Shown: positions 1-60,424 of the stretch, in pieces | Position numbering within the stretch: position 1 is the first letter of the stretch | Layout of the letters: each line of letters opens with the position of its first letter | Source of the DNA: Acinetobacter phage Acba_15 | Sequence record: OQ101257.1 | Reading direction: 5' to 3' (one strand) | Length of the DNA: 60,424 nucleotides | Made by a program: the position numbers and the translations under genes | The notes under the pieces: generated by a model | Told to the model about the DNA's origin: nothing | Seen by the model: only the letters and a program-made list of their open reading frames with translations | Databases searched by the model: none

Positions 1-45
1 TAATTTATGATTAGGTTTAAATATGCTTTAATAGACAAAAGAAAA

Positions 46-70
46 CCCACCGTGGTGGTGGGTTCGAAGG
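46..70 (-). terminator. Intrinsic terminator immediately downstream of the restriction-modification gene. On the minus strand the hairpin cccaccaccacggtggg is followed by ttttctttt.
   Basis: Inverted repeat followed by a T-run on the minus strand, right after the stop codon at position 76. Confidence 0.45.
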
Positions 71-75
71 GGGGA

Positions 76-2358
76 TTAGTTGTAATTTTGAGGAAGTTCC
101 CATAATGCTTCTGTCTTTAGACGCAATTTTTTTTGATTTTCCTTGAGACTATTCTCAATTTCCTTTATTAGTTTATGTTGTTTTACTATTTGATCTTTAA
201 CCTCTTCAGGAGGATTCGGGATCTCAATATTCAAAAACATTTCATCAGGAATACTGCGTCGTCTCTCTACACTGCCTTGCATTTTACTTTTGTATATTTT
301 TCTTAGAGAATTAGATCTCAAAATCAAATCCAAATATTCTACATTAACTTCTCGTTTTAATCTAAAGATTTTGTATGCTGGGCTTACGGCAGCAGCATCG
401 TAATATTTTTGAAATCCTAGAACACCTTCATCTATAGGGAACCCCATTACAAGTTCATTTTTAAAAACCTTTTTATACCCAGAAATATCAGAACTTGCGA
501 CTCGTTTTTTAAATTTCTCATGCTGATCAATTAAGCCATGTTCCATAGTGATACTCATAATAGGTATATTTGTATCCTCTCCCACTTTGACTTTGCCAGA
601 CAAGGATAGGAGTTCTTTTAGTTTTATAGTTGGGAATTTTGATTTTATATGTGAATTACTATAGTGAGCATAATTATAAATATAATCATTGCTTCTGATT
701 AATTCTGGATTAACTTTTAAGAAACCTAATTCATTATAATATTTATCAAAGTCGCTCTTATTTAAATCAGCAAAATCTAAATTTTTTAAATCATTTTCGT
801 CAATTTTTCTACGGAAAGAATCTAAACTTAGGCCATCATTTGTCACATTGTAGTAAAAAACGTCAGAATTTGTTCTACCATTATGACAGTTGGTAAAGTA
901 GAGTATATTGGTTTTAACTTTTGCATATGGCAGAAAAACTTCTTTTGGAAGTGAAACTACTGCTTTTAGTTGGGCGTTTTCAAATAAATACTTCCTTACT
1001 GGAGCTAAAGCGGCTTTAAAAAGAAAGCCTTCAGGTACTACTAATGCCATTCGCCCTCCTTTTTTTGTTGCTTTAAAGCAATGTAGAACACATACTCCAT
1101 CACCATCGTTTTTAGCTAACTTATTCTCATATAAGTGAGAATAAGAAGTTTTTTGAGAAAATGGCATGTTGGTTATAACCACATCATATTCAGATTCAAT
1201 AGGGTTTTGAAGTGTGTCTATCTGGCAAATTCCACTATGCCCATCCCCATGCAGAATCATATTCATTTTTGCGAGTTTTGCATTTGAGGTAATTTCTCTT
1301 CCAAAAATAGTATTATGTTTAAGCTTGATTTCTTCACTACTATTGTTTGCAATTAAAGTGTTATCTTTTATATGATCAAATGCCTCTGTTAAAAAACCAC
1401 CTGTCCCACAAAAAGGGTCATAGATCTTTTCACCATATTTAGGGTTGACTAAGTTAACAATGGTTTTAGTTATGTGACGTGGAGTAAAATATTCTCCTAA
1501 GTCATTATTAGTTGCTGTAGCTTGCTGTAAGAAATACTCAAAAGCATCTCCTTTAATATCGGTATCTATTGATGAGAGTTTTAACTTATCCAACTCTTTG
1601 ATCATCTCTTTAACAGCAACAGGGTTGGTTAGCTGTAAATTTGTAAAAACAGAAGCACCATATTGTCTATCAATATCTTGTAGTATGTTATTAGTTGTAT
1701 TAATTAGCAAATCATTATCGAGACTTTTGAGAGAATTCCAAATACCTGTATTAGCATTCTCTGTATACAATTTTAAAAAAAGAATGTTTGCAAATTCTGA
1801 AAGCCTTTCTATACCAGCTCTTAAACCTTCACCTCTTAGTGAGTTATTTAACTTCTTGAAAACATTAATTAACTCTTTGCGAGAGACTAAAATTTCTTTA
1901 GGTGTAATATAAATACCATTTGTTTCCTGCAATATGAACTCTTTAGCTTCATTTACTCTTATTAATTCATTAACCTCATTTTCATCAATAAATAATGGTT
2001 TTTGGGTATACAAATGCCGTGTTTCGCAGAAACCATTATTCATTGCAAATATCAAAGGTGCATCAAGCATTTCAGCATATTCGGTTGCCTGATCCAGTGC
2101 TTTTGTTAAGCTTTTTCCACCTGATTTCGTTTCAATTACACCGATTGGCCGCTTATTTTGTGAATCGAAAAGAACATAATCGGGTCTTTTTTTACTTTTC
2201 TTGAGAAACTCATTATTAACAATTCTTAAGATATCTGATTCAAAAAAGACATTTTTGTTTGGATCTTGAATGTCCAAGATCCAGCCCTTGTTAATCAAAT
2301 TATTGTTAACAATAAAACGTGTATCTTGCTCAATATTAGACATATTGCATAATCCCAA
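76..2358 (-). CDS. Single-polypeptide (Type IIG-like) restriction-modification enzyme. It fuses an N-terminal PD-(D/E)xK nuclease, a gamma-class N6-adenine DNA methyltransferase and a C-terminal HsdS-like target-recognition domain.
   Basis: Uninterrupted 760-aa ORF. N-terminal PDYVLFD...IETK matches the PD-(D/E)xK nuclease motif. Central YFTPRHI ... DPFCGTGGFL matches methyltransferase motifs X and I, and TNMPFS is an NPPF-like motif IV. The C-terminal roughly 250 aa are HsdS-TRD-like. The gene is markedly more AT-rich than the surrounding phage genes. Confidence 0.65.
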   Translation of the reverse strand: MGLCNMSNIEQDTRFIVNNNLINKGWILDIQDPNKNVFFESDILRIVNNEFLKKSKKRPDYVLFDSQNKRPIGVIETKSGGKSLTKALDQATEYAEMLDAPLIFAMNNGFCETRHLYTQKPLFIDENEVNELIRVNEAKEFILQETNGIYITPKEILVSRKELINVFKKLNNSLRGEGLRAGIERLSEFANILFLKLYTENANTGIWNSLKSLDNDLLINTTNNILQDIDRQYGASVFTNLQLTNPVAVKEMIKELDKLKLSSIDTDIKGDAFEYFLQQATATNNDLGEYFTPRHITKTIVNLVNPKYGEKIYDPFCGTGGFLTEAFDHIKDNTLIANNSSEEIKLKHNTIFGREITSNAKLAKMNMILHGDGHSGICQIDTLQNPIESEYDVVITNMPFSQKTSYSHLYENKLAKNDGDGVCVLHCFKATKKGGRMALVVPEGFLFKAALAPVRKYLFENAQLKAVVSLPKEVFLPYAKVKTNILYFTNCHNGRTNSDVFYYNVTNDGLSLDSFRRKIDENDLKNLDFADLNKSDFDKYYNELGFLKVNPELIRSNDYIYNYAHYSNSHIKSKFPTIKLKELLSLSGKVKVGEDTNIPIMSITMEHGLIDQHEKFKKRVASSDISGYKKVFKNELVMGFPIDEGVLGFQKYYDAAAVSPAYKIFRLKREVNVEYLDLILRSNSLRKIYKSKMQGSVERRRSIPDEMFLNIEIPNPPEEVKDQIVKQHKLIKEIENSLKENQKKLRLKTEALWELPQNYN

Positions 2359-2363
2359 TATCT

Positions 2364-2692
2364 ACTATAAAAACTATTGGCAATCTACACATTACACACT
2401 AAAACATCAATAAATATTACTATCTAATAAGTGATATACCCCACATTTAAAAGACTGTACCGGGTTCACAGTTTATTAATCTTTTGTGTTATTAATTTTC
2501 TGGCCTAGCTTTCCTTCTTTTACCAACTGCACGACCTGCTCATTAGTAAGCACAGGAATAAAGACCTTATCGCCAATGTCTTTAGAAAGAATCTTTACCT
2601 CTTCAGCAGTCAGCACCAAAGCTTCACCATGTTTCGCAGCATCATTGATGCGAGCAATAATCTGGTTGATTGGTAGTTTTGAATTGTCCAAT
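2364..2692. repeat. Copy 1 of an about 325-bp direct repeat. Copy 2 is at 5560..5883 and is about 97% identical.
   Basis: Alignment by eye: ctataaaaactattggcaatctacacattacacactaaaacatcaataaat...gaattgtcca occurs at both places. Confidence 0.85.
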
Positions 2693-2697
2693 TCCAT
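2476..2697 (-). CDS. Small conserved protein of 73 aa, function unknown. It lies directly downstream of the cI-like repressor in the same orientation.
   Basis: ORF lying inside repeat copy 1. A near-identical paralog is at 5669..5884. No recognisable domain. Confidence 0.45.
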   Translation of the reverse strand: MELDNSKLPINQIIARINDAAKHGEALVLTAEEVKILSKDIGDKVFIPVLTNEQVVQLVKEGKLGQKINNTKD

Positions 2698-2706
2698 TCT
2701 CCTTTT

Positions 2707-3453
2707 TTAACCTGCACGCCAAAATTGGCGACCCATAACTTTAAAATTCAATCCATTTTGCTCCGTGACTTCACGATCTCTGTATTTAGGATTTAGGCTG
2801 TGCAGAATCAGTTTCCCGCCTTCTTCCTTGAAAATCTGCTTAATCATGCCTTCACCCTCAAAGTAAACAGCATAAATTTGACCATCAATAATGTCGGTTT
2901 GGGATATATCAATGCCAACCAAATCCCCATCCTCAATCTTGTCCGCCATACTGTCGCCTTTAGCCTTGATGATGCGCATGCAATCAGGATGAACATTTTT
3001 TTGTTTAAAAAAACTAGGTGGGAATGGCTGTTTTCCATTGATCACATCAAAGTGAAACTCTATAGATTCTCCTGTGCCACAAGAAAAACTTGCCTCTACC
3101 ACATCAATCCAGATAAATCCATCATCCCCACCATACTCAACTACTGACGGGCTTTGAATATCATTCACATCAAATGATGATTCATCTTTCTTGGATAGAC
3201 CGTGCTTATCCATAAATTCTTGCATGTTGAAGTTGGTTAAATTTTGTTTTTTCTTCCCGTTTAGAAGCCATCCGGCATCAACTTCTAAAAGTTCGGCCAA
3301 CTTATCCAAAGTCTCTTTGCCAATCTGTCCTTTTTTCCATTTAGAAGGCGCTTGAGGAGTCAGGCCAATCATTGTGGCAGCTTTAGACCATGATAATTTC
3401 TTTGCTTTCAGTGCTTCCTGAATGCGCTCAACCATTGTGCTCATAACTTTCAT
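2707..3453 (-). CDS. cI/LexA-like prophage repressor, with an XRE helix-turn-helix N-terminal domain and an S24 peptidase C-terminal domain.
   Basis: HTH segment MIGLTPQAPSKWKKGQ. C-terminal segment has AKGDSMADKIEDGDLV with the catalytic Ser, and a downstream Lys. Start chosen at MKVMSTMVER, which has an AAAGG Shine-Dalgarno-like sequence. Confidence 0.8.
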   Translation of the reverse strand: MKVMSTMVERIQEALKAKKLSWSKAATMIGLTPQAPSKWKKGQIGKETLDKLAELLEVDAGWLLNGKKKQNLTNFNMQEFMDKHGLSKKDESSFDVNDIQSPSVVEYGGDDGFIWIDVVEASFSCGTGESIEFHFDVINGKQPFPPSFFKQKNVHPDCMRIIKAKGDSMADKIEDGDLVGIDISQTDIIDGQIYAVYFEGEGMIKQIFKEEGGKLILHSLNPKYRDREVTEQNGLNFKVMGRQFWRAG

Positions 3454-3529
3454 CGCGTGAAACCTTTGGTTAAATTTTCGTATAAAAAATATAAAATTGT
3501 AAGCAACCATAGGTTGAAAATAATTTTAA

Positions 3530-3577
3530 CTCATGGTTTAATAAAAATATTAATTAGGTTTAAATAAGGTTTAAGAT
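3530..3577. promoter_or_regulatory. Divergent cI/cro promoter-operator region with repeated GGTTTAA motifs.
   Basis: Three copies of aGGTTTAA(a/g)(a/t)a lie in the 120-bp cI-cro intergenic region. The 14-mer ATTAGGTTTAAATA recurs at window positions 10..23. Confidence 0.35.
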
Positions 3578-3808
3578 ATGAATCCTATTCAACAAGCCAT
3601 TGATGCTGTTGGTGGGCGAACCAATGCAGCGTCATTACTTGGGATATCCTACGTTGCTGTAAGAAAGATGGCAGAGAAAGGTGTATTGCCACGTACTGAT
3701 TACACAGGTGAAACCAACTACGCACAGATTCTTGCTGAGCACAGTAACGGGAAAGTGACTCAAGAATGGCTACTCGATAAAGCAAATCCAAAACATTTAG
3801 CGGCATAA
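3578..3808 (+). CDS. Cro-like small helix-turn-helix DNA-binding protein.
   Basis: 76-aa ORF transcribed divergently from the repressor. Contains an HTH-like stretch ASLLGISYVAVRKM. Confidence 0.5.
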   Translation: MNPIQQAIDAVGGRTNAASLLGISYVAVRKMAEKGVLPRTDYTGETNYAQILAEHSNGKVTQEWLLDKANPKHLAA

Positions 3809-3818
3809 GGAAAGTTTT

Positions 3819-4085
3819 ATGAGCCTTGAAAAAAAATCTACGCATGTGCGTTTATCTCCCGAAATCCATGAACGAGCTAAAACACTCGCTTCTGTAAAAG
3901 AAAAAGACCTTGCCAGCTATTTGGCTTTCTTGCTTGAGAAAGAAATCGTAGGTGAGTGGCATGTCTTTAATTTACAAGCAAAAGCTTTTCAGCGCTTGGG
4001 ATTAGGCGCTTTAGTACGGGATATCTCTACTGAAATCAGCTTCGATGAGGAACCAGAAGGGATTAACGGGGATTTAGATAAATAA
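3819..4085 (+). CDS. Ribbon-helix-helix (Arc/CopG-like) protein in the position that cII occupies in lambda.
   Basis: N-terminal STHVRLSPEIHERAKTLA fits the beta-strand plus helix pattern of RHH proteins. A homolog is at 6982..7248. Confidence 0.4.
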   Translation: MSLEKKSTHVRLSPEIHERAKTLASVKEKDLASYLAFLLEKEIVGEWHVFNLQAKAFQRLGLGALVRDISTEISFDEEPEGINGDLDK

Positions 4086-4110
4086 AAAAGCCTGATGGAT
4101 GAGATCAGGC
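4083..4110 (-). terminator. Minus-strand intrinsic terminator overlapping the 3' end of the RHH gene. Candidate terminator of an OOP-like antisense RNA.
   Basis: Hairpin gcctgat...atcaggc. On the minus strand it is followed by a six-T run. The adjacent 55 nt are almost perfectly conserved at 7266..7322. Confidence 0.4.
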
Positions 4111-4180
4111 TTAGTGTTCAAACAAGGTGGATTAAATGAACTATTCAATATTAGCAGAAACAGTAGAGAAGGGGAACTAG

Positions 4181-4348
4181 ATGAGTAAAACCACTTTTAA
4201 ATTTATTCAGTGGTACGAATCTAAGTACCCTGAGTTTGTAAATCGATATGGAGCTTTAAAACGCTTATATGACTCTGATTTAGATAGTTTCTTCATTGAA
4301 GAAATTGATGAGCTGTATAAGGAATTTAAGCAAGGTGGTGTTGTATGA
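4181..4348 (+). CDS. Hypothetical small protein of 55 aa.
   Basis: ATG ORF MSKTTFKFIQWYESKYPEF...YGALKRLYDSDLDSFFIEEIDELYKEFKQ. A homologous ORF at 7443..7616 shares the YG.L.RLYD...FFIEEI..Y.EFK pattern. Confidence 0.35.
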   Translation: MSKTTFKFIQWYESKYPEFVNRYGALKRLYDSDLDSFFIEEIDELYKEFKQGGVV

Positions 4349-5238
4349 GCTTATACACCACAGGTCATCCGGTTGTAGACAAAATTGCCAGCCTCAATAT
4401 TGAAGGCAATGTCATTCCTGCTAATTGGTTTAATACTTTCAAATTGGAAAATGGGAAGCCTGATACAAATGCGGTCATTTTGCTTTCAGAAATTGTTTAT
4501 TGGCATCGTCCGACTATTGTCCGTGATGAAGATTCTGGGCATATCGTTTCGGTAAAGAAAAAATTCAAAGCTGATTTATTGCAACGCTCATATCAGAGTC
4601 TAGCAGATCAATTTGGGTTCTCAAGGAAGCAAGTTAAAGAAGCATTAGATCGTCTTGAAAAGTTCGGCGTGATCAAGCGTCATTTCCGCTCTGTAGATGT
4701 AAATGGTCAAAAACTTAGCAATGTTTTGTTCATTGAATTAGTTACCCATGTTCTCTTTGAAGCGACCACCCTCCTAACTTCTACGGTAGGACCCTCCTCA
4801 CTTGAAAGTCATGACCTCCCACCCTACAGGGAAGACCCTCCCCACCTGGAGGGTGACACATATACAGAGAATACTACAGAGATTACTACAGATAGTAAGT
4901 TAAGCACGGCTGAGCTTGAAAAAATCTTGAAAGGGAAGAAACCATGTGAAGCTCTTGTCGCTATCGGTTTAGATCTTGAGGTTGCTAAACGATTCAATGA
5001 ATACCGTAAGACCCTTAAAAAACCATTAACTCTTGATGCTGTGATCAAGCATTACCACGAAAGCTGCAATGCAGGGATTTCAACTAATGATGCAGCTCGT
5101 ATTGTTTTGAGTGAATCGTGGATTGGGTTTGCTAGTCGTTACAACTGGAAGCCAGCATTTGAAACTTTGAATGGTTCTGCACAACAACAAACACCAGCAG
5201 ATATGAAAAATGCTGATCTTAATTATGGAGATTGGTAA
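4345..5238 (+). CDS. Phage replication initiator, O-like replisome organiser, copy 1.
   Basis: 297 aa. Its position is directly upstream of a DnaB-type helicase. The C-terminal tail ...NYGDW is shared with the second initiator (...QYGDW). It contains internal iteron-like repeats. Confidence 0.55.
   Translation: MSLYTTGHPVVDKIASLNIEGNVIPANWFNTFKLENGKPDTNAVILLSEIVYWHRPTIVRDEDSGHIVSVKKKFKADLLQRSYQSLADQFGFSRKQVKEALDRLEKFGVIKRHFRSVDVNGQKLSNVLFIELVTHVLFEATTLLTSTVGPSSLESHDLPPYREDPPHLEGDTYTENTTEITTDSKLSTAELEKILKGKKPCEALVAIGLDLEVAKRFNEYRKTLKKPLTLDAVIKHYHESCNAGISTNDAARIVLSESWIGFASRYNWKPAFETLNGSAQQQTPADMKNADLNYGDW
4763..4858. repeat. Iteron-like direct repeats (GACCCTCC, four copies plus one inverted copy) inside initiator gene 1. 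Candidate replication origin.
   Basis: ccaccctcc, gaccctcct, gacctccca, gaccctccc and ggagggtga all fall within 95 bp. Confidence 0.4.
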
Positions 5239-5606
5239 TGAGTTCTGATATCCAAAATATTTCTATTGAGCAGAGTGTTCTTGTTGCACTCATGACAACA
5301 AGCAACTCACTTGAAGTAGTTGCAAACGATTTGACTGAGGAACATTTCTTCGCTGGACGACACAAAATCATTTATCGCGCCATTGTTGAGTTATCAAATG
5401 CTGATATGCCGTATGACGCAGTATTCGTTGGCAAGCATCTACAAGAAAGAAATCTGCTTAACGATATCGGCGGTGAAGAATATTTAATTCAACTTAATAG
5501 CGCTATTGGTAGTGTCCATCACCTTGAATACTTTGTCGCAGAATTAACTAAGTTAAACTATAAAAACTATTGGCAATCTACACATTACACACTAAAACAT
5601 CAATAA
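5232..5606 (+). pseudogene. Truncated DnaB-type helicase N-terminal fragment of 124 aa. It is cut at the boundary of repeat copy 2.
   Basis: Residues 1 to about 108 are roughly 85% identical to the N-terminus of the full helicase at 8356..9681. Homology ends at ...AELTKL and the frame runs into repeat sequence. Confidence 0.75.
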
Positions 5607-5883
5607 ATATTACTATCTAATAAGTGATATACCCCACATTTAAAAGACTGTGTCGGGTTCACAGTTTATTAATCTTTTGTGTTATTAATTTTCTGGCCTA
5701 GCTTTCCTTCTTTTACCAACTGCACGACCTGCTCATTAGTAAGCACAGGAATAAAGACTTTGTCGCCAATATCTTTAGAAAGAATCTTTACTTCTTCAGC
5801 GGTTAGCACCAAAGCTTCACCATGTTTCGCAGCATCATTGATGCGAGCAATAATCTGGTTGATTGGTCGTTTTGAATTGTCCA
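5560..5883. repeat. Copy 2 of the about 325-bp direct repeat.
   Basis: See 2364..2692. Confidence 0.85.
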
Positions 5884-5884
5884 T
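5669..5884 (-). CDS. Small conserved protein of 71 aa, paralog of 2476..2697.
   Basis: About 95% identical in amino-acid sequence to copy 1. It sits directly downstream of the second cI-like repressor. Confidence 0.45.
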   Translation of the reverse strand: MDNSKRPINQIIARINDAAKHGEALVLTAEEVKILSKDIGDKVFIPVLTNEQVVQLVKEGKLGQKINNTKD

Positions 5885-5898
5885 AAGTCTTCCTGTGA

Positions 5899-6681
5899 TT
5901 AATGCGAATAAGGATGTTCTTGTCTGTGCTGACTTGGTGGTACGATGTCAGTAATAGCTGTAATGCTTTCTACCTCATCCATTTCAAAGAAAAATCGCTC
6001 ACCACCATTCACAGAAAGCAAGCTTAAAACCCCGCCATTTATGCCAACAAATTCTTTAATTGTGCATCTTCCATCCTTCAAGCATACCTGAACAAACTCA
6101 TTCGGCACGAGTTCCGCATCTGGATCACAAACCACATACCATCCATTACGGATAGCTGGAAACATTGAGTCGCCAGTGCCTTTAATACCATAGGCTCTTG
6201 GTCCTGCTGAGTGAGTTGGAACATACCCATCTCCAGCATTTCCATCGTATCCCATATCTGTGAAATACCCATCCATACCCATCTTTGAATAAGCTTTGAC
6301 GGGAACGTATCTTTTTTGAATAGGGAATGGTTTATCTGATGTTTGAACAAACTTAACAGCATCTTCACTATCTGGAATGTTGTACTTCTGCTTAAAGGCT
6401 TCAATATCAAGAACATTTAATTGTGCACCACCACCATCCAGCTGTGTGGCAATCATTTTATTACCTTGTCCAGCTAGCCAATCTTTAGAAACTCCTAAAA
6501 ACTCAGCCGCTTTAACTAAATTTGACCCCTCCAACTCTTGGGTTGGGCCATTTACCCACAACCCAACATTAGCCCTGCTCACGCCTGCAAATCTAGCCAG
6601 CTCAGTATTTTTGAATCTTTTACCTGTCACAGATTCATAGTGCTTTATAGCTAAAGACATTCGCTCTTGAAGAGTACTCAT
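5899..6681 (-). CDS. Second cI/LexA-like repressor, with an XRE HTH and an S24 peptidase domain.
   Basis: HTH segment LARFAGVSRANVGLWVNG. C-terminal segment has IKGTGDSMFPAIRNG. Its sequence is divergent from repressor 1. Confidence 0.8.
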   Translation of the reverse strand: MSTLQERMSLAIKHYESVTGKRFKNTELARFAGVSRANVGLWVNGPTQELEGSNLVKAAEFLGVSKDWLAGQGNKMIATQLDGGGAQLNVLDIEAFKQKYNIPDSEDAVKFVQTSDKPFPIQKRYVPVKAYSKMGMDGYFTDMGYDGNAGDGYVPTHSAGPRAYGIKGTGDSMFPAIRNGWYVVCDPDAELVPNEFVQVCLKDGRCTIKEFVGINGGVLSLLSVNGGERFFFEMDEVESITAITDIVPPSQHRQEHPYSH

Positions 6682-6719
6682 AGTGTAAATCTCATGGCTA
6701 TTGCCATAAACAAAATGTA

Positions 6720-6790
6720 AAGGAATCTTAACTTTTCATTTGTAAAGCTTGCTAAACTTCTAACAGTAAAGTAGACTTGACAAAGTAAAG
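6720..6790. promoter_or_regulatory. Divergent promoter-operator region of immunity module 2, with repeated GTAAAG motifs.
   Basis: aatgtaaagga, ttgtaaagc, cagtaaagtagacttgacaaagtaaagttg. The motifs differ from the module 1 operator motifs. Confidence 0.35.
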
Positions 6791-6808
6791 TTGAAATTGG
6801 AATTAATT

Positions 6809-6985
6809 ATGCGAATTGAGATGAAAACATCTGATGTTTTGGCTCGGTTCAATGCGCCAAAAATCGCAAAACTTTTAAAAATTAGCCGTCAAGCAGTTTA
6901 CCAGTGGGGTGAATTTGTACCCGAAGCTGCTGCTTTTAAATTGCTTGAACAAGAACCAACACTACCAGTTAAGAGGGTTTCATGA
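6809..6985 (+). CDS. Cro-like small HTH protein of module 2.
   Basis: HTH-like segment IAKLLKISRQAVYQWGE. Start chosen at the first ATG, because the ORF-track start is a TTG. Confidence 0.5.
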   Translation: MRIEMKTSDVLARFNAPKIAKLLKISRQAVYQWGEFVPEAAAFKLLEQEPTLPVKRVS

Positions 6986-7248
6986 GCCTTGAAAAAAAAT
7001 CTACGCATGTGCGTTTATCTCCCGAAATCCATGAACGAGCAAAAATACTTGCTCATGTTAAAGAAAAGGATCTCGCGGCCTATCTAGGTTTTCTTATTGA
7101 AAAAGAGATAGTTGGCGAGTGGCATGTATTCAATATACAAGCAAAATCTTTCGCGCGTTTGGGAATGTCGGCTTTAGTACGGGAGTTAAGTACAGAAGTC
7201 AGCTTTTCAGAGGGATCGGAAGGGATTAACGGGAATTTAGACAAATAA
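6982..7248 (+). CDS. Ribbon-helix-helix protein, paralog of 3819..4085.
   Basis: About 75% identical in amino-acid sequence to 3819..4085. Confidence 0.4.
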   Translation: MSLEKKSTHVRLSPEIHERAKILAHVKEKDLAAYLGFLIEKEIVGEWHVFNIQAKSFARLGMSALVRELSTEVSFSEGSEGINGNLDK

Positions 7249-7273
7249 AAAGCCTGATCTCGTAAATCAGGCT
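7245..7273 (-). terminator. Minus-strand intrinsic terminator, module 2 copy of the OOP-like element.
   Basis: Hairpin agcctgat...atcaggct, followed on the minus strand by a T-run. Confidence 0.4.
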
Positions 7274-7288
7274 TAGTGTTCAAACAAG

Positions 7289-7480
7289 GTGGACCAAATG
7301 AACTATTCAATATTAGCAGACATTGAACTAAATCGGAAGATTAGTTTGTTTCAAAAAGCGGTTGAGGCTTATGCAATAGAACGCAGTTTAAAAAACTCGG
7401 TTGCTGTAGCTGAGGCTAAAAGTAACTTGGAGCGTCATTACTATGAATCCTACAGCTTTGCGGTTCATAAGGGAGTATGA
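7289..7480 (+). CDS. Hypothetical protein of 63 aa.
   Basis: ORF only. Confidence 0.3.
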   Translation: MDQMNYSILADIELNRKISLFQKAVEAYAIERSLKNSVAVAEAKSNLERHYYESYSFAVHKGV

Positions 7481-7616
7481 GCATGAAGTTTATGAAGGTG
7501 CGAAATATGCACGCCAGTATGGTGATCTTCAAAGGCTTTACGATGCTTCAAGTGATGAATTCTTCATTGAAGAAATCAACGATGCTTATGAAGAGTTTAA
7601 GAGGAGCTTGGTATGA
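7443..7616 (+). CDS. Hypothetical small protein of 57 aa, homolog of 4181..4348.
   Basis: MNPTALRFIREYEHEVYEGAKYARQYGDLQRLYDASSDEFFIEEINDAYEEFKRSLV. Its stop overlaps the initiator ATG. Confidence 0.3.
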   Translation: MNPTALRFIREYEHEVYEGAKYARQYGDLQRLYDASSDEFFIEEINDAYEEFKRSLV

Positions 7617-8356
7617 CTAGTTTTATTTCTAATGCATTCCAGATTCCTAATGACCTAATAGATAACGGACATATGGCTAAGATGAAGGGTGCAGCTTTGC
7701 CTTGTTATCTTCTCATTGTTCGTAAAACGCGTGGCTGGAATAAACAAGCAGATAGCATCAGCCTATCTCAGTTTGTAAAAGCAACTGGATACAACAAGGA
7801 TACTGTACAAAAAGGCCTATTAATTTTGGAAGAGATGGGTGTAATTATCCGCCTTGAAACTGACAAACAAATTAATGAATGGTCTCTAACTGACCAGATA
7901 ATTACCACTGAAAACCATACTAAAAATTCGCCTAGCGAAAATTTAGCTATGCTAAAAAATAGTACGGAACCATACGAAAATTTAGTATCAAACCATACTA
8001 AAAATTCGCCACACAATAACAATAATAAAAACAAAGAAAAACAAGGGGTGGGTTACTCAGAAAACTTTGAGAAGTTCTGGTCTGCATATCCAACTTGTAA
8101 ACGTAAATCAGACAAGTCTGGCACTTATAAAACTTTCACAAAGCATGAAGGAAGTTTTGCGATTGAAACACTTCTTTCAATTCTTGAAAAACAAAAATCT
8201 GATGTCTCTTGGACAAAGCAGGATGGTGAGTTCATTCCATCACCTAGCACTTGGTTAAACCAAAAACAATGGGAAAACGAGTATTGGTTTCAGGTCAACA
8301 GCTCTGTGGTAGCTCCTGATTTCTCTAATGCCCAATTGCAATATGGAGACTGGTAA
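7613..8356 (+). CDS. Phage replication initiator, O-like, copy 2.
   Basis: Position before the helicase, shared C-terminal YGDW tail, and internal iterons. Confidence 0.55.
   Translation: MTSFISNAFQIPNDLIDNGHMAKMKGAALPCYLLIVRKTRGWNKQADSISLSQFVKATGYNKDTVQKGLLILEEMGVIIRLETDKQINEWSLTDQIITTENHTKNSPSENLAMLKNSTEPYENLVSNHTKNSPHNNNNKNKEKQGVGYSENFEKFWSAYPTCKRKSDKSGTYKTFTKHEGSFAIETLLSILEKQKSDVSWTKQDGEFIPSPSTWLNQKQWENEYWFQVNSSVVAPDFSNAQLQYGDW
7910..8010. repeat. Iteron-like repeats inside initiator gene 2. Candidate origin.
   Basis: aaccatactaaaaattcgcc occurs twice, at 7913 and 7991. gaaaatttag occurs twice, at 7936 and 7975. Confidence 0.4.
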
Positions 8357-9681
8357 TGAGTACAAACATTCAAAATATGACAATTGAGCAGAGTGTGCTA
8401 GTCGCATTGATGACAGTGAGCCATTCCCTAGAGGTTGTCGCAAATGATCTTACCGAAGAACATTTTTACGCTGGTCGTCACAAGATTATTTACAAGGCAA
8501 TTGTTGAGCTTGCTAATGCTGATAAGCCATATGACTCAGTATTTGTCTGCAAGCATCTACAAGAAAGAAATCTGCTTAACGATATCGGCGGTGAAGAATA
8601 TTTAATTCAACTTAATAGCGCTATTGGTAGTGTCCATCACCTTGAATACTTTGTCGCAGAATTAACTAAGTTAAAAAACCATCGTGAAGTTGAAGGTATT
8701 GGTCTCTCGATTGCAGAGTGCGCTAAAGATTTGACCATTACTGATGTTTACTTAGCTGCTGAGAATTTATTTAGTTCGTCTAGTAATTCAATTGAGCAAA
8801 AGCAAACAGGCTTTGATTTTAACCAAGCTTTAGAAAAGACACTTGAGCGATTTGAGAAAAAGATTGCCCAGAAGGAACAAAAGGGCTTCATAGGTGTCCA
8901 GTTCAATATTCCTCATCTTGATAACCTTCTTGGCACAATCGAGAAAGGACATTTTTGCGTTATTGGTGGTCGTCCGGGTAGTGGCAAGTCAACACTCGCG
9001 CAAATGTGTGCAATGCAAACTGCTAAGCGCTACAACATGCCTGTTTTATTTATCTCTGCTGAGATGGACACACCAACCCTAACCAACCGCATGATCTCAG
9101 CATTAGGGCATATCCCATATAACAATCTGCACAATGGGGAAATTTATGACGGGATGTTTGAAAAGCTTACTGGCACGATAGCTCAGTTCCGCAACCTTCC
9201 AATTTTTATTGAAGAGAAGCAGAAGCCAACAATTTCTGAAATCCAAAGCTATGCGCGTAAAGCAAAACGCAAATATAAGGCTCTAGGCTGCATCATTGTG
9301 GACTACTTGGGCTTAATTCGTGACCCATCTAAAAAAGACCGTGTTCAGGAAGTTGCATCAATTAGCCGTGATTTAAAAGCCATGGCTAAAGAGTTTGATT
9401 GTCCAGTAATTGCATTGGCTCAACTTAACCGTGGAGCAGAAGGACACAAGCCAGTAGCAAGTGATCTTAAGGATTCTGGACAGATTGAACAGGATGCAGA
9501 CCAAATCATCATGGTTCATCCAATCCTCGAAAAAGAGACTAATGCGCCAACTGGTGTAACCGAGTTAATTATTGCCAAAAACCGTCATGGCAAGCGTGGA
9601 TCTGTGAATGTTCAAGACCGTTTAGATATTTGCCGTTTCGTTGGGATGTCATTCCCAGTGGAAGAGAGAGGTGCGGCGTGA
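8356..9681 (+). CDS. DnaB-family replicative DNA helicase.
   Basis: Walker A motif GGRPGSGKST, Walker B-like segment IIVDYLGLI, and a characteristic DnaB N-terminal domain. Confidence 0.85.
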   Translation: MSTNIQNMTIEQSVLVALMTVSHSLEVVANDLTEEHFYAGRHKIIYKAIVELANADKPYDSVFVCKHLQERNLLNDIGGEEYLIQLNSAIGSVHHLEYFVAELTKLKNHREVEGIGLSIAECAKDLTITDVYLAAENLFSSSSNSIEQKQTGFDFNQALEKTLERFEKKIAQKEQKGFIGVQFNIPHLDNLLGTIEKGHFCVIGGRPGSGKSTLAQMCAMQTAKRYNMPVLFISAEMDTPTLTNRMISALGHIPYNNLHNGEIYDGMFEKLTGTIAQFRNLPIFIEEKQKPTISEIQSYARKAKRKYKALGCIIVDYLGLIRDPSKKDRVQEVASISRDLKAMAKEFDCPVIALAQLNRGAEGHKPVASDLKDSGQIEQDADQIIMVHPILEKETNAPTGVTELIIAKNRHGKRGSVNVQDRLDICRFVGMSFPVEERGAA

Positions 9682-9929
9682 ATCCAAAACAAAGAGTAAT
9701 CGCGTTCCAAAACATTTTTGACATTTTGTTGTTCGCAACGCATGCGACTGAGCCTTTCACAATGAAGGATTTACGTGACTATGTGTTAGATGCACCTAAC
9801 AACACTATTCAATGCTATGTCCAAGAGCTAATCAAAAGTGGGTACCTAGAAAAAGATTCATATGCAACCTACAAGGCTACGCAATACGCAAAAGACATCC
9901 TGAATGTTAAAGGGGAGCTGAAAGCATGA
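9678..9929 (+). CDS. Hypothetical protein.
   Basis: GTG start overlapping the helicase stop codon. Confidence 0.35.
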   Translation: MNPKQRVIAFQNIFDILLFATHATEPFTMKDLRDYVLDAPNNTIQCYVQELIKSGYLEKDSYATYKATQYAKDILNVKGELKA

Positions 9930-10103
9930 ACGAATTTGTAGATTACACCTCAATGATGAAGCTGCGCAGAGCGTACAACCTCGGTACTCGCAATAAAGAA
10001 ACAAGAGCAGCAGCGAACCTCTATGAGAAATTAAGAAAGCTGAAAATGCTAGACCAGCTTAAGCAGGAAGCCATGACTAAACGTTACAAGGAGGCGGTAT
10101 GAA
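9927..10103 (+). CDS. Hypothetical basic protein of 58 aa.
   Basis: ATG ORF with translational coupling. Confidence 0.3.
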
Positions 10104-10407
10104 ACCAGAACAGTTTATTCGTGAGTTTGGGCCTAACACTTTCAGAATATCAATGTCATTTGTCAACACTGCTAAGTATTTGGTGGTTCATGAAGGTGAA
10201 ATTGATTTTACAGATGAAATCAAGCCTCACCATGGCGAACGTGTATTTGAGCGTGATGTGGTCAATCGCCTCATAGAGTCTTTGGATTTGGTCAAGAAGC
10301 TTGGTGGCTTACAAGGTGCAAAAGCATATGTTCCAGATGGTTACAAATCAGATCGTTTGAAGCAAGCAATCAAAGACCACGAATCAATATACGGAGGCGG
10401 GGAATGA
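10099..10407 (+). CDS. Hypothetical protein.
   Basis: ORF only. Confidence 0.35.
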   Translation: MKPEQFIREFGPNTFRISMSFVNTAKYLVVHEGEIDFTDEIKPHHGERVFERDVVNRLIESLDLVKKLGGLQGAKAYVPDGYKSDRLKQAIKDHESIYGGGE

Positions 10408-10577
10408 ATAGCATCTGGTTTACGTTGTTCTTCTGCTTATGCTGCTTTATTTGGGGCTTTGCGTATTCGTATGGCAGTTGGGTTGAGAAAGCAACTAATG
10501 GTCAGCCTTTTGAAGTGAAAGGCAAGGTTTACAAAATCATTGAATTGGATGTTGTGGAAAAAGGAGCCAGCCATGAG
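10404..10577 (+). CDS. Small hydrophobic protein of 57 aa.
   Basis: N-terminal predicted transmembrane segment IWFTLFFCLCCFIWGF. Confidence 0.3.
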
Positions 10578-10854
10578 TGAGTTTAAAGTCGGGGATTACA
10601 TTGTAATTGATCAAAAATATGACAAGACCTTCATGCCCGTTTTGCAAATTATTTCAGAAGGTAAGAACTATTTCTATTGCAATGATGGGCAAGTACATAA
10701 ATCGCAAATGGAACAATGGCGCAAAGCTGAGCCAGAAGAAATCGCAGCAGGCCACCGCATTGATAACCCCTCGGATTCGAGGGAATTGGAAACCCTAGAC
10801 AAACCAGAAAACCACATCAGCCCGCTGTGTAAAACGATAGGTGATCAATCATGA
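10572..10854 (+). CDS. Hypothetical protein.
   Basis: Start set at MSEFKV. Confidence 0.35.
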
Positions 10855-11177
10855 CATTTGATGAAGCAATACAGCAGCACAAAGACAACTTAACAAAGAA
10901 CCTTTCGGAGTTTGGTGAAGGGCATCGCCTTAATCGCTTGCACAAGGAAATTGATAGCAATGCGGCTGATTATGAATATTACTTCAATGCTGGTCAGCAG
11001 GCACAGCAAGCGAAAGTGGAGGAGCTGCAAACCCTATATACCCAACAAGGAATAAACATGTTGAAGATGCAAAAGCGGGTGGATGCAGTAATTATCGAAA
11101 TTGAAAATATGTATTTATCAGGTGCCATTGGTTTTGACACGGTTAAGAAGTTAGAGCAAGCGCTCAAGGGGGAATAA
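10851..11177 (+). CDS. Hypothetical protein.
   Basis: ORF with overlapping start and stop. Confidence 0.35.
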   Translation: MTFDEAIQQHKDNLTKNLSEFGEGHRLNRLHKEIDSNAADYEYYFNAGQQAQQAKVEELQTLYTQQGINMLKMQKRVDAVIIEIENMYLSGAIGFDTVKKLEQALKGE

Positions 11178-11179
11178 CA

Positions 11180-11482
11180 ATGAATTTTGATAATGAAATG
11201 ATTAAAGGTATTTCTCAAAGCGAGTTTGAAAAAGCTTTTGCAAAGCAGATGATGAAAGATCGAGTTTCTGATCAGATGCAAAAGGATATGGAAGCTCTGC
11301 AAAAACTTAATAGTGGCAATTATGTGATTGTGCCAAAAGAACCAACTCAAAGAATGCTAAACGCTGGTCATGTTGTAATGAATCCTGTCAAGGGTTCGGA
11401 TGTGCATTCAGGTACAAATCAGAAGCGTCGTGAGTGCTACAAAGCAATGTTAAGGGCTTATCAGGAGTATGGCGACCAATGA
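11180..11482 (+). CDS. Hypothetical protein with a C-terminal domain whose consensus across the three paralogs is YV(L/I)VPKEPTQ(R/K)ML(N/Q)A.
   Basis: The C-terminal 50 aa resemble 12157..12363 and 56700..57089. Confidence 0.4.
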   Translation: MNFDNEMIKGISQSEFEKAFAKQMMKDRVSDQMQKDMEALQKLNSGNYVIVPKEPTQRMLNAGHVVMNPVKGSDVHSGTNQKRRECYKAMLRAYQEYGDQ

Positions 11483-11931
11483 CCACATTCAAAGAGGCTC
11501 AAATCATCATTGGCATCGATCCTGACTTAGAAAAGTCGGGAGTTGCCATTCTAGGGAATGATCTTCAACTCAAAAATATGACTTTTCCTGAAACTGTAGA
11601 GCTATTTAGAAACGAGCAGGACAGCATTAAGAAAGTTGTGATTGAAGCAGGTTGGGAGAACAAGAAAGCCAATTTCCGAGTAGGTGGGAATCACTCAAGA
11701 CAAGTGAACGAGCAAATTGCTAGACGTGTTGGGATGAATCATGCGACTGGCATCTTATTAGCAGAAATAGCACAAGCATTGGGTCTAGCAGTTTTACTGG
11801 TGAAGCCAACTAAATCAAAGCTCAATGCAGAACAGTTTAACAAGATAACTGGCTGGCAAGGTCGCACAAATCAAGAACAGCGTGACGCAGGCATGCTTGT
11901 ATGGGGGATGAACGGGAAGAAGGTGGCGTGA
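11479..11931 (+). CDS. RuvC-like Holliday junction resolvase.
   Basis: N-terminal IIIGIDPDLEKSGVAIL matches the RuvC motif ILGIDPG...G.A. Confidence 0.55.
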   Translation: MTTFKEAQIIIGIDPDLEKSGVAILGNDLQLKNMTFPETVELFRNEQDSIKKVVIEAGWENKKANFRVGGNHSRQVNEQIARRVGMNHATGILLAEIAQALGLAVLLVKPTKSKLNAEQFNKITGWQGRTNQEQRDAGMLVWGMNGKKVA

Positions 11932-12167
11932 TGAATCAAGAATTTTTGAATTGGGCAAAAAAGAATTTGAATTACACAGGTGTAGATGCATTTGAAGCGG
12001 GCAAACAAAGTAGATGGGCTGAGATTGACGCAAATGAATTAAAGCTCATAAAGCTTAGTGAAGCCATCTATGCGTGTGGTGATCTACGTGAATATTCTGA
12101 TGATGAGCTATTGGGCTTCTACAAGGTCCTCAAAGGCATTTTAGAGGGTAAAGACCATGCGTGTTGA
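11931..12167 (+). CDS. Hypothetical protein.
   Basis: ORF only. Confidence 0.3.
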   Translation: MNQEFLNWAKKNLNYTGVDAFEAGKQSRWAEIDANELKLIKLSEAIYACGDLREYSDDELLGFYKVLKGILEGKDHAC

Positions 12168-12363
12168 TGAGCAAATCAAAATGCTTGAAAGCAGTGACTA
12201 TGTGCTAGTGCCAAAAGAGCCTACACAAAAAATGCTTAATGCTGCTCACTGCTACATGAACCCAGTTAAAGGAAGTGATGTGCATCCTGAAACAAATAGA
12301 AAGCGCAAAGAAATGTACAAAGCAATGATAAATGCGTGCTTGAAAGAAATGGCAAAAGGTTAA
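12157..12363 (+). CDS. Hypothetical protein of 68 aa, paralog of the 11180 C-terminal domain.
   Basis: DYVLVPKEPTQKMLNAAHCYMNPVKGSDVH aligns with NYVIVPKEPTQRMLNAGHVVMNPVKGSDVH. Confidence 0.4.
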   Translation: MRVDEQIKMLESSDYVLVPKEPTQKMLNAAHCYMNPVKGSDVHPETNRKRKEMYKAMINACLKEMAKG

Positions 12364-12372
12364 GGTGACGGT

Positions 12373-12813
12373 ATGAATGCGGCAGTAGTAACACCAGTAA
12401 TGGATTGGAACAAATACACAATTGATGGATGGCTAGAGCAGTTCGGCGCTTGGTGTGAAACTGTGCGCATGAAAGGAGGGGATTTACCAGATGGATTGCA
12501 TATCAATCAGATCTATTGGTTGATGCGTGAAGCTGGAAAAGAAGGGCCAAGAGGTAAGGCTTACATCCGTTGTGAGATTAATGATTTTGAAGCGGATCAA
12601 GTGCAGACACTATTGCGAAGCATTCTGCGGTCCGAGAAGGTTGATTATCAAGCTAAGTATGCAGTGATGTGTTTGATTAAGCATAAGGTCGAAAATCGAT
12701 CTTTAAGTGCGGTGGCAGGCATTACAAACCAGTCTAAAGCTCAGGTAAATATCATGGTTGGATGTGCAAGATTTTTTCTTCACGCACATGATAAAAGATT
12801 AAGAATATCATGA
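12373..12813 (+). CDS. Candidate Q-like late-gene antiterminator.
   Basis: Its position is last in the early-right region, directly before a strong promoter-like element. Homology to Q families is weak and assessed by eye only. Confidence 0.35.
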   Translation: MNAAVVTPVMDWNKYTIDGWLEQFGAWCETVRMKGGDLPDGLHINQIYWLMREAGKEGPRGKAYIRCEINDFEADQVQTLLRSILRSEKVDYQAKYAVMCLIKHKVENRSLSAVAGITNQSKAQVNIMVGCARFFLHAHDKRLRIS

Positions 12814-12819
12814 GTTTAA

Positions 12820-12838
12820 TTGTTTTTATGGTATAATA
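12820..12838 (+). promoter_or_regulatory. Extended -10 promoter TGgTATAAT. Candidate late promoter.
   Basis: A perfect extended -10 element lies directly downstream of the Q-like gene. Confidence 0.4.
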
Positions 12839-12907
12839 TTTAAGCAAGCCATACAGGTGCTACCAACACCTATATGGCTCTAATCAAATTGAAATTGAGG
12901 CTCCAAA

Positions 12908-13477
12908 ATGACTGTGCGCAATAATACTTGCGTAGCCACAGCTATGCAACGTCGTCACCAAAATTTTATGAAACTCTTAGAATTAACCTATGAGGACTTT
13001 GATTATGATTTCTCTAGAGTAGTCTTTGATAAGGATGTTGAATCAACAGGTGAGATCAAATGCCCGAAACATGGTTGGATAAGAACTAGGGCAAAGAAGC
13101 TATTAGCAGGTAGAGGATGTGTAGCCTGCAATGAAGAAAGCTTAATGGACCAAGGAGCAATGATTTATCTAATTCGCTGTTATGATGAGCAAGAAGAGTT
13201 CTATAAAATTGGAATTACTACCAAATCCCTAGAGGCCAGATTCCCTGATAATAGTAGGCTTCCATACCAGTTTGATGTATTAAGTTTGCAAAATGGAGAT
13301 AGAAAGAAGCTCTATAAATTTGAGACTTTGCTATTAAGACTTTTGGAAAAATACAGATATACACCTAAGAAAGACTTTTGTGGTCGAACTGAGTGTTTCA
13401 GCAATATTGATCTAATTAGGCAGAAATTTAATATTTTTGATGCATTTGGTGTTGACTCGTTTAAACGCGCGGTATAG
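12908..13477 (+). CDS. GIY-YIG / T5orf172-family nuclease-like protein with an N-terminal Cys4 zinc finger.
   Basis: Segment MIYLIRCYDEQEEFYKIGITT fits the GIY...YIG pattern. Cys pairs at CPKHGW...CVAC. Confidence 0.45.
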   Translation: MTVRNNTCVATAMQRRHQNFMKLLELTYEDFDYDFSRVVFDKDVESTGEIKCPKHGWIRTRAKKLLAGRGCVACNEESLMDQGAMIYLIRCYDEQEEFYKIGITTKSLEARFPDNSRLPYQFDVLSLQNGDRKKLYKFETLLLRLLEKYRYTPKKDFCGRTECFSNIDLIRQKFNIFDAFGVDSFKRAV

Positions 13478-13560
13478 CATTTCTGGTATAGTGCGCTTGA
13501 GTAGTCAGGTTCACTAGCGTTATTTAAAAGCTCACTTAATCGTGGGCTTTTTGCTTTTAT

Positions 13561-13641
13561 GCCCTACAAGCTTAGAACATTGGATTCCGATGTGCTGGAC
13601 TGGATTTCTAGTCGATGCTTAAACGTAGGGCTATTTTTTTG
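13561..13641 (+). terminator. Long imperfect hairpin plus a T-run, an intrinsic terminator.
   Basis: gccctac...gtagggc stem with about 57 nt between the arms, followed by tattttttt. Confidence 0.4.
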
Positions 13642-13767
13642 GAGGTTCACATGCTCCGAATAATTAAGCAGGTCTTTTGCATTCATGTTTGGGAATATGA
13701 ATCCGACATGTTCAATCAGAAAGAATGCAGAAAGTGTGGAAAGATTAAGTGTTTGTAGCCCTGTCGT

Positions 13768-13965
13768 TTGACGGGGTTTTCTTTTGGGGTGAACATGGAC
13801 ACAATCGAAGCGAAGAAGAATTTAAATGCTTTGTGCAATGAAATAGAAAAGCTTCAAAACCTGTCACGTAGTTTGATGACCGCGAAAGAGATGCTTGATA
13901 TTGACGCGAAGATTAAGCGCCACAAAGACCAAGTGAAGAATATTAGAAGTAACCTTCATGCGTGA
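13768..13965 (+). CDS. Hypothetical coiled-coil protein.
   Basis: ORF only. Confidence 0.3.
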   Translation: MTGFSFGVNMDTIEAKKNLNALCNEIEKLQNLSRSLMTAKEMLDIDAKIKRHKDQVKNIRSNLHA

Positions 13966-14239
13966 TGCAAAGCGCCTTGCTGCAATAAGAAAATTACCAT
14001 GCGTTAGATGCGGCTATCCTCACTCACAAGCGGCTCATTCAAATTCTAGTAAGCATGGCAAGGGTAAAGGAATAAAGGCCTCAGATGCATTTACAGTGCC
14101 GTTATGCCATAAGTGCCATTTCCTATTCGATACCTACCAATTGGGCACAAGACAAGAATCAGAAGCCCTATTTGATGGTTGGTTAGAAAAAACAGAGCGG
14201 ATGTTGAATATTGATGGAAAATCACAAGATTTATTTTGA
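13958..14239 (+). CDS. HNH-like zinc-binding nuclease-family protein.
   Basis: CVRCGYPHSQAAH...VPLCHKCHF has the Cys/His spacing typical of small phage HNH proteins. Confidence 0.4.
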   Translation: MRDAKRLAAIRKLPCVRCGYPHSQAAHSNSSKHGKGKGIKASDAFTVPLCHKCHFLFDTYQLGTRQESEALFDGWLEKTERMLNIDGKSQDLF

Positions 14240-14278
14240 TATAGTGAATACTTATTAAGCAATACAGGTAGTTAATCG

Positions 14279-14473
14279 ATGAAAGTATTCAAAGCTGATT
14301 TAGATGGTGGTCGCTTTAAGTTCCAAGAACTGGTTTCTATTCCAAGTGATATTCAATGGGATTATTCAAAAAAATGTTTTGATCCAGTTAATCAAATATA
14401 TATTTTTCATAGGCATAATCTTTCATTTAATGAGTTAGATGAATTGAAAAGACAGTTCTTTGATGAAAAATAG
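14279..14473 (+). CDS. Hypothetical protein.
   Basis: ORF only. Confidence 0.3.
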   Translation: MKVFKADLDGGRFKFQELVSIPSDIQWDYSKKCFDPVNQIYIFHRHNLSFNELDELKRQFFDEK

Positions 14474-14477
14474 AATA

Positions 14478-14503
14478 AAGCCACCCTCGGGTGGTTTTTT
14501 ATT
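14478..14503 (+). terminator. Intrinsic terminator.
   Basis: Hairpin ccaccctcgggtgg plus ttttttattgc. Confidence 0.5.
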
Positions 14504-14514
14504 GCGAGGTCAAA

Positions 14515-15006
14515 ATGGAATTCAGACAAGTTGTTAAGAACCATTGCGACATTGCGCCAGTCACTAACTTTCTTAATGTGAATCATGGTAAGGCAGCGAG
14601 TGAAGGGAAGCCGTTAGTTGTATTGATTGCACCTCAAGAGAAAGACCGGACGAAAGCTCAAAACCGTTTGTACTGGATGTGGCTAAATCAGTGGGCTAAG
14701 AAGCAGGGAACGGATAAAGACTATGAACATCTGTTCTTTAAGAAGAACTTCTTATCCAAAATCTATGATCGTGATGACGTTGGCCAATACAAGAAAACAT
14801 TCAAGGCTGTTAGAGAGTTGAAGGATTCTAAGCATCCTCTTTATCAAGATGTAGCAAACGGCCTATGCGAGCTAATGAGCACTACAGACGCAAGTACAGC
14901 TCAATTCACAGAATACCTAAACGACATTCACGCATTCTGCAATAAAAACGGGTGTTATTTGGAAACGCCTGATGATTTAAAATGGTGTTATAGTGATCCT
15001 TTATAA
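14515..15006 (+). CDS. NinB/Orf-family recombination mediator.
   Basis: PLVVLIAPQEKDRTKAQNRLYWMW resembles the lambda NinB segment PIVVTIQERNRSLDQNRKLWA. Start set at the ATG MEFRQVV, because the track start lies inside the terminator. Confidence 0.55.
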   Translation: MEFRQVVKNHCDIAPVTNFLNVNHGKAASEGKPLVVLIAPQEKDRTKAQNRLYWMWLNQWAKKQGTDKDYEHLFFKKNFLSKIYDRDDVGQYKKTFKAVRELKDSKHPLYQDVANGLCELMSTTDASTAQFTEYLNDIHAFCNKNGCYLETPDDLKWCYSDPL

Positions 15007-15023
15007 TAAATAAGGGTCTATAA

Positions 15024-15257
15024 ATGTCAGAAAAGCGTGAATTTTCGGTAAAAGCTAAAGCAGAAGATGGCACTACAAACGGTTATGTAGTTGAGTTTGA
15101 TATTTTTGATACACTAAACTTGGATGATGGGGAATTTAAAAGCAAATCCTTCATTCCAAATGTAGTCATAATTGATCAAAATCGGATCCCAGTTTATTCA
15201 AAGAAATTTAGAGATCCGAGAGACGATAAAGAATATACGATTCAAGGTAATTTTTAG
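15024..15257 (+). CDS. Hypothetical protein.
   Basis: ORF only. Confidence 0.3.
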   Translation: MSEKREFSVKAKAEDGTTNGYVVEFDIFDTLNLDDGEFKSKSFIPNVVIIDQNRIPVYSKKFRDPRDDKEYTIQGNF

Positions 15258-15259
15258 TA

Positions 15260-15284
15260 GAACCGCCCAAGTGGCGGTTTTTTA
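15260..15284 (+). terminator. Intrinsic terminator.
   Basis: Hairpin ccgcccaagtggcgg followed by tttttt. Confidence 0.5.
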
Positions 15285-15297
15285 ATGGGCGAGAATA

Positions 15298-15732
15298 ATG
15301 GATTCTACAGAATACTTTTGGCTTACTCGGAAAAAAGAACCTAAAACTAAACCTAAAAGCCGGCCACTGCCAAAGCCTACACAAAAATATCTCGAGGCTG
15401 AGGCAACACTTAAGGAAGAGCTTGAGGATTTGTCGATTGGATTTGAACAGAAGTTTCAGCCGATCCATACCAAACACTGGCGCTTTGATTTTCATATTGT
15501 GAAATTGCGTTTGCTCATTGAAATTGAGGGTGGGCCCTGGTCTGGTGGACGTGGTGGAAAGCTGGCAAATAAAGCATGGAGTCTTGATCAATATGATCAA
15601 GCTGAAGAGATGGGTTATAAAATAGAGCGCTTTCATCCAGATTCTATTTTGTCGGGATATGTCATCAACTGGATAAAAAGTGAATTAGCGAGAATTGAAG
15701 ATGGAGCAGATCAGACCATTTCCACCGACTGA
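15298..15732 (+). CDS. Vsr/DUF559-like PD-(D/E)xK endonuclease-fold protein.
   Basis: FDFHIVKLRLLIEIEGGPWSGGRGG...GYKIERF matches the DF...IE.DG..WH.....GW.VLRF pattern. Confidence 0.4.
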   Translation: MDSTEYFWLTRKKEPKTKPKSRPLPKPTQKYLEAEATLKEELEDLSIGFEQKFQPIHTKHWRFDFHIVKLRLLIEIEGGPWSGGRGGKLANKAWSLDQYDQAEEMGYKIERFHPDSILSGYVINWIKSELARIEDGADQTISTD

Positions 15733-16342
15733 TTTTATTGATCAAGCTGAAGAAGAGGAAGCAATTAGACTAACACCAGCACCGGACTTAAAAAAATGGG
15801 TTGTGGCTAATTACTTAACTATTGGGGGTCCTATTTATAATCCAGATCATGATCATATTGCTGAGCTGCTTCATGATAATGACGAGTTTTTAGCATTCGC
15901 GTGGGCCTCTTCTGCATATAAAAGCAAGCAAGCTATGGTGTTAGGCCAGTGCGAAAAAGTCATGTTCAATGTTGGTGGCTGGCGTAAAGCTCGACAAGAG
16001 CAACAGATGCGTGATTGGTTTGGTTTTGTACCTACTTATTTAATAACTGTCGACGCTTCTTTCTGTGAGCGTGCAAACGATACAGAGTTCTGTTACTTAC
16101 TTGAACATGAGCTTTACCACATTGGAGTGATGAGAGACGAGGACGGAGAAATTGTTTATAGCGATAGTTCTGGTCTTCCTAAGCACTATCTTGCTGGTCA
16201 TGACGTTGAAGAGTTTATTGGCGTAGTTAAACGTTATGGACCAAGCAAAAATGTTAAGCGACTTATTGAAGTCGCAAAAAATCCGCCGTTTGTTTCGAAT
16301 CTTGATATTTCAAAATGCTGCGGCAACTGTGTAATCAATTGA
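15695..16342 (+). CDS. Hypothetical protein carrying an HExxH motif (LEHELYH). Putative metallopeptidase-like.
   Basis: HELYH motif with a downstream Glu/Asp-rich segment. No firm family assignment. Confidence 0.3.
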   Translation: MKMEQIRPFPPTDFIDQAEEEEAIRLTPAPDLKKWVVANYLTIGGPIYNPDHDHIAELLHDNDEFLAFAWASSAYKSKQAMVLGQCEKVMFNVGGWRKARQEQQMRDWFGFVPTYLITVDASFCERANDTEFCYLLEHELYHIGVMRDEDGEIVYSDSSGLPKHYLAGHDVEEFIGVVKRYGPSKNVKRLIEVAKNPPFVSNLDISKCCGNCVIN

Positions 16343-16362
16343 GCCTAATGGCTCTTTTTTTT
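16341..16362 (+). terminator. Intrinsic terminator.
   Basis: Hairpin gagcctaatggctc plus a T8 run. Confidence 0.5.
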
Positions 16363-16400
16363 GCCCATTTTGTTATACGTAGTTATACGATGAGGAAGTT

Positions 16401-16871
16401 ATGGCGACACTAAAAGAGCCTGTGAAAATCTTTATAGTTCAGTCTCTTGCTTGTCGTGATACACCTCAAGAAGTGGCTGAACTCGTAAAACAAGAGTTTG
16501 GCGTTGATATAGATCGTGTTCAAGTTGCAACTTATGACCCTACAAAGGTTGCTGGTAAGAACTTAAGCAAAAAGTATGTCGAACTATTTGAAAAAACCAG
16601 AGATGAGTTTGATAAAGGCTTAATTGATATTCCAATTGCTAATAAGTACTACCGATTGAAGCAATACCAAAGACAACTTGAGAAGACTAGAAACGTCAAA
16701 ACAGCCTTAAAAATTCTTGAGCAAGCCGCTAAAGACATTGGTGGTCAATTTACTAATCGCCAAGAAATTACAGGCAAAGACGGCGGACCAGTCCAAACAG
16801 TTAATTCAGAAATTCCAGTTCCAATGGAAGATTACTTAAAAGCGCGGAGGGAAGTCTTAGATGAGTACTGA
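16401..16871 (+). CDS. Putative terminase small subunit.
   Basis: Lies immediately upstream of the large terminase and overlaps it. Size is 156 aa. The call rests on position. Confidence 0.4.
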   Translation: MATLKEPVKIFIVQSLACRDTPQEVAELVKQEFGVDIDRVQVATYDPTKVAGKNLSKKYVELFEKTRDEFDKGLIDIPIANKYYRLKQYQRQLEKTRNVKTALKILEQAAKDIGGQFTNRQEITGKDGGPVQTVNSEIPVPMEDYLKARREVLDEY

Positions 16872-18288
16872 TGCGGCTCGGGATAAAGCCATCCGGATCG
16901 AGGCGCAAGAAGATTTATATTTCTTCACAAGGTACATGTTTAAGGAGCGCCGTGGTTATAAATGGATGCAAAATTGGCACCACTTAGAAATCTGCGAAGC
17001 TTTAATGAAAGTTTATCGCGGAGAGATAAAGCGGTTAATTATTAACGTTCCACCACGATATTCTAAAACTGAAATTGCTGTAATTAATTTCATGGCTTGG
17101 TGTTTTGGTAAGAATCCAGACTGTGAGTTTATTCATATCAGTTACTCGGCAATGCTTGCCGCAAATAATGCCTTCCAAATACGAACTCTTGTACAAGAAG
17201 AGGCGTATAGAAAAGTCTTTCCTGAGCTTACATTGCGTGATGATAGTAAGGCTAAAGACTTCTGGAGAACTTCTCAAGGCGGTGTCTGCTATGCGACAGG
17301 TACAGGCGGTACGATTACTGGTTTTGGTGCAGGAAAACTTCGTAAAGGCTTTGGTGGCTGCATTATTATTGATGACCCACATAAAGCACATGAAGCTTCA
17401 TCAAAAACTATTCGAGAAGGGGTAATTGATTGGTTTCAGAACACACTCGAATCGCGTACTAACTCGCCAGATACGCCGATCATTGTGATTATGCAGCGAC
17501 TTCATGAAGATGATTTAGCTGGATGGTTGCTAGGTGATAGAAAAGACGGCGTTCCTGTAGCTGGTGGTAACGGTGAAGTGTGGGAGCATCTATGTCTTTC
17601 AGCTATTCAGGAAGACGGATCCGCACTGTGGCCAGCAAAACACAATATCCAAAAATTGAGGCTAATGGAGCAAGCAGCACCATATGTATTTGCCGGGCAG
17701 TACCGACAAATGCCATCACCGCCAGCAGGCGGTTTTTTTAAGCCCGACAATATTCAAATTGTTGATGCTTTGCCTGCGGATGTAGTGAAACAAGTTAGGG
17801 CTTGGGATTTTGGGGCTACCGAAAATGAGGGCGACTTTACAGTAGGTGTGCGAGAAGCTCTAGGCGCAGATGGTTTTACTTACATTGTCGATGTAACTAG
17901 AGGACAGCTTGGACCTGACAATGTGAATAAGCGCTTAGAACAAACAGCAAAAATAGATGGGAAAAAAGTTTCTGTGCGTCTACCACAAGATCCCGGTCAA
18001 GCTGGTAAATCACAAGCTAGTTCATTTGTGAAGCTTCTTGCGGGTTATAGCGTGATAGCTAAGCCAATTTCAGGTGACAAGCTTACACGTGCACAACCAT
18101 TTGCGGCCCAAGTTAACGTAGGAAATGTACGAATGCTCAAAGGTGAATGGAATAAGGATTTTATTGATGAGCTTCGTCATTTTCCTAATGGCACACATGA
18201 CGACCAAGTGGATGCAGCTTCAGATGCGTTTAATGAATTACATGAAGGTTTTGAAGCCTTCTTTGCTGATATGGGATTTGCTCGATGA
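16861..18288 (+). CDS. Terminase large subunit.
   Basis: N-terminal ATPase region has PPRYSKTE, a Walker A-like motif. C-terminal nuclease region has VIMQRLHEDDLAGWL and acidic residues. Confidence 0.75.
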   Translation: MSTDAARDKAIRIEAQEDLYFFTRYMFKERRGYKWMQNWHHLEICEALMKVYRGEIKRLIINVPPRYSKTEIAVINFMAWCFGKNPDCEFIHISYSAMLAANNAFQIRTLVQEEAYRKVFPELTLRDDSKAKDFWRTSQGGVCYATGTGGTITGFGAGKLRKGFGGCIIIDDPHKAHEASSKTIREGVIDWFQNTLESRTNSPDTPIIVIMQRLHEDDLAGWLLGDRKDGVPVAGGNGEVWEHLCLSAIQEDGSALWPAKHNIQKLRLMEQAAPYVFAGQYRQMPSPPAGGFFKPDNIQIVDALPADVVKQVRAWDFGATENEGDFTVGVREALGADGFTYIVDVTRGQLGPDNVNKRLEQTAKIDGKKVSVRLPQDPGQAGKSQASSFVKLLAGYSVIAKPISGDKLTRAQPFAAQVNVGNVRMLKGEWNKDFIDELRHFPNGTHDDQVDAASDAFNELHEGFEAFFADMGFAR

Positions 18289-19736
18289 GTGATGTAACTT
18301 TTCAACATGCTGAATATGTTAAGAACTTGCCATACTGGCAAAAACTTGATGATGTTTGTGAAGGTGAAGATGCAGTTAAGGCTAAAGGTGAAAAATATTT
18401 GCCGATGCCAAATGCACATGATAAATCACCTGCAAATAAAAGCGCTTATGAGGCTTATCTTACCCGTGCAGTCTTTTATGAAGTAACAGGGACTACATCA
18501 AATAGTTTAGTTGGTGCAGCTTTTGCAACCGATCCAAGTTTTAAATTTCCTCCGGAACTTGCTCATTTAGAACGTAATGCAAATGGTGCTGGTTTAAGTA
18601 CTTATCAATTGGCTCAAAATGGAATTCGCCATTTATTGAAGCATTATCGTTGTGCTTTATATGTAGATTATCCTGATGTGCCGCCAGCTCGTAATCTAGC
18701 GGAATTTAAAGCACAAAAAGCCTATCCGATGATTCATTTACTAAATGCCCTTGATGTAGTGAATTGGGATTCAGTAATGATCGATAACCAGAAAAAGCTT
18801 TGCTTAGTGGTTATACGTGAATTTAAGTCTGAGCGCGGTGCTGATGGATTTAGTAAAACCGAACAAGAGCAATATCGTGTACTTCGTTTAGAGCAAGAGG
18901 GAAATGGGGAATATATTTATTCCGTTCAGGTGTACACAAAGGGTGAAAAGGGTAACTGGGTTGGCGGAGAGAAGAAGTTTCCAACAGATTACAACGGGAA
19001 TTTCTGGACCTATATACCTTTTACATTTGTAGGTGCAATTGATAATTCAGAAGAGATTAAAAAGCCACCATTACTTCCTTTGGCTAATCTCAATTTAGCC
19101 CATTACAGAGACAGTGCGGACTTTCAAGAGTCCGTTTTTTATATGGGGCAACCTCAATATTATGCGAAGGGTGTTAATTGGGAGTGGTATGACCAAGCCA
19201 AGAAACGTGGCATCTACATTGGAGCGAAAGTACTTTTGCCTTTACCTGAAAATGGTGGTTTAGGAATTGTACAAGCCGACCCTAATACTCTTGCCCGGGA
19301 AGCGATGAAAGATAAGTGGGAAAAAATGAAGGAGATGGGGGCGCGTTTAATTGAGAAGGGCTCGGGAAGTAAAAAGACCGCTACCGAAGCGAATAGTGAT
19401 GACGCCGTTCAGCATTCAGTTCTTTCGCTCTGTGTCGTTAATATGAATGAAGCCTTGTCAGCAGCATTACGATGGGCTGCTAAGTTTGTAACGCCTAATG
19501 TGGATGTTCTAACTAAAGATGATTTGATGTTCGAAATCAGTCAAGAATTTAACAAACAGGGTTATTTAGCTGAGTTAGCTCGACAGTTATTTGAAGCAGC
19601 TCTACAAGGCCGATCTTCATTTAAATCATGGTGGGAATACAACCAAACAGGTATGTTCCCTAAACAAAAATATGAAGAAGAGCTTCAGAATGTTGAAGCA
19701 GAGCAAGATGGGACTTTAAATCAAAAGGTAGAGTGA
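18285..19736 (+). CDS. Portal protein (probable).
   Basis: 483 aa. Its position lies between the large terminase and the head morphogenesis gene. Confidence 0.55.
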   Translation: MSDVTFQHAEYVKNLPYWQKLDDVCEGEDAVKAKGEKYLPMPNAHDKSPANKSAYEAYLTRAVFYEVTGTTSNSLVGAAFATDPSFKFPPELAHLERNANGAGLSTYQLAQNGIRHLLKHYRCALYVDYPDVPPARNLAEFKAQKAYPMIHLLNALDVVNWDSVMIDNQKKLCLVVIREFKSERGADGFSKTEQEQYRVLRLEQEGNGEYIYSVQVYTKGEKGNWVGGEKKFPTDYNGNFWTYIPFTFVGAIDNSEEIKKPPLLPLANLNLAHYRDSADFQESVFYMGQPQYYAKGVNWEWYDQAKKRGIYIGAKVLLPLPENGGLGIVQADPNTLAREAMKDKWEKMKEMGARLIEKGSGSKKTATEANSDDAVQHSVLSLCVVNMNEALSAALRWAAKFVTPNVDVLTKDDLMFEISQEFNKQGYLAELARQLFEAALQGRSSFKSWWEYNQTGMFPKQKYEEELQNVEAEQDGTLNQKVE

Positions 19737-19737
19737 G

Positions 19738-20841
19738 ATGGCAACAGATATCAAAAAACTATTTGAAGTACTCACTCAGCACCAGGCCTATCTTTATCGT
19801 GCTTCATCAAAAACGGTAAATGAGTTATTGGCTTTATTCAATGATGATACGAGCAAGATGCTATCTAAGCTTCGGGATTTATTGGATGAGCTTAATGAGT
19901 CGGAGAAAGTTGCTTTAGCTGGTGGTAAATATACAACTTCAAATTTAAGGGAAATTAGGGATTTGATTGCCCAATGGTTTGCCAGTGTTAATTTAGCATT
20001 ACCTGAAGCTTTTGCCGTTTCTGCTACGGCGCTGGCTGTTTATGAGGCCAATTACGTAGCTAAGCTCTATGGAGCAAAAATTAATAAGCCTGATGGGGAA
20101 AAACTATTCTTATCCGCTAAAAAAGTTCCGTTGGCAGGTGGCGCTCTTGTCGATGATCTGCTTTCAAGAATTGCTGAAAGTGCCCGTCAAAAGGTTGAGT
20201 ATGCAATTCGAGATGGTATTAATTCAGGCAAAACTAACCAAGAAATTGTTCAGCGTATTCGTGGTACCAAACGGCTTAACTATGAAGATGGGATCTTAAA
20301 TGGTACCAAAACTGATATTGAGCGAACGGTAAGAACTGTGCGAAGTCATGTAGCTAATCAAGCCTATCTAAATAGCTTCAACCAAATTGGCTTTGAATAT
20401 GTCCGATTTGTTAGCGTTTTAGATGGACGAACTTCTAAGCTTTGCGCTTCATTAGATGGTTCAGTGTGGGAAATAAATGATCCGGCAAAGCGAGTGCCGC
20501 CGTTACATCCTAACTGTCGCAGTATCTTGGTTCCGGTCGAGAAGGACGGTCAACTTGTTGGCGAACGGCCATTTGTAATGGACGAACGTAGAGTTAAAGA
20601 CATCCCCAAAGAAGAGCGAAGCCAGTTAATAGGACAGTTAGATGCAAACACCACATTCAAAGAGTTCTTTAAGAAAACAGATGATTTCTTTCAAAGGGAG
20701 TGGCTAGGGCCAAAGCGCTTTAAGCTCTATAAAGATGGGAAATTTGATTTTGATAAGTTCTTTGATCCTGAAGGCCGTTTCTATAGCTTAGATGATTTGA
20801 GAAAGTTGGATGAAAAAGCTTTTAAAAAGTTGGGTCTGTAA
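19738..20841 (+). CDS. Head morphogenesis protein of the SPP1 gp7 / Mu F family.
   Basis: DGRTSKLCASLDGSVW...PLHPNCRS is the hallmark motif of this family. Confidence 0.75.
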   Translation: MATDIKKLFEVLTQHQAYLYRASSKTVNELLALFNDDTSKMLSKLRDLLDELNESEKVALAGGKYTTSNLREIRDLIAQWFASVNLALPEAFAVSATALAVYEANYVAKLYGAKINKPDGEKLFLSAKKVPLAGGALVDDLLSRIAESARQKVEYAIRDGINSGKTNQEIVQRIRGTKRLNYEDGILNGTKTDIERTVRTVRSHVANQAYLNSFNQIGFEYVRFVSVLDGRTSKLCASLDGSVWEINDPAKRVPPLHPNCRSILVPVEKDGQLVGERPFVMDERRVKDIPKEERSQLIGQLDANTTFKEFFKKTDDFFQREWLGPKRFKLYKDGKFDFDKFFDPEGRFYSLDDLRKLDEKAFKKLGL

Positions 20842-20885
20842 TTTTTCTTATGTTATATTTTTTAAAACATCAGAATTTATACAAT

Positions 20886-21278
20886 ATGAAAACAATAGCT
20901 TTTGTATGTCTAACCCTAATTTCCATCACTTGTTTAGCTGAACCAAGTCAAAAATATCTTAAAGAATATGATCGATTGTCTGAAGCTTTGGAGTCAGCAA
21001 TGGCAAATGCATATTCTTTTGATCCTGCAACTGGTCAAGTAAAACAGGCTACTCAAGGTTTAGAAGCTAAAAATAATTTATGTAGAGCTGCCCAGGCGAA
21101 ACTAAACCTCACCACGTTTTTAAAAGACAATTTAGAGGAATCTAAAGAGCTTTATAAATCTATTGATGGTGCAGAGACTCTAGATAAAAATTATCTTAGT
21201 GGACAACAGCAGGAACAACAAAATCTCGTTTCAAATTTGAAAAAAGACCTTGTTGGAACTGGATTTAACTGTGAGTAA
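20886..21278 (+). CDS. Secreted hypothetical protein with a signal peptide. Moron candidate.
   Basis: Signal-like N-terminus MKTIAFVCLTLISITCLA. The gene is AT-rich and sits between the morphogenesis and scaffold genes. Confidence 0.4.
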   Translation: MKTIAFVCLTLISITCLAEPSQKYLKEYDRLSEALESAMANAYSFDPATGQVKQATQGLEAKNNLCRAAQAKLNLTTFLKDNLEESKELYKSIDGAETLDKNYLSGQQQEQQNLVSNLKKDLVGTGFNCE

Positions 21279-21376
21279 TTATTGCCGATTACAGGTAATT
21301 CTAAACTCACTTAAGACACAATTTTCACCTATATAAGCGCCCAAATGGCGCTTTTGTCATTTATGGAGTTTGGCTT

Positions 21377-21619
21377 ATGAGTGAATCAAAAGTTAGACAT
21401 TTGGTACTTAAAAGAGTTTCAGATAAATCTTCTCATCTTGCTCTTTGTGACGAGGAAACAGGTATTCCATTAGCTGGATTAACCGCTGTAAAAATGAATT
21501 GTAGTGTTTTTGAGGGTCCAGCGACTATCACGGCAACATTTGATGTAGGTGGTCCTCAAGGCATCCGCTTAGTTGGTGATGAACCTAGACAAAAGGTTTG
21601 GAGTGCAAAGGAAACGTAG
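21377..21619 (+). CDS. Hypothetical protein.
   Basis: ORF only. Confidence 0.3.
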   Translation: MSESKVRHLVLKRVSDKSSHLALCDEETGIPLAGLTAVKMNCSVFEGPATITATFDVGGPQGIRLVGDEPRQKVWSAKET

Positions 21620-21802
21620 CGAAAGGCACTACAAATGCCTGAAAAGCAAATCAATATGTCAGATGCTCAATATATTCTGAGCACAAAATGAATTCTGGTG
21701 CCATTTCTTCAAATTAAGGTTTCAAGCCATGGCAATTTATGGTTTTACTTTTGAAAGATTAAAAGCAATTGCACTCATCAAATAGAACTTAATTTTTAAC
21801 CA

Positions 21803-21824
21803 TAGCACCTTCGGGTGCTTTTTT
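21803..21824 (+). terminator. Intrinsic terminator.
   Basis: Hairpin gcaccttcgggtgc followed by ttttttt. Confidence 0.5.
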
Positions 21825-21836
21825 TGCGAGAAGAAA

Positions 21837-22028
21837 ATGCCAAGCCCTATTATCCAATATTTCCAATATGAACATTTACCTGAACATTTGCAGCAAGTTA
21901 GTAAGCCAATTGGTGATTTAGCTCGGCAAATGGATGAGCAACTTCCTGACGGGCCTGAAAAATCCACAGGATTAAGAAAGCTACTTGAAGCAAAAGATGC
22001 ATTTGTACGCCAAGCTTTAAGTAAATAA
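21837..22028 (+). CDS. Hypothetical protein of 63 aa, flanked by terminators.
   Basis: An ORF sitting between two hairpin plus T-run terminators. Confidence 0.3.
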   Translation: MPSPIIQYFQYEHLPEHLQQVSKPIGDLARQMDEQLPDGPEKSTGLRKLLEAKDAFVRQALSK

Positions 22029-22043
22029 TCATTTATAGAAATG

Positions 22044-22066
22044 AAGCGTCCTAAAGGGCGCTTTTT
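22044..22066 (+). terminator. Intrinsic terminator.
   Basis: Hairpin agcgtcctaaagggcgct plus ttttttattgcc. Confidence 0.5.
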
Positions 22067-22141
22067 TATTGCCTGCCGAAAGCGGATGCTAACGGCGAAT
22101 CCGGGCGGATGCCCATTTTGTATATATAGGTTGGATGACCA

Positions 22142-22909
22142 ATGAAACTTAAAACAGTAACAATCGACGGTAAAGTTTATGCGGAAGTAGACGGTGATAA
22201 GCCGATCTATATTCATGATGACGGCAAAGAAATGCCACATGATGCACCACACTCGGTAGCAACAATTGCACGCTTAAACAATGAAGCTAAAACACATCGT
22301 GAAGCCAAAGAAGCAGCCGAAAAAGCATTAAAAGCTTTTGAAGGAATTGAAGACCCAGCGGCAGCTAAAAAGGCATTACAAACAATCCAAAATCTCGATG
22401 ATAAAAAGCTGGTGGATGCCGGTGAAGTTGAGAAAGTTAAAGCTGAAGCTATCAAAGCAGTTGAGGAAAAATATGCCCCGATTGTTGCGCAACGTGATGC
22501 TCTAGAAGCCTCTTTACATAAAGAACTTATCGGCGGTGGTTTTGCTCGTTCTAAGTACATTCAAGACAACATTGCAGTACCTGTGGACATGGTTCAGGCA
22601 ACCTTTGGTCATCACTTCAAAATCGAAGAAGGCAAGGTGGTTGCATATGATCCGAACGGCGAAAAGATTTATTCACGTGTCCGCCCGGGTGAACTTGCAA
22701 ATGTTGATGAAGCTTTAGAGTCATTGGTTGGTGGATACCAGCATAAAGACTTAATTCTTAAAGGTGGTAAAGGAACTGGTGGCGGTTTTCAAGGTGGGGG
22801 CAAAGGTGGAGCACCTACTGGAATGAAACGCAGTGAAATGTCTGTTTCTCAGAAAGCAGATTACATCAAAGAACATGGCAATGATGCCTTCCTAAAACTA
22901 CCGAACTAA
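22142..22909 (+). CDS. Putative scaffolding protein.
   Basis: Ala/Glu/Lys-rich helical protein directly upstream of the capsid gene, with a Gly-rich C-terminus. Confidence 0.4.
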   Translation: MKLKTVTIDGKVYAEVDGDKPIYIHDDGKEMPHDAPHSVATIARLNNEAKTHREAKEAAEKALKAFEGIEDPAAAKKALQTIQNLDDKKLVDAGEVEKVKAEAIKAVEEKYAPIVAQRDALEASLHKELIGGGFARSKYIQDNIAVPVDMVQATFGHHFKIEEGKVVAYDPNGEKIYSRVRPGELANVDEALESLVGGYQHKDLILKGGKGTGGGFQGGGKGGAPTGMKRSEMSVSQKADYIKEHGNDAFLKLPN

Positions 22910-22936
22910 TCATTAAATATTTGGAGATAAGTAGTT

Positions 22937-23893
22937 ATGACTACGACAGTTAATTCAGACATGATCATCTATAATCAATTGGCTCAAACTGCTTATTTAG
23001 AGCGTTTGCAAGATAATTTGAATGTATTTAACCAAGCCTCTAATGGTGCAATTGTTTATCGCAATGAGATCATTGAAGGTGATTTCAATAAAGAAGCATT
23101 CTACAAAGTGGGCGGTAGCATCAAACATCGTGATGTGAATTCAACCGCCAAAGTAGTTCCAGAGAAAATTGGTTCTGGTGAGTCTGTAGGCGTAAAAGTC
23201 CCATATAAATATGGTCCTTATGCATCAACTGAAGAGGCATTTAAGCGCCGTGCTCGTACACCAGAAGAATTTGCTATGGTTGTTGGTTACGATCTTGCAG
23301 ATGCATTGGTTGCAGGCCGATTAGAGTACAGTTTAGCTTCTTTAAAAGCTGCTATTTCTAGCAATCCAGACATGGTTGCAAAAGGTAGTATCGTTGTTGA
23401 TGGCCGCAAAGCATTGACTCGTGGTATGCGAAAGTTTGGTGATAAGTTTGGCCGCATTGGCTTATGGGTGATGAACTCAGATACATATTTCGATATTGTC
23501 GATGATGCAATCACTAAGCAAATTTATGGTGAATCTGAAATCGTTATCTACGGTGGTTTACCGGGAACCTTAGGAAAGCCGGTCTTGGTGACGGACGCTG
23601 TAGGTGATAACGATGCTTTTGGTTTGCAGTATGGCGCTGTCACTGTAACTGAATCACAAGTACCGGGCTTCCGAGCTTATGACATCAATGATGAAGAAAA
23701 CTTAGCAATCGGTATGCGTGCTGAAGGTGCATTTAACTTAGATATTCTTGGTTATAGTTGGGATACATCGAAAGGTGAAAATCCTGACCTTACATTACTT
23801 GGTTCAAGCGCTAACTGGATCAAATATGCAACCAGCAACAAAATGACAGCAGGTACCTTACTTGATTTATCGGGTACAGCGACAACTGGTTAA
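22937..23893 (+). CDS. Major capsid protein (probable).
   Basis: 318 aa, in the position after the scaffold gene, with a strong Shine-Dalgarno sequence and a terminator downstream. Confidence 0.5.
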   Translation: MTTTVNSDMIIYNQLAQTAYLERLQDNLNVFNQASNGAIVYRNEIIEGDFNKEAFYKVGGSIKHRDVNSTAKVVPEKIGSGESVGVKVPYKYGPYASTEEAFKRRARTPEEFAMVVGYDLADALVAGRLEYSLASLKAAISSNPDMVAKGSIVVDGRKALTRGMRKFGDKFGRIGLWVMNSDTYFDIVDDAITKQIYGESEIVIYGGLPGTLGKPVLVTDAVGDNDAFGLQYGAVTVTESQVPGFRAYDINDEENLAIGMRAEGAFNLDILGYSWDTSKGENPDLTLLGSSANWIKYATSNKMTAGTLLDLSGTATTG

Positions 23894-23912
23894 AACCTAA
23901 AAATTAAAACCT

Positions 23913-23940
23913 AAGGGGGCTAATAAGCCCTCTTTTTTAT
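23913..23940 (+). terminator. Intrinsic terminator.
   Basis: Hairpin gggggctaataagccctc followed by ttttttat. Confidence 0.4.
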
Positions 23941-23958
23941 TATTAAGAGAAAAGCGCC

Positions 23959-24624
23959 ATGAAGATTATCTATACACGCATTGCAGCAGCGGCTGCATTA
24001 GAGACAGGCATTATTGCTAACCCTGACTATTATGAAAACCCAAATTTGAAAGCAAAAGAGGTAATTATTTACGGTAATTATCCAAAGATTCAAAAGGATT
24101 ATGAATCTTTGGAAGTTCCAGTTGAAGTTCGTAAGTTGGAAGTGCCACAAAAAACGACTTTGGCCACAGTAAATGTCGCAGTGGGAATTACCCCTGAACT
24201 TCAAGCTGTGATGGATGATGCAAAAGCTGAATGTGAAAAGGTAGTTGAAGAAAACACTCAGCTTAAGCAGAAAATTGCCATCTTAGAGCAGGCCGGTGGT
24301 AACCAGTCAGAGTTGTTATCTGAAAATTCACGATTAAAAGATGCAGCAGTCTTAGCAGATAAAGCTCTCAAAGATGCTGAAGCTCAAGTGGTCGGTATAA
24401 AAACTGAATTTGAAGCTTTTAAAAATGATATTCCTGCAATGCAGGCACGTATTGCTGAATTGGAAGCTGGAAAAGCGGCAGAAAACCCAGCTACAGAAAC
24501 GGCAGCTAATGATTTTGAAAACTGGTCAAATGATCAATTAAAAGAGTATTTGGCTAGTAAAAACATTGGTTACAAGCCGTCTGCAACAAAAGCAGAACTT
24601 CTTAAATTAATCCCGAAGGAATAA
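23959..24624 (+). CDS. Hypothetical coiled-coil structural protein.
   Basis: Long helical region LKQKIAILEQ... Confidence 0.3.
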   Translation: MKIIYTRIAAAAALETGIIANPDYYENPNLKAKEVIIYGNYPKIQKDYESLEVPVEVRKLEVPQKTTLATVNVAVGITPELQAVMDDAKAECEKVVEENTQLKQKIAILEQAGGNQSELLSENSRLKDAAVLADKALKDAEAQVVGIKTEFEAFKNDIPAMQARIAELEAGKAAENPATETAANDFENWSNDQLKEYLASKNIGYKPSATKAELLKLIPKE

Positions 24625-24628
24625 TGCA

Positions 24629-25018
24629 ATGAGCTTTATTACTGTAGATGACGCAAATTCAATTTTGGGCAGCGATTTTGCACCAGACAGTGATAAGGCT
24701 CGTCTGGTGAAGCTGGCAAATGTGTGGATGAAAAACAGAATTGGTTTTGTACCAGATCCAATTGATCCACTTCTTAAGGACGCGGCTTGTGAAATTATCA
24801 AAGGAATTCTGGCCAAAGTAATTTATAACGGCAAAGAGCAGCAGTTGAAGCGTAAGAAAGTTAAGGCTGATTCTGTTGAGTCAGAAAAAGAATTTCAAGA
24901 CGGATCTGAAGCAATCTCTAGCTTTGAACAGATAGCAATTGATTTTATTGATTCACTTGATTTGAAAGATCCAAATGCAAGTTTTAATGGCTTTGGCATA
25001 CCACTTTACAGGGCATGA
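24629..25018 (+). CDS. Head-tail connector (gp6-like) protein (probable).
   Basis: N-terminus is ITVDDANSILGSDF...LI. Call based on position. Confidence 0.35.
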   Translation: MSFITVDDANSILGSDFAPDSDKARLVKLANVWMKNRIGFVPDPIDPLLKDAACEIIKGILAKVIYNGKEQQLKRKKVKADSVESEKEFQDGSEAISSFEQIAIDFIDSLDLKDPNASFNGFGIPLYRA

Positions 25019-25019
25019 T

Positions 25020-25388
25020 ATGGGCTTACGTGACGAAATTCAGGCAGACATTGCTGAAGCATTTAATGATGATTTAGCAGATGCCATTCATACCTTTACA
25101 TGTGAGCGGATCTCTAAAACGAATTGGGATCCTAAAACTGAAACTTATGTTGAAGTTAAAGAAAACTATTCTGGCCGTGGCGTTCTGTTTGGCTCATACA
25201 GTCAATATGAGATCCAAACACTTGGAGTACTGGCCACGGATAAAAAGGCAACCGTGCTTCAAAATGAAGTAACTATGACTCCAAAAATTGAAGATGAATG
25301 GTTAACTGCCTTAGGCTCATTCCGGGTAATTAATATTCAACAGGATCCAGCTAATACTATTTGGAAATGTCAGCTTCGAAAAGTGTAG
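25020..25388 (+). CDS. Head-tail joining protein (hypothetical).
   Basis: ORF with the start set at MGLRDEIQ, overlapping the previous stop. Confidence 0.3.
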   Translation: MGLRDEIQADIAEAFNDDLADAIHTFTCERISKTNWDPKTETYVEVKENYSGRGVLFGSYSQYEIQTLGVLATDKKATVLQNEVTMTPKIEDEWLTALGSFRVINIQQDPANTIWKCQLRKV

Positions 25389-25396
25389 GGGCTAAA

Positions 25397-25801
25397 ATGG
25401 TTAATCCTGATTATGTTCCTGAATGGTATATCTCGCCTTTTCAACATGTGCAGTACACGCTTGCTCGAAATCAACTACACATGGATTTGTTATTTGAAGA
25501 TATGGATAAGGCCGATCAATTTTTGGATATGGGAGCGGATGCGCAAGTTAGTACTTTTTCTGATGGTGCATATGCAATCGTCCAAATTGGTGATACGGCG
25601 GATAAAGACCGAATTCAAGTTTATGGATTGCTTTTACATGAAGCTGTTCATGTCTGGCAAAAGATTAAAAAGCTCATGGGTGAACGAGAACCGAGCTCTG
25701 AGTTTGAAGCTTATTCAATTCAGGCGATCGCTCAAGACCTTTTTAAAATGTATGAAGAAAGCGAGGTGAATGATGGGATGGAAGGGGAAAAAGCCAACTG
25801 A
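25397..25801 (+). CDS. Head-tail joining protein (hypothetical).
   Basis: ORF only. Contains a probably fortuitous HEAVH motif. Confidence 0.3.
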   Translation: MVNPDYVPEWYISPFQHVQYTLARNQLHMDLLFEDMDKADQFLDMGADAQVSTFSDGAYAIVQIGDTADKDRIQVYGLLLHEAVHVWQKIKKLMGEREPSSEFEAYSIQAIAQDLFKMYEESEVNDGMEGEKAN

Positions 25802-26141
25802 ATTTAGTTTTGATGTGTCTAAAGCAGCAGAAGACCAGGTGAAGCATATTGTTATGGATACTGTGCAATCCTTAGTTAATTTAAGTCCTGTTGATACTGG
25901 AGCATACCGTGCTTCACATATTGTTTCGGTTGGATCTGCTGATTTCGGCGTGCGTGAACCTGAAACAAACCCTATTAACGACGCAGCGATTCAGGCAATG
26001 AAGATTAAGTTAGGTAATTTGGTTTATATCCAGAACAATAAAGCTTATGGACCGCGCTTAGAAAACGGCTGGTCTGATCAAGCACCACAAGGTATTTATG
26101 GCCTCACGTTTAACTTTATTTCTCAAAAGTACGGTGGCTAA
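25770..26141 (+). CDS. Tail-completion or neck protein (hypothetical).
   Basis: ORF in the head-tail joining cluster. Confidence 0.3.
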   Translation: MMGWKGKKPTEFSFDVSKAAEDQVKHIVMDTVQSLVNLSPVDTGAYRASHIVSVGSADFGVREPETNPINDAAIQAMKIKLGNLVYIQNNKAYGPRLENGWSDQAPQGIYGLTFNFISQKYGG

Positions 26142-26142
26142 A

Positions 26143-26541
26143 ATGGCAATGACTTTAGAGCAGACAAGGCAAGCTATTATTGATCGCATGCAAAGCTTTA
26201 CGGGTATTGCTCAAGAACGGATTCAGTATCCAAATGCACCTGACTTTACTGTTCCAACAAAAGGTGTATGGTGCCGTTTAACGATTGCAGGTGGCCCGAG
26301 TTTTACCTCAGGCATTGCAGATAAGCCATGTACACGCCGTACCGGTAATATCATGATCCAATGCTTTGACCGATTACATACTGGAGAGAAGGCCGTAACG
26401 GTTCTAAGCGATGCATTGCTGGCTCATTTTGAATATTTCACAATCGAACACTTAGAATGTTTGAATGGCCAATCTATTTATGCGGGTAAAGATGCTGATT
26501 TCATTCAGTATAATGTGAGCATTGGGTACAAGGTGAATTGA
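26143..26541 (+). CDS. Hypothetical structural protein.
   Basis: Start set at the ATG after the previous stop. Confidence 0.3.
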   Translation: MAMTLEQTRQAIIDRMQSFTGIAQERIQYPNAPDFTVPTKGVWCRLTIAGGPSFTSGIADKPCTRRTGNIMIQCFDRLHTGEKAVTVLSDALLAHFEYFTIEHLECLNGQSIYAGKDADFIQYNVSIGYKVN

Positions 26542-26542
26542 T

Positions 26543-26761
26543 ATGTCATGTATGCTGACTTTAGAAGAAATCGAAATTAAACGGCAAGAACTGGAACGGC
26601 ATCTTGAAGATGTTATGTCTGTTGAGTTGAGCAAATGGCAATCTGAAAACAAGCTATGTGTTTCTGATGTGAATATACGCTTGGCTAATGTTGTTAGTCT
26701 CGGAGGGCCTAAACATAACGTTGTTACTGGAGTAAGTGTCGATTTAGATAATGAGCTTTGA
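26543..26761 (+). CDS. Hypothetical protein.
   Basis: ORF only. Confidence 0.3.
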   Translation: MSCMLTLEEIEIKRQELERHLEDVMSVELSKWQSENKLCVSDVNIRLANVVSLGGPKHNVVTGVSVDLDNEL

Positions 26762-26869
26762 GTTCAAGAAAAAGCTACTGCAAGGCGATTATTTTTAATG
26801 ACCTCAGCATATTATCATTTGTGATTACATTCTGTTACAGTAATGGAAATTTATAACAAATGGTAAAAC

Positions 26870-27391
26870 ATGAAAAAATCAACTTTAGGCTGGGGTGCCG
26901 CAGGATTAGTAGCTTTAGGGATTTTTGGTTCAGGCAATGATAACTCTCCAAAACAAACTTCAGACTCAGAAAATGCGCAGAGTGCAGTAGAGGAAGTTAT
27001 CGAATCAAAATATATCAACACTAATTCTTTAAATATTAGAGATAAACCAAACGGTCAAGTAGTAGGAAAGTTAGGACGTGGGGAAAAAGTTGATATTTAT
27101 GAGATGAAAGGAAACTGGGCACGTATTTCCTTAAATTCCTCATCACCTCAGTGGTTATCAACAAAGCTATTATGTGAAACGGATGGCTGTTTTAAACAAA
27201 AGTCTCGATCAACCACGTCAAATAATTATCAGGCCTTAAAATCTCATCCTCATCATTCTGAAAGAAAACAGAAAAAAACCTACTACGATAGTGATTGTTC
27301 ATGTGCTGTGGTGGATTATTGCGTGGGTCCTAGAGGTGGGCACTACTGTATTACGAGTGGAGGAAACAAGAGATATAAACCTAGATATTAA
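26870..27391 (+). CDS. Secreted SH3b-domain protein with a Cys-rich C-terminus. Moron.
   Basis: Signal peptide MKKSTLGWGAAGLVALGIFGSG. SH3b-like segment LNIRDKPNGQVVGKLGRGEKVDIYEMKGNWARI. Eight Cys in the last 60 aa. It has its own upstream gap and a downstream terminator. Confidence 0.5.
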   Translation: MKKSTLGWGAAGLVALGIFGSGNDNSPKQTSDSENAQSAVEEVIESKYINTNSLNIRDKPNGQVVGKLGRGEKVDIYEMKGNWARISLNSSSPQWLSTKLLCETDGCFKQKSRSTTSNNYQALKSHPHHSERKQKKTYYDSDCSCAVVDYCVGPRGGHYCITSGGNKRYKPRY

Positions 27392-27445
27392 TTAATTTGA
27401 ATTATGAGACCTCCATTTTGAGAGGTACTTTATGTCTTAATCACT

Positions 27446-27467
27446 ACCACCTCATCGGTGGTTTTTT
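27446..27467 (+). terminator. Intrinsic terminator.
   Basis: Hairpin ccacctcatcggtgg followed by ttttttt. Confidence 0.55.
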
Positions 27468-27487
27468 TATGTCTATAGGAATCACTT

Positions 27488-27841
27488 ATGAGCAATTTTG
27501 TATTTAAGCGTGGTGACACTTTCAACTTAAATCTTCAGCTAGTTGATATGGATGAAGCCCTGCAATATCCACCAGATGATGTGCGCCGTGCAATTGATCT
27601 TACAGGTTATACCTTCACTTCACAGGTTAAAGCTCTGGCTGATGGTGCTACTGTGGCCACATTAACTTGTACTGCATTAAGCCAAAGCACACAGAAAGGG
27701 TGGCTGAACATTAAATCTAGTGCAAGCACTGCAACTTGGCCTTTAGGGCTGTGTCAGATGGATATTAAAGCTGTAGTTAGTGGCACTACACAGCACACTG
27801 AAACTTTGACTTTCCAAGTGATTGACGGGGTAACAGCATAA
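27488..27841 (+). CDS. Hypothetical tail protein.
   Basis: Call based on position. Confidence 0.3.
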   Translation: MSNFVFKRGDTFNLNLQLVDMDEALQYPPDDVRRAIDLTGYTFTSQVKALADGATVATLTCTALSQSTQKGWLNIKSSASTATWPLGLCQMDIKAVVSGTTQHTETLTFQVIDGVTA

Positions 27842-29196
27842 TGGCAAATCTTGTTTTTAAATTTAGTTGGGATCACCGGCCATTCCCGTATAACTCGGCT
27901 CAGGGAAAACGGCAATTCATGCTGCCATTCGCTTCAGGCATTCCTAATCTGGCACCAAACTTTTCGCAGGTCCAAGGTACTGCTGCAGTCTCTCAAGGTG
28001 GTACTGGGGCGACAACTGCACTAGATGCTCGAAATAATCTCGGAGCAGCAGAAAAAGGGGTGAATAGTGACATTACAGAGCTAAAAGGATTAACCAAGGC
28101 TATTGCAATTTCTCAAGGTGGTACCGGTGCAACAACTCCATCCGATGCTCGAACTAACTTAGGGCTTGGTAGTGCCGCGACTAGAAATGTTGGTACTACA
28201 GCTGGTAATTTGATAGAAGTTGGCGGTTTTGGAATTGGTGGAGTAGGCCAAACTTTTGAAAGAAAAATGATTACGGGAGTAAACCTAGATTCTGTCGTTA
28301 GCTATGTATTGTTATTTCCTTATTCTGTCAGAAGCTCACCCAATCGAAACATGTTTGGTGAGCTAGTGTTTTCGAGGGGTGATTCAGGCTCAGCAAATCA
28401 ACATTCGAGAACTTTAGTATCAATTCAGCAAGCATATGATCGTGTTACAGCTCGGTTTATTAGTATTGGTGTAACAACTCATATTTCAGGTATGGCTGTA
28501 GTTAAATATCAAAATGTAGACTATGTTGCCATTCGAAGAACAGCAAGTTCTTCAACATCGGCATTTAGATATTTTTCCGGTATTTCCAATATTACATCTG
28601 ATAATTATTTAGTTACTGTTCATACAGATGACGTTGTTATTGTCAGTGAGATACCTGTTGTAATTGAGCAGCTAAGAACATCTGCGAATACTTCTGTGGA
28701 TTCCAACGGTTTCATAAAAGCAGCATCACCAGTAGTTAAGCTATTTAACGACCATATCGAGCTCAATAATGATGCAGAAAAGCAGCCTATTGAATTTAAG
28801 AAAGTCGATGTAGGCGACTATTTACTTAAAGGCTCTTTAGGCTTTGCTCAAGAAGGTTGGTATATCGAAGTACCTAAAGACGCAAACGGCAACACAATCG
28901 TTGCAGTAGTGTATGACACCCTAGAAAATGGTGACATCTCAATTAAAACTTACAAGTGTAAGTTTGATTTTGAACTTGCTGCTGTTGTGGCAGATCACGA
29001 GAACCCAATGGACATTCCAGAAGGCCGCTGGATTGATATCCGTCTGCATGAAGAACCTGAACCAGAACCTGAGGTTGAAGAAACTTTGAGTGAAACACCA
29101 GTGGATTTCCAGCCTACTAACTTATCTCAGGCAGTTGCTGCAGCCATGAATGGCGTGGAACCGCCAGAAATCTCAGACACAGACGAAACACTTTAA
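27841..29196 (+). CDS. Fibre-like structural protein with N-terminal SQGGTGATT..DAR.NLG repeats.
   Basis: Two copies of the tail-fibre-type motif, and an acidic PEPEPE C-terminus. Confidence 0.4.
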   Translation: MANLVFKFSWDHRPFPYNSAQGKRQFMLPFASGIPNLAPNFSQVQGTAAVSQGGTGATTALDARNNLGAAEKGVNSDITELKGLTKAIAISQGGTGATTPSDARTNLGLGSAATRNVGTTAGNLIEVGGFGIGGVGQTFERKMITGVNLDSVVSYVLLFPYSVRSSPNRNMFGELVFSRGDSGSANQHSRTLVSIQQAYDRVTARFISIGVTTHISGMAVVKYQNVDYVAIRRTASSSTSAFRYFSGISNITSDNYLVTVHTDDVVIVSEIPVVIEQLRTSANTSVDSNGFIKAASPVVKLFNDHIELNNDAEKQPIEFKKVDVGDYLLKGSLGFAQEGWYIEVPKDANGNTIVAVVYDTLENGDISIKTYKCKFDFELAAVVADHENPMDIPEGRWIDIRLHEEPEPEPEVEETLSETPVDFQPTNLSQAVAAAMNGVEPPEISDTDETL

Positions 29197-29199
29197 TAA

Positions 29200-29222
29200 C
29201 CCGCTTAAAAAGCGGGTTTTTT
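29200..29222 (+). terminator. Intrinsic terminator.
   Basis: Hairpin cccgcttaaaaagcggg followed by tttttt. Confidence 0.55.
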
Positions 29223-29248
29223 ATTGCCTAAATTTTGGAGAACCATAA

Positions 29249-30166
29249 ATGAGTTCAGGCGCAAAAATTCGATTATATGCTTGTGAAGAAGCAGTTTTAG
29301 GAACAACTCCAGCAAACCCGATCTGGTACACAGTTCGCCGTGTAAGTGATGGTTTATCTGAAAATGTTTCTACTGAAGAAAGCAGTGAAGTGGTTGATTC
29401 ACGTTTTCGCCAAGGTGGGGTAGTTACTGAAGCAGAAGTAGCAGGTCAGTTAGAGTTTGAATTATCACTTGGTACCTTTGATTTGTTCTTAAGTGCTTTA
29501 GCATTCAATAACTGGGCGACAAACAGCTTAACAATTGGCGGTGCTGTTCGAAAATCATTAACGTTAGTTAAAGTTTTTGAAGATATTGGGCAGGTGTTTA
29601 TTTACCGTGGAGTTCAGGTCAATTCTGGTGAAATTACTATCCAGACTACAGGAAAGATCACTGGTAACTTTGGTCTTGTAGGTAGCTCATTTACTAGACA
29701 GCAAGTCAACCCTGTTGTAAATCCGATTGCAGCTTCAACACGTCCACTGGTCAGTATGCCAAACGTGGAAAACTTGCTTGTAAACGGCCAGTCAATTCAA
29801 GGCAAAGCATGTCTACAGTCTTTGACCATTTCTATTAACAATAACCTTGAAGCAATCCGTTGTATCGGATCTGGTAAATACACTCCAGAGTTTTATTTAG
29901 AGAAGATGATGGATATCGAAGCGAATGCTTCATTCATGTTCTCGGCCACAGCTGCTGGTTGGATTGATGCAATCAAAACCCGTGATGTGTTTACACTGAC
30001 CTTCGACATCAGAGACAGCAAAGGAAGTAAATATTCGTTCAACTTCCCGCAATTGGAAGTCATGGAAGCCAATCACCCGGATGGTGGGGGTGATGACATC
30101 ATTACTGTAGACATCAACTTTGCTCAAGTTCGTACAGCTCCAACGATTGTACGTGCTCTTGTGTAA
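29249..30166 (+). CDS. Major tail (tube) protein (probable).
   Basis: 305 aa, located directly upstream of the chaperone pair and the tape measure, which is the lambda V position. Confidence 0.45.
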   Translation: MSSGAKIRLYACEEAVLGTTPANPIWYTVRRVSDGLSENVSTEESSEVVDSRFRQGGVVTEAEVAGQLEFELSLGTFDLFLSALAFNNWATNSLTIGGAVRKSLTLVKVFEDIGQVFIYRGVQVNSGEITIQTTGKITGNFGLVGSSFTRQQVNPVVNPIAASTRPLVSMPNVENLLVNGQSIQGKACLQSLTISINNNLEAIRCIGSGKYTPEFYLEKMMDIEANASFMFSATAAGWIDAIKTRDVFTLTFDIRDSKGSKYSFNFPQLEVMEANHPDGGGDDIITVDINFAQVRTAPTIVRALV

Positions 30167-30185
30167 TCAGCTTAATCAGTAACAA

Positions 30186-30213
30186 AGCCTATGAAATTCC
30201 ATGGGCTTTTTTA
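30186..30213 (+). terminator. Intrinsic terminator or attenuator.
   Basis: Hairpin agcctatgaaattccatgggct followed by ttttttatt. Confidence 0.45.
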
Positions 30214-30236
30214 TTCCTAAAATTTCAGAGGTTGTT

Positions 30237-30752
30237 ATGGCTTTAAAAGTCGGAATTATTAAAAGCTCAGACGTATCAAAATGGTGTGAATACAAAGGTG
30301 CTGATGGAGAGGTACAGGCAGAATTTAAAGTCCGTGGTATCGCTTATAAGCCTTTTCAGGTAGCGATTGAACGAGCAGGAAACCAGATCTCGTCTAAAGG
30401 CTACGATGTAATGGTCAAAAATGAAGATGCCAAGCTTTATCACGAGTTGTTAATGGATGCATGCGCCGCCCACTTAATCGAAGACTGGAAAGGTGTGGTA
30501 TTTGCCGAAATCGTAGACGGTAAAACGGTCGAGTCCGAAAAACCTTATACACCTGAGAATGCCTCAAAGCTTCTTAATCTTGGTGATATTGGTATTTCGA
30601 TCTGGCTATTTATTAAAGAACAGGCCCAGAAGATTCAGGAAGAAGCAGACAAGGACAAGGCTTTAATTCTGGGAAAGTCATCGATCTCTACAAATACCAA
30701 AAAACGTATGCGTCGAAAACGCCGCACGAAATCGAACAAATCAAGTTCTTAG
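30237..30752 (+). CDS. Tail assembly chaperone, lambda gpG-like.
   Basis: Its position is before the tape measure. It overlaps a start-less -1 frame ORF and contains a G GGA AAG slippery site. The track start at 30201 lies inside the terminator, so the real start is at MALKV. Confidence 0.55.
   Translation: MALKVGIIKSSDVSKWCEYKGADGEVQAEFKVRGIAYKPFQVAIERAGNQISSKGYDVMVKNEDAKLYHELLMDACAAHLIEDWKGVVFAEIVDGKTVESEKPYTPENASKLLNLGDIGISIWLFIKEQAQKIQEEADKDKALILGKSSISTNTKKRMRRKRRTKSNKSSS
30671..30677 (+). other. Programmed -1 ribosomal frameshift slippery heptamer G GGA AAG.
   Basis: It is in the zero frame of the chaperone gene. The -1 frame stays open with no ATG from 30617 to 30997. Confidence 0.6.
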
Positions 30753-30997
30753 GTGGTCGTATTCCTGATCCACCAGAATATTCTTATGCGGCTGATTCCA
30801 TTCTTGCGGCATTTAGCACTATTTGCAGATCCAGACGATATGAGCAGGGTATCCCATTATCTTTAGATCAACAGGCAATCAATGTCTATGCTGAGCATAA
30901 TGATTTACCAGTAGCTGCTCATATCTTTAATGACTGTATTTTTGCATTGGATAATTTGTTTTTGGATGAGGTGCATAAGAAAGCGAGTAAAAAATAG
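30671..30997 (+). CDS. -1 frame extension giving a gpGT-like fusion product. The frameshifted chaperone runs 30237..30677, then continues in the -1 frame to 30997.
   Basis: ORF of 108 codons without a start codon, overlapping the 3' end of the chaperone gene. Confidence 0.5.
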   Translation, partial: GKVIDLYKYQKTYASKTPHEIEQIKFLGGRIPDPPEYSYAADSILAAFSTICRSRRYEQGIPLSLDQQAINVYAEHNDLPVAAHIFNDCIFALDNLFLDEVHKKASKK

Positions 30998-31006
30998 AAA
31001 TCTATA

Positions 31007-31270
31007 TTGCATTTGGCAAAAATCAAAGATAAATTGATGTCTCATACTTCTCACTCTTTGAGTAAGGGCCGCCGGTCGAATGTCGGGCTTTTTTTGTTAA
31101 GTGGTAATTCACCTACAAAGGAAAGCATGATGAAGAACCTTACTCATGCAGAACCCTATTTCATCATGCGTGAAAAAAAGGAACTGCAAAAGAGACTTTT
31201 AGATAAGAACAATGAACTATTGGAATTGATGCAAAGAGTTGAAAAATACTTGATGAGGATAGAAAAATAG
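31007..31270 (+). CDS. Hypothetical small protein. The start is uncertain and may be at 31127.
   Basis: ORF only. Confidence 0.25.
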   Translation: MHLAKIKDKLMSHTSHSLSKGRRSNVGLFLLSGNSPTKESMMKNLTHAEPYFIMREKKELQKRLLDKNNELLELMQRVEKYLMRIEK

Positions 31271-31287
31271 AGAGTTGTCTTTCTACA

Positions 31288-31322
31288 AAAAAGCCCGCCT
31301 AATCAGCGGGTTTATTTGTTTC
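31288..31322. terminator. Bidirectional intrinsic terminator.
   Basis: A-run, then hairpin gcccgcctaatcagcgggt, then a T-run. It lies between convergent genes. Confidence 0.5.
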
Positions 31323-31589
31323 TAGCTCTTCAATTCGTGCCATTAGTTTTTCAATTAAAACAGTTGCGCGATCTAAATTCTTATTGCTCATATCTATAAG
31401 CTTCATAACTTCAGTTGGGATTTTCTCATTTATATCAAGGCTTTCTTCAAGTCTTGCAACTATTTCAGCAGTTAAAGATCTTTCATTGTCTTTAGCCTTC
31501 TCTTCTAATAATTCTTTGAGCTTGCTAGGCATTCTAAAATTCACTTGAGAATAATCTTTAGCCATGGACCATATACCGCAAATTGACAA
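31299..31589 (-). CDS. Ribbon-helix-helix repressor, Mnt/Arc-like.
   Basis: VNFRMPSKLKELLEEKAKDNERSLTAEIVARLEESL is the Arc/Mnt RHH pattern. It is transcribed divergently from the next RHH gene. Confidence 0.5.
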   Translation of the reverse strand: MSICGIWSMAKDYSQVNFRMPSKLKELLEEKAKDNERSLTAEIVARLEESLDINEKIPTEVMKLIDMSNKNLDRATVLIEKLMARIEELETNKPAD

Positions 31590-31687
31590 TTAACTAATCA
31601 TATATAGCAAAAGTGCTTTACACAATGAAGCAAGAGTGCTATAAAGTAAAAATGCTATATAGCAAAGGTGCTTTATTGGAGGTAAAA

Positions 31688-31849
31688 ATGACAAGGCATG
31701 ATAAGCAAATGAACGTTCGTATGGCACATGAAACAGTAAGTGAATTAAAGGAGGTAGCAAAGAAAAATCGTCGATCGGTAACGGCTCAGTTAAATCAAAT
31801 CATAGAAGACTGGCTAAAAGAACAGAAACAACAGGATGCGAAAGCATGA
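31688..31849 (+). CDS. Ribbon-helix-helix repressor, Arc-like.
   Basis: MNVRMAHETVSELKEVAKKNRRSVTAQLNQIIEDWL. Confidence 0.5.
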   Translation: MTRHDKQMNVRMAHETVSELKEVAKKNRRSVTAQLNQIIEDWLKEQKQQDAKA

Positions 31850-31928
31850 AATTAACAGACAACAAAAAAGCCCCTGAATCTTGGCGGATGCGGAGCTTGA
31901 TTGAAGTCATAACAGTGAGATATGAACT

Positions 31929-32315
31929 ATGTTAAATATACCATTCGAATTTGATAAAGACAAGGTTCTAGATATTACCGATCTACTGCCAACCATTCCT
32001 ATTGAGATTCTTGAGAAAGTAACAGATCAAAACGGTTCTGTTTCGGCAGATGAAGAAAATTTTCTAAAATCTGTAGGCCGTGCTGCGGAAAATGCAAACC
32101 TTCCAGTTTTAAAGGGATTAAGTGCTATTGGTGTGTTGCTTGCCAACGCAAATGAAGAAATACCGTTAGGAACATTTAATGATGTTGGCTGGTTAATACA
32201 ATCGCTTAGCGAACAAGTTTTAGCTATAAGCCATATGCAAGGGTTCGCTGACTTACTTCTTGATGCAAGTAATAAGAACAAAATCTCTAAGGGCAATGGA
32301 GGGCTAATGTCATGA
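31929..32315 (+). CDS. Hypothetical protein.
   Basis: ORF overlapping the ant start. Confidence 0.3.
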   Translation: MLNIPFEFDKDKVLDITDLLPTIPIEILEKVTDQNGSVSADEENFLKSVGRAAENANLPVLKGLSAIGVLLANANEEIPLGTFNDVGWLIQSLSEQVLAISHMQGFADLLLDASNKNKISKGNGGLMS

Positions 32316-32851
32316 ATATGCTTATTAACCAAGAAACTTTAATTCCAGTTGTTGATAGAGATATTGGCGGAGAGGTTCAGCCTTCTGTTGATGCACGTGA
32401 ATTGCATAAGTGGCTTAAATCTGGGGAAATGTTTGCCACATGGATAAAAAAACGGATTAAGACCTATAAATTTATTGAAAATGAAGACTATATTAGTTTT
32501 TTGGTAAACCCCAAAAAACCTAATGGTGGGCGTTCTTCAAGAGAATACATATTAACTATTGATATGGCTAAAGAGCTGTCAATGGTTGAAAACAATGAAC
32601 AAGGTCGGGTTGCAAGACGTTATTTTATTAACTGTGAAAAAGCATTGCGACAAACAGCATTTGGATTAATGAACCAATTCAACAGAGCTGTATTAGAGTT
32701 TGAGAAGTTTACTGAAATTGCTTCAAATGCTGGAAGAACATTATGTTTGGTTGGTAAGCAGTACAAACCTCAAGCATTAAGTAAGGTTGAGGAGCTGAAG
32801 CAAAAGATTACGCCTTTGCTCCCATTCGAAGAAGACGAGATGCAAGCTTAA
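32312..32851 (+). CDS. AntA/AntB-family antirepressor.
   Basis: IPVVDRDIGGEVQPSVDARELHKWL...FATWIKKRIKTYKFIENEDY...REYILTIDMAKELSMVENNEQGRVARRYFI matches the AntA domain pattern. Confidence 0.6.
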   Translation: MNMLINQETLIPVVDRDIGGEVQPSVDARELHKWLKSGEMFATWIKKRIKTYKFIENEDYISFLVNPKKPNGGRSSREYILTIDMAKELSMVENNEQGRVARRYFINCEKALRQTAFGLMNQFNRAVLEFEKFTEIASNAGRTLCLVGKQYKPQALSKVEELKQKITPLLPFEEDEMQA

Positions 32852-32860
32852 AAGAATTAA

Positions 32861-32885
32861 GAACCCGCCAAGTGCGGGTTTTCTT
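32861..32885 (+). terminator. Intrinsic terminator.
   Basis: Hairpin cccgccaagtgcggg followed by ttttcttc. Confidence 0.45.
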
Positions 32886-32947
32886 CATGTGACATTTAGT
32901 AACCAGTTTGTTAAAGTTAGTACACTTTATAACAAACGGTGAAATTC

Positions 32948-33454
32948 ATGAAAAAGATTATTTTTATTCTAGCTGCACTAGGAATTATTACAAGTCATGG
33001 GTGTATTACTATTCCTTCTCCAGAAGAAGTCCAAAGAAATGCTTATAAAGGATATTCTGAAGTGGTAGAACTGAATAGTATTCCTAAAGATCAAATATTT
33101 GAACTTTCAAAAATCTGGATTGCTAAATCTTTTAATTCTGCAAACAATGTCATTCAGTATGCGGATAAAAATACTGGAATAATCATAGGGAAAGGTAACT
33201 TTTCTCTTAAATGCCCTGACAATGTAAAAGGTATGAATTGCTTAGCTTATACATCAACTAAAGCAGAATTTACTTTGAAAATAGAGATAAAAGATGGCAA
33301 ATCCAGATTGACCTTTAGTGATGTACACCAAGCTGTAAATAACTACCCATTTTATGACAATATTTCTAAACCTATTATTGATTCCCAGATTAAAGGGATA
33401 GTTAAGAACTATGGTCTTGATATCATAAATCAAAAGAATGATTCAAATTGGTAG
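32948..33454 (+). CDS. Lipoprotein. Moron.
   Basis: Signal peptide MKKIIFILAALGIITSHGC with a lipobox-like ITSHGC, in an AT-rich gene. Confidence 0.45.
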   Translation: MKKIIFILAALGIITSHGCITIPSPEEVQRNAYKGYSEVVELNSIPKDQIFELSKIWIAKSFNSANNVIQYADKNTGIIIGKGNFSLKCPDNVKGMNCLAYTSTKAEFTLKIEIKDGKSRLTFSDVHQAVNNYPFYDNISKPIIDSQIKGIVKNYGLDIINQKNDSNW

Positions 33455-33513
33455 TAATTTGCTAATAAATAAAAGGTTAAATACTCATACTTAATAGTTT
33501 TTAAATACCAAAT

Positions 33514-33584
33514 AGCCCACTCATCGAGTGGGTTTTTTAATACCCAAAACAAAACCCCAGTAGCGCTAACTACTGGGGTTTTTC
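33514..33584 (+). terminator. Two tandem intrinsic terminators.
   Basis: Hairpin agcccactcatcgagtgggtttttt and hairpin aaaaccccagtagcgctaactactggggttttt. Confidence 0.5.
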
Positions 33585-33625
33585 ATTCCACCCACCGACG
33601 AAAGTAAGAGGAAAGTAAATCTATA

Positions 33626-33775
33626 TGGAGCATTTTAAACCAATAGTGGAGCTTATGAAAGTGTCTATTGAAAAGTATGGCTTATGGCAGACAATTATTG
33701 CCTTTTTAATTTTGTTTTCCATACCAATTCTAATCTGGAAATTACCTGAAATCATTGCAGCGATTAAAGCCTAAA
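33626..33775 (+). CDS. Small membrane protein of 49 aa (hypothetical).
   Basis: Hydrophobic core IIAFLILFSIPILIW, followed by a terminator. Confidence 0.25.
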
Positions 33776-33825
33776 ACCGACCTATCAATGGTCGGTTTTT
33801 TATTACCGAAATTTTGGAAGCAAAT

Positions 33826-34173
33826 ATGACGGATAAATCCAAATGGTTTGTTTTTAAGAAAAATGATCAAGTTTTTGGATGTTTCAGGATTAAGCCTTTT
33901 TCCGATCCTGAATTTGGTAAAGCCTATAAAATGCTTTGTACCAAAAAAAGTATTTTTAGAATGAGTGCCATGCGATCTGCCCAAGAGTTTGCAAAAATTA
34001 TCGCAACTCATCTTATACAGGATTGGGAAAATATTGAACTTTCAAAAACAGGAATAGCTGGAGAAAAGGAAACACGGTATTCGCCTCAATCGGCCTATCA
34101 GCTATTGATGTATGGAGATCTAGGGGCTGAGATAACTTCATGGATCTTGGAAAAGTCCAAAAGTATTGCCTAG
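33826..34173 (+). CDS. Second tail-assembly-chaperone-like protein, paralog of 30237..30752.
   Basis: THLIQDWENIEL...YSPQSAYQLLMYGDLGAEITSWILEKS aligns with AHLIEDWKGVVF...YTPENASKLLNLGDIGISIWLFIKEQ. Confidence 0.45.
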   Translation: MTDKSKWFVFKKNDQVFGCFRIKPFSDPEFGKAYKMLCTKKSIFRMSAMRSAQEFAKIIATHLIQDWENIELSKTGIAGEKETRYSPQSAYQLLMYGDLGAEITSWILEKSKSIA

Positions 34174-34233
34174 TTAAGACTCGATTTATTGCCGCCGCTT
34201 AAGGTGGTTTTTTATTGCCTGAAGGAAAGTCAA

Positions 34234-37200
34234 ATGGCTCAAGAAGCTCGCTTAGTAATTGTTATTGATTCGGAACGTGCGAAACGCACTGCACAAGACT
34301 TATCAGTTGAATTGGATAGCATCACCAAAAAAGGGGATTTCGCCTCGAAATCTATGGACCGGATGTCTGTAGCAACTCGTGCACTAGCAGGGTATATGGC
34401 TGGTTTATTAACAGTAGGTTCAGCCATTTCAAAGATGGATACATATACTGGACTACAAAACCGCCTTAAGTTGGTCACTAATAATCAAGTTGAACTAAAT
34501 AAAGCTACGGAAGACACTTTCCGAATTGCTCAAAAAACCTATTCAGCATGGGATTCTGTTCTACAGGTCTACCAGCGTTTTAGTGATAATGCCAAAACTT
34601 TAAACCTCACAATGGATGACACAGCACGTTTAACTGAAACAGTTTCTAAAGCTGTAGCAATTAGTGGTGCAAGTGCAGAAGCTGCTGATGCAGCTTTAGT
34701 TCAGTTCGGGCAGGCCTTGGCTAGTGGAACGTTGCGTGGAGAAGAACTTAATTCTGTAATGGAGCAAACCCCAGCACTAGCAAAGGCTATTGCTAAAGGT
34801 ATGGGTATTACTGTAGGTGAATTACGTTCAGTAGCAGCTGAAGGAAAAATTACTTCACAAGAAATTGTAAAAGCGCTTAGAAATGTAGAATCTGATGTTG
34901 ATGCTCTTTTTGCTAAAACAGATATCACAATCGAGCAGTCTCTCACACTCCTAAACAACGAGATCACAAAATTTGTTGGCGAAGCAGGTAAGGGAAGTGG
35001 TGCGGCACAGGTATTAGCTGGATCAGTTCAAACTCTTGCAAGTAATTTAGATTTAATTGCTGATGGGGCTTTAGTAGTTGGTATTGGATATATCACTCGT
35101 GCAATTTTGATGAAGAGCGCTGCTATTAAAGAGGGAATGGCTTCAACTTTAGCGAGCCGCCAAGCATCTGTATTAAATGCTCAAGCAGAATATGCAGAAG
35201 CTACCGCTGCTTTGAATGCAGCAAAAGCTCATCTCGCGAATGTGCGAGCAACAAATGCAGAAACCCAAGCTAAATTTGGCGCAACAGCGGCAGCAACTCG
35301 ATACGCACAAGCACAGGCAGCAGTAACTGCTGCTACAAATGCACAAACAGCAGCTCAAATTAAGCTAAATACTGCAACTTCAATTGCAGGGAGACTAGCT
35401 AAAGGGGCGTTTGGATTAATTGGTGGGTGGGCTGGAGTTGCAACATTAGGAGTAATGGGATTAGCGGCAGCCTATTCTTATTTTAATAATAAGGCAGAGG
35501 GGGCAAAGCAAAAGCTTGCTGAACAAGCTAAAGTTGCTGAGAAAGCTGATGAGGAGTTAAAAAAATTAACTGGCAATGATAAGGCTAAAGCAGTTAATGA
35601 TTTAACTACTGCTTTTAATGCACAAAATAAAGCATTAGAGAAATCATCGCGTGCTGTAGGGTCTGCATTAATTGATATCGAGAACTATGCACGAGGAAAT
35701 AGGGAGGTTGAAAAAATTTCCCAAGAAGCGAGAACTGGAACTATCAGCTATACAGAAGCCATTGAACGTCTAAATAAAATTAAGTTGCCTACAGATCTAT
35801 ATGAAAATCTGAAAAAACAGGCTGCGCAGTATGATGACAATGCATCTAAAGCAAGTTTATCAGCTGAGAAACTTAAATTATTAAGAGTTGAAGTGAAACT
35901 TGGAGGTAATGAAGCACAAAATGCGGCAATTCAGCATCAAAAACAAGCGGATGCTTTAGGAAATACTGCTACTGAAGCAGAAAAGGCAACTAAGGCTTTG
36001 CAAGATTATCAAGCCAAGCAAAAAGATAGCGTTATTGATTCAATCTATAAATCAGGTTGGCTTGATAAAGGTTACACTGTTGCTCAAGCTAATGCCATTT
36101 TAGAACTGCAAAAAGCTAAAGGAATGAGTGCAATTTTGTCTAAAGATGAAATTGATAGCGCACTTAGAAATCTCAAGATCATCGAAGAACAACAGGAGCG
36201 AGAAGATAAATTAACTGAAGCTAAAAGAAAGCAGACGCAGGAAATTGAAAAACAAGCAAAACTTACTAAACGCTTGGTCGGTATTTCCGGTCAATCCGGT
36301 ATTGGTACTGGTCCACATCTTGACGTCCGATATGGTGGCTCATTGTCAGGTCAGAAAGTTTCTAATGAACATCTGGCTCGATTACAGGCGGGAGGAAAAC
36401 CTTTAACTTCCTACAAGATCAGTTCTAATTATGGTCCACGAAAAGCCCCAACTAAAGGGGCTTCTTCATTTCATAAAGGTATTGATTTTTCAATGCCTGA
36501 AGGAACACCAATCACGACCAATGTTGCTGTGAAAGATATCAAGACATGGTATGACAGCAAGGGAGGTGGTTATGTCAGTGAAGTGATCTTTGAGGATGGA
36601 GTGTCTCTTAAGCTTCTACATCAATCTCCCAAGATGCAGAGCAAGGTGAAAGGTGGTGCAAGTAAAGGAAGTGATAAAGCAGCTGGTGATATTCAATCTC
36701 AACTTGAACGTCAACAGGATTTGCAACGGTCACTTGAAAATGAGGTGGCTAGTGAAGTCGGACGGATTAACAATAATAGAAAGGCAAGACTGGAGGATGT
36801 TGATAAAGCAAACTTTAGCCCGGAACGTACTGCAGAAATAAAGGCGGAAATAAATCGTCGTGCAGATAATGATATTGCTATAGCCAAACAAGCCCTTAGA
36901 ACGAAATTGGAAGACTATAAGGAGTTCCAGAAAACCGAGGAACAGTTACTAGAAGAGTCCTTTAACCGTAAAAAGTTCAATGCAGCTCATGACCTTGAAT
37001 TAAGTAAGTTTGAGCAGAAGCAAGCTGTTGAATTGCTGGAACAGCAAAAACAGCAAGAGTTAGGGTTATTAAAACTAGCTCAGGAACAGCGGTTGTTTCA
37101 AGCCCGTTTATCTCTGCTTTCTGAAACGCAAGCCATGCAGGAACGTTACAGACTCGAACGGGAGGAAATTCTTAAGAATACCAAGCTTTCTATAGAAGAG

Positions 37201-38208
37201 CGGCAAAAGCTAATCGCATTATCTAAAGCCAATCAGGATAAAGAGACACGCGATAAAGTGAATAATGCTGTTCAAAACTGGGGTGGTATTCAGGCGAGTA
37301 TCACTGGTAATAGTGGTCAATTCGCTTTAGAACAGGAGCGCTTTCGCCGTTATGATGCTTCTCAAAAAGTATTTGATAGCCAGCTTGCTGATATTGAAAC
37401 TCAGGAACAAGATCCAAATGCAAATATGGTAGCTCTAAATGCACAACGTGAACAAATCATGAAGGAGCACTTTGAGCGTTTGAAATTGATTGAATCTACT
37501 TATCAAAATGATTCAATGAATCTCCAGTTGGGTTATGGAGCTAGTGTCACAGGGGCATTGGCTGGCATGTTTAAAAATATGCTTGGTGAGTCATCAAGTG
37601 CTTATCACGTTCTTTATGAAAGTCAACGTGCATTCGCATTGGCGCAGGCTGGAATGAACATGTGGAAAGCTGCTTCAGATGCTTACGCAAATGAGCCAGG
37701 TACTTGGTACCAAAAAGCGGCAGCAGCAGCGATCGCGACAATTAAATCAGGTACATTTGTATCTCTCATCCAAGCTGCAACCCCGCAAGGATTTGCGGAT
37801 GGTGGTTATACAGGTAACGGCCTAAAACACACTCCAGCAGGGATTGTGCATAAAGGCGAAGTCGTATGGTCGCAAGAAGATATCAAACGCTGGGGTGGTG
37901 TTAGCGTTGTTGAAAGTATGCGTCAAAGCAATCCAAGTGGTTATGCGAACGGAGGTTACGTTTCTAATAATCAGTCTGATGCTATTGCAATACGTAGAGA
38001 GTCTAGACAGTTTGAGGCAATCAACTCTAATCAATCTCAATTGAATACGAACGAAAAGCCAATAAATGTGTATGTCACTGTTAATGCCGATGGCACAAGT
38101 AAAACAGAGACAGAAAACGACTCAAAACAATTGGGCCAAATGATTGGTAATGCAGTAAGAACTATTATTCGCCAGGAACAAAGACAAGGTGGTTTGTTAT
38201 CTAAGTAA
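34234..38208 (+). CDS. Tail tape measure protein with an internal M23/LytM-like segment.
   Basis: About 1325 aa, largely helical and Ala/Gln/Lys-rich. FHKGIDFSMPEGTPI matches the M23 H.GiDf..p.GtPi motif. GTGPHLDV lies upstream of it. Confidence 0.75.
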   Translation: MAQEARLVIVIDSERAKRTAQDLSVELDSITKKGDFASKSMDRMSVATRALAGYMAGLLTVGSAISKMDTYTGLQNRLKLVTNNQVELNKATEDTFRIAQKTYSAWDSVLQVYQRFSDNAKTLNLTMDDTARLTETVSKAVAISGASAEAADAALVQFGQALASGTLRGEELNSVMEQTPALAKAIAKGMGITVGELRSVAAEGKITSQEIVKALRNVESDVDALFAKTDITIEQSLTLLNNEITKFVGEAGKGSGAAQVLAGSVQTLASNLDLIADGALVVGIGYITRAILMKSAAIKEGMASTLASRQASVLNAQAEYAEATAALNAAKAHLANVRATNAETQAKFGATAAATRYAQAQAAVTAATNAQTAAQIKLNTATSIAGRLAKGAFGLIGGWAGVATLGVMGLAAAYSYFNNKAEGAKQKLAEQAKVAEKADEELKKLTGNDKAKAVNDLTTAFNAQNKALEKSSRAVGSALIDIENYARGNREVEKISQEARTGTISYTEAIERLNKIKLPTDLYENLKKQAAQYDDNASKASLSAEKLKLLRVEVKLGGNEAQNAAIQHQKQADALGNTATEAEKATKALQDYQAKQKDSVIDSIYKSGWLDKGYTVAQANAILELQKAKGMSAILSKDEIDSALRNLKIIEEQQEREDKLTEAKRKQTQEIEKQAKLTKRLVGISGQSGIGTGPHLDVRYGGSLSGQKVSNEHLARLQAGGKPLTSYKISSNYGPRKAPTKGASSFHKGIDFSMPEGTPITTNVAVKDIKTWYDSKGGGYVSEVIFEDGVSLKLLHQSPKMQSKVKGGASKGSDKAAGDIQSQLERQQDLQRSLENEVASEVGRINNNRKARLEDVDKANFSPERTAEIKAEINRRADNDIAIAKQALRTKLEDYKEFQKTEEQLLEESFNRKKFNAAHDLELSKFEQKQAVELLEQQKQQELGLLKLAQEQRLFQARLSLLSETQAMQERYRLEREEILKNTKLSIEERQKLIALSKANQDKETRDKVNNAVQNWGGIQASITGNSGQFALEQERFRRYDASQKVFDSQLADIETQEQDPNANMVALNAQREQIMKEHFERLKLIESTYQNDSMNLQLGYGASVTGALAGMFKNMLGESSSAYHVLYESQRAFALAQAGMNMWKAASDAYANEPGTWYQKAAAAAIATIKSGTFVSLIQAATPQGFADGGYTGNGLKHTPAGIVHKGEVVWSQEDIKRWGGVSVVESMRQSNPSGYANGGYVSNNQSDAIAIRRESRQFEAINSNQSQLNTNEKPINVYVTVNADGTSKTETENDSKQLGQMIGNAVRTIIRQEQRQGGLLSK

Positions 38209-38284
38209 CGCCTGAACTGTTTCCACTTTTCCGTTAATTGGGGTATAGTTTAATTAATATGGTCATACTTTAGTTATGGTCCTT

Positions 38285-38312
38285 AAAAGCTCGCTTATTG
38301 CGGGCTTTTTTT
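38285..38312 (+). terminator. Intrinsic terminator.
   Basis: Hairpin gctcgcttattgcgggc followed by ttttttt. Confidence 0.4.
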
Positions 38313-38325
38313 GTGAGAAATAATC

Positions 38326-38667
38326 ATGAGTGACTTAAAATTTACCTTTGAGTGTGATCTTGAAGGTAATAATCAAACCCAACGTTTTAATACGTTATCA
38401 ACAAAATTTGGTGACGGATATGAACAAAATACTTCAATTGGTATAAACAATCGATCTGGTGAATGGACCTATCAGCGCACAGCTAAGAAAGCTGAAATTT
38501 TGGAAATTAAAGCATTCTTTGATAAGCACAAGGGTGCTAATTCTTTTCTATGGGATTCGCCGTTAGATGGTGAAGTGCGCGTTAAAGCAGGGGATTATCA
38601 ACCTGTTTGCTTGGGTGGAGATACGTGGCGCATTACAACCACATTTACTCAAGTTTTCTATCCATAA
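38326..38667 (+). CDS. Minor tail protein, lambda gpM-like.
   Basis: 113 aa, in the first position after the tape measure. Confidence 0.45.
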   Translation: MSDLKFTFECDLEGNNQTQRFNTLSTKFGDGYEQNTSIGINNRSGEWTYQRTAKKAEILEIKAFFDKHKGANSFLWDSPLDGEVRVKAGDYQPVCLGGDTWRITTTFTQVFYP

Positions 38668-38721
38668 TTTTTTCTCAACGGCTCCTTAAGGAGCTTTTTT
38701 ATTGCTTATTGGAGCAGAAAC

Positions 38722-39072
38722 ATGGCTATTAAAACTTTAGATCTTGCTGAAGCATATATTGTCGGTGAATTACGCACTCAATTATTAGATGCACGTAGTT
38801 TCGGGAATAATTTGCCTGCTGGCAGAATTGAAACTTTAGCGATTAATTATGATCGACCTTCTGATTCAGTGAATATTGCTGTTACACCAGGTGGTGGTTT
38901 AAACGGAAGTATGACTTTACTTGATGCTGACATCACAAAGTGGGCAATTCAAACGATCTTAAACACAGCTTATCTCTATCAGGTAGATGTAAACACTTTA
39001 AGCCTTAAATATGACTTGGCTGCTAAAAAAATTACTATTGAATATACTCCAGTTGTTTCAGGTCAAGCTTAA
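38722..39072 (+). CDS. Hypothetical tail protein.
   Basis: ORF with the upstream hairpin element. Confidence 0.3.
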   Translation: MAIKTLDLAEAYIVGELRTQLLDARSFGNNLPAGRIETLAINYDRPSDSVNIAVTPGGGLNGSMTLLDADITKWAIQTILNTAYLYQVDVNTLSLKYDLAAKKITIEYTPVVSGQA

Positions 39073-39081
39073 GGAGGTCTC

Positions 39082-39780
39082 ATGACTTTACAAAGTGACT
39101 TCCAGAAACTTGAACCAGGTGGATTAATTCACCTGTATGAATTAGATGCCAGCTCGTATGGAGTTGGCATTCTTCGATTTCATGGCCATCAGCAAATGGA
39201 AAGTATTTTTTGGCAGGGTCAGGAGTTTGAAGCTATTAGTCTGGATGTCTCTGGTTTAGAAATGAGATCAGATGGTAAGGCTTCGGCTCCCACATTAACA
39301 ATCGCCAATAACCTGAACGGAATACAAGGTGCAATTTCAGCTTACTGTCTCCAATGTAAAGATTTCGTTGGAGCTAAACTCAAAGTTATAACCACACTCA
39401 CCAAGTATCTTGATGCCAAGAACTTTCCTGAAGGCAATCCAACAGCATCAAATGAATCAAAAGAGCAGATTTGGTATATCGAGCAGAAAACATCTGAAAA
39501 TGCTCAACAAGTAACTTTTGAGCTTTCAAACCCGATTGATTTTGAGGGGTTGAGAATACCAGTTCGTCAAATTACTTCATTGTGCCATTGGTGCACGATG
39601 GGGAAATATCGTGGTGAAGAATGTGGTTATACCGGCGCTGCTATGTTTACAGAAAAGGATGAGCCAACTGATAACCCTGCATTAGATCGATGTGGAGGAA
39701 GGTTGCGCTCTTGCCGATTACGCTTTGGAGAAAACAAGCCCCTTCCTTTTGGAGGATTCCCAGCATCAAGCTTAGTTTGA
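39082..39780 (+). CDS. Minor tail protein, lambda gpL-like, with a C-terminal Cys cluster.
   Basis: 232 aa. C-terminal CHWC...C...C...C, as in the gpL iron-sulfur cluster. Confidence 0.6.
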   Translation: MTLQSDFQKLEPGGLIHLYELDASSYGVGILRFHGHQQMESIFWQGQEFEAISLDVSGLEMRSDGKASAPTLTIANNLNGIQGAISAYCLQCKDFVGAKLKVITTLTKYLDAKNFPEGNPTASNESKEQIWYIEQKTSENAQQVTFELSNPIDFEGLRIPVRQITSLCHWCTMGKYRGEECGYTGAAMFTEKDEPTDNPALDRCGGRLRSCRLRFGENKPLPFGGFPASSLV

Positions 39781-39786
39781 GGTCCT

Positions 39787-40542
39787 ATGAAACTAACAGC
39801 AAAAATCAAAAAAGCGGTAATGGCCCATGCTGATGAATGCTATCCGCATGAATGCTGTGGGGTCATTGTAGACAAGGAATATATCCCTTGTCGAAATGTA
39901 GCAAACAAATCAGATCAGTTTGAAATACATCCTGAAGACTTAGCTTTTGCAGAAGACCAGGGCGAGATATTAGCGTATGTGCATTCCCACCCTGACGGAA
40001 CTACAAGAGCCTCAGAACTAGACTTAATTCAAATTGAGTTACATCAAAAGCCTTGGGTAATTTGTTCCTATCCGGATCTAGATTTTCAAATATATGAACC
40101 ATGTGGTTATCGCGCCCCTTTAGTGGGGCGTAATTATTTTCACGGTTGGCAGGATTGCTACGCTCTTATACGCGATTTTTATAGTCGTGAATTAGGAGTC
40201 GAACTTATGGATTTCGAGCGTAAAGATGCTTGGTGGGAAGATAAAGATCATCCATCACTTTATCTTGAGAATTATGAGAAAGCAGGCTTCTATGAAGTAG
40301 ATACGCCGCAATATGGCGATATGCTTGTTTGTCGTGTTGGGCGTACTGAACATCCCAATCATGCGGTTGTTTGGCTTGGGGATAATGGGCAGCTTAAATC
40401 GGAACAAACTGAGCAATGCATAGGTTCAAGTCTAATTCTTCATCATCCATATAATCGTAAATCTGTTCGTGAAATTTATGGCCAACAATGGCAAGAGCGA
40501 ACAGTAAAGATATTGAGGCATCGAGATGTTAAAAACCATTAA
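39787..40542 (+). CDS. Tail assembly protein, lambda gpK-like, with JAB/MPN and NlpC/P60 domains.
   Basis: ECCGVIV...YVHSHPDG is a JAMM-like motif. The C-terminal region has Cys and His residues. Confidence 0.65.
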   Translation: MKLTAKIKKAVMAHADECYPHECCGVIVDKEYIPCRNVANKSDQFEIHPEDLAFAEDQGEILAYVHSHPDGTTRASELDLIQIELHQKPWVICSYPDLDFQIYEPCGYRAPLVGRNYFHGWQDCYALIRDFYSRELGVELMDFERKDAWWEDKDHPSLYLENYEKAGFYEVDTPQYGDMLVCRVGRTEHPNHAVVWLGDNGQLKSEQTEQCIGSSLILHHPYNRKSVREIYGQQWQERTVKILRHRDVKNH

Positions 40543-41197
40543 ACTGTATGGAGTATTGGGACAAAAGTTTGGCCGTGAATTTAAACTTGATGTTTTAAAT
40601 ACACGTGAAGCTATGCGTGCATTAGCAGTACAAGTTGAAGGTTTCGAGCAGTTCATGTTGAAAGCACATGAGCAGGGACTCCAGTTTGCTGTATTTCTTA
40701 AGAGTAAAAATTCAAGCAAAAAGCGTGGAAAGAAAAGCCCATCAATTTATGACCATGAATCAAAACGACTGATTACTGGAGACAATATCAGTGAAGACCA
40801 GCTTGATATGACTACACAAGCTGAAGTTATTCATGTTGTGCCTAGAGTAGTTGGAGCGGGCGGGGGTGGTGGCCTTCAAACAATTATCGGGGCTGTTATG
40901 GTAGTTGTAGGGGTGGTTGTAGGGGTGTTTGCTGGATGGACTGGTGTTGGTGCAGTTGTGGCACAAGGGTTAATCGGGGCGGGTATCGGCATGATGCTTG
41001 GTGGTGTGGCAATGATGCTTATGCCAAAGGTCGATAATACTCAGGACCAAAACCAAGATGGTAATAGGGCAAACCAAGGATTCGGTGGAGCTGTAACTAC
41101 GGTTGCCCAAGGGAACCCTGTTCCAGTTTTATATGGCCAACGTGAAGTTGGTGGATTCATTGTGAGTGCTGGTCAGTATCCTGAAGACCAGATGTAG
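40526..41197 (+). CDS. Tail assembly protein, lambda gpI-like.
   Basis: 223 aa, N-terminus MLKTIKLYGVLGQKFG, with a Gly-rich hydrophobic C-terminus. Confidence 0.55.
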   Translation: MLKTIKLYGVLGQKFGREFKLDVLNTREAMRALAVQVEGFEQFMLKAHEQGLQFAVFLKSKNSSKKRGKKSPSIYDHESKRLITGDNISEDQLDMTTQAEVIHVVPRVVGAGGGGGLQTIIGAVMVVVGVVVGVFAGWTGVGAVVAQGLIGAGIGMMLGGVAMMLMPKVDNTQDQNQDGNRANQGFGGAVTTVAQGNPVPVLYGQREVGGFIVSAGQYPEDQM

Positions 41198-41263
41198 AAA
41201 ATTTGTTGTGATGTTTTTTTAAGGCGCTTTAAGCGCCTTTTTTATTGCGCGAGATTTAAACCT

Positions 41264-44200
41264 ATGGCGATTGTAAAAGGCGCGAAAAAGGGCAAAGGTG
41301 AGGCAAGAAAACCTGTAGTTGCTCCAGATTCCGCACAATCTAAAACCTATATAAAAATCTTATATGGTTTAGGTGAAGGCGAAATTGAAGGATTAGCCAA
41401 TGGCAATCAATCAATATTTCTTGAAGGAACTCCACTACAAGATGCCAATGGGAATCTGAATTATTCAAACGTAAAACTAGATTTCCGTAAAGGAACTAAT
41501 GATCAAGATTACATTGAAGGTTTTCCTTCAGTAGAAAGTGAAACTGCTGTCGATGTCGAATTGAAGTCAGGTGCTCCATGGGTACGAGCTTTTAATAATA
41601 TTGATCTTGATGCCGTTCGTATTCGCTTAAAGTGGGGACCACTTCGCCAGCAGGACTCAAGCACTGGTGATGTTAGTGGTATAACAATTGAATATGCTAT
41701 CGATATACAAACTGACGGTGGTGCCTGGACAGAAGTATTAAAAACAAAAATATCCGATAAGACTTCTGCAAATTATGAACGAGCTCACCGTATTGATTTA
41801 CCAAAGGCCGATAGTGGTTGGTTAATCCGGGTACGTCGCATTACACCTAATTCAACCTCTGAGTTTGTAAGCGACAAAATGTATGTTGAGGCATTTACTG
41901 AAGTTGTTGATGCAAAATTAAGATACCCAAATACGGCATTATTAGGTCTGCAATATGATGCCGAAACTTTTGGAAATGTGGCGAAATTAGCTGTAGATCT
42001 GAAAGGTCGATTGCTTTTAGTACCAACCAATTACAACCCGCAAACGCGACAATATACTGGAATTTGGGATGGTACTTTTAAAAGAGCTTACACAAATAAC
42101 CCGGCATGGATTTACTACGACCTTTGTACAAATGATCGTTATGGTTTAGGAAATCGCTTAACCCCATTCATGATTGATAAATGGTCTTTGTACCGTTTAG
42201 CTCAATACTGCGATCAAAGCGTTTCCGACGGACTTGGCGGCCAAGAACCTAGATTTACATGTAATGTGTACATTCAAAATGCTGAAGATGCTTTCAGTAT
42301 ATTAATGAAATTGGCTGGTGTCTTTCGAGCGATTGCCTTCTGGGATGGTACAAGCATTATATGTGATGCCGATATACCACAAGACACATATTTCACCTAT
42401 ACCCGTGCAAATGTGGTTGGTGGTGTTTTCGAATACTCAGGAACACGTGCACGTGATCGGCATAATGTAGTTAAGGTTGCGTGGGATAATCCTGCAAATC
42501 ACTATAAAACAGAATACGAATTTGTTCGCGATGAAAATGCTATTGCTGAGTCTGGCCAAGTACGCATTCTTGAATTAGATGCGTGGGGATGTACTTCTCG
42601 TGGCCAGGCTCAACGTGCAGGCCACTGGGCTTTAAAATCCGAGCAAAAGGAGACTCGTACAGTTTCGTTTAAAGTCGGTTTAGATGGGCATATTCCACTG
42701 CCAGGAAGAGTAATTGAAATTGCGGATGAACTGTTTGCAGGACGTGCTAATGGCGGACGTGTATCTAAAATTTCTGCTGATCTCAAAAGCATAACCATTG
42801 ATCGAGATGACGTTATTGCTAAAGCTGGTGATCGTCTGGTTATCAATGGCGAAAATGGCAAAGCACAAACGCGAATTGTTCAGTCGATCTCTGGTCGGGT
42901 TATCACAGTAACACTTCCATTCGATGAGAATTCAATTGCTGTACAAAACGTATGGGTTCTTGATGCTCAAGATTTAGCGACAATGAAGTTCCGCGTAATT
43001 TCAATCTCGCAAGAAGAAAAACACCAATTTAGCATTACAGCGCTTCAGTACAACCCGCAAAAATTTGATGAAATTGATAACGGGGCATTCTTTGAAGATG
43101 CACCTATTTCAATTATTAATCCTTCAATCCAGGAACCGGTTAAAGATGTTTTGATTACGACTGAAAGTCGTGTTGATCAGGGTATTAATATCACCACAAT
43201 GATTGTGTCTTGGATGCAAGCGAAAGGTGCCGTTAAGTATCTGGTTGAGTGGCGAAAAGATGATGGATCGTGGATCCGGTTACCGCAAACAGGAAATAAT
43301 TCAGTCGAGGTACCTGGTGTTTATTCAGGTCAATATCAAGCTCGTGTTACCGCAATTTCTGCTTTTGAAATCGCATCTTTACCGGTTACATCTTCCTTAA
43401 CTGAAATTACTGGAAAGCAGGGATTACCGCCGAAAATAGCTTTTATACGTGCCACAGGTATTTTGTTTGGAATGAAGCTTGATTGGGGATTCCCTCCAAC
43501 AGGTGCAAAAGATACAGCTTATACCGAAATTGAAGTTTCACCTGATGGCATCAACAATATTGCTCAATTAGGATTGTTTGCATATCCGACTACCACTACC
43601 ACAATCCAAGGTTTACAACCTAATCTTAGACAGTTTTATCGCGGTCGATTAATTGACCGGATTGGCAATGTTGGTCCTTGGTCTGAATGGGTCAATGGTA
43701 CGACCACAGCAGATCCGGAAGCGGTTCTTGATCTTATTTCTGGTCATATTAATGAGAGTGATCTTGCCCAAGAGCTTCAAGGTAAAATTGAAAATTCAGT
43801 CGATGTATCTGAAGCAGCCCAAGCTGCAGCAAATAATGCCCAAGCTGTTGCTAGTAGCGCCCAAACTGCAGCTAACAATGCCCAGGCTGTGGCCTCTGAA
43901 GCTAAGACGGCGGCCTCGAGTGCTCAATCGGCAGCAACCACTGCTCAAACACAAGCTTCTTCAGCCCAAAAAATAGCAAATGATGCGAGTGTTATAGCGA
44001 CCAATGCTAAAAATACTGCTGATCAGGCAGCTGAAGATGCGTCTTCAGCAATAACGGCAGCAGCAGAAGCAAAAACTACTGCTACTAATGCGAATACGAC
44101 CGCAACGAATGCACAAACAACCGCAAATAATGCTTCTTCGGCAGCATCAAAAGTTGCTTCAGATTTAACAACCTCAACAAATCAGTTGAATAAGAAAATC

Positions 44201-47200
44201 GCTGATGAAACTGATGCACGCACAGCGGCAATTTCTAAACTGAATGATGGTCTCACCACAGAAACGTCTCAGCGCAAGTCAGAAGATGCTGCACTGTTAA
44301 ACAATATTGAGACTTATAAGTCGAGCACCAATGGCACTTTGTCTAGTCTGCAAACGCAAATTAATACCAACGCGACAAATACAAGTGCAAATACATCAAA
44401 AATTTCTTCGCTTGACTCTCGTTTAACCACAAACGAAGGCAAAACCGCAGATGCGATTAATGCAGCGGCAACAGCTCAACAAACTGCCAATACCGCCGTT
44501 ACTAATGCGGCAGCAGCAGCTTCGGCAGTTACCTCACTAAAATCAGAGTTGAGTACAGGCAAAGGCATCAACAATATCATTGCGCCTTTTTCTGATCCGC
44601 AAGAACTATCACCTTACATTATCGGTGCGTCGAGAACCGTTGCCTTAGTAAAATCACCAATGCGTATTAAGGGTAATGCTTATGACGTTACATTTAATGC
44701 GGTGGCTGGCAGTATTTATTTTGGTTCCTCGTCACTAGCAACAGTCAATACTGCGGCGGCAGGTGTTGTCAGTGGCGGAAAGCGTTACATGCTAAGCGCT
44801 TATTTAAAGAACCTCGATGCCACTAAACAGGCAGATGTTTACTTTACATTGCATTGGTTTAAACGTGCAGCAAACGGCACTTTCACGGCTTCTCAAAGTG
44901 TTTTATTAAATCAGGCAACTAACAACACACGAGTAACACCTTCAAACGACGGCGGTACAATTAGCTGTAAAGCTGTAGCAGCACCACCAGATGCAGTTGC
45001 CTTTGCGGTTATCTGTTCTGGCAACGGCGTTTATAACGTCGCTGGTTCACGCATTCTCATTGACATGTTAATGCTTGAAGAGGTCGTTGGTGTCGATGTA
45101 CCTGCTTCAACATGGACAGCAGGACCAACTGATTTAAGTGCTATTAAATCCGCTCTTGATGCCAATGCTTCTGCTATTAGCAAAATCGATACCCGTGTAA
45201 CAAATGCCGAAGGCACCATTACAAGCCAAGGCAATTCAATTACTCAATTGAATAACAGCGTTACGTCAATCAATGGCGAACTTACGAAGAAAGCTGATGC
45301 TACGGCTTTAAATGCCTTAACCAACCGAGTATCGACAGCAGAAGGCACAATTACAAGTCAAGGCAATTCAATTACGTCTTTACGTAATGATTTAAACGCA
45401 ACCAATGACAAGGTTTCGTCAAAAGCGGACTCAAGTGCATTAAATTCCTTAGATTCTAAGGTTACAAGCATTGATGGAAGAGTAACTAGCAATACGAGTG
45501 CTGTGACCTCATTGCAAGGTCGTGTTTCAACCGTCGAGGGTGGACTTTCATCGAAAGCAGATGCCTCGGCATTAAACAATTACTACACCAAAACAGAGGC
45601 GGATTCTGCCGCTTCTGGCGCAATCGATAAGTTCAACAGTCAATTGACGATCGGCGGAGTAAACGCTGTTGCGAACTCAGAGGCTCCACGTACTTCAACG
45701 GCAGCGACTAACAAAGAATACTTGCTGTACGAACGCAGCGCCGAATTAAAAACGTTCTATGACGAGAACCTTGAGAAGCCAATCACGATTTCGTTTGAAA
45801 TGAGCGTTCCTGTGGCTGGACCAGTTCAAGTTTATTCGTCAAATGGTTCTGCTCACCAATTCGTTACTTCCGTTAACGCGGTTATCGTCAATCAGTTTGC
45901 CAAATACTCAGTAACAGTTAGTCCAAAATCGCACACCGCAAGTACAACTGTTTCAACAATTGAGTTCTATGGAACGTATGGAACTGGTCGTATCCCGACG
46001 ATTCGTAAATTACAAATTGAAGCGGGCACAAAGGCTACCGCTTGGAGTCCAAGCCCTCGTGATACAAAGGCTGCAATTGACGCCAATGCTTCTGCAATTC
46101 AAACGACCCAAACAAAAGTTGACAATATCGATGGTCGGCTAACCACTGCTACAGATTCGATTACGTCACTAAATTCGCGCATGTCTACAGCCGAAGGGAA
46201 TATCAACAGCACAAATACTGCGGTTGGTGGACTTTCGACACGCATGGCAACCGCTGAGGGCAAGATCACCAATCAAAGTGATTCAATTGCATCGCTACAA
46301 AATAGCGTCACCTCAATCAATGGAACACTGGCAAACAAAGCCGATTCAAGCGCGGTCAATAACTTAACTAGCCGAGTGGAAACAGCCGAGGGCAAGATTT
46401 CAAGTCAAAGCGGGCAGATTACTTCGCTTAGCAATAGCCTTGATCTAACAAACAGCAACTTGAACGACGTAAATGTTCTGGCGCGACTGTTATCGCTTGG
46501 TAAGCCTCTACGCGAGGATCCAACTTTTAAAACTACCTCTTCGGGCGGTTTGTCTGCATACAATTTCCCTGCGGGAACCTCATGGATTAAGCAAGCCAAG
46601 TCAACAGACAACCCAACTGGCTCAACCCATGAAATGCTTATTAAGGCAACTCAAGCGTTGGGTGGTGGTTGGTATCCAACTGCTCCAACGCTCGTGCTTA
46701 CTGCTAATAAGACATTCTTAATTAAACAAATTATTAAGATGCCAGTAGGCACGAGATTGCTACCTGTAGGTAACACCACTGGTACGGGTGGTTATATCAG
46801 AATCTTGGGTAACGATCTTGGGACTGGCAAATTTGAAACGTACTACTCGGTCGTTCAGGGTGGATCTGACTTAAGCAGCTCTATTCAGGGTCATTTCCGT
46901 GTAATTGCTGGGACCAACCCGCCAGTACCAACCGTTGATAGTCCAGTTTTTGTAATCCTCGCTTCATACGAAGTGTTTGATGTTACGGCTGTAAATGACA
47001 CCATTCCAAAAGCGTATAGCGATGCTATTGCAGCCAATGCGAATGCTATTAACACGATCTCAAACGCCGTCAGCCAGCAAGGCAATACAATTGCTTCTCA
47101 CAGCAATTCGATTACCCAACTCAACAACAGCATTACTAGCATTAATGGCGCACTTTCGAATAAAGCGGACGCGAGTGCATTACAGTCATTGGATTCAAAA

Positions 47201-50200
47201 GTAACGCTAATCGATGGCAAAGTTACTTCAAATTCATCGGCCTTAACGGCTTTACAAAGCAGCTTTGAGGGAATTCCAAATCAAGGCGTGAATCTGCTCG
47301 GCCCTGAAATTTCCAACCCAATCGAAAAGCCAAATTGGATTTCAGGCCTTCCATTTGAAGTTATTCAATCACCAGATACGGTGAATGTGCGTGCGTTCCA
47401 ATTCACGATGACTGCTAACACCACTAGCGGCACTTACTTCAATATTGGCGGTGGTCAAGTGCCTCGCCAATGGTTAACTGAAGGCAAATATATCTTTAGT
47501 TTTGTTGCTAAAACAGTTGATGGTGCGCCACCCCACCCGATTGACTGGGTAATGTACAACGTTAGCACTACTCGCCAACGTTTCAATATTACAGCGACAT
47601 TAACTCGTTACAGTGCGGTATTCACCGTTCCTGCCGGCGGCGCGGCAGCATGTATGTTGTTGTACGGAAATCCTGCTGGCAAACCTGCTGGCCAAGTTAT
47701 CAATATCGAAAGAATGATGCTTGAACGCCAAGTCGGCAACAACACCACGCCTTCGACTTGGATTGCAGGGTCAGATCCAACTGGAATGATCATTTCCACT
47801 CAAGCAAAAGCGACTGACCTGTTCAATACAGCCACGAATCAAAATAATGCAACTGCGGGACGTGTTACTAGCCTCGAAAGTCGCATGACAACCACAGAAG
47901 GCAATTTAAGCAAAAAGGCTGATGCTTCTGCGCTTCAAAACCTCGACACGAAAGTTACGAATGTCGATGGCAAGGTAACGTCAAATACCAACGCTATCAC
48001 CTCGCTCAATTCCGCGTTAAGCAATGCCACATCAAGTATTTCAATGAATGCGGGTAATGCACAGGGCGATTGGACATTCTTTAATACGTCAGGCGAATAC
48101 TCAATTGTTGCACAAGCGGACGGACAAGCTGGTCGAGTTATTCAACTGGGTAACAACGCGGGCAATGACATTGTTTGGATGCATCCAAACAACTTCATTC
48201 CGTTTGACGCAACCAAAACATATCGCTTACGAGTGCGTTATCGCCGTCGTGCAGGCAATGGCACCATTTATGTCGGTGTCTCGCAGAAAACCCCAGACAA
48301 GGCACTATACGTAACAACAGCCAACGCATTATCGGGCGACATGGGATCTTCTAACTATGTCGTTAATGCCCACGCGCCTGCGATCGATGAATGGCAAGAA
48401 ATCGTTGCGTATATCAAAGGTCGATCAGCAGGAGCGGCATCAGGTTCAGGCTCAAAAACAAGCCCACGTACTGTTTCACAACAAGCAGGCTTCATCACGC
48501 CGATGTTTATTGCAAACTATTCGGCGCAAACGGGCATTGTTGAGCTTGATTACCTAATTCTGGAAGATGCAGAGGCAATTGTTGCCAATGATGCAAATGC
48601 ATCAGCGATTAGCGCTCTTGATACCAAAGTATCAGAAGTTGATGGACGCTTAACGACAGCAACAAATTCAATCACTTCGCTTAACTCTCGTATGAGTGCA
48701 GCAGAAGGGAATATCTCAGCGGCAAACTCGGCTCTAAGCGGGCTTTCGACAAGAATGACGGCTGCTGAAAATGGTTTAACAAATCAAAGCAACGCGATTA
48801 CTAATTTAAGTAACAGCTTGACGGTTACAACCAATACAGCCAACGCTGCATTGCCAAAGATTCAGGGCGGCACTGGCGCAGCTAAGTTATTTAGAGGCGT
48901 GCTGGTGTGGCAACAAAACGGCGCAAATCTAACTGGCAATATCGTAATCCAAACGCCAATTACGTTCACAAATAAAATGTTCCGACTTTCACTTACTGGC
49001 TATAACTACTTGGCCGCTAAGAATGAAATTAATCTGAACATTGGGGGTTATGCATATTCGGGCACCTCTCTACTTCAACATGGTGTAGTGAATTCGGGCA
49101 CCATGCCAATTCGAGTTCGCATGGGCGTCCGTAATGGCACAGTAGTCATTATTTTGACGTCCCAAGCGCCCGGTGCTTATTGGCAGTATCCAAAATTCAA
49201 CATTGATGCCGAAATCGGCTATACAACTCCGCCAGACGAATGGATGAATGGTTGGTCTGCAAGCTTCATGGCAGAGGCAGACCTCGCATCTAATGGCATT
49301 TCGGCGATCATTGAGCCGTCTTTATTAGACATTTCAACAACGCTTAATGCCACTGCATCTGCAATTAGCAATCTGACAAATACTGTGTCTCAACAGGGTA
49401 ATACAATTACTTCACAAAGTAATTCTATTACCACCTTAACCAACAAGATTACTAACAACGATTTATCGAATCTTGTTCTTAATCCTGATTTCGTAGACCC
49501 GAAAAGCGATTGGACATCTGGCGTAATTGTTGATGCGACTGACGCAGCACCTAACCCGCCTTCTCCAAAAGCATTAAGACTGAATAACCGCGATAGTTAT
49601 TACGGTCCTTTTGTCAAATGTAATGTTGGCGACATGTTCTACGTTTCGGCTTGGTTTGCAACGCCAAATACATCAGTAATCGCTTCTGCTGTACTTGGTT
49701 TCAATACTCGAAACAGTGCAGGTACTTATACTTGGTATAGTGTTGCCGTCAAGTCTACAGATAAAAATGCTTGGGGTATGGTGGAAGGTTATTTCACTGT
49801 GCCAAATGGCATGGTTGAAATTCGACCTTGGCTTCAAGTAAGTATTGCTGCGTCAGAGGCAGCGGGGCAGCAATGGCATGTTACGAACATTCAAGTACGT
49901 AACATTACAGGTAATAAGAAATTAGCAACCGACTTGCAAGCAACCTCGTCTGCATTAAGTACGCTTGATTCCAAAGTTGCAAACATTGACGGCCGTGTAA
50001 CTTCCGCATCTAACAATATTGTTTCGCTCAACAATAGCGTCACAAACATCAATGCCGCACTTTCTCAGAAAGCGGATGCGGCGGCATTGAATTCCCTTTC
50101 TAACCGTGTAACCACTGCCGAAGGGAATATCACTAGTCAGGGTAATTCAATTACCTCATTGACCAACTCGTTAGCTGTGAGCGGAAAGGCGGGCACAAAC

Positions 50201-51733
50201 CTTCTCATCAAGTCAAATCAAGTCGGTACATATGATGGTGTCTCTTATCCGCATCACACCTACAAACTCGGTGAAGATTGGGAAATTGGGGCTACCTATA
50301 CTTTAATTTGGTGCGCTGAACATAAACGAGGGACTGGTGATACAAACTCATCACTTGCTGTATACGCAGGTGGTGGCTCACAACATCTACAAGCCGTAGT
50401 AAATACGAATGGTAAGGTTGTCAGCAAAGTTACCTTTGTTAAAAACAGCGCAGTTGCCTCTGGCCCAATTATCCACTTCTACATGCTCAACCGTCCGACA
50501 GCCGACAAGGGTAGCGTTGGTACGGTTTATTGGGCAGTTCTTGTTAAAGGCGATGTACTCACTACGGACGCGTGGATTCCGAGCCCATATGATTACATCC
50601 CTGATAGCAATGCAAACGCTTCTGCTATCGCAAATCTCACTAATACAGTAAGTCAGCAAGGCAATACTATTACCTCAAATAGCAGCAGCATTACCTCGCT
50701 AAACAATAGCATCACCAATATTAACAGCACATTAGCAACAAAAGCAGATAGTTCTGCGCTTACAAACCTCGCAAGCCGCGTAACCGCAACAGAAGGTGCA
50801 ATTACATCCCACGGCTCAAGCATTACTTCACTGAATGCATCTGTGAATGGTTTATTAAAGGATGTTTCAGTATCCGATACGCGGTCAACAAATCAGCCGC
50901 CGTCATGGTACTGGTCAAACTATCCATTACGTATCGTTCGCGAGTTCAAACAAGCATCTGTGCTAGGTTTAACTGGCATGGGCACTTATGTCTCTCTTGA
51001 AACATACGTTTATTGGACTGACGCATCTGGTGGCCCAATTATTCAAATTGCACGCGGCACAGATTCGAAACTTACTGCTGAACGTCGTAGTGCGAGTACA
51101 GCGGCATGGAGTACATGGACACAAGATATAAAAGCAATAAGTGATGGGCTTGCAAATAAGGCTGAAGCATCCGCACTTTCATCACTTGACTCGAAAGTGT
51201 CGGTTATTGATGGGAAAGTTTCTACTCAGGCCTCAAGTATTACTACACTGCAAACTACAGTTGGTGGTAATACAGCCTCTATTCAATCTCAACAACAATC
51301 AATTGATGGCCTGAAAGCAAGAGCAACATTGAAGCTGCAATCCGGCAATTTGGTTGGTGGCGTTGGCATTGAGAATGACAGCAAAACAGTCGATTTCATC
51401 ATCCAAGCTAATAAGTTTGCAATTGGTGCGCCTTCAACTGTTTCCGGCTCTGTGACGCCTAAATATGCATTCGTCTATCAATCAACAGCAACAACTCTGC
51501 CGAATGGGACAGTGATTCCTGCTGGCTTGTACTTAGACAGCGCGTCTATTAGCTATATCAACGCCAACAAAATTTATGCAGATAGTTTAAGTGCTATTAG
51601 TGCAAATCTTGGTACCTTTACCTCATTGGCAGATCAATCAAAACCAAATGGTGCTAGGACTGTAATTAGTGGTGAGAGGATCGAAGTTTACGACGAAAAC
51701 AATGTTATGCGTGTACGGATTGGGAGATGGTAA
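41264..51733 (+). CDS. Giant 3489-aa tip/host-specificity protein, gpJ-like at the N-terminus, followed by about nine repeated stalk-plus-domain modules.
   Basis: The N-terminal 800 aa resemble gpJ. There follow an Ala/Thr/Asn-rich region and then repeated blocks of DANASAI...TSQGNSITSL...KADASAL...RV...EG, each followed by a domain of about 200 aa. Confidence 0.7.
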   Translation: MAIVKGAKKGKGEARKPVVAPDSAQSKTYIKILYGLGEGEIEGLANGNQSIFLEGTPLQDANGNLNYSNVKLDFRKGTNDQDYIEGFPSVESETAVDVELKSGAPWVRAFNNIDLDAVRIRLKWGPLRQQDSSTGDVSGITIEYAIDIQTDGGAWTEVLKTKISDKTSANYERAHRIDLPKADSGWLIRVRRITPNSTSEFVSDKMYVEAFTEVVDAKLRYPNTALLGLQYDAETFGNVAKLAVDLKGRLLLVPTNYNPQTRQYTGIWDGTFKRAYTNNPAWIYYDLCTNDRYGLGNRLTPFMIDKWSLYRLAQYCDQSVSDGLGGQEPRFTCNVYIQNAEDAFSILMKLAGVFRAIAFWDGTSIICDADIPQDTYFTYTRANVVGGVFEYSGTRARDRHNVVKVAWDNPANHYKTEYEFVRDENAIAESGQVRILELDAWGCTSRGQAQRAGHWALKSEQKETRTVSFKVGLDGHIPLPGRVIEIADELFAGRANGGRVSKISADLKSITIDRDDVIAKAGDRLVINGENGKAQTRIVQSISGRVITVTLPFDENSIAVQNVWVLDAQDLATMKFRVISISQEEKHQFSITALQYNPQKFDEIDNGAFFEDAPISIINPSIQEPVKDVLITTESRVDQGINITTMIVSWMQAKGAVKYLVEWRKDDGSWIRLPQTGNNSVEVPGVYSGQYQARVTAISAFEIASLPVTSSLTEITGKQGLPPKIAFIRATGILFGMKLDWGFPPTGAKDTAYTEIEVSPDGINNIAQLGLFAYPTTTTTIQGLQPNLRQFYRGRLIDRIGNVGPWSEWVNGTTTADPEAVLDLISGHINESDLAQELQGKIENSVDVSEAAQAAANNAQAVASSAQTAANNAQAVASEAKTAASSAQSAATTAQTQASSAQKIANDASVIATNAKNTADQAAEDASSAITAAAEAKTTATNANTTATNAQTTANNASSAASKVASDLTTSTNQLNKKIADETDARTAAISKLNDGLTTETSQRKSEDAALLNNIETYKSSTNGTLSSLQTQINTNATNTSANTSKISSLDSRLTTNEGKTADAINAAATAQQTANTAVTNAAAAASAVTSLKSELSTGKGINNIIAPFSDPQELSPYIIGASRTVALVKSPMRIKGNAYDVTFNAVAGSIYFGSSSLATVNTAAAGVVSGGKRYMLSAYLKNLDATKQADVYFTLHWFKRAANGTFTASQSVLLNQATNNTRVTPSNDGGTISCKAVAAPPDAVAFAVICSGNGVYNVAGSRILIDMLMLEEVVGVDVPASTWTAGPTDLSAIKSALDANASAISKIDTRVTNAEGTITSQGNSITQLNNSVTSINGELTKKADATALNALTNRVSTAEGTITSQGNSITSLRNDLNATNDKVSSKADSSALNSLDSKVTSIDGRVTSNTSAVTSLQGRVSTVEGGLSSKADASALNNYYTKTEADSAASGAIDKFNSQLTIGGVNAVANSEAPRTSTAATNKEYLLYERSAELKTFYDENLEKPITISFEMSVPVAGPVQVYSSNGSAHQFVTSVNAVIVNQFAKYSVTVSPKSHTASTTVSTIEFYGTYGTGRIPTIRKLQIEAGTKATAWSPSPRDTKAAIDANASAIQTTQTKVDNIDGRLTTATDSITSLNSRMSTAEGNINSTNTAVGGLSTRMATAEGKITNQSDSIASLQNSVTSINGTLANKADSSAVNNLTSRVETAEGKISSQSGQITSLSNSLDLTNSNLNDVNVLARLLSLGKPLREDPTFKTTSSGGLSAYNFPAGTSWIKQAKSTDNPTGSTHEMLIKATQALGGGWYPTAPTLVLTANKTFLIKQIIKMPVGTRLLPVGNTTGTGGYIRILGNDLGTGKFETYYSVVQGGSDLSSSIQGHFRVIAGTNPPVPTVDSPVFVILASYEVFDVTAVNDTIPKAYSDAIAANANAINTISNAVSQQGNTIASHSNSITQLNNSITSINGALSNKADASALQSLDSKVTLIDGKVTSNSSALTALQSSFEGIPNQGVNLLGPEISNPIEKPNWISGLPFEVIQSPDTVNVRAFQFTMTANTTSGTYFNIGGGQVPRQWLTEGKYIFSFVAKTVDGAPPHPIDWVMYNVSTTRQRFNITATLTRYSAVFTVPAGGAAACMLLYGNPAGKPAGQVINIERMMLERQVGNNTTPSTWIAGSDPTGMIISTQAKATDLFNTATNQNNATAGRVTSLESRMTTTEGNLSKKADASALQNLDTKVTNVDGKVTSNTNAITSLNSALSNATSSISMNAGNAQGDWTFFNTSGEYSIVAQADGQAGRVIQLGNNAGNDIVWMHPNNFIPFDATKTYRLRVRYRRRAGNGTIYVGVSQKTPDKALYVTTANALSGDMGSSNYVVNAHAPAIDEWQEIVAYIKGRSAGAASGSGSKTSPRTVSQQAGFITPMFIANYSAQTGIVELDYLILEDAEAIVANDANASAISALDTKVSEVDGRLTTATNSITSLNSRMSAAEGNISAANSALSGLSTRMTAAENGLTNQSNAITNLSNSLTVTTNTANAALPKIQGGTGAAKLFRGVLVWQQNGANLTGNIVIQTPITFTNKMFRLSLTGYNYLAAKNEINLNIGGYAYSGTSLLQHGVVNSGTMPIRVRMGVRNGTVVIILTSQAPGAYWQYPKFNIDAEIGYTTPPDEWMNGWSASFMAEADLASNGISAIIEPSLLDISTTLNATASAISNLTNTVSQQGNTITSQSNSITTLTNKITNNDLSNLVLNPDFVDPKSDWTSGVIVDATDAAPNPPSPKALRLNNRDSYYGPFVKCNVGDMFYVSAWFATPNTSVIASAVLGFNTRNSAGTYTWYSVAVKSTDKNAWGMVEGYFTVPNGMVEIRPWLQVSIAASEAAGQQWHVTNIQVRNITGNKKLATDLQATSSALSTLDSKVANIDGRVTSASNNIVSLNNSVTNINAALSQKADAAALNSLSNRVTTAEGNITSQGNSITSLTNSLAVSGKAGTNLLIKSNQVGTYDGVSYPHHTYKLGEDWEIGATYTLIWCAEHKRGTGDTNSSLAVYAGGGSQHLQAVVNTNGKVVSKVTFVKNSAVASGPIIHFYMLNRPTADKGSVGTVYWAVLVKGDVLTTDAWIPSPYDYIPDSNANASAIANLTNTVSQQGNTITSNSSSITSLNNSITNINSTLATKADSSALTNLASRVTATEGAITSHGSSITSLNASVNGLLKDVSVSDTRSTNQPPSWYWSNYPLRIVREFKQASVLGLTGMGTYVSLETYVYWTDASGGPIIQIARGTDSKLTAERRSASTAAWSTWTQDIKAISDGLANKAEASALSSLDSKVSVIDGKVSTQASSITTLQTTVGGNTASIQSQQQSIDGLKARATLKLQSGNLVGGVGIENDSKTVDFIIQANKFAIGAPSTVSGSVTPKYAFVYQSTATTLPNGTVIPAGLYLDSASISYINANKIYADSLSAISANLGTFTSLADQSKPNGARTVISGERIEVYDENNVMRVRIGRW

Positions 51734-52057
51734 ATGCCCACAGGAATGATAATAAATTCTGAATCAGGGGAAGTTGTTTTTGATGGAACTGTGAAGATCC
51801 CTAAAATACTAGGGAAGGTTCTAATCGAGAATGGACAAACTTCAGCAGTATTAAACCTTAACAAGCCACTTGATGGCACGATGTTTTTTATTCCAAAAGG
51901 ATTAGCAACTACAGTCGATCCAATCTATGCCCCTTTGGGAATTAACTATGAAGTAAGTCTTAGTTCTAACAAGCAGGTTGTAACGGTTAAATACATCGCG
52001 ACCAGTGAGCAGCCAAAAGCAGGGACTGATTTTGAAGTTTATATTGGTGAATATTGA
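51734..52057 (+). CDS. Hypothetical protein downstream of J.
   Basis: ORF with translational coupling to J. Confidence 0.3.
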   Translation: MPTGMIINSESGEVVFDGTVKIPKILGKVLIENGQTSAVLNLNKPLDGTMFFIPKGLATTVDPIYAPLGINYEVSLSSNKQVVTVKYIATSEQPKAGTDFEVYIGEY

Positions 52058-52782
52058 TGGATAACTATTTCTTAGTAAAGAATGACTTCATAAATGCTAT
52101 TGATGATGACTATTTCAATCTTGCATTTATTAGAAAACAACGTTTTAACTTCACATCTGAACCTGGGATTACCTATTACTATCGTACTTTTGAAGTAGAT
52201 ATAACAGGGATAGATTTTCCTGTTATTGCAATTAGTTGTGTTTGTCCTTCTGCTTATTTAAGTATGAAAGCCAATACGCTTTCTATTGTTTGCTCAGCAA
52301 GTAATTATGATGGTGTGGCTAATTCAGTTAGCAATTTAAATAATTCATCTAAGTATTTAGATGTGTTTGTTTTTGGTCGATTGCCTAGAAGCAGTATTCC
52401 AGAACATGGTATTGGTGTAGTCTGTTTAGATGCATCAAGTAAAGTAGTTTATTACAGTGGTGCAGAGTATTTGAAACCCATAAAAATGTTTATTGATCCC
52501 AATACTTATCGACCAATGTTTAATTCAAACTACAATACTCAGGTCGAGTATTTGCCGATTGGCAAGTCTTATGCATGTATTCCCTTAAATAGAGTAAATA
52601 CTGTTTATTCGGAGTGGACGCCTGAAGGTCAAGATGTCATAGCAATGTCATCAGTTTGTGCTATTGAGGGCAATACTATTACTTATACCTCAAATCAGGT
52701 GCAAGTCGCACAAGATATTAGTGCTGTTTACAATGGATATTGTAGACATATGTACATGTTAATCGATGTATCGAACTATTAA
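52054..52782 (+). CDS. Hypothetical protein, candidate fibre accessory or assembly protein.
   Basis: ORF only. Confidence 0.3.
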   Translation: MMDNYFLVKNDFINAIDDDYFNLAFIRKQRFNFTSEPGITYYYRTFEVDITGIDFPVIAISCVCPSAYLSMKANTLSIVCSASNYDGVANSVSNLNNSSKYLDVFVFGRLPRSSIPEHGIGVVCLDASSKVVYYSGAEYLKPIKMFIDPNTYRPMFNSNYNTQVEYLPIGKSYACIPLNRVNTVYSEWTPEGQDVIAMSSVCAIEGNTITYTSNQVQVAQDISAVYNGYCRHMYMLIDVSNY

Positions 52783-52799
52783 TAAACCTTTAATTATCA

Positions 52800-52823
52800 G
52801 CACCCAATTCGGGTGCTTTTTTA
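52800..52823 (+). terminator. Intrinsic terminator.
   Basis: Hairpin agcacccaattcgggtgct followed by tttttt. Confidence 0.55.
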
Positions 52824-52849
52824 ATGCCTAAAAATATCTGGAGAAATTT

Positions 52850-53239
52850 ATGGAACCAGTTTCCACTAGCGGTTTTACAGCACTTTTAAAATTATATGGG
52901 ATTGCAATCATGGTGACTTTAGCAGTCGGTTTGGTTGCAGCAGTTGTATTAATGACTCGTATGCCACGCTCACCACAAGAGTGGGCAGTTGGTTTGATCT
53001 GTACGGTTGTATCAAGTTTGGCTGGCGGCTCATTCATTATTGTGAAGTGGGGACTTCATGAATGGGTTACTGATGTATGGGGGATGATTGCTCTAGGTGG
53101 GTTCTTCTTTGTTTGTGGTTTACCCGGTTGGGCTTTAGTCCGTTGGATTTTTAATTTTATAGATAAACAGGAAGGTAAAACGATCGTTGAAGTGATCAAA
53201 GAGTTTAAGAATGCCAGAAAAGACATTGAAAACAGTTAA
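52850..53239 (+). CDS. Holin (probable), with three predicted transmembrane segments.
   Basis: Hydrophobic helices and a charged C-terminus, located immediately upstream of the endolysin. Confidence 0.5.
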   Translation: MEPVSTSGFTALLKLYGIAIMVTLAVGLVAAVVLMTRMPRSPQEWAVGLICTVVSSLAGGSFIIVKWGLHEWVTDVWGMIALGGFFFVCGLPGWALVRWIFNFIDKQEGKTIVEVIKEFKNARKDIENS

Positions 53240-53240
53240 T

Positions 53241-53262
53241 ACCGCCTTCGGGCGGTTTTTTT
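53241..53262 (+). terminator. Intrinsic terminator or attenuator.
   Basis: Hairpin ccgccttcgggcgg followed by ttttttt. Confidence 0.5.
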
Positions 53263-53281
53263 ATATCTGAAGGAAACCGAA

Positions 53282-53824
53282 ATGAATATTGAAAAATATC
53301 TTGATGAATTAATTAAGCGTGAAGGCGGGTATGTAAATAACCCAGCTGATCGGGGCGGTGCAACTAAATATGGCATCACACAAGCTGTTGCGCGTGAAAA
53401 TGGCTGGAATGGCAATATGAAAGATTTGCCGCTTGATGTGGCCAAAGCTATTTACAAGAAGCAATACTGGACAGCTCCGCGATTTGACCAAGTAAATACA
53501 ATCAGCTCAGCAGTGGCCGAAGAGCTTCTAGACACTGGTGTGAATTGCGGTACCGGCTTTGCAAAACCTCTTTTACAACGAGCTTTGAACTTACTAAACA
53601 ACCAAGGTAAAGCTGGATATGCAGATTTAGAGGTTGATGGTGTTTATGGATCTGAAACTCTTAGAGCTCTAAAAACATACTTGTCAAAACGTGGGAAAGA
53701 AGGTGAGAAGGTTCTGGTGCGAGTGCTCAATATTATGCAAGGGCAACGCTACATTGAAATCTGTGAGCGTAATCCAAAGCAGGAACAGTTTTTCTATGGC
53801 TGGATTGCTAACCGGATCGGCTAG
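53282..53824 (+). CDS. Endolysin, a GH108 lysozyme-like domain with a PG_binding_3 domain.
   Basis: N-terminal EGGYVNNPADRGGATKYGIT is the GH108 hallmark. Confidence 0.8.
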   Translation: MNIEKYLDELIKREGGYVNNPADRGGATKYGITQAVARENGWNGNMKDLPLDVAKAIYKKQYWTAPRFDQVNTISSAVAEELLDTGVNCGTGFAKPLLQRALNLLNNQGKAGYADLEVDGVYGSETLRALKTYLSKRGKEGEKVLVRVLNIMQGQRYIEICERNPKQEQFFYGWIANRIG

Positions 53825-53825
53825 C

Positions 53826-60424: not shown

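What the first reader, a model, noticed from the sequence alone, without database searches (positions are those of the whole stretch)
76..3453. Repressor-proximal small ORF plus a Type IIG-like restriction-modification gene form a candidate lysogen-expressed defence cassette
Directly downstream of cI, and in the same orientation, lies a conserved 71-73-aa ORF. After it comes an AT-rich single-chain restriction-modification enzyme with its own terminator at 46..70. This is the position of rexAB in lambda and sieB in P22, where lysogen-expressed exclusion genes sit.

The 14-mer ATTAGGTTTAAATA at positions 10..23 duplicates the operator-like motif in the cI-cro region at 3553..3566. This suggests the restriction-modification cassette was inserted between cI and an OL/pL-like element.

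The small ORF is retained next to both repressors, so it is probably functional. It could be an exclusion factor, a controller of the restriction-modification gene, or an anti-toxin. It has no recognisable fold.
Basis: partly seen in the sequence, partly recalled or inferred. Interest (0 to 1): 0.7.

Follow-up and report, generated by a model that had tools for sequence, protein, structure and literature searches.

The report
Restriction enzyme in prophage defence slot
Next to the repressor gene of this Acinetobacter temperate phage lies a swappable slot that here carries a one-protein restriction-modification enzyme, an arrangement already known from other phages, while the small gene beside it belongs to the repressor and not to the enzyme.

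Summary
On the minus strand the order is: cI repressor (2707..3510), an 8-kDa ORF (2476..2697), a 755-aa restriction-modification fusion (76..2343), then a terminator (65..43). The 14-mer at 10..23 is a real left-operator element. The window is circularly permuted, so the 14-mer lies upstream of the leftward early operon.

Across 95 related Acinetobacter loci, the stretch between the small ORF and the left operator is hypervariable, with 28 first-gene families. These include this enzyme, BstA, PD-Lambda-5, PDC-S42, PDC-S13 and HicAB. The "lysogen-expressed defence cassette at the rexAB position" reading is therefore well supported by anatomy. Transcription and enzyme activity remain untested.

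The enzyme has invariant nuclease (PD..ExK) and methylase (DPFCGTGG, NMPF) motifs. Public phage records already annotate it as a putative restriction-modification protein.

The small ORF is not a controller or antitoxin of the enzyme, because it accompanies every cargo type. It always follows an HTH+S24 repressor and is under strong purifying selection (dN/dS 0.02-0.05). It is confined to Acinetobacter and has no recognisable fold. Its function is unknown; my best guess is a repressor accessory factor.

Verdict: an ordinary member of a known kind, with one moderately interesting orphan gene.

The parts
43..65 (-). Intrinsic terminator closing the cI / small ORF / cargo transcription unit (GAACCCACC-ACCAC-GGTGGGTTT followed by TCTTTTGTC). 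It insulates the unit from pL.
   Evidence: Found by the terminator scan. The same CCCACC-N5-GGTGGGTTTTCTTTT element, with variable loop bases, lies 432-2708 nt downstream of the small ORF behind unrelated cargos in L002, L003, L007, L010, L016, L019, L021 and others.
1..42 (-). Right-hand part of the left operator / early-left promoter region (OL/pL), containing the 14-mer at 10..23. It continues across the window ends into 60299..60424.
   Evidence: Window end plus start is 100% identical over 520 nt to contiguous Acba_23 DNA. GGTTTAA-type motifs cluster here and in OR-A. The shared 14-mer is reached by 5 of 5000 shuffles. OL/OR covariation with the repressor allele is shown.
60299..60424 (-). 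Left-hand part of the OL/pL region, upstream of the first leftward early gene (pentapeptide-repeat protein, 59615..60298). It contains two TGGTTTAAT sites and a candidate promoter, TTGCTT-N17-TTTAAT.
   Evidence: Sequence reading, motif search, and Pfam on the leftward operon showing Pentapeptide, AAA_24 and integrase. The promoter is inferred from sequence only.
76..2343 (-). 755-aa single-chain restriction-modification-specificity fusion (Type IIG-like). It has an N-terminal PD-(D/E)xK nuclease (HSDR_N), an HsdM-like gamma N6-adenine methyltransferase, and one HsdS-like target-recognition domain.
   Evidence: Pfam gives N6_Mtase 4.8e-54 and HSDR_N 9e-8. PADLOC gives MTase_I 6e-76 and Specificity_I 8e-27 on residues 577-745. 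P54-D55, E71-x-K73, DPFCGTGG and N392-x-P-F are invariant in 36 homologues of 44-70% identity. The AF2 model (pLDDT 79.5) aligns over its full length to BpuSI 3s1s, DrdV 7lo5 and BsaXI 8w0p.
2344..2453 (-). AT-rich leader of the RM gene. It is part of the RM cassette and contains a weak candidate promoter (TTGATG-N17-TAGATT).
   Evidence: The stretch is duplicated at 97% in repeat D1, 2364-2663 = 5557-5856. Homology with non-RM cargo loci ends just after the hairpin. The promoter is only a sequence reading (8 of 12 consensus positions) and falls below the scan threshold.
2454..2472 (-). Short hairpin immediately after the small-ORF stop (ACTGTG-AACCCGG-TACAGT, then CTTTT). It is a weak terminator or RNA 3' stabiliser and marks the boundary of the cargo slot.
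   Evidence: The copy at 5665..5647 was picked up by the terminator scan. Hairpins of three different sequences follow the small ORF in most related loci, and in L002, L003, L007 and L008 the cargo start codon follows about 25 nt later.
2476..2697 (-). Conserved 73-aa (8.0 kDa, pI 5.8) three-helix protein encoded 9 nt after the cI stop, with an AAGGAG ribosome-binding site. Its function is unknown and it is linked to the repressor.
   Evidence: ORF call and phrog_2719. It has 112 clusters at 90% identity, and every one that carries a source's name is from Acinetobacter, apart from one partial record labelled Bacillus altitudinis. An exhaustive profile search found 43 representatives, all 77 aa or shorter. 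AF2 predicts three helices. dN/dS is 0.02-0.05. It always follows an S24 repressor.
2707..3510 (-). cI-A repressor (HTH_3 + Peptidase_S24).
   Evidence: Pfam and phrog_4.
3511..3577 (.). OR-A / pRM / pR region with GGTTTAA-type repeats, including the second copy of the 14-mer (3553..3566). The candidate pR is TTGAAA-N17-TTTAAT.
5669..5884 (-). Second allele of the small ORF (71 aa), next to cI-B (5899..6681). It differs from copy A by dS 0.14 and dN 0.006.

Best explanation
Window 1..3577, together with the window's last 126 bases, is the lysogeny side of the immunity region of a lambdoid (Vieuvirus-like) Acinetobacter baumannii temperate phage.

Proposed transcription unit. Leftward transcription from pRM in the cI-cro spacer reads cI-A and then the tightly coupled 8-kDa small ORF. 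It then passes a weak hairpin and enters an exchangeable cargo slot. A strong conserved terminator ends the unit just before OL/pL.

The cargo. In this phage the slot holds a 755-aa Type IIG-like enzyme that combines nuclease, N6-adenine methyltransferase and one target-recognition domain in one chain. In a lysogen it would methylate its recognition site on the chromosome and prophage, and cut incoming unmethylated DNA. That protects the lysogen from heterologous phages, while progeny of the prophage leave already modified. The AT-rich leader may also give the RM gene a promoter of its own.

The small protein. It is not part of the RM cassette. It is a conserved companion of the S24-type repressor. 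I propose, with a probability of about 0.3, that it is an accessory factor of lysogeny maintenance acting on the repressor. This is a functional analogy to GIL01 gp7 with LexA and to DdrR with UmuDAb.

Shown here: gene order, domains, intact catalytic motifs, terminators, operator covariation, cargo variability, and selection on the small ORF.

Inferred, not shown: expression in the lysogen, restriction and methylation activity, and the role of the small protein.
For: Architecture:
- The ORFs and terminators are in place.
- The window is circular: its end plus start match Acba_23 contiguously at 100% over 520 nt.
- The leftward operon beyond OL encodes a pentapeptide-repeat protein, an AAA_24 recombination ATPase and an integrase.

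Operator:
- The exact 14-mer is present twice and is reached by 5 of 5000 shuffles.
- In 12 loci with different repressors, each cI-cro spacer shares its own 11-21-nt motif with the region just beyond the cargo.
- vB_AbaSI_5 carries the same RM and terminator but cI-B. Its OL has GTAAAG motifs matching OR-B instead of the 14-mer.

Cargo slot:
- 95 loci yield 28 first-cargo families, which reassort freely with the repressor clusters.
- Among them are BstA at 1e-113, PDC-S42 at 1e-85 and PDC-S13 at 1.4e-78.
- PD-Lambda-5_B scores 6.7e-122 next to an AAA_21 ATPase, and HicA/HicB are also found.
- In several loci the cargo ATG lies about 25 nt after the hairpin. That leaves no room for a promoter, so the cargo must be co-transcribed with cI.

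RM enzyme:
- Domain hits come from Pfam and PADLOC.
- The catalytic motifs are invariant.
- The fold matches Type IIG, IIL and IIB fusion enzymes.
- The protein is 99.7-100% identical in 33 phage records that carry different repressors.
- In Acinetobacter it forms a single 90% cluster of 847 members, and the next relatives are about 70% identical in Yersinia and Proteus.
- Its GC content is low, which fits recent import followed by spread as a cassette.

Literature:
- The cI-to-N interval is a known mosaic hotspot that holds rexAB and bstA, and bstA is highly expressed in lysogens (PMC8585504).
Against: - I found no transcript data for this locus, so expression in the lysogen is inferred from gene order and terminators only.
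- A hairpin followed by CTTTT lies between the small ORF and the RM gene and could stop part of the pRM transcript. The candidate RM promoter matches only 8 of 12 consensus positions.
- No methylation motif or restriction phenotype has been reported for this enzyme in the papers I could search.
- Because 33 of 49 related phage records carry the identical allele, it cannot discriminate among them.
- The proposed repressor-accessory role of the small protein has no direct support. No interaction was tested, there is no fold match, and it is not detectably related to DdrR.
Confidence: 0.72

Rival explanations
1. The 755-aa protein works only as a DNA methyltransferase for the phage's own benefit. 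It would protect progeny DNA from host restriction (an orphan or anti-restriction methylase, DarB-like) and would not restrict incoming DNA.
For: Several GenBank records call it 'N-6 DNA methylase', 'type I restriction enzyme M protein' or 'defense against restriction protein B'. There is a weak PHROG hit to DarB-like antirestriction, E 2.3e-5, on the methylase core. Phage-borne orphan methylases are common.
Against: - The N-terminal PD..ExK residues (P54, D55, E71, K73) are invariant across 36 homologues down to 44% identity. This would not be expected for a dead nuclease domain.
- The full-length fold matches R-M fusion enzymes BpuSI, DrdV and BsaXI.
- The DarB hit covers only about 100 residues of a 4647-position profile.
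- The gene sits in the lysogeny-side slot that holds bona fide defence systems in relatives. A separate SAM methylase is encoded in the early-left operon.
Confidence: 0.12
2. The small ORF and the RM gene form one functional two-gene system. The small protein would control RM expression (C-protein-like) or neutralise its toxicity (antitoxin-like).
For: The two genes are adjacent and co-oriented. 32 of 49 phage records that have the small ORF also carry the RM next to it.
Against: - 74 of 95 loci with the small ORF carry a different cargo, across 28 first-cargo families, and none of 15 genomic loci from other Acinetobacter species has the RM.
- Copy B in this window has no RM after it.
- RM homologues at 44-70% identity are found in other bacteria such as Yersinia, Proteus, Spirosoma and Sporanaerobacter, whereas every named member of the small-ORF family is from Acinetobacter.
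- No helix-turn-helix is detected in the small protein.
- Single-chain R-M enzymes do not generally need a controller (established knowledge of Type IIG enzymes).
Confidence: 0.04
3. The small protein is itself an exclusion or host-modulating factor expressed from the prophage. For example it might block a receptor, a pilus or DNA entry, in the way small prophage proteins such as Tip or Aqs1 do in Pseudomonas. In that case it would not be a partner of the repressor.
For: It lies in the lysogeny operon, is small and acidic-neutral, is genus-restricted and is strongly conserved. Genus restriction fits a host-specific target. The Tip and Aqs1 analogy is from my own knowledge and was not tested.
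Against: It has no signal peptide or transmembrane segment (GRAVY -0.21). Exclusion genes are usually variable accessory genes, whereas this one is the constant element beside a variable slot and is present with every repressor allele examined.
Confidence: 0.2
4. The RM gene is transcribed only from its own promoter in the 2344..2453 leader. The hairpin at 2472..2454 terminates the cI operon, so RM expression is independent of the repressor promoter and perhaps not specific to lysogeny.
For: The intergenic leader is 133 nt long, with a hairpin plus CTTTT and a TTGATG-N17-TAGATT candidate. The leader travels with the RM cassette.
Against: The hairpin is short (6 bp with one G-U, about -9 kcal/mol for the local fold) and its U-tract is only four residues. 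The same hairpin precedes cargos that start about 25 nt later and cannot have their own promoter.
Confidence: 0.25

Closest known systems
Type IIG / IIC single-chain restriction-modification enzymes (solved example: RM.BpuSI, PDB 3s1s; also DrdV 7lo5 and the RM subunit of BsaXI 8w0p)
   Same: One polypeptide with an N-terminal PD-(D/E)xK nuclease, a helical linker, a gamma-class N6-adenine methyltransferase (DPFCGTGG, NMPF) and a C-terminal target-recognition domain. The AF2 model aligns over its full length to BpuSI and DrdV.
   Different: Sequence identity to the solved enzymes is only 12-19%. By sequence, the methylase and recognition domains are closer to Type I HsdM/HsdS. At 755 aa it is shorter than BpuSI (878 aa). 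The recognition site, cleavage position and AdoMet dependence are unknown.
rexAB of phage lambda and bstA of Salmonella prophage BTP1 (defence genes encoded just downstream of cI)
   Same: The position is the same, between cI and OL/pL and co-oriented with cI. Published work describes this interval as a mosaic hotspot (PMC8585504). A BstA homologue (PADLOC 1e-113) occupies this very slot in a related Acinetobacter locus, L035.
   Different: The mechanism differs: rexAB and bstA cause abortive infection, whereas this cargo restricts and modifies DNA. In the Acinetobacter phages a conserved small gene separates cI from the slot. Lysogenic expression is shown for rexAB and bstA but not for this gene.
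Defence hotspots of P2-like prophages and P4-like satellites (Rousset et al. 2022, PMC9122126)
   Same: A fixed position in a temperate phage genome, flanked by conserved sequence, that carries many alternative anti-phage systems. Here there are 28 first-cargo families in 95 loci.
   Different: The phage lineage and genomic position are different. This slot lies inside the immunity region, bounded by a hairpin and a conserved terminator. Most cargos are still uncharacterised.
Small co-factors of LexA-family (S24) repressors: GIL01 gp7 with LexA, and Acinetobacter DdrR with UmuDAb
   Same: They are small (about 50-80 aa) proteins without a DNA-binding motif and are genetically tied to an S24 repressor. 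DdrR, like this family, is restricted to Acinetobacter (PMC7273328, PMC11332147).
   Different: There is no detectable sequence relationship. ddrR is chromosomal and divergently transcribed from umuDAb, whereas this gene is phage-borne and lies downstream of cI. No interaction has been tested. This is an analogy only.

Membership tests
Type IIG (single-chain, combined R-M) restriction enzymes | Nuclease and methyltransferase domains in one polypeptide | tested here: met
   HSDR_N on residues 22-96 and N6_Mtase on residues 266-569 of the same 755-760-aa ORF. One continuous AF2 model was obtained.
Type IIG (single-chain, combined R-M) restriction enzymes | Intact catalytic residues of the PD-(D/E)xK nuclease and of the gamma-class N6-adenine methyltransferase (motif I FxGxG, motif IV NPPF/Y-like) | tested here: met
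   P54-D55, E71-x-K73, DPFCGTGG (309-316) and N392-M-P-F395 are invariant in 36 homologues.
Type IIG (single-chain, combined R-M) restriction enzymes | Own target-recognition domain, with no separate HsdS or HsdR partner genes | tested here: met
   PADLOC Specificity_I on residues 577-745. The neighbouring features are the terminator and the small ORF, and no hsdR or hsdS is nearby.
Type IIG (single-chain, combined R-M) restriction enzymes | AdoMet-stimulated cleavage at a fixed distance from an asymmetric site; methylation of that site | not testable with these tools
   This needs biochemistry or a methylome. No report was found in the searchable literature.
Lysogen-expressed defence genes of the cI-pL interval (rexAB / bstA type of arrangement) | Located between cI and OL/pL and co-oriented with cI | tested here: met
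   The gene order is established. OL is identified by covariation with the repressor allele.
Lysogen-expressed defence genes of the cI-pL interval (rexAB / bstA type of arrangement) | Transcribed in the prophage state | not testable with these tools
   Inferred only from operon anatomy. No transcriptome could be mapped to this locus: the ATCC 17978 data in PMC3978071 could not be assigned with confidence.
Lysogen-expressed defence genes of the cI-pL interval (rexAB / bstA type of arrangement) | Protects the lysogen against superinfecting phage | not tested
   This requires plaque assays.
C-protein (controller) / antitoxin partner of an RM system, considered for the small ORF | Co-occurs specifically with the RM gene it controls | tested here: not met
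   74 of 95 loci carry the small ORF with non-RM cargo. None of the 15 genomic loci has the RM.
C-protein (controller) / antitoxin partner of an RM system, considered for the small ORF | Helix-turn-helix DNA-binding fold | tested here: not met
DdrR family (Acinetobacter co-repressor of UmuDAb), considered for the small ORF | Sequence homology to DdrR | tested here: inconclusive
   No DdrR sequence was available for a direct comparison. Indirectly, the exhaustive profile search returned only 43 clusters. The 10 clusters inspected have 1-10 members, whereas DdrR is in virtually all Acinetobacter genomes (PMC7273328). A detectable relationship is therefore unlikely.
DdrR family (Acinetobacter co-repressor of UmuDAb), considered for the small ORF | Divergently transcribed from umuDAb on the chromosome | tested here: not met
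   In every locus examined the gene lies downstream of, and co-oriented with, a prophage cI.

The most novel reading that the evidence does not exclude
The 8-kDa three-helix protein would be a previously unrecognised, genus-specific partner of S24-type prophage repressors. It would bind the conserved C-terminal domain of many different cI alleles. Through that it would tune RecA-dependent cleavage or operator occupancy, or couple cI transcription to read-through into the defence slot. That would make it a phage-borne functional counterpart of DdrR and gp7, and the fixed anchor of a defence hotspot in Acinetobacter prophages.
Probability: 0.2. Interest if true: 0.6.

Novelty: new member of a known kind. 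Interest (0 to 1): 0.38.

Why it matters
Acinetobacter baumannii is a priority target for phage therapy, and most sequenced Vieuvirus-like prophages carry this locus.

- An identical prophage-borne restriction enzyme is present in 33 of 49 related phage records and in a cluster of 847 protein sequences. It would be a widespread and easily screened barrier to therapeutic phages and to DNA uptake.
- The slot that carries it is a compact, well-delimited place to look for new defence genes. About 20 of its 28 cargo families have no known function.
- The constant small gene next to the repressor is an untested candidate regulator of lysogeny in a genus whose DNA-damage response is already known to use unusual small co-repressors.

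None of this changes current concepts. It extends them to a clinically relevant phage group.

Tried and rejected
- **Small ORF as RM controller or antitoxin.** Rejected on co-occurrence.
- **DarB-like or Type I M-subunit annotation of the RM.** Rejected. The DarB hit is a short stretch of the methylase core. The protein has its own nuclease and recognition domains and no hsdR or hsdS neighbours.
- **MADS MAD2 or BREX PglX membership.** NCBIfam scores are far below cut-off: 119 against 720 bits, and 35 against 500 bits.
- **Search for relatives outside Acinetobacter or fused to larger proteins.** None were found.
- **Rfam scan of 1..7500.** No RNA family at E<=0.1.
- **Direct DdrR comparison.** No DdrR sequence could be obtained. 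The Pavlin et al. 2022 paper (PMC8923225) is not held, and the held papers print no sequence.
- **Mapping the locus onto the ATCC 17978 mitomycin transcriptome (PMC3978071) to test lysogenic expression.** The gene order of CP14 does not match well enough to assign locus tags.
- **Literature search for a functional test of this RM or a methylome motif.** Nothing was found.
- **Correlation between small-ORF and cI divergence.** It is weak for the C-terminal domain (rho 0.23) and stronger for the N-terminal domain (rho 0.42). It is confounded by linkage, so it was not used as evidence.

Full report
**What is in the sequence**

On the minus strand, the window's left end carries these features in order:
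- an HTH+Peptidase_S24 repressor, cI-A (2707..3510);
- after a 9-nt gap containing an AAGGAG ribosome-binding site, a 73-aa ORF (2476..2697);
- a short hairpin (2472..2454);
- a 133-nt AT-rich leader;
- a 755-aa ORF (76..2343 from ATG; 760 aa if the upstream TTG at 2358 is used);
- a clean intrinsic terminator (65..43, followed by TCTTTTGTC).

The large ORF is 28-34% GC against 39-43% for the neighbouring phage genes. The only correction is small: the terminator coordinates are 65..43, not 46..70.

**Origin and topology**

The window is a temperate Acinetobacter baumannii siphovirus of the Vieuvirus type. Positions 1-5883 are 98-99.8% identical to phages Acba_23, Aclw_8, PhabP_R1 and 5W.

The window is a circular permutation. 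Its last 400 nt joined to its first 120 nt match contiguous Acba_23 DNA at 100%. Positions 1..42 are therefore continuous with 60299..60424.

Together these stretches form the region upstream of a leftward operon. That operon begins with a pentapeptide-repeat protein and continues through an AAA_24 recombination ATPase and a SAM methylase to the integrase. This is the arrangement expected for an OL/pL region in a lambdoid phage.

**The 14-mer is an operator element**

- ATTAGGTTTAAATA occurs exactly twice in 60 kb, once in the cI-cro spacer and once in this OL region.
- Only 5 of 5000 dinucleotide-preserving shuffles of the OL region share 14 nt or more with the spacer.
- Two further 12-mers are shared, and GGTTTAA-type sites cluster in both regions.

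The stronger argument is comparative. In 12 related loci with different repressor alleles, each cI-cro spacer shares its own 11-21-nt motif with the DNA just beyond the cargo. Examples are:

| Loci | Shared motif |
|---|---|
| L002, L009 | TTTCCGATATT |
| L003, L007, L008 | TAGGAATACCTA |
| L019 | ACCTATTAGGTAAA |
| L021 | TTAAAGCATACTTTAATAAAT |

A natural control is also available. Phage vB_AbaSI_5 has the identical RM gene and terminator, but its repressor is cI-B (261/261 identical to the window's second repressor). At the place of the 14-mer it has GTAAAG/CTTTAC motifs that match its own OR.

Homology between RM-bearing phages of different immunity starts at about window position 22, right at the edge of the operator. 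The RM cassette thus lies inside the immunity region, between cI and OL. This is the position of rexAB in lambda.

**The large ORF**

- Pfam finds N6_Mtase (4.8e-54) and the HsdR N-terminal nuclease domain (9e-8).
- PADLOC adds an HsdS-like specificity domain on residues 577-745.
- In an alignment with 35 homologues of 44-70% identity, the nuclease motif P54-D55...E71-x-K73, the AdoMet motif DPFCGTGG and the catalytic N-x-P-F are all invariant.
- An AF2 model (pLDDT 79.5) aligns over its full length to the Type IIG enzyme BpuSI, the Type IIL enzyme DrdV and the R-M subunit of BsaXI. The methylase core is closest to Type I HsdM.

It belongs to a very large family of 740-800-aa fusion proteins found across bacteria (2976 hits at E<=1e-30).

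In Acinetobacter there is essentially one allele. It is 99.7-100% identical in 33 phage records that carry different repressors, and it forms one 90% cluster of 847 sequences. The nearest relatives are about 70% identical, in Yersinia and Proteus. Together with the low GC content, this indicates a recent import that has spread as a cassette.

The annotations 'Type I M protein' and 'DarB' in some records are not tenable. The protein has its own nuclease and recognition domains and no hsdR or hsdS neighbours. The DarB hit is a short stretch of the methylase core.

**The slot**

I collected 95 loci that encode the small ORF: 80 from IMG/VR, 11 from genomes of other Acinetobacter species, and 4 phage records. 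In each I took the first gene downstream of the small ORF. These genes fall into 28 families at 40% identity and reassort freely with the repressor clusters.

| Cargo | Example locus | Evidence |
|---|---|---|
| This RM | 21 of 95 loci | |
| 333-aa protein plus a small membrane protein | 21 of 95 loci (e.g. L002) | |
| BstA | L035 | PADLOC 1e-113 |
| PDC-S42 | L028 | 1e-85 |
| PDC-S13 | L065 | 1.4e-78 |
| PD-Lambda-5 (methylase 6.7e-122, next to an AAA_21 ATPase) | L021 | |
| HicA/HicB | L009 | |
| M78-peptidase/HTH protein (RmrA-like) | L053 | |
| DUF3800 | L019 | |
| About 20 families without any match | various | |

The slot has conserved borders.
- On the cI side are the small ORF and a hairpin directly after its stop codon. 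Three different hairpin sequences are seen in different lineages.
- On the OL side, many loci have the terminator CCCACC-N5-GGTGGGTTTTCTTTT with variable loop bases.

In several loci the cargo start codon, with its own Shine-Dalgarno sequence, follows the hairpin by only about 25 nt. Those cargos must be co-transcribed with cI.

This is the same logic as the published cI-to-N hotspot that holds rexAB and bstA, and bstA is highly transcribed in lysogens (PMC8585504). The 'lysogen-expressed defence cassette' reading is thus well supported by anatomy and comparison. No transcript or activity data exist for this gene in the literature I could search. The 133-nt leader with a hairpin and a weak promoter-like match leaves open how much of its expression comes from pRM.

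**The small ORF**

It is a real gene:
- It has 112 clusters at 90% identity.
- dN/dS is 0.02-0.05 in unsaturated comparisons.
- Its median pairwise identity is 63%, while the adjacent repressors share a median of 25%.
- In all 12 cases checked, the upstream gene is an S24 repressor, with varied HTH domains.

The family is confined to Acinetobacter. It consists only of stand-alone proteins of 77 aa or fewer. It is predicted to form three helices (pLDDT 83.5) and has no significant structural or profile match.

Because it accompanies every cargo type, it cannot be a dedicated controller or antitoxin of the RM.

What it does is unknown. Its invariable linkage to S24 repressors, and its restriction to a genus that already uses a small co-repressor (DdrR) with the S24 protein UmuDAb, suggest a repressor accessory role. 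The phage precedent of GIL01 gp7 acting on LexA points the same way (PMC7273328, PMC11332147, PMC10808703). I rate this at about 0.3. It is not detectably homologous to DdrR (indirect evidence).

Two alternatives remain:
- It could be an exclusion or host-modulating factor (about 0.2).
- It could have a role in read-through into the slot.

**Verdict**

The RM gene is an ordinary, already-annotated Type IIG-like enzyme sitting in a known kind of prophage defence hotspot.

Two things are new here. The first is the delimitation of that hotspot in Acinetobacter phages: its borders, 28 cargo families, and operators that co-vary with the repressor. The second is the recognition that the small ORF is a constant, strongly selected companion of the repressor and not part of the cassette. 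Overall interest is modest.

Noticed in passing
window 2364..9681: The window holds two complete immunity modules in tandem.
- Module A: small ORF-A, cI-A, OR-A, cro-A, a cII-like gene, an O-like gene at 4345..5238, and a dnaB cut after about 108 codons at 5556.
- Module B: from 5557, small ORF-B, cI-B, OR-B with four GTAAAG repeats, cro-B, a Phage_rep_O gene at 7613..8356, and a full dnaB at 8356..9681.

The junction has at most 1-3 nt of microhomology. The two small-ORF copies differ by dS 0.14, so this is a join of two different phages and not a recent duplication. OL carries only A-type operators, so cI-B would control pR-B only. Such a lysogen should be immune to both A-type and B-type phages.
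   Followed up: partly
window 2364..2460, compared with L001 (Aclw_8), L022/L023 (Acba_1), L025 (Acba_16): Four structural variants meet within the same 100-nt stretch, in phages from one laboratory collection (PMC9866556).
- Aclw_8 has module A only.
- Acba_1 equals the window minus 2364..5556, so it pairs cI-B with an A-type OL.
- Acba_16 equals the window minus 2460..11046, so it has no repressor, O or dnaB.
- The window itself has both modules.

This could be a real recombination hotspot, or an effect of assembling mixed populations. It was not resolved.
   Followed up: partly
window 59615..60298 (-), repeats at about 59840..60170: The first gene of the leftward early operon encodes a 227-aa pentapeptide-repeat protein (Pfam 3e-36). 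It is built from about 15-nt tandem DNA repeats (GGCATAGCTAAGGTT / GGCATCGCGAAGGTC). The repeat array appears longer in Acba_23. Pentapeptide-repeat proteins can mimic DNA, so an anti-restriction or anti-defence role as the first pL gene is conceivable.
   Followed up: no
L013 8222..8431: In one Acinetobacter MAG prophage the small ORF is followed, 3 nt later, by a diverged paralogue of itself (69 aa, MSSVQLMNQIIEKLNKAADLNQELTLSKEEV...). After that come a 93-aa ORF and a ClpP-like SDH-type protease.
   Followed up: no
L002 5267..6663, L003 5268..6780 and 19 further loci: The commonest non-RM cargo (21 of 95 loci) is a pair: a 333-335-aa protein and a 130-167-aa predicted membrane protein. Neither has a PADLOC hit, and Pfam gives only a sub-threshold LapA match. 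The pair is a candidate new defence or exclusion system in the Ab105-2phi and Ab105-3phi type of prophage.
   Followed up: partly
window 4088..4112 and 7250..7274: A conserved hairpin (AAGCCTGAT...ATCAGGCTT followed by T-rich sequence) lies right after the cII-like/Arc-like gene in both immunity modules. It is probably an early-right terminator (tR1-like), which implies that antitermination or read-through control operates on the rightward operon.
   Followed up: no
window 41264..51733: A 3489-aa ORF lies in the tail region. It is unusually large and is presumably a host-specificity or tail-fibre protein. It was not examined.
   Followed up: no

What the first reader, a model, noticed from the sequence alone, without database searches (positions are those of the whole stretch)
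14478..53282. Recurrent intergenic element: hairpin, T-run and ATTGCC, then AAATTTTGGAG-like Shine-Dalgarno sequence, then ATG, preceding many late genes
Many late genes are preceded by a GC-rich hairpin. It is immediately followed by TTTTTTATTGCC (variants ATTCC, ATTACC, ATTGCG) and about 15 nt later by the start codon. Gene starts following this element include 14515, 15298, 22142, 29249, 30237, 33826, 34234, 38722, 41264, 52850 and 53282.

The conserved bases after the T-run go beyond what an intrinsic terminator needs. The element may couple partial termination or attenuation with re-initiation, act as an RNA processing or stability site, or be recognised by the Q-modified polymerase.
Basis: seen in the sequence. 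Interest (0 to 1): 0.55.

Follow-up and report, generated by a model that had tools for sequence, protein, structure and literature searches.

The report
Terminators inside a phage late operon
The repeated hairpin, T-run and ATTGCC elements are ordinary factor-independent transcription terminators between the late genes of an Acinetobacter prophage, of a kind already annotated in E. coli HK97-like phages; only the GCC that follows them remains unexplained.

Summary
On the + strand from 13.5 to 53.3 kb, 21 GC-rich hairpins are followed by T5-8, and TTTTTATTGC occurs 7 times against 0.95 expected.

The window is a temperate A. baumannii siphovirus. It encodes a Q-like antiterminator (12373-12813), and an extended -10 promoter follows that gene directly.

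The elements have the anatomy of intrinsic terminators, and most of the "extra" bases are terminator grammar. T6ATT or T7AT is the usual 9-nt U-rich tract with a purine-U near its end. That is the "bubble-edge" feature of the 2026 HUB model, GC(U)7RU, and Acinetobacter chromosomal terminators show it too.

The GCC at +10..+12 from the stem is locked to the hairpin, not to the start codon or the Shine-Dalgarno sequence. It is much commoner in phage late operons (0.37) than in host terminators (0.05-0.09).

The cassette T6ATTGCCYGGAG..ATG recurs in more than 120 viral contigs and in Pseudomonas, Klebsiella, Salmonella and E. coli phages. HK022/HK97-like and ES18 records annotate it as "terminator".

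I found no support for coupled promoters, sigma-54 sites, RBS membership or a special role in recombination.

Verdict: a new member of a known kind. The role of GCC is unexplained.

The parts
12373..12813 (+). Q-like antitermination protein gene (146 aa)
   Evidence: PHROG phrog_79 'anti-termination protein Q-like', E 6.6e-27. No Pfam hit.
12829..12837 (+). Candidate late promoter: extended -10, TGgTATAAT, 16 nt after the stop codon of the Q-like gene
   Evidence: Read directly from the sequence. Inferred, not mapped.
13530..13552 (+). First hairpin plus T5 downstream of the candidate late promoter (tail GCTTTTATGCC)
14481..14506 (+). Hairpin CCACCCTCGGGTGG, T6, ATTGCG. ATG at 14515 (NinB-like gene).
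15263..15289 (+). Hairpin CCGCCCAAGTGGCGG, T6, AATGGG. ATG at 15298.
16341..16365 (+). Hairpin, T8, GCC, upstream of the small terminase-like gene at 16401
21805..21825 (+). Hairpin GCACCTTCGGGTGC, T7, then GCGAG. Gene at 21837.
22046..22073 (+). Hairpin GCGTCCTAAAGGGCGC, T6, ATTGCC. A 74-nt leader follows before the scaffold-like gene at 22142.
23915..23944 (+). Hairpin, T6, ATTATT, directly after the major capsid gene (22937-23893). ATG at 23959.
27447..27474 (+). Hairpin CCACCTCATCGGTGG, T7, ATGTCT. ATG at 27488.
29200..29228 (+). Hairpin CCCGCTTAAAAAGCGGG, T6, ATTGCC, then AAATTTTGGAG. ATG at 29249 (major tail protein).
30187..30217 (+). Hairpin, T6, ATTCC, after the major tail protein gene. 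ATG at 30237 (tail chaperone).
31072..31095 (+). Hairpin plus T7 inside the variable (moron-like) region
33516..33583 (+). Two tandem hairpins: T6 AATACC, then a 24-nt hairpin with T5. They mark the end of the variable region.
33777..33807 (+). Hairpin CCGACCTATCAATGGTCGG, T6, ATTACC. ATG at 33826.
34192..34219 (+). Hairpin CCGCCGCTTAAGGTGG, T6, ATTGCC. ATG at 34234 (tape measure protein).
38289..38312 (+). Hairpin ending in GC, then T7 and GT, after the tape measure gene. This is an exact GC(U)7RU match.
38681..38706 (+). Hairpin GCTCCTTAAGGAGC, T6, ATTGCT. ATG at 38722.
41223..41249 (+). Hairpin GGCGCTTTAAGCGCC, T6, ATTGCG. ATG at 41264 (3489-aa J-like protein).
52800..52828 (+). Hairpin GCACCCAATTCGGGTGC, T6, AATGCC. 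ATG at 52850.
53242..53268 (+). Hairpin CCGCCTTCGGGCGG, T7, ATATCT. ATG at 53282 (endolysin-like gene).

Best explanation
The elements are intrinsic (Rho-independent) transcription terminators placed at gene junctions on the coding strand of the phage's long rightward late transcription unit.

Anatomy, shown:
- Each has a short GC-rich hairpin followed by a 9-nt U-rich tract, U6AUU or U7AU.
- The A-U inside the tract matches the purine-U at -2/-1 of the release site in the HUB terminator model.
- The last two stem bases are mostly GG or GC. That fits the -11/-10 edge if release is at +9.

Mechanism, inferred:
- Host RNA polymerase that has not been modified stops at these sites. This covers stray transcription in the lysogen and transcripts from inserted accessory genes.
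- Polymerase modified by the phage's Q-like protein, loaded at the promoter just after the Q-like gene, reads through them during lytic growth. Some residual attenuation after the capsid and tail-tube genes is possible.

The GCC at +10..+12 belongs to the terminator rather than to the ribosome-binding site. I infer, weakly, that it acts on the polymerase at or just after the release site. It could be the G(+1) of the elemental pause consensus, or a G/C-rich downstream duplex that affects forward translocation.
For: Anatomy:
- 21 hairpin plus T5-8 elements lie on the + strand of the late region, and 3 on the - strand of the whole window.
- Terminator-like sites are enriched: 33 against 13.8 expected, and 27 against 17.4. 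Promoter-like sites are depleted: 33 against 52, and 12 against 44.
- The hairpins fold as predicted and leave the tail unpaired.

Tail grammar:
- 15 of 21 have U6-7, then a purine, then U, ending at +8/+9.
- -11/-10 is GG or GC in 14 of 17 if release is at +9.
- This matches GC(U)7RU and GS(N)7RY.
- Host Acinetobacter terminators share the A-T tail: A 0.69 and T 0.62 after the T-run, against 0.44 and 0.29 for T-runs without a hairpin.

Operon context:
- A Q-like gene and an extended -10 promoter lie upstream.

Same cassette elsewhere:
- HK022/HK97-like and ES18 records annotate it as 'terminator'.
- HK633 carries annotated rho-independent terminators at the same kinds of late-gene junctions.
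- Intra-late-operon terminators are described for P22-like phages (PMC8022706).

GCC belongs to the hairpin, not the RBS:
- It sits at a fixed +10 from the stem, whether the tract is T6ATT or T7AT. The T-run is always 6 or 7 when GC is at +10/+11.
- Its distance to the ATG varies, and 17 of 28 GC-class sites have no start codon within 45 nt.
- GCCY precedes GGAG at 31 of 85 starts that have a T-run upstream, against 10 of 447 without one.
- A weaker version is present at host terminators: GCC 0.05 in Acinetobacter, and 0.09 in other Proteobacteria against a 0.03 background.
Against: - No 3'-end or transcript data exist for this phage, so termination and read-through are inferred from sequence alone.
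- The core stems are short (5-7 G/C pairs, -6 to -10 kcal/mol; -11 to -18 with A-U extensions).
- The Q assignment rests on one profile match, with no Pfam support.
- The GCC enrichment (0.37 in the phage family against 0.05 in the host) is not explained by known terminator rules. In the HUB study, adding sequence from -41 to +19 raised the explained variance only from 68% to 71%. A large effect of GCC on efficiency is therefore unlikely.
- G at +10 is not enriched in Acinetobacter host terminators (0.20-0.24).
Confidence: 0.75

Rival explanations
1. The GCC(Y) box, or the whole T6ATTGCCYGGAG cassette, is a separate sequence-specific signal selected in phage late operons. It could be a determinant of how far Q-modified polymerase reads through, an endonuclease processing site that leaves the upstream mRNA with a protective 3' hairpin, or a binding site for a phage or host factor.
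For: - GCC at +10..+12 is 4-7 times commoner in phage late-strand terminators than in host terminators.
- The 17-mer occurs in at least 120 viral contigs spanning GC 0.36-0.65, and 121 of 125 copies have a hairpin directly upstream.
- It is kept at equivalent junctions in Acinetobacter, Pseudomonas and Klebsiella phages whose capsid proteins are only about 63% identical, for example before the J-like tail gene, the tape measure gene and (as ATGCC in the Pseudomonas phage) the scaffold gene, while the hairpin sequences differ.
Against: - No protein, RNA family or published motif could be linked to it. Rfam found nothing and literature string searches found no description.
- The positions are polymorphic at orthologous sites: ATTGCC, ATTACC, ATTTCT, ATGTCT.
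- E. coli HK633 has it at only 1 of 8 late-operon terminators.
- A weak version exists at ordinary host terminators.
Confidence: 0.15
2. The shared T6ATTGCC junction is a short homology patch (a 'linker') at which gene modules and accessory genes are exchanged between phages. On this view it is conserved because it spreads by recombination, not because of transcription.
For: - Upstream of the tape measure gene, at least 8 unrelated upstream sequences, each with its own hairpin, join the same T6-7ATTGCCTAGAGGAAA.
- Some sites carry two or three ATTGCC copies around short inserts (window 34165-34219; L108).
- BLAST alignment ends cluster at the elements: 15 of 92 clusters against 1.6 expected at random positions.
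Against: - When gene junctions are compared with each other, breakpoints are no more frequent at hairpin junctions (5 of 8) than at plain junctions (9 of 17; Fisher p = 1.0). The clustering therefore reflects gene boundaries in general.
- A 12-nt patch is short for homologous recombination.
- The motif is strand-specific and locked to the hairpin, as expected for a transcription signal.
Confidence: 0.06
3. The elements are promoter-coupled terminators, or re-initiation sites. The stem-loop DNA would serve as a -35 region, the T tract as a spacer or UP element, and ATTGCC as a -10 or -35 element, so that transcription restarts for each late gene.
For: - Promoter-coupled terminators, with a -10 hexamer right after the T tract and a start site about 10 bp after the termination site, were mapped in A. 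baumannii itself (bioRxiv 10.64898/2026.08.19.745784).
- A few window elements do have TATnnT-like tails: TATTAT at 23938-23943 and TATATC at 53262-53267.
Against: - TATTGC lacks the T at -7.
- Reading TTGCCT as a -35 finds no -10 hexamer 16-18 bp downstream at any site, and it would put the start site inside the gene (inspection sequences).
- Promoter-like sites are depleted in the late region.
- A sigma-54 reading (GG-N10-GC) fits only the 29200-29228 element.
Confidence: 0.04

Closest known systems
Canonical intrinsic terminators as redefined by the HUB model (hairpin, U-tract, bubble-edge dinucleotides; GC(U)7RU; Battaglia et al., bioRxiv 10.64898/2026.05.29.728758)
   Same: - A GC-rich hairpin is followed by a 9-nt tract with 8 U.
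- A purine interrupts the tract one or two positions before its end.
- The stem ends in G-G or G-C.
- 38289-38312 is an exact GC(U)7GU. T7AT and T6AAT sites fit GS(U)6-7RU.
   Different: - The commonest form here is T6ATT, which resembles lambda tR2 (U5AUUU).
- The GCC that follows lies outside the -11..-1 window of the model.
Intra-operon terminators of lambdoid late operons (P22/L, HK97, HK022, ES18), read through by Q-type antitermination
   Same: - The elements sit on the same strand at the same kinds of junction: after the capsid gene, around the major tail gene, and before the tape measure, J-like and tail-fibre genes.
- The spacing of terminator, Shine-Dalgarno box and ATG is equally tight.
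- The identical T6ATTGCCTGGAG cassette is annotated 'terminator' in HK022-type genomes.
- Their role is stated as unknown in PMC8022706.
   Different: - The host is Acinetobacter (39% GC).
- The GCC tail is far more frequent here than in HK633, where it occurs at 1 of 8 terminators.
- The Q-like protein is a different, unvalidated type.
Promoter-coupled terminators of A. baumannii (Fletcher et al., bioRxiv 10.64898/2026.08.19.745784)
   Same: - They occur in the same host.
- A terminator sits between tandem, functionally related genes in short intergenic regions.
- Bases directly after the T tract are conserved.
   Different: There, the conserved bases are a -10 hexamer with a start site about 10 bp downstream. 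Here, no -10 hexamer is present.
Morons of lambdoid phages (promoter, gene and terminator units inserted between late genes; from my own knowledge of Juhala et al. 2000)
   Same: The variable region 30752-33800, and the many alternative inserts upstream of the tape measure gene in relatives, each end in their own hairpin and T-run.
   Different: Most elements in the window follow core structural genes, not inserted accessory genes.
Elemental pause consensus G(-10) Y(-1) G(+1) of bacterial RNA polymerase (from my own knowledge of Larson et al. 2014 and Vvedenskaya et al. 2014; written GS(N)7RY)
   Same: With release at U9, the last stem base is G in about half of the elements, -1 is U and +1 is G.
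   Different: The consensus does not predict the two C residues. Whether pausing occurs here is untested.

Membership tests
Intrinsic (Rho-independent) terminator, HUB definition | A GC-rich RNA hairpin lies immediately upstream of the U-tract | tested here: met
   All listed elements have one. Core stems are 5-7 G/C pairs. Folding gives -11 to -18 kcal/mol once A-U extensions are included.
Intrinsic (Rho-independent) terminator, HUB definition | A 7-9 nt U-rich tract follows the stem | tested here: met
   T5-8 runs are present. Stem-anchored positions 1-9 read T6ATT or T7AT, that is 8 U in 9. The modal number of U in Term-seq terminators is 8.
Intrinsic (Rho-independent) terminator, HUB definition | Purine-U at -2/-1 of the release site | tested here: met
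   15 of 21 late-strand elements have U6-7, then A or G, then U, ending at +8 or +9. The release site itself is assumed.
Intrinsic (Rho-independent) terminator, HUB definition | G-C (or G-S) at -11/-10 | tested here: inconclusive
   GG or GC in 14 of 17 if release is at +9, but fewer if release is at +8. The phase depends on the unmapped release site.
Intrinsic (Rho-independent) terminator, HUB definition | RNA 3' ends form and transcript is released at the site | not testable with these tools
   This needs Term-seq or in vitro transcription.
Late-operon terminators under Q-type antitermination (lambdoid phages) | An antiterminator gene lies at the end of the early-right genes, followed by the late promoter | tested here: met
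   The Q-like gene 12373-12813 matches phrog_79 at E 6.6e-27. The TGgTATAAT promoter at 12829-12837 was read from the sequence and is not mapped.
Late-operon terminators under Q-type antitermination (lambdoid phages) | Terminators lie on the coding strand between co-oriented late genes, with few internal promoters | tested here: met
   The same architecture is annotated in HK633.
Late-operon terminators under Q-type antitermination (lambdoid phages) | Q-modified polymerase reads through them | not testable with these tools
   This needs induction experiments with and without the Q-like gene.
Promoter-coupled terminators (A. baumannii) | A -10 hexamer lies immediately downstream of the T tract | tested here: not met
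   TATTGC lacks the -7 T, and no consistent TAnnnT follows (sequences). Promoter-like sites are depleted.
Promoter-coupled terminators (A. baumannii) | A transcription start lies about 10 bp after the termination site | not testable with these tools
   This needs 5'-end mapping.
Recombination linker or mobile regulatory cassette (of the T4 PeSL type) | Mosaic breakpoints are concentrated at the element more than at other gene junctions | tested here: not met
   5 of 8 hairpin junctions and 9 of 17 plain junctions carry breakpoints (p = 1.0).
Extended ribosome-binding site | The motif lies at a fixed distance from the Shine-Dalgarno box or start codon and is present regardless of a terminator | tested here: not met
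   - GCCY precedes GGAG at 31 of 85 starts with a T-run and at 10 of 447 without one.
- The distance to the ATG is 8-70 nt, while the distance to the stem is fixed.

The most novel reading that the evidence does not exclude
The GCC(Y) at +10..+12 after the hairpin is a selected, sequence-specific extension of terminators in temperate-phage late operons across Gammaproteobacteria, outside the hairpin / U-tract / bubble-edge definition. It might set how leaky the terminator is for unmodified against Q-modified polymerase through the downstream DNA duplex, or mark a processing site. The cassette T6ATTGCCYGGAG would then be a shared regulatory part that phages of Acinetobacter, Pseudomonas and enterobacteria keep while the flanking genes and hairpins change.
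Probability: 0.2. Interest if true: 0.55.

Novelty: new member of a known kind. Interest (0 to 1): 0.3.

Why it matters
The result explains the layout of the late region of a common family of A. baumannii prophages. One promoter follows a Q-like gene, and about 20 terminators then punctuate roughly 40 kb.

It also shows that most of the apparently "extra" conservation is ordinary terminator grammar.

The useful residue is a clean, testable observation. A GCC locked at +10 from the stem is several-fold commoner in phage late-operon terminators than in host terminators, and it is shared across phages of distant hosts. If it affects termination or antitermination, it would add a downstream element to terminator models. 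It would also bear on the still open question of why lambdoid late operons contain terminators at all.

Tried and rejected
- **-35 plus UP element (TTGCCT after a T tract).** No -10 hexamer lies 16-18 bp downstream at any site, and the start site would fall inside the gene.
- **-10 element (TATTGC).** It lacks the -7 T.
- **Sigma-54 -24/-12 (GG-N10-GC).** It fits only the 29200-29228 element, because the stems differ.
- **Part of the ribosome-binding site.** Rejected and by the variable distance to the ATG.
- **Host-wide Acinetobacter terminator signature.** This holds only for the A-T part. The two "host" examples with a nearby start codon both carried T6ATTGCC, and the one I checked (L022) lies in a prophage next to glnA.
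- **Recombination hot spot.** Rejected by the junction-matched control.
- **Compensation for weak hairpins.** Stem energy does not differ between sites with and without GC at +10/+11 (median -8.5 against -8.05 kcal/mol, p = 0.77).
- **Known RNA family.** Rfam found nothing at gathering threshold.
- **Literature.** Searching for the string TTTTTTATTGCC or UUUUUUAUUGCC found only one incidental terminator in Pseudomonas phage JG004 and no description of the motif.
- **RNase E-type site (RAUUW or RN-WUU).** The motif does not fit either consensus. This comparison rests on my memory of those consensus sequences and was not tested.

Full report
**What the window is**

The window is 99-100% identical over long stretches to the temperate Acinetobacter baumannii siphoviruses Acba_4, Acba_16 and Acba_1, in a mosaic pattern. 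Its integrase gene occurs in many A. baumannii chromosomes next to glnA.

From about 12.9 kb to 53.8 kb almost all genes lie on the + strand. In order they are nin-like genes, terminase, portal, capsid, tail, a 3489-aa J-like protein, and lysis genes.

**Check of the observation**

- The tail after the T-run is ATTGCC at three sites, ATTGCG at two and ATTGCT at one.
- ATTCC, ATTACC, AATGCC, AATGGG and T7ATATCT occur once each.
- TTTTTATTGC occurs 7 times against 0.95 expected, and none of 100 shuffles reaches 7. Six of the seven copies are on the + strand directly after a hairpin.
- ATTGCC on its own is not enriched.
- The spacing to the ATG is 14-27 nt, and 74 nt at 22142.
- The AAATTTTGGAG box is present at three sites only.

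**Is the tail more than background?**

I anchored all elements on the last stem base and removed redundancy.

The data were the window plus 80 related prophage loci from IMG/VR, fetched with the major tail protein. Over 90 elements, with each hairpin and each downstream context used once, the consensus is TTTTTTATTGCCTAAA. G is 0.53 at +10, C is 0.49 at +11 and C is 0.48 at +12.

Collapsed further to 77 distinct downstream contexts, GC at +10/+11 occurs in 21 of 77. It forms a sharp positional peak (0.27 at +10 and at most 0.08 elsewhere).

For comparison I took 169 hairpin plus T-run sites from 14 Acinetobacter species chromosomes (glnA neighbourhoods).
- These show A (0.69) and then T (0.62) after the T-run. 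T-runs without a hairpin show 0.44 and 0.29.
- They show no G at +10 (0.20) and only a slight C excess at +12 (0.31).
- GC at +10/+11 occurs in 13 of 169 (Fisher p = 9e-5 against the phage contexts).

Two of these "host" sites were followed closely by a gene start, and both carried T6ATTGCC. The one I checked, in L022, lies in a prophage between a tail-fibre-like gene and holin- and endolysin-like genes, with an integrase gene close by.

The bases are conserved above background, but in two layers: an A-T layer shared with the host, and a GCC layer that is mainly phage.

**To which feature does the motif belong?**

GCC keeps a fixed distance from the stem. The tract is either T6ATT or T7AT, and the T-run is always 6 or 7 when GC is at +10/+11. 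The distance to the start codon varies, and 17 of 28 such sites have no start codon within 45 nt.

In 120 diverse viral loci, GCCY directly precedes GGAG at 31 of 85 gene starts that have a T-run upstream, and at 10 of 447 starts without one.

The motif therefore belongs to the hairpin and T-run unit, not to the ribosome-binding site. Hairpin strength does not differ between sites with and without it.

**What the elements are**

Their anatomy is that of intrinsic terminators.
- In the late region, terminator-like sites are enriched and sigma-70-like promoter sites are depleted.
- A gene at 12373-12813 matches Q-like antitermination proteins (phrog_79, E 6.6e-27).
- Sixteen nucleotides after its stop codon lies an extended -10 promoter, TGgTATAAT (12829-12837).

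This is the lambdoid arrangement: one late promoter, an antiterminator, and a long operon.

Intra-operon terminators in such operons are known. The phage L paper says their roles are not known and suggests partial termination or blocking of spurious transcription (PMC8022706).

The very same cassette is annotated "terminator" in HK022, HK97-like phages and ES18. HK633 has annotated rho-independent terminators after the portal and capsid genes, around the major tail gene, and before the tape measure, tail assembly, central fibre and side fibre genes. These are the same kinds of junction as in this window.

**The A-T(-T) after the T-run**

A 2026 preprint mapped termination sites over about 10^4 templates. 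It found that strong sites have the form GC(U)7RU, with a purine at -2 and U at -1 of the release site and G-C at -11/-10. This resembles the elemental pause signal GS(N)7RY, and hairpin plus U-tract alone are not sufficient (bioRxiv 10.64898/2026.05.29.728758).

In the window, 15 of 21 elements have U6-7, then a purine, then U, ending at +8 or +9. The last two stem bases are GG or GC in 14 of 17 if release is at +9. The element at 38289-38312 is an exact GC(U)7GU. T6ATT also resembles lambda tR2 (U5AUUU) and t-oop (T6ATTGG).

**The GCC**

This part is not explained by published terminator rules. In the HUB study, extending the sequence window to +19 added little predictive power (R2 from 68% to 71%). 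The authors do note that downstream sequence could matter for hypertranslocation.

With uniform strict criteria, GCC at +10..+12 has these frequencies:

| Set | Frequency of GCC at +10..+12 |
|---|---|
| Acinetobacter host terminators | 0.05 |
| Other proteobacterial host terminators (background 0.03) | 0.09 |
| Non-seed terminators of diverse viral loci | 0.15 |
| Late strand of this phage family | 0.37 |
| Other strand of the family (n = 12) | 0.00 |

A weak general signal therefore exists and is strongly amplified in phage late operons.

It is shared across hosts.
- The Pseudomonas relative PseuP_222 (capsid protein 63% identical) has ATTGCC or ATGCC after 5 of 7 late-strand terminators, including the equivalent junctions before the scaffold and J genes.
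- A Klebsiella relative has T6ATTGCCCGGAG before its long tail protein gene, probably the tape measure.
- The 17-mer TTTTTTATTGCCYGGAG is found in at least 120 IMG/VR contigs with GC from 0.36 to 0.65. A hairpin lies directly upstream of 121 of 125 copies, and an ATG lies 4-10 nt after GGAG.

My best inference is that GCC acts at or just after the release site. It could be the G(+1) of the pause consensus, or a G/C-rich downstream duplex. This inference is weak and untested.

**Rivals**

- A coupled promoter, as mapped in A. baumannii by Fletcher et al., requires a -10 hexamer after the T tract. None is present.
- A recombination-linker role looked attractive. At least eight unrelated upstream modules, each with its own hairpin, join the same T6ATTGCCTAGAGG upstream of the tape measure gene. 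Alignment end points also cluster at the elements. However, a junction-matched control shows the same breakpoint frequency at junctions without hairpins (5 of 8 against 9 of 17, p = 1.0).
- A separate sequence-specific function for GCC cannot be excluded. It is the most novel reading left.

**Verdict**

It is partly wrong: most of the "extra" bases are terminator grammar, and there is no evidence for re-initiation.

The elements are new members of a known kind. The phage-enriched GCC at +10..+12, and the wide distribution of the T6ATTGCCYGGAG cassette, are not described in the literature I could search. They are a modest, testable lead.

Noticed in passing
window 12811-12879: Directly after the stop codon of the Q-like gene lies an extended -10 promoter, TGgTATAAT (12829-12837). 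A roughly 30-nt stem-loop follows (GCCATACAGGTG...CACCTATATGGC, 12849-12879) with no T-run. This could be the Q loading or pause region.
   Followed up: partly
window 12908-13477 and 13958-14239: A T5orf172-type endonuclease gene (Pfam PF10544, phrog_681) sits between the candidate late promoter and the first terminator. An HNH/DUF968 endonuclease gene lies further downstream. Both may be mobile insertions in the leader of the late operon.
   Followed up: no
window 34165-34219: Three ATTGCC copies lie within 55 nt (34165, 34188, 34214). The first is followed by TAG, as at the tape-measure junction of relatives. This looks like a trace of successive insertions at that junction.
   Followed up: partly
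window 22068-22141; L094 about 16523-16566: The scaffold-like gene has a 74-nt leader that starts ATTGCCTGCCGAAAGCGGATGC. The orthologous leader in Pseudomonas phage PseuP_222 starts ATGCCTGCAAAGCGGGCAAC. A small conserved hairpin may follow the terminator. Rfam found nothing.
   Followed up: partly
related prophage loci L095-L174: The same short hairpins (GCACCCTAGGGTGC, CCACCTTCGGGTGG, CCCACTC..GAGTGGG) recur in front of many unrelated downstream sequences. CCCACTC..GAGTGGG also occurs at host terminators near tRNA genes. I did not resolve whether this reflects convergence on a few stable stems or the spread of small units.
   Followed up: no
window 14001-54000: Sigma-70-like promoter matches are clearly depleted in the late region: 33 against 52.3 expected, and 12 against 44.0.
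   Followed up: no
L022 4287-8854: An Acinetobacter terrae 'host' locus next to glnA contains a prophage end: a tail-fibre-like gene, T6ATTGCC, a holin-like gene, an endolysin-like gene and an integrase. This shows that prophage sequence contaminates host control sets.
   Followed up: yes
window 41264-51733: The 3489-aa J-like tail protein gives 16-20 separate matching places per related phage record, which suggests internal repeats.
   Followed up: no

Follow-up and report, generated by a model that had tools for sequence, protein, structure and literature searches.

In this study we describe a gene of Acinetobacter phage Acba_15 which, on balance, is probably a phage moron, an optional cassette, complete in itself, that occupies a variable slot flanked by the tail-terminator gene on one side and the tail genes on the other, and whose product would be an exported, two-headed envelope adaptor. 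The window that we analysed is the whole 60,424-nucleotide stretch of this phage (record OQ101257.1). It derives from a Vieuvirus-like temperate phage of Acinetobacter baumannii, in agreement with the prophage proposed by an earlier reading made from the letters alone (the sequence-only reading). The gene lies on the + strand at 26870..27391 and encodes 173 amino acids; the open reading frame is real, and the peptide strings quoted for it earlier are all present in its translation. The protein is a member of PHROG 2459 over its full length (E=9e-89; residues 1-172 of the protein align with positions 1-171 of the 171-position profile), a family that was catalogued from phage genomes, carries the label function unknown and thus provides a name and no mechanism. 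The gene is common and already annotated: at least 1000 contigs encode the identical 173-aa sequence, and its only name in public records is 'SH3 domain-containing protein'.

Pairwise alignment with phage Acba_16 delimits an accessory cassette of 693 bp (26750..27442, + strand) that is cleanly absent from the latter. Acba_16 was deposited as a water-isolated phage and is 99.8% identical; over the 12-kb structural region compared, Acba_1 and Acba_16 share more than 99% identity and the SH3 gene is the main difference between them. The cassette takes the place of the last three codons of a 72-aa ORF (26543..26761, + strand; phrog_1707, function unknown) and of a spacer of ~60 bp, and the gap between this ORF and the following 117-aa ORF measures 730 bp with the cassette versus ~65-108 bp without it. 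The proposed position in the head-tail joining region was confirmed, with the tail terminator (phrog_179) and the 72-aa ORF on one side and tail genes on the other. Of 53 related phage records 9 have the SH3 gene, as do 30 of the 76 IMG/VR loci that were informative. These 76 loci present four states of the slot: the 72-aa ORF together with the SH3 gene (30), the 72-aa ORF only (28), neither gene (16) and a different cassette carrying Rha-like genes (2). The 72-aa ORF, present in 58 of the 76 and never missing where the SH3 gene occurs, is a second, independently variable accessory gene of the same slot. Patchy distribution among related phages, which had been named earlier as a test of the idea, was thereby borne out, and universal conservation at this position is ruled out.

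The mobility of the gene extends beyond this slot. In other Acinetobacter prophages, homologues with 39-50% identity are located between the late-regulator region and the terminase region; further ones lie at the lysis/umuDC end of Pseudomonas prophages, and Pasteurella phage Pmp3 has a lipoprotein version within its tail region. These positions show, as far as genome comparison can, that the gene moves from one prophage to another and from one accessory slot to another. Two A. calcoaceticus genomes carry an intact copy in otherwise ordinary chromosomal surroundings, with a stub of the 5' part of the 117-aa ORF behind it, which shows at the same level that the gene has outlived its prophage in at least one lineage. 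Because the slots are patchily filled, other prophages hold the gene in other slots, a chromosomal relic exists and the copies are intact, we regard it as a dispensable moron and not as part of the virion; comparison of the phage genomes likewise shows it to be dispensable for the production of infective particles. A virion-associated accessory, for instance a minor tail or neck decoration that aids the grip on peptidoglycan during infection, would suit a gene sitting among head-tail connector and tail genes, and SH3b domains are known from phage lysins, including some tail-associated ones. We consider this very improbable, given that the gene is missing from the nearly identical water isolate Acba_16 and from most related loci, that its homologues occupy unrelated prophage positions and a chromosomal relic and include lipoproteins, and that the protein bears a predicted N-terminal export signal, which is missing from virion proteins assembled in the cytoplasm.

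Patchiness would also be expected of a functionless passenger, a piece of host DNA that is merely carried along and has no role under selection in phage or lysogen, and the literature that we searched on Acinetobacter prophages and phages, on PF08789/PRK10040 and on A1S_1163 contains no phenotype or publication on the 173-aa protein. The condition of the gene argues otherwise. All 30 complete copies, which represent 7 alleles, are intact, and of their variable sites 10 are synonymous and 3 non-synonymous; the gene is intact in both A. calcoaceticus relic loci, which differ by 15% in their DNA; its C-terminal module is nearly invariant among homologues of only 28-50% overall identity; and the exact protein recurs on the large number of contigs given above. 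Together these alleles show that the gene is, by the pattern of its substitutions, kept intact under purifying selection, and a mere passenger seems highly unlikely to us.

Morons within structural operons have reportedly been described before, such as HK97 gp15, which is said to act in superinfection exclusion, and bor and lom of lambda. Like these, the SH3 gene is a single optional gene between conserved late genes, present or absent in near-identical phages, with a GC content below that of its flanks, a hairpin after the gene and an envelope product, here a predicted one. It differs in that it has no similarity to them in sequence or fold, and no recognisable promoter of its own was found in the 108-bp gap upstream. 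Of the features by which morons are recognised, we found precise presence/absence junctions, a downstream terminator in the form of a weak hairpin, and a modest shift in base composition (35.6% GC in the cassette versus 39.7% and 41.6% in the flanks).

The non-coding region 5' of the gene (26762..26869, + strand) begins after the stop of the 72-aa ORF at 26761 and measures 108 bp, close to the 110 bp claimed earlier. The ~65 bp nearest to the gene (26806-26869) move together with it; within them lie the conserved element GATTACAYTCTGTTACWGTRA and a TATAAC/TAAAAT box rich in A/T. The same ~65 bp are conserved in a prophage copy of Acinetobacter sp. WC-141 and in the chromosomal relic copies of A. 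calcoaceticus, where they are preceded by an upstream terminator. A scan tool and a relaxed script detected no consensus sigma-70 promoter on the + strand of the 108-bp gap, the top match being 8/12, and between the 72-aa ORF and the SH3 gene there is no hairpin or terminator. On the 3' side two terminator-like hairpins follow one another on the + strand. The first is specific to the cassette (27409..27426; ACCTCC-loop-GAGAGGT, then ACTTTATG) and is weak (-7.7 kcal/mol, z = -2.06); a comparable hairpin lies 3' of the 81%-identical gene copy in the WC-141 prophage. The second (27443..27470; ACCACC-TCATC-GGTGGT followed by a T7 run) stands just 5' of the 117-aa ORF, has a 6-bp stem at 27446-27462 (-8.8 kcal/mol, z = -3.3) and recurs in loci that have only the 72-aa ORF, lack both genes or hold a different cassette. 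Of the 'strong terminator' that the sequence-only reading placed downstream, the hairpin therefore stands, while its strength is modest and it belongs to the phage backbone rather than to the cassette.

As neither a promoter consensus nor an intervening terminator was found, the gene may ride on the late transcript and not be expressed in the lysogen. It might be possible that the protein acts late, as a helper of the lytic cycle: its gene would be transcribed with the late structural operon only, and the product would be active in the periplasm without converting the lysogen. It is known that Spackle of phage T4 guards the infected cell against wall puncture by secondary infections, and in a comparable way the SH3 protein might shield the infected cell from secondary wall puncture, tune lysis or stop progeny from re-adsorbing to debris. 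The orientation of the gene inside the late operon fits such a role, as do the copies elsewhere that lie 3' of a Q-like antiterminator and directly before terminase genes. Prophage CP5 of strain ATCC 17978 carries at the equivalent ordinal position A1S_1163, a putative counterpart of the SH3 gene, and A1S_1163 was induced 11.7-fold by mitomycin C together with its neighbours (PMC3978071); if it is indeed the SH3 gene, late co-expression would be indicated. Nevertheless, we hold this alternative to be a minority possibility, although the strongest of the rivals. The intact copy in A. calcoaceticus has survived the decay of its prophage and lies behind the terminator of the upstream gene, which is evidence in favour of autonomous expression and of an advantage for the host; a module-only relative of 80 aa is encoded two genes 3' of a CI-like repressor and on its strand, a position expressed in lysogens; and non-phage chromosomal homologues are common.

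In the protein, residues 1-22 (26870..26935, + strand) form a predicted export signal or signal-anchor, composed according to hydropathy of MKK, the hydrophobic run LGWGAAGLVALGIFG and GSG. The Gly/Ala/Leu-rich run after MKK spans 15-17 residues and reaches 2.12 in its top 11-residue Kyte-Doolittle window, so that the hydrophobic N-terminus of the signal peptide claimed earlier is visible in the hydropathy profile. There is no lipobox in the 173-aa protein, whose first Cys is residue 102. At the same N-terminal position homologues have a transmembrane anchor, what looks like a cleavable signal peptide, or a lipobox, the last in P0062, P0064, P0065, P0067, P0072 and the protein of Pasteurella phage Pmp3. 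A hydrophobic N-terminus is shared by 99 of 133 top module proteins, and of the 41 representatives that lack it, 23 contain a hydrophobic segment at an internal position. Because distant homologues bear lipoboxes, classical signal peptides or transmembrane anchors, we infer that the 173-aa product is exported to the periplasm, where it would be either released or tethered by its N-terminus.

The SH3b domain proposed earlier is well founded. It covers residues 45-110 (27002..27199, + strand) and ends in the Cys pair C102-x4-C107, of which C107 is invariant and C102 nearly so in the family alignment. The Pfam profile SH3_3 (PF08239) matches residues 53-90 with 28.0 bits (E=2.5e-6), which exceeds the gathering score of 27 by 1 bit only and is thus marginal. 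AlphaFold2 predicts residues 45-110 with a pLDDT of ~90, and Foldseek relates the model with probability 1.00 to solved bacterial SH3b domains, for example 9ovi, 2kt8 and 6ilu (an endolysin binding domain), with 2krs and the N-terminal domains of NlpC/P60 proteins also among the matches. By predicted fold and HMM score the domain thus resembles the SH3_3 domains of NlpC/P60 hydrolases, the wall-binding domains of endolysins and E. coli YgiM-like proteins. Unlike those proteins, the 173-aa protein has no catalytic domain, and it carries the CxxxxC pair and a four-Cys C-terminal module instead. The two parts are joined by a basic low-complexity linker (residues 116-139; 27215..27286, + strand), predicted to be disordered (pLDDT <50) and different in length and sequence between homologues.

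The C-terminus is rich in Cys and Tyr as described before, with six Cys in the whole protein (C102, C107, C143, C145, C151 and C160) where eight had been claimed. Residues 140-173 (27287..27388, + strand; YDSDCSCAVVDYCVGPRGGHYCITSGGNKRYKPRY) constitute a four-Cys module, and the last ~32 residues, CxCx5CxGPRGGxYCITSGGNKRY, are a module of exported proteins found throughout the Proteobacteria, usually placed behind an SH3b domain. It had been overlooked by the earlier reader that this Cys-rich tail is a widespread C-terminal module and not an idiosyncratic one. A profile search retrieved 800 cluster representatives with the module, and a word-index homologue search with the last 46 residues as query returned 2 proteins. 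In 134 of the 142 top matches the module ends at most 6 residues from the C-terminus, and in 86 of the 142 an SH3b region is present as well. Chromosomal, non-phage proteins also carry it, and this wide occurrence points to a general envelope function that was borrowed by the phage, not to a phage invention. Since chromosomal proteins of Proteobacteria often combine an SH3b domain with the C-terminal knuckle, the phage copy itself would likewise be a borrowed host envelope protein. No conserved neighbour genes of module proteins were found in 14 non-Acinetobacter loci, and because the neighbours are not conserved the gene appears to be a stand-alone unit.

AlphaFold2 models the module as a beta-hairpin (pLDDT 72). 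Foldseek with the module gave no PDB match, and the module modelled alone matched generic beta-hairpins only, with E ~1 or higher. In a profile-profile comparison the second half of the module, the beta-hairpin GPRGGxY-x4-GxKxY, aligns with repeats of the PF08789 type (PBCV-specific basic adaptor, PBCV_basic_adap) with an hhalign probability of 97.9%. Matches to PF08789 are present in proteins retrieved by the module profile, and the module of a Mesorhizobium protein reaches 19.4 bits, just under the PF08789 threshold of 20.4. Neither the 173-aa protein nor its last 46 residues gave a PF08789 match at E<=10. The module is distantly related to hairpins of the PF08789 type, a relationship of the 173-aa protein that only the profile-profile comparison reveals. 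Unlike PF08789 repeats, it has four invariant Cys and an additional CxC-x5-C, occurs as a single copy, is strictly C-terminal and belongs to exported bacterial proteins. The NCBIfam entry NF007464 (PRK10040.1-4), a 112-aa hypothetical protein of Pseudomonas, combines a YdcA-like domain with the same module; it matches the 173-aa protein with 38.2 bits in the module only (profile positions 47-110), far below its cut-off of 168 bits, and its N-terminal domain is unrelated to the SH3b domain. A kringle identity was also considered. When the module profile was searched against PDB sequences, only 22 columns resembled the core of the HGF kringle, with a per-domain E of ~0.9; the low whole-sequence E is due to a duplicated engineered kringle, and the module has neither a significant kringle match nor the six-Cys pattern. 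As there is no fold support either, the resemblance was dismissed as chance or convergence.

The spacing CxC-x5-C-x8-C, together with a His that is often conserved two positions ahead of the last Cys, could alternatively describe a periplasmic Zn or Cu knuckle, in which case the protein would handle or sense metals and not serve as a structural adaptor. Fusions of the module to His-rich and HPGGLD..GCH..YHCH segments in alphaproteobacterial and betaproteobacterial proteins speak for a metal ligand. In most of the family, however, Arg replaces this His (GPRGGRYC). The number of Cys is moreover even in every exported variant and zero in the non-exported PF08789-type repeats, a pattern which fits disulfide staples. 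We therefore rate the metal knuckle as an improbable alternative to a structural adaptor.

For such an adaptor the following picture can be drawn. In the periplasm the SH3b domain would bind peptidoglycan and the disulfide-stapled basic C-terminal knuckle would bind a second, highly conserved envelope ligand, so that the protein might act as a two-headed adaptor. The benefit would most likely go to the phage-carrying cell, speculatively through a change of the wall or outer membrane that hinders wall-breaching agents, such as a superinfecting phage, or that toughens the envelope. Superinfection exclusion by the 173-aa protein and a part in host interaction, the two roles offered by the sequence-only reading, are speculation at this point, and a PADLOC search at E<=1 returned no match to catalogued defence or exclusion families. 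In a wider reading, which we put forward as a rather doubtful conjecture, the tail would define an undescribed Proteobacteria-wide class of exported envelope adaptors that temperate phages have repeatedly captured as envelope-level exclusion or immunity factors. The tail, most often paired with an SH3b domain, would then be near-invariant because it binds a single universal envelope ligand or processing machine. The captures would have taken place in temperate phages of Acinetobacter, Pseudomonas and Pasteurella, and the captured proteins might, for example, protect peptidoglycan against the tail lysins that superinfecting phages bring or against wall-degrading effectors of type VI secretion.

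A. baumannii is a priority pathogen, and it is through its prophages that the identical protein is encoded on the contigs counted above. If the protein alters the envelope, the host range of phages used in therapy could shift, as lysogens might resist related phages, and stress tolerance might change as well. The natural pair Acba_1/Acba_16 offers a simple starting point for functional tests. Independently of the phage, few short elements on exported proteins of Proteobacteria are as conserved as the four-Cys module and still lack a Pfam family and a solved structure; the ligand of the module, once found, would annotate hundreds of protein clusters together. If neither an effect on the envelope nor the significance of the module holds, the gene would be an ordinary moron.

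A role of the SH3 gene in a lysis cassette was rejected: the lysozyme-family gene lies ~26 kb downstream (53282-53824) and is 89% identical to a 'lysozyme family protein' of PhabP_R1. PhabP_R1, which itself carries the SH3 gene, is a wastewater isolate and not a prophage of ATCC 17978.

The 173-aa open reading frame at 26870..27391 (plus strand) in the ORF list of the window contains the peptide strings quoted in the sequence-only reading, which had also placed it correctly in the head-tail joining region. The window represents a Vieuvirus-type temperate siphovirus of Acinetobacter baumannii; over bases 22000-34000 it shares 99.6% identity with phages Acba_1, Acba_4 and Aclw_8. This position is confirmed by the PHROG annotation, because it puts the gene (hereafter SH3 gene) between the tail terminator with its neighbouring 72-aa ORF and the tail genes: head-tail adaptor, head closure and Neck1/tail completion genes follow each other in this order upstream of the tail terminator (26098-26541), then come the 72-aa ORF (26543-26761; phrog_1707, function not assigned) and the SH3 gene, and downstream a 117-aa ORF, a 451-aa tail fibre protein and a 305-aa protein. 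The latter belongs to phrog_290 'minor tail protein', and its counterparts in Acba_1 and PhabP_R1 are annotated as 'major tail' or 'tail tube' protein. The upstream non-coding gap, claimed at about 110 bp, measures 108 bp because the stop of the 72-aa ORF lies at 26761. Further upstream, after the major capsid gene, lies a gene for a 221-aa protein (23959-24624; phrog_2101) called 'Ish1 domain-containing' or 'stress-responsive nuclear envelope protein' in related phages; judged by gene order only, it may match A1S_1158, labelled 'putative signal peptide / moron' in a study of ATCC 17978 (PMC3978071).

The SH3 gene is dispensable for phage particle production. Using tblastn we found its product in only 9 of 53 phage records sharing the structural region, and phage Acba_16 lacks the gene despite 99.8% identity over the region. 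In the Acba_16 alignment homology ends at 26749, three codons short of the end of the 72-aa ORF, and restarts at 27443; therefore the cassette spans 26750-27442. With 35.6% GC it is poorer in GC than its flanks (39.7% and 41.6%). We then surveyed this slot in IMG/VR loci anchored on the 117-aa ORF, taking the best 80 of 385 matches (76 informative), a choice that biases the sample to close relatives. Within this sample 30 of the 76 loci carried the 72-aa ORF together with the SH3 gene, 28 the 72-aa ORF only, 16 neither gene (a 72-bp junction) and 2 a different cassette, so the patchy distribution anticipated across related phages was indeed found. The 72-aa ORF is itself accessory (present in 58 of the 76 loci, missing from 16) and accompanies the SH3 gene every time, a distribution that suggests nested insertions into one slot. 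The alternative cassette (locus L055, 1785-2893, and locus L021) encodes a 192-aa Rha/antirepressor-like protein and two small ORFs of 88 and 66 aa. Each cassette ends with its own hairpin and T-run just before a shared backbone hairpin. This slot is a hotspot where accessory genes recombine. As a genetic element the SH3 gene is a typical moron, like the phage morons HK97 gp15 or lambda bor/lom.

The N-terminus of the SH3 protein (MKK, then a Gly/Ala/Leu-rich hydrophobic stretch with a best 11-residue Kyte-Doolittle window of 2.12, directly followed by GSGNDN and an acidic segment) resembles a Sec signal peptide or signal-anchor; inspection of this region revealed no lipobox. The proposed SH3b domain is backed by three approaches: a Pfam SH3_3 match over residues 53-90 (28.0 bits, gathering score 27), an AlphaFold2 model from a 22-sequence alignment with pLDDT of about 90 over residues 45-110, and Foldseek matches in the PDB to bacterial SH3b domains (9ovi, 2kt8, 2krs, NlpC/P60 N-terminal domains and an endolysin binding domain). 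The same model shows disorder for residues 1-39 and 116-139 and intermediate confidence for the C-terminal segment. Eight cysteines had been counted; the protein has six (C102, C107, C143, C145, C151 and C160). It has nine tyrosines, six of them within the last 38 residues. The exact protein occurs on at least 1000 contigs in public records under the sole name 'SH3 domain-containing protein'. It is catalogued as PHROG 2459 and carries a generic annotation in thousands of genomes; we found no paper discussing it, and PADLOC gave no match to a known exclusion or defence family. Dozens of its GenBank entries are 'partial' (59-162 aa) at contig ends; breaks of draft assemblies in or beside the gene are frequent, as would be expected where several related prophages per genome diverge at the cassette boundary.

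The new finding concerns the C-terminal four-Cys module, recognised here as a large, strictly C-terminal domain of exported proteins, usually beside SH3b, for which there is no Pfam model and no solved structure. Across 22 aligned homologues, whose overall identity drops as low as 28%, hardly any variation is seen in the last ~32 residues (CxCx5CVGPRGGHYCITSGGNKRY). An exhaustive search of 1.84 billion cluster representatives with a 42-position profile of the module matched 800 proteins at E<=1e-3 and 217 at E<=1e-10. The full four-Cys pattern is present in 135 of the best 142 representatives, in 134 of these no more than six residues from the C-terminus. Among the same 142, the N-terminus is hydrophobic in 99 of 133 Met-starting proteins, many of the others have an internal transmembrane segment following a DUF4236 domain, and 86 also have an SH3b region with a CxxxxC pair. 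In gamma-, beta- and alphaproteobacteria the module occurs both on chromosomes and in prophages, either alone or joined to other small domains (YdcA-like, NCBIfam NF007462-NF007464; an HPGGLD..GCH..YHCH segment; His-rich segments; helical domains); no conserved neighbour gene of module proteins was found in 14 loci from outside Acinetobacter.

The second half of the module (GPRGGxY...GxKxY) is related to the Pfam PBCV_basic_adap repeat (PF08789), matches to which occur in proteins retrieved by our profile. Comparison with PF08789-type repeats by hhalign gave 97.9% probability, a value that is partly circular because the comparison set came from the profile's own matches. Scored with PF08789, the module of a Mesorhizobium protein reaches 19.4 bits (threshold 20.4). 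The SH3 protein of the window gives no PF08789 match, hence it is a relative and not a member of that family. The best profile match is P0077, a 3223-aa protein, apparently eukaryotic by sequence only, with 34 tandem Cys-free GPRGGYFY...G hairpins; the hairpin unit therefore appears to reach beyond bacteria, whereas the four-Cys C-terminal form is confined to exported bacterial proteins. Modelled alone from 41 sequences, the module gave one beta-hairpin (pLDDT 72), to which Foldseek found no PDB fold match. A weak resemblance of YCVGPRGGHYCITSGGNKRY (27326-27388, residues 153-173) to the hepatocyte growth factor kringle core (per-domain E ~0.9) found no further support and is probably due to chance.

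The gene is modular and mobile. Homologues of 39-50% identity lie between late-regulator and small-terminase regions in prophages of A. defluvii, A. guillouiae and A. bereziniae, and Pseudomonas proteins with the same module on a different body are encoded at the lysis/umuDC end of prophages. The gene for an 80-aa protein consisting only of signal peptide and module has the same orientation as a CI-like repressor gene located two genes upstream of it, and Pasteurella phage Pmp3 has a 207-aa lipoprotein with the module in its tail-gene region. The gene is also retained without a phage: two A. calcoaceticus genomes (ANC 3811, locus L095:8001-8792, and ACIN00260, locus L096:8001-8503) have an intact copy with 78-79% protein identity in an ordinary chromosomal context, behind which the 117-aa ORF is reduced to its first ~30 codons. 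Because of this stub, the moron has outlived its prophage. No other phage genes were found near these copies, which represent the domesticated remnant of a prophage that has decayed, at a syntenic position in both chromosomes, flanked by a BLUF-like or a 386-aa restriction-like gene on one side and a transporter gene on the other. The SH3 gene is under purifying selection: the 30 complete copies in our survey represent 7 alleles without any disrupted copy, and their variable sites comprise 10 synonymous and 3 non-synonymous ones.

A strong terminator had been assigned to the gene. A hairpin with a T7 run does exist downstream, with a 6-bp stem (-8.8 kcal/mol, z = -3.3), to the right of the cassette junction; it is a backbone element, as it is also present in loci without the SH3 gene. 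The cassette's own hairpin (27409-27426) is weaker (-7.7 kcal/mol, z = -2.06). Apart from these corrections of cysteine count and of terminator strength and ownership, the original observation was mostly borne out. Promoter scans found no recognisable promoter for the SH3 gene, and no terminator was found between it and the late operon upstream, which together disfavours expression in the lysogen. In the A. calcoaceticus relics ~65 bp of 5' sequence are kept with the gene and are preceded by the terminator of the upstream gene; this arrangement suggests, without proving it, autonomous transcription. The sole possibly relevant transcript data concern A1S_1163, a candidate counterpart that was co-induced with late genes (PMC3978071).

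We infer export of the SH3 protein from its N-terminal signal, its lipoprotein and transmembrane-anchored relatives and the even cysteine count in every exported variant, which would make three disulfides in this protein. We also infer that it acts as a two-headed adaptor, with SH3b on peptidoglycan and a basic, disulfide-stapled knuckle on a second ligand, which would have to be highly conserved since the module is near-invariant. The earlier interpretation stands in part: the gene is a moron, and its product is probably exported and predicted to bind the wall. As chromosomal proteins of the same architecture are common, its biochemical role is probably a general envelope function borrowed by the phage. 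The benefit is speculative and could be exclusion of superinfecting phages, envelope robustness or help in the lytic cycle.

A second accessory region (30752-34189), bounded by the genes for the tail assembly chaperone and the tape measure (34189-38208), encodes an Arc-like repressor (31299-31589, minus strand), an AntA/ORF11CD3 antirepressor (32312-32851) and a DUF4468 protein (32939-33454); PhabP_R1 has a DUF4258 toxin and an XRE regulator in this slot. The early/immunity region (2364-8675) contains diverged direct duplications: 2364-2690 with 5557-5883 (97%), 5224-5557 with 8342-8675 (85%) and 3814-4158 with 6977-7320 (83%). Taken together, these pairs resemble one tandem duplication of ~3.2 kb. 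A CI-like S24 repressor (2707-3510) and a putative second CI-like repressor (5899-6681) are both on the minus strand. Beyond the integrase (54449-55645, minus strand), up to 60424, there are early-operon-like minus-strand genes instead of host genes, among them those for an AAA_24 protein and for a pentapeptide-repeat protein with internal repeats in its DNA, and the left end of the window (1-2358) encodes a fusion of an N6 DNA methylase with an HSDR_N domain. The search for tRNA genes gave none. The window may be circularly permuted phage DNA or include a second element. Downstream of the tape-measure gene lies a single ORF of 3489 aa (41264-51733), unusually large for this phage group; the PhabP_R1 protein at this position has 1148 aa and the annotation 'tip attachment protein J; host specificity protein J'.

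What the first reader, a model, noticed from the sequence alone, without database searches (positions are those of the whole stretch)
31007..34173. P22 immI-like cassette (Mnt/Arc-like RHH pair plus antirepressor Ant) and a lipoprotein inserted between the tail chaperone and tape-measure genes, with a duplicated chaperone
The cassette contains a leftward RHH gene at 31299..31589. A bidirectional terminator precedes it at 31288..31322. Diverging from it is a rightward RHH gene at 31688..31849. Then come a 128-aa ORF and an AntA/AntB-family antirepressor at 32312..32851. This is the organisation of P22 immI, mnt | arc-ant.

After that come a lipoprotein at 32948..33454, several terminators, a small membrane ORF and a second, frameshift-less chaperone paralog at 33826..34173 directly before the tape measure.

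An antirepressor module inside the tail operon of a phage that already has two cI-like repressors suggests a layered immunity or anti-immunity circuit. The chaperone duplication suggests the cassette arrived by recombination with another phage's G-to-tape-measure junction.
Basis: partly seen in the sequence, partly recalled or inferred. Interest (0 to 1): 0.75.

Follow-up and report, generated by a model that had tools for sequence, protein, structure and literature searches.

The report
P22-style antirepressor moron in Acinetobacter phage tail operon
A temperate Acinetobacter baumannii phage carries, between its tail-chaperone and tape-measure genes, a swappable cargo block whose core looks like the secondary immunity switch of Salmonella phage P22 (two small repressors, a probable antisense RNA and an antirepressor-type gene); it is a real variant of a known design, and its function is untested.

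Summary
The window is an A. baumannii Vieuvirus-type prophage, 100% identical to phage Acba_16 across 29200-35200.

1. The block is not a one-off insertion. The gap between the chaperone fusion gene (GT) and the tape-measure gene (TMP), 30987-34182, is a cargo hot spot. Close relatives hold HicAB, SocA-like, acetyltransferase or BRO genes there. Modules break at terminators.
2. The second chaperone (G2) is only 28% identical to the first (G1). It belongs to a conserved 115-aa family placed before TMP in distant Acinetobacter prophages, and it assorts independently of the ant module. It is an old paralog, not a recombination scar.
3. The module is analogous to P22 immI, not a member of it. The RHH domains are homologous. 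The Mnt tetramerisation domain and the P22 Ant family are absent.

A conserved acidic 128-aa ORF, found only in Acinetobacter, sits between arc and ant and overlaps ant by ATGA.

New here: the arc-orf128 spacer carries a conserved hairpin with a U-tract on the minus strand and a convergent promoter. The geometry matches P22 sar (about 69 nt), so I predict an antisense RNA.

The ant position alternates between AntA, Bro-N and pRha genes across relatives. All function is inferred.

The parts
30201..30752 (+). Tail assembly chaperone G1. An alternative ATG lies at 30237. The slippery heptamer GGGAAAG is at 30671-30677.
   Evidence: phrog_313 3.9e-61. Slippery site and open -1 frame.
30671..30997 (+). 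T extension of the GT fusion, read in the -1 frame, with stop TAG at 30995-30997. Homology with all relatives ends at 30981-30986, which is the left border of the variable region.
31072..31096 (+). Terminator-like hairpin plus T-run just after GT.
31127..31270 (+). 47-aa ORF of unknown function, helical in appearance. It travels with this mnt allele.
   Evidence: phrog_34228 3.6e-34 on residues 42-87 of the longer ORF. It co-occurs with the 100%-identical mnt allele.
31291..31313 (.). Bidirectional intrinsic terminator shared by the 47-aa ORF and the mnt-like gene.
   Evidence: found on both strands.
31299..31565 (-). Mnt-like ribbon-helix-helix repressor, 88 aa from the ATG (96 aa from the upstream TTG). 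RHH at the N-terminus, helical C-terminal half.
   Evidence: Pfam Arc 1.3e-10. PDB 1mnt E 3.7e-3 and Arc 8e-3. No hit to PF11423, whereas P22 Mnt hits it at 1.6e-20.
31597..31672 (.). Divergent control region. It holds four operator-like repeats AGYAARRRTGCT at 31606, 31629, 31645 and 31661. The predicted rightward promoter is TTTACA(31617)-17-TGcTATAAA(31640). The predicted leftward promoter is TTGTGT(31625)-17-TATGAT(31602).
   Evidence: (4 matches in 60 kb, all here; 0.27 expected; the pattern was derived post hoc).
31688..31849 (+). Arc-like RHH repressor, 53 aa, strong Shine-Dalgarno GGAGG. First gene of the rightward operon.
   Evidence: Pfam Arc 2.3e-7. PDB pArc 1.8e-4, Mnt 9e-3, Arc 3e-2.
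31860..31928 (-). Predicted sar-like antisense RNA of about 69 nt. It would start next to the orf128 ATG, cover its ribosome-binding site, and end at hairpin 31868-31898 followed by UUUUUUGUUG.
   Evidence: Conserved spacer and hairpin, with 3 of 6 pairs changed on both sides and one U-G wobble that pairs only in the minus-strand RNA. Model R1 finds the element in L045, which was not used to build it, at 36.5 bits, E 2.6e-5. The geometry matches P22 sar, Rfam RF00262, at X01916 532-599(-).
31935..31963 (-). Predicted promoter of the antisense RNA: TTGTCT-17-TGgTATATT. The -10 hexamer occupies +7..+12 of orf128.
   Evidence: 9/12 plus extended -10 TG. Conserved in all 11 sequence variants, TTGTCA in L044. 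Weak deficit of synonymous change in the first 13 codons.
31929..32315 (+). orf128: an acidic helical-hairpin protein found only in Acinetobacter. It is the most conserved gene of the module. Its stop codon overlaps the ant start (ATGA).
   Evidence: phrog_14904 1.6e-86. 62 homologs at 57-100% identity; every hit that carries a name is from Acinetobacter or an Acinetobacter phage, and none has a Pfam domain. AF2 pLDDT 81 with helices 40-72 and 80-123. No fold match with E < 0.1.
32312..32851 (+). Ant-type regulator with AntA/AntB N-terminal domain and ORF11CD3 C-terminal domain.
   Evidence: PF08346 2.4e-27 and PF10549 1.2e-18. phrog_5817 'anti-repressor Ant' 1.4e-64. This position holds Bro-N in Ab105-2phi and pRha in L040/L044.
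32862..32880 (.). Terminator hairpin after ant. It is part of an 83-bp linker (32876-32958) that recurs ahead of other cargo genes in relatives.
32948..33454 (+). DUF4468 (TBP-like fold) secreted protein or probable lipoprotein, with its own promoter-like site at 32889-32917 and a terminator at 33514-33534.
   Evidence: PF14730 1.3e-18. phrog_4002..
33551..33582 (.). 14-bp stem terminator-like hairpin between cargo modules.
33625..33774 (+). 49-aa single-pass membrane protein, followed by hairpin 33776-33796 and a T-run.
   Evidence: phrog_35629 9.3e-30. Sequence.
33826..34173 (+). G2: a stand-alone chaperone-G-domain paralog (PF27119 Phage_YdaY) with no slippery site and no T extension. It is the right-most element of the variable region.
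   Evidence: phrog_313 1.8e-20. 28% identical to G1, E 3e-10. Conserved family in which full-length members are 115-138 aa, mostly 115-119. Contexts in L045 and L047.
34183..38208 (+). Right border. Homology with all relatives resumes at 34183-34208, at hairpin 34191-34208. The tape-measure gene runs from the ATG at 34234.

Best explanation
The segment 30987-34182 is the cargo ('moron') hot spot of the tail operon of an Acinetobacter Vieuvirus-type temperate phage. It is bracketed by the GT chaperone gene and the tape-measure gene.

Its core, 31291-32880, is a secondary-immunity or anti-immunity switch built on the plan of P22 immI. The inferred workings are as follows.
- An Mnt-like RHH repressor is transcribed leftward. 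In a lysogen it probably binds the repeated AGYAARRRTGCT sites and shuts the rightward promoter.
- An Arc-like RHH protein is the first product of the rightward operon and limits that operon after a burst of expression.
- A roughly 69-nt antisense RNA, made from a convergent promoter at the start of orf128, pairs with the orf128 ribosome-binding site.
- Because orf128 and ant overlap (ATGA), blocking orf128 translation would also reduce ant.
- The output is orf128 plus an AntA/ORF11CD3 protein. I take this protein to act on a cI-type repressor or on phage early/lytic promoters. It could help an incoming phage overcome the immunity of resident prophages, or tune the lysis-lysogeny choice, while a resident copy's Mnt silences incoming copies of the same allele.

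Downstream cargo (DUF4468 lipoprotein, 49-aa membrane protein) consists of separate terminator-bounded morons, possibly cell-envelope or exclusion functions. G2 is an old stand-alone chaperone-G paralog next to TMP.

Shown: gene content, domain families, repeats, hairpins, modular exchange and conservation across phages.

Inferred: every binding event, both divergent promoters, the antisense RNA, and the target of Ant.
For: Domains.

P22 reference checked directly:
- mnt(-) 83 aa | 90-bp control region | arc 53 aa | 68-bp gap that is exactly sar (Rfam 97.8 bits) | ant.
- The window has 88 aa | 122 bp | 53 aa | 79-bp gap | orf128-ant.
- The antisense -10 hexamer lies at +7..+12 of the downstream ORF in both (P22 TATACT at 611-606; window TATATT at 31940-31935).

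Operator-like repeats are confined to the control region. Diverged mnt/arc alleles carry their own different repeat sets, as expected for repressor-operator pairs.

The spacer hairpin is conserved with compensatory changes and has its U-tract on the minus strand. It is found by the covariance model in a prophage outside the training set, where the downstream ORF is unrelated.

The same order mnt-like|arc-like-orf128-effector lies between GT and TMP in phages whose tube and chaperone are only 31-59% identical or of another type.

Hot-spot behaviour and module breakpoints at terminators.

Low GC and terminator excess.

Precedent for an 'ant moron' as a variable region inside a late operon: PMC2629481.
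Against: - No experiment supports any step.
- Mnt-like lacks the Mnt tetramerisation domain PF11423.
- Ant is of a different family from P22 Ant.
- The one tested AntA-domain protein I found (AriS) is not a classical antirepressor (PMC9043618).
- Rfam's sar model does not match here, and my model does not match P22, so the RNA is at best analogous.
- Promoter-like hits as a class are not enriched: 13 found against 13.5 expected.
- The compensatory changes come from few lineages.
- The synonymous-site test is weak (p = 0.03, 0.13, 0.32).
- The predicted divergent promoters are back-to-back, not fully overlapping as in P22.
- Both cI-like repressors have S24 autoprotease domains, so induction does not need an antirepressor.
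Confidence: 0.6

Rival explanations
1. The Ant-type protein is not an antirepressor. It is an AriS-like DNA-binding regulator that modulates the phage's own lytic genes or the host DNA-damage response. The Mnt/Arc/antisense layer merely times its expression.
For: AriS work (PMC9043618): the AntA/AntB domain regulates lytic genes of its own phage, and its N-terminal domain alternates among AntA, Bro-N and pRha. The same three alternatives occupy the ant position here. These domains are proposed to be DNA-binding domains.
Against: The window protein lacks the ANT/KilAC domain that carries AriS's SOS-inhibiting activity; it has ORF11CD3 instead. Tight multi-layer repression by an Mnt/Arc pair is the hallmark of a product that is dangerous to a lysogen, as in P22.
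Confidence: 0.25
2. The block mainly acts as a transcriptional valve. Its seven or so terminators, together with RHH binding, set how much late transcription reaches the tape-measure and distal tail genes. The coding cargo is incidental.
For: Terminator excess of 13 against 3.2, including hairpins directly after GT and directly before TMP. In P22 the ant moron is thought to influence read-through from the late promoter into the tailspike gene (PMC2629481).
Against: Relatives with quite different cargo and different numbers of terminators share near-identical flanking tail genes. Conservation of orf128 and the RHH genes at 98-100% across divergent tails points to selection on the proteins.
Confidence: 0.1
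3. The RHH genes belong to a toxin-antitoxin or partition-type addiction module, with the Arc-like protein as antitoxin and orf128 as toxin.
For: PHROG labels for the RHH proteins include 'partition protein ATPase' families, and ParG/FitA-like weak hits occur. Neighbouring cargo in relatives includes HicAB and SocA-like systems.
Against: A 79-bp spacer with a hairpin separates arc and orf128, rather than the tight coupling usual for such pairs. orf128 is acidic, has no toxin domain and no PADLOC or Pfam hit. The P22 mnt gene itself is labelled 'partition protein ATPase' in one annotated record, so that label is unreliable. orf128 is coupled to ant, not to arc.
Confidence: 0.05

Closest known systems
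Immunity I region (mnt-arc-sar-ant) and the 'ant moron' of Salmonella phage P22 and P22-like phages
   Same: - A leftward RHH repressor gene diverges from an operon that opens with a 53-aa Arc-family RHH protein.
- The control region between them carries repeats.
- A 68-79 bp spacer after arc holds a hairpin, with an antisense -10 hexamer at +7..+12 of the next ORF.
- An antirepressor-annotated gene lies downstream.
- The block is embedded in the late structural operon as a variable region, alongside small membrane or exclusion-type genes (sieA in P22).

Sources; PMC2629481.
   Different: - The host phage is a siphovirus and the site is GT-TMP, not ejection-protein-tailspike.
- Mnt-like lacks PF11423.
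- Ant is AntA+ORF11CD3, not P22_AR_N/C.
- An extra conserved ORF (orf128) is the gene next to the antisense element and is translationally coupled to ant.
- There is no Rfam sar match.
- The predicted promoters are arranged back-to-back.
AriS-like regulators of Listeria comK prophages (AntA/AntB, Bro-N or pRha N-terminal domain plus ANT/KilAC)
   Same: An AntA/AntB N-terminal domain, and the same three interchangeable N-terminal domain types at one genomic position (PMC9043618).
   Different: The C-terminal domain here is ORF11CD3, not KilAC. The regulatory context (Mnt/Arc pair) and the location in the tail operon also differ.
Lambda-type tail assembly chaperones G/GT
   Same: G1 has the GGGAAAG slippery heptamer, a -1 T extension and the position between tube and tape-measure genes. 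G2 shares the G domain family (PF27119, phrog_313).
   Different: G2 is a second, frameshift-less copy placed directly before the tape-measure gene and separated from G1 by about 3 kb of cargo. I know of no described role for such a paralog.
P1/P7 and N15 anti-immunity operons (c4/icd/ant; antA-icd-antB)
   Same: According to PMC9043618, the AntA/AntB domain is associated with P1/P7 Ant1/Ant2. From my own knowledge, in P1 a small upstream ORF is translationally coupled to ant and controlled by an antisense RNA.
   Different: No c4-type RNA and no icd homolog were detected here. Control is by RHH proteins.

Membership tests
P22 immI (mnt-arc-sar-ant) | Leftward Arc/Mnt-family RHH repressor gene divergent from the ant operon | tested here: met
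   Pfam Arc 1.3e-10. PDB 1mnt E 3.7e-3, with the N-terminal motif A[KR]D..NFRMP aligned.
P22 immI (mnt-arc-sar-ant) | Mnt C-terminal tetramerisation domain (PF11423 Repressor_Mnt) | tested here: not met
   P22 Mnt hits PF11423 at 1.6e-20. The window protein has no such hit. Its C-terminal half is a different, helical-looking sequence.
P22 immI (mnt-arc-sar-ant) | Small (about 53 aa) Arc-family RHH protein as first gene of the ant operon | tested here: met
   53 aa, Pfam Arc 2.3e-7. PDB Arc/pArc hits.
P22 immI (mnt-arc-sar-ant) | Ant of the P22 antirepressor family (P22_AR_N + P22_AR_C) | tested here: not met
   P22 Ant: PF10547 4.6e-44 and PF10548 7.2e-31. Window Ant: PF08346 + PF10549 only.
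P22 immI (mnt-arc-sar-ant) | sar antisense RNA (Rfam RF00262) across the arc-ant gap | tested here: not met
   Positive control: P22 gives 97.8 bits. Nothing in the window at E <= 1. An analogous element is predicted from the hairpin, U-tract, promoter and geometry, but no transcript has been demonstrated.
P22 immI (mnt-arc-sar-ant) | Operators for both repressors overlapping divergent promoters | tested here: inconclusive
   Four repeats are confined to the control region and overlap the predicted rightward promoter. Other alleles have allele-specific repeats. Binding was not tested.
P22 immI (mnt-arc-sar-ant) | Ant binds and inactivates c2/cI-type repressors | not testable with these tools
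   Needs binding or induction assays. No complex-prediction tool was available.
Moron / 'ant moron' (variable cargo inside a late operon) | Present in some relatives and replaced in others, with conserved flanks | tested here: met
   Flanks are 82-96% identical up to 30981-30986 and from 34183-34208. The interior is replaced by HicAB, acetyltransferase, a DUF4258+XRE pair, or ribonuclease/BRO.
Moron / 'ant moron' (variable cargo inside a late operon) | Own terminators/promoters and atypical composition | tested here: met
   Terminator-like sites 13 against 3.2 expected. GC 0.31-0.38 against 0.41-0.42. Promoters are predictions only.
AntA/AntB antirepressor domain family (PF08346) | Domain match above the curated threshold | tested here: met
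   95.7 bits against a cut-off of 27.
Tail assembly chaperone G/GT | Slippery heptamer and -1 T extension between tube and tape-measure genes | tested here: met
   G1: GGGAAAG at 30671, -1 frame open to 30997. phrog_313.
Tail assembly chaperone G/GT | The same features, applied to the second copy G2 | tested here: not met
   G2 matches the G domain only (phrog_313 positions 22-135; PF27119). Its stop lies 60 nt before the TMP start, with no room for a T extension.
Type II toxin-antitoxin with RHH antitoxin | Tightly coupled antitoxin-toxin pair with a recognisable toxin | tested here: not met
   79-bp spacer. orf128 has no Pfam, NCBIfam or PADLOC hit.

The most novel reading that the evidence does not exclude
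The conserved frame Mnt-like | Arc-like - antisense RNA - orf128, followed by an interchangeable AntA/Bro-N/pRha effector, is a family-wide secondary-immunity system of Acinetobacter siphophages. Under this reading:
- allele-specific repressor/operator sets define immunity groups;
- orf128 is a new obligatory partner or co-effector of the antirepressor-type proteins;
- the system governs cross-talk (induction or exclusion) among the several prophages that A. baumannii strains commonly carry.

A further element is that the TMP-linked G2 paralog lets tube/GT modules and TMP modules from different lineages be combined across the hot spot.
Probability: 0.2. Interest if true: 0.6.

Novelty: new variant of a known kind. 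Interest (0 to 1): 0.42.

Why it matters
A. baumannii prophages of this type are abundant; orf128 alone is on hundreds of contigs. They are being engineered into lytic therapeutic phages by deleting cI (Ab105-2phi deltaCI, PMC6921023).

A second immunity layer that can silence or activate repressor antagonists would affect three things: the stability of such mutants, superinfection outcomes, and induction of co-resident prophages.

The finding also gives a second, phylogenetically remote example of the P22 design (two RHH repressors plus a convergent antisense RNA controlling an antirepressor-type gene inside a structural operon). It defines a conserved unknown protein (orf128) and a stand-alone chaperone paralog, both of which can be tested directly.

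Tried and rejected
- Rfam scan of 30800-34400 at E <= 1: only terminator-like sub-threshold hits and no sar. The sar model works on P22.
- Covariance model R1 of the Acinetobacter spacer against P22 immI: no hit. Homology to sar is therefore not supported and only analogy remains.
- PADLOC and NCBIfam on all cargo proteins: nothing useful. A known-defence-system reading was dropped.
- Structure prediction and fold search for orf128: a confident helical hairpin but only generic coiled-coil matches, E > 0.1. No functional lead.
- hhalign of orf128 against the 96-aa ORF at the same position in L045: unrelated.
- Synonymous-site test for the promoter embedded in orf128: the trend is in the right direction but weak.
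- Recent tandem duplication of the chaperone: rejected on 28% identity.
- G2 as a decaying remnant: rejected because the family keeps a conserved length (115-138 aa for full-length members) at 49-100% identity.
- Literature searches on Vieuvirus, Ab105-2phi and the Acba phages: no description of this module. Only the GenBank annotations 'regulatory protein Mnt' and 'antirepressor' exist.

Full report
**Identity of the window**

[quoted passage not shown] All 44 matching records are Acinetobacter phages, many classified as Vieuvirus. The Acba phages are temperate siphoviruses isolated in Poland (PMC9866556). The annotated record shows the usual order: terminase, capsid, tail tube, chaperone, tape measure, distal tail, lysis, integrase.

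**Check of the observation**

- Tail tube 29249-30166 (PF18906).
- Chaperone G1 30201-30752 (phrog_313).
- Leftward RHH gene 31299-31565 (Pfam Arc 1.3e-10).
- Rightward 53-aa RHH gene 31688-31849 (Arc 2.3e-7).
- 128-aa ORF 31929-32315 (phrog_14904 only).
- AntA+ORF11CD3 protein 32312-32851.
- DUF4468 protein 32948-33454.
- 49-aa membrane ORF 33625-33774.
- Second chaperone-like ORF 33826-34173 (phrog_313 1.8e-20).
- Tape measure from 34234.

G1 has the lambda-type slippery heptamer GGGAAAG at 30671, and its -1 frame stays open to a TAG at 30995-30997, so G/GT is intact. Terminator-like hairpins are about four times more frequent than in shuffled sequence (13 against 3.2), and this includes the bidirectional one at 31291-31313. 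GC drops to 0.31-0.38 inside the block. The two cI-like repressors are real, each HTH_3 + Peptidase_S24. The small ORF at 31007-31270 is better read as 31127-31270.

**The region is a hot spot, and its borders are sharp**

BLASTN against ten relatives shows two things.
- Homology of the left flank always stops at 30981-30986, 11-16 nt before the GT stop codon.
- Homology of the right flank resumes at 34183-34208, just after the G2 stop codon.

Between these points close relatives carry other cargo.

| Relative | Cargo between GT and TMP |
|---|---|
| R3177 | HicA/HicB plus a lipoprotein |
| B1251 | an acetyltransferase |
| PhabP_R1 | a DUF4258 + XRE pair |
| Ftm | ribonuclease, BRO and a regulator |
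| Gln | 6.3 kb with HicAB, DUF4468, BRO, Rha and G2 |

Internal breakpoints fall at 32318 (the orf128/ant junction, in Ab105-2phi), 32953-32970, 33516 and 33796. Apart from the first, they lie at terminator hairpins. An 83-bp linker (32876-32958) recurs ahead of unrelated genes in two relatives. This is the behaviour described for the 'ant moron' of P22-like phages, a region of high flux inside the late operon (PMC2629481).

**The immI-like core**

I fetched the real P22 immI record for comparison.

| Feature | P22 (X01916.1) | Window |
|---|---|---|
| Leftward repressor | mnt, 83 aa | 88 aa |
| Control region | 90 bp | 122 bp |
| First rightward gene | arc, 53 aa | 53 aa |
| Gap after arc | 68 bp | 79 bp |
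| Next gene(s) | ant | orf128, overlapping ant by ATGA |

Both window RHH proteins give weak but consistent hits to solved Arc and Mnt structures. Membership fails on three features.
- There is no Mnt tetramerisation domain.
- Ant belongs to another family.
- There is no Rfam sar match.

The module is therefore built like immI without being a member of that family.

**Control region**

Four copies of AGYAARRRTGCT lie at 31606, 31629, 31645 and 31661. There are no others in the 60-kb window, against 0.27 expected; the pattern was derived from these same sites. A good rightward promoter (TTTACA-17-TGcTATAAA, 10/12) is interleaved with them, and a weaker leftward promoter lies back-to-back with it. 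Diverged alleles of the mnt/arc pair in other prophages have their own, different, threefold palindromic repeats in the same place. That is the pattern expected for repressor-operator co-evolution.

**A predicted sar-like antisense RNA**

Across 11 distinct sequence variants the last codons of arc and the spacer are conserved, even where the arc coding sequence has diverged. The spacer holds a hairpin (31868-31898).
- Its stem changes by compensatory substitutions: GCCC/GGGC becomes CCTTG/CAAGG, with 3 of 6 pairs changed on both sides.
- In a more distant prophage the stem is GCGCT/AGCGC.
- In the window one pair is a U-G wobble that pairs only in the minus-strand RNA.
- The run of six A's before the hairpin gives UUUUUUGUUG after it on the minus strand. 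The plus-strand tail is poor.

A minus-strand promoter (TTGTCT-17-TGgTATATT) is conserved in all variants. It places the transcription start next to the orf128 ATG. The transcript would be about 69 nt and would cover the orf128 ribosome-binding site.

In P22, Rfam places sar (68 nt) at 532-599(-), from the base before the ant ATG to the base after the arc stop. By my reading of the P22 sequence, the antisense -10 hexamer sits at +7..+12 of ant, the same offset as here.

A covariance model of the Acinetobacter element finds it in a prophage that was not used to build the model (36.5 bits, E 2.6e-5). In that prophage the downstream ORF is unrelated to orf128. The model finds nothing in P22, so the two RNAs are analogous, not demonstrably homologous.

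Weak points:
- promoter-like hits are not enriched overall;
- the synonymous-site test is marginal;
- the compensatory changes come from few lineages.

**orf128 and the effector**

orf128 homologs (57-100% identical) carry no Pfam domain; every hit that has a name is from Acinetobacter or an Acinetobacter phage, and the commonest variants lie on hundreds of contigs. In 33 viral loci it lies between GT and TMP, next to tail tubes that are 31-100% identical or of a different type. It is the most conserved gene of the module. AlphaFold gives a confident helical hairpin (pLDDT 81) with no informative structural neighbour.

The gene after orf128 always overlaps its stop codon, but it varies: AntA+ORF11CD3 here, Bro-N in Ab105-2phi, pRha in L040 and L044. 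The same three N-terminal domains alternate in the AriS-like regulators of Listeria prophages, where the AntA domain regulates the phage's own lytic genes (PMC9043618). 'Antirepressor' is therefore a reasonable label but an unproven one.

**The second chaperone**

- G2 aligns with G1 residues 23-145 at 28% identity. It lacks a slippery site and a T extension.
- Its family (PF27119 Phage_YdaY, which also covers G1-type proteins) contains 115-138-aa full-length members at 49-100% identity; every hit that carries a name is from Acinetobacter.
- In Acinetobacter sp. Ver3 and A. gandensis prophages the order tube - G1 - cargo - G2 - TMP recurs (with one extra gene between G2 and TMP in the A. gandensis locus), with a diverged ant module in one and no ant module in the other.
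- G2 is absent from phages that carry the identical ant module, and present in phages that lack it.

It is an old, selected paralog that sits at the TMP side of the hot spot. It is not evidence for how this cassette arrived. Its role is unknown. One possibility, which is speculation, is that it acts as a TMP-linked G-type chaperone that tolerates exchange of the tube/GT module. In Acba_11 the tube is 31% and G1 55% identical, while everything from 30921 onward is 100% identical.

**Other cargo**

The DUF4468 protein has its own promoter-like site and terminator. The 49-aa membrane protein is flanked by hairpins. Both fit the moron pattern and may act at the cell envelope, but there is no evidence beyond domain and topology.

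**Verdict**

The feature is real. Its interpretation as a P22 immI-like switch inside a tail-operon cargo hot spot is well supported at the level of architecture. It is a new variant rather than a member of the P22 family, and its parts had only been labelled in GenBank records ('regulatory protein Mnt', 'antirepressor'); I found no description in papers. The predicted antisense RNA, the conserved orf128 and the stand-alone G2 are the points worth testing.

Noticed in passing
window 2707-9681: Two tandem immunity/replication modules. They comprise two cI-like HTH+S24 repressors (2707-3510 and 5899-6681, both on the minus strand), a cro-like gene (3578-3808), two 88-aa paralogs that look roughly 80% identical by eye (3819-4085 and 6982-7248), two replication-initiator genes (4345-5238 and 7613-8356), and a truncated DnaB-like ORF (5232-5606) ahead of the full-length one (8356-9681). 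It looks as if a second imm-rep module recombined into dnaB.
   Followed up: partly
window 76-2358 (-): A 760-aa fusion of an N6 DNA methylase domain with an HSDR_N restriction-enzyme N-terminal domain (type IIG or type I-like). It sits next to the immunity region at the end of the prophage and is probably phage-borne restriction-modification or defence cargo.
   Followed up: partly
window 32876-32958; L007 9585-9668; L009 3854-3936: An 83-bp segment (ant terminator plus promoter-like site and ribosome-binding site) is 86-96% conserved ahead of unrelated cargo genes in other phages. It appears to serve as a module-junction or recombination linker.
   Followed up: partly
L024 4175-5043: In a related prophage the same hot spot also holds a SocA/Panacea-domain antitoxin-like gene followed by a 134-aa ORF with no domain hit. 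This may be a toxin-antitoxin pair located upstream of the mnt-like gene.
   Followed up: no
L007 (vB_AbaS_Gln) 8553-14820: The GT-TMP gap reaches 6.3 kb in this phage and stacks HicAB, DUF4468, BRO, Rha and G2. This shows cargo accretion at the site.
   Followed up: partly
window 27841-29196: A 451-aa tail-fibre-like protein is encoded immediately upstream of the tail tube gene. This is an unusual position for a fibre gene in a siphovirus tail operon.
   Followed up: no
KT588075.2 (Ab105-2phi) 33544-33888 versus 46894-49326: In Ab105-2phi the G2 homolog lies about 13 kb from the tape-measure gene that matches the window. The record matches the query at four places, which suggests two tail modules or a composite record.
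   Followed up: no
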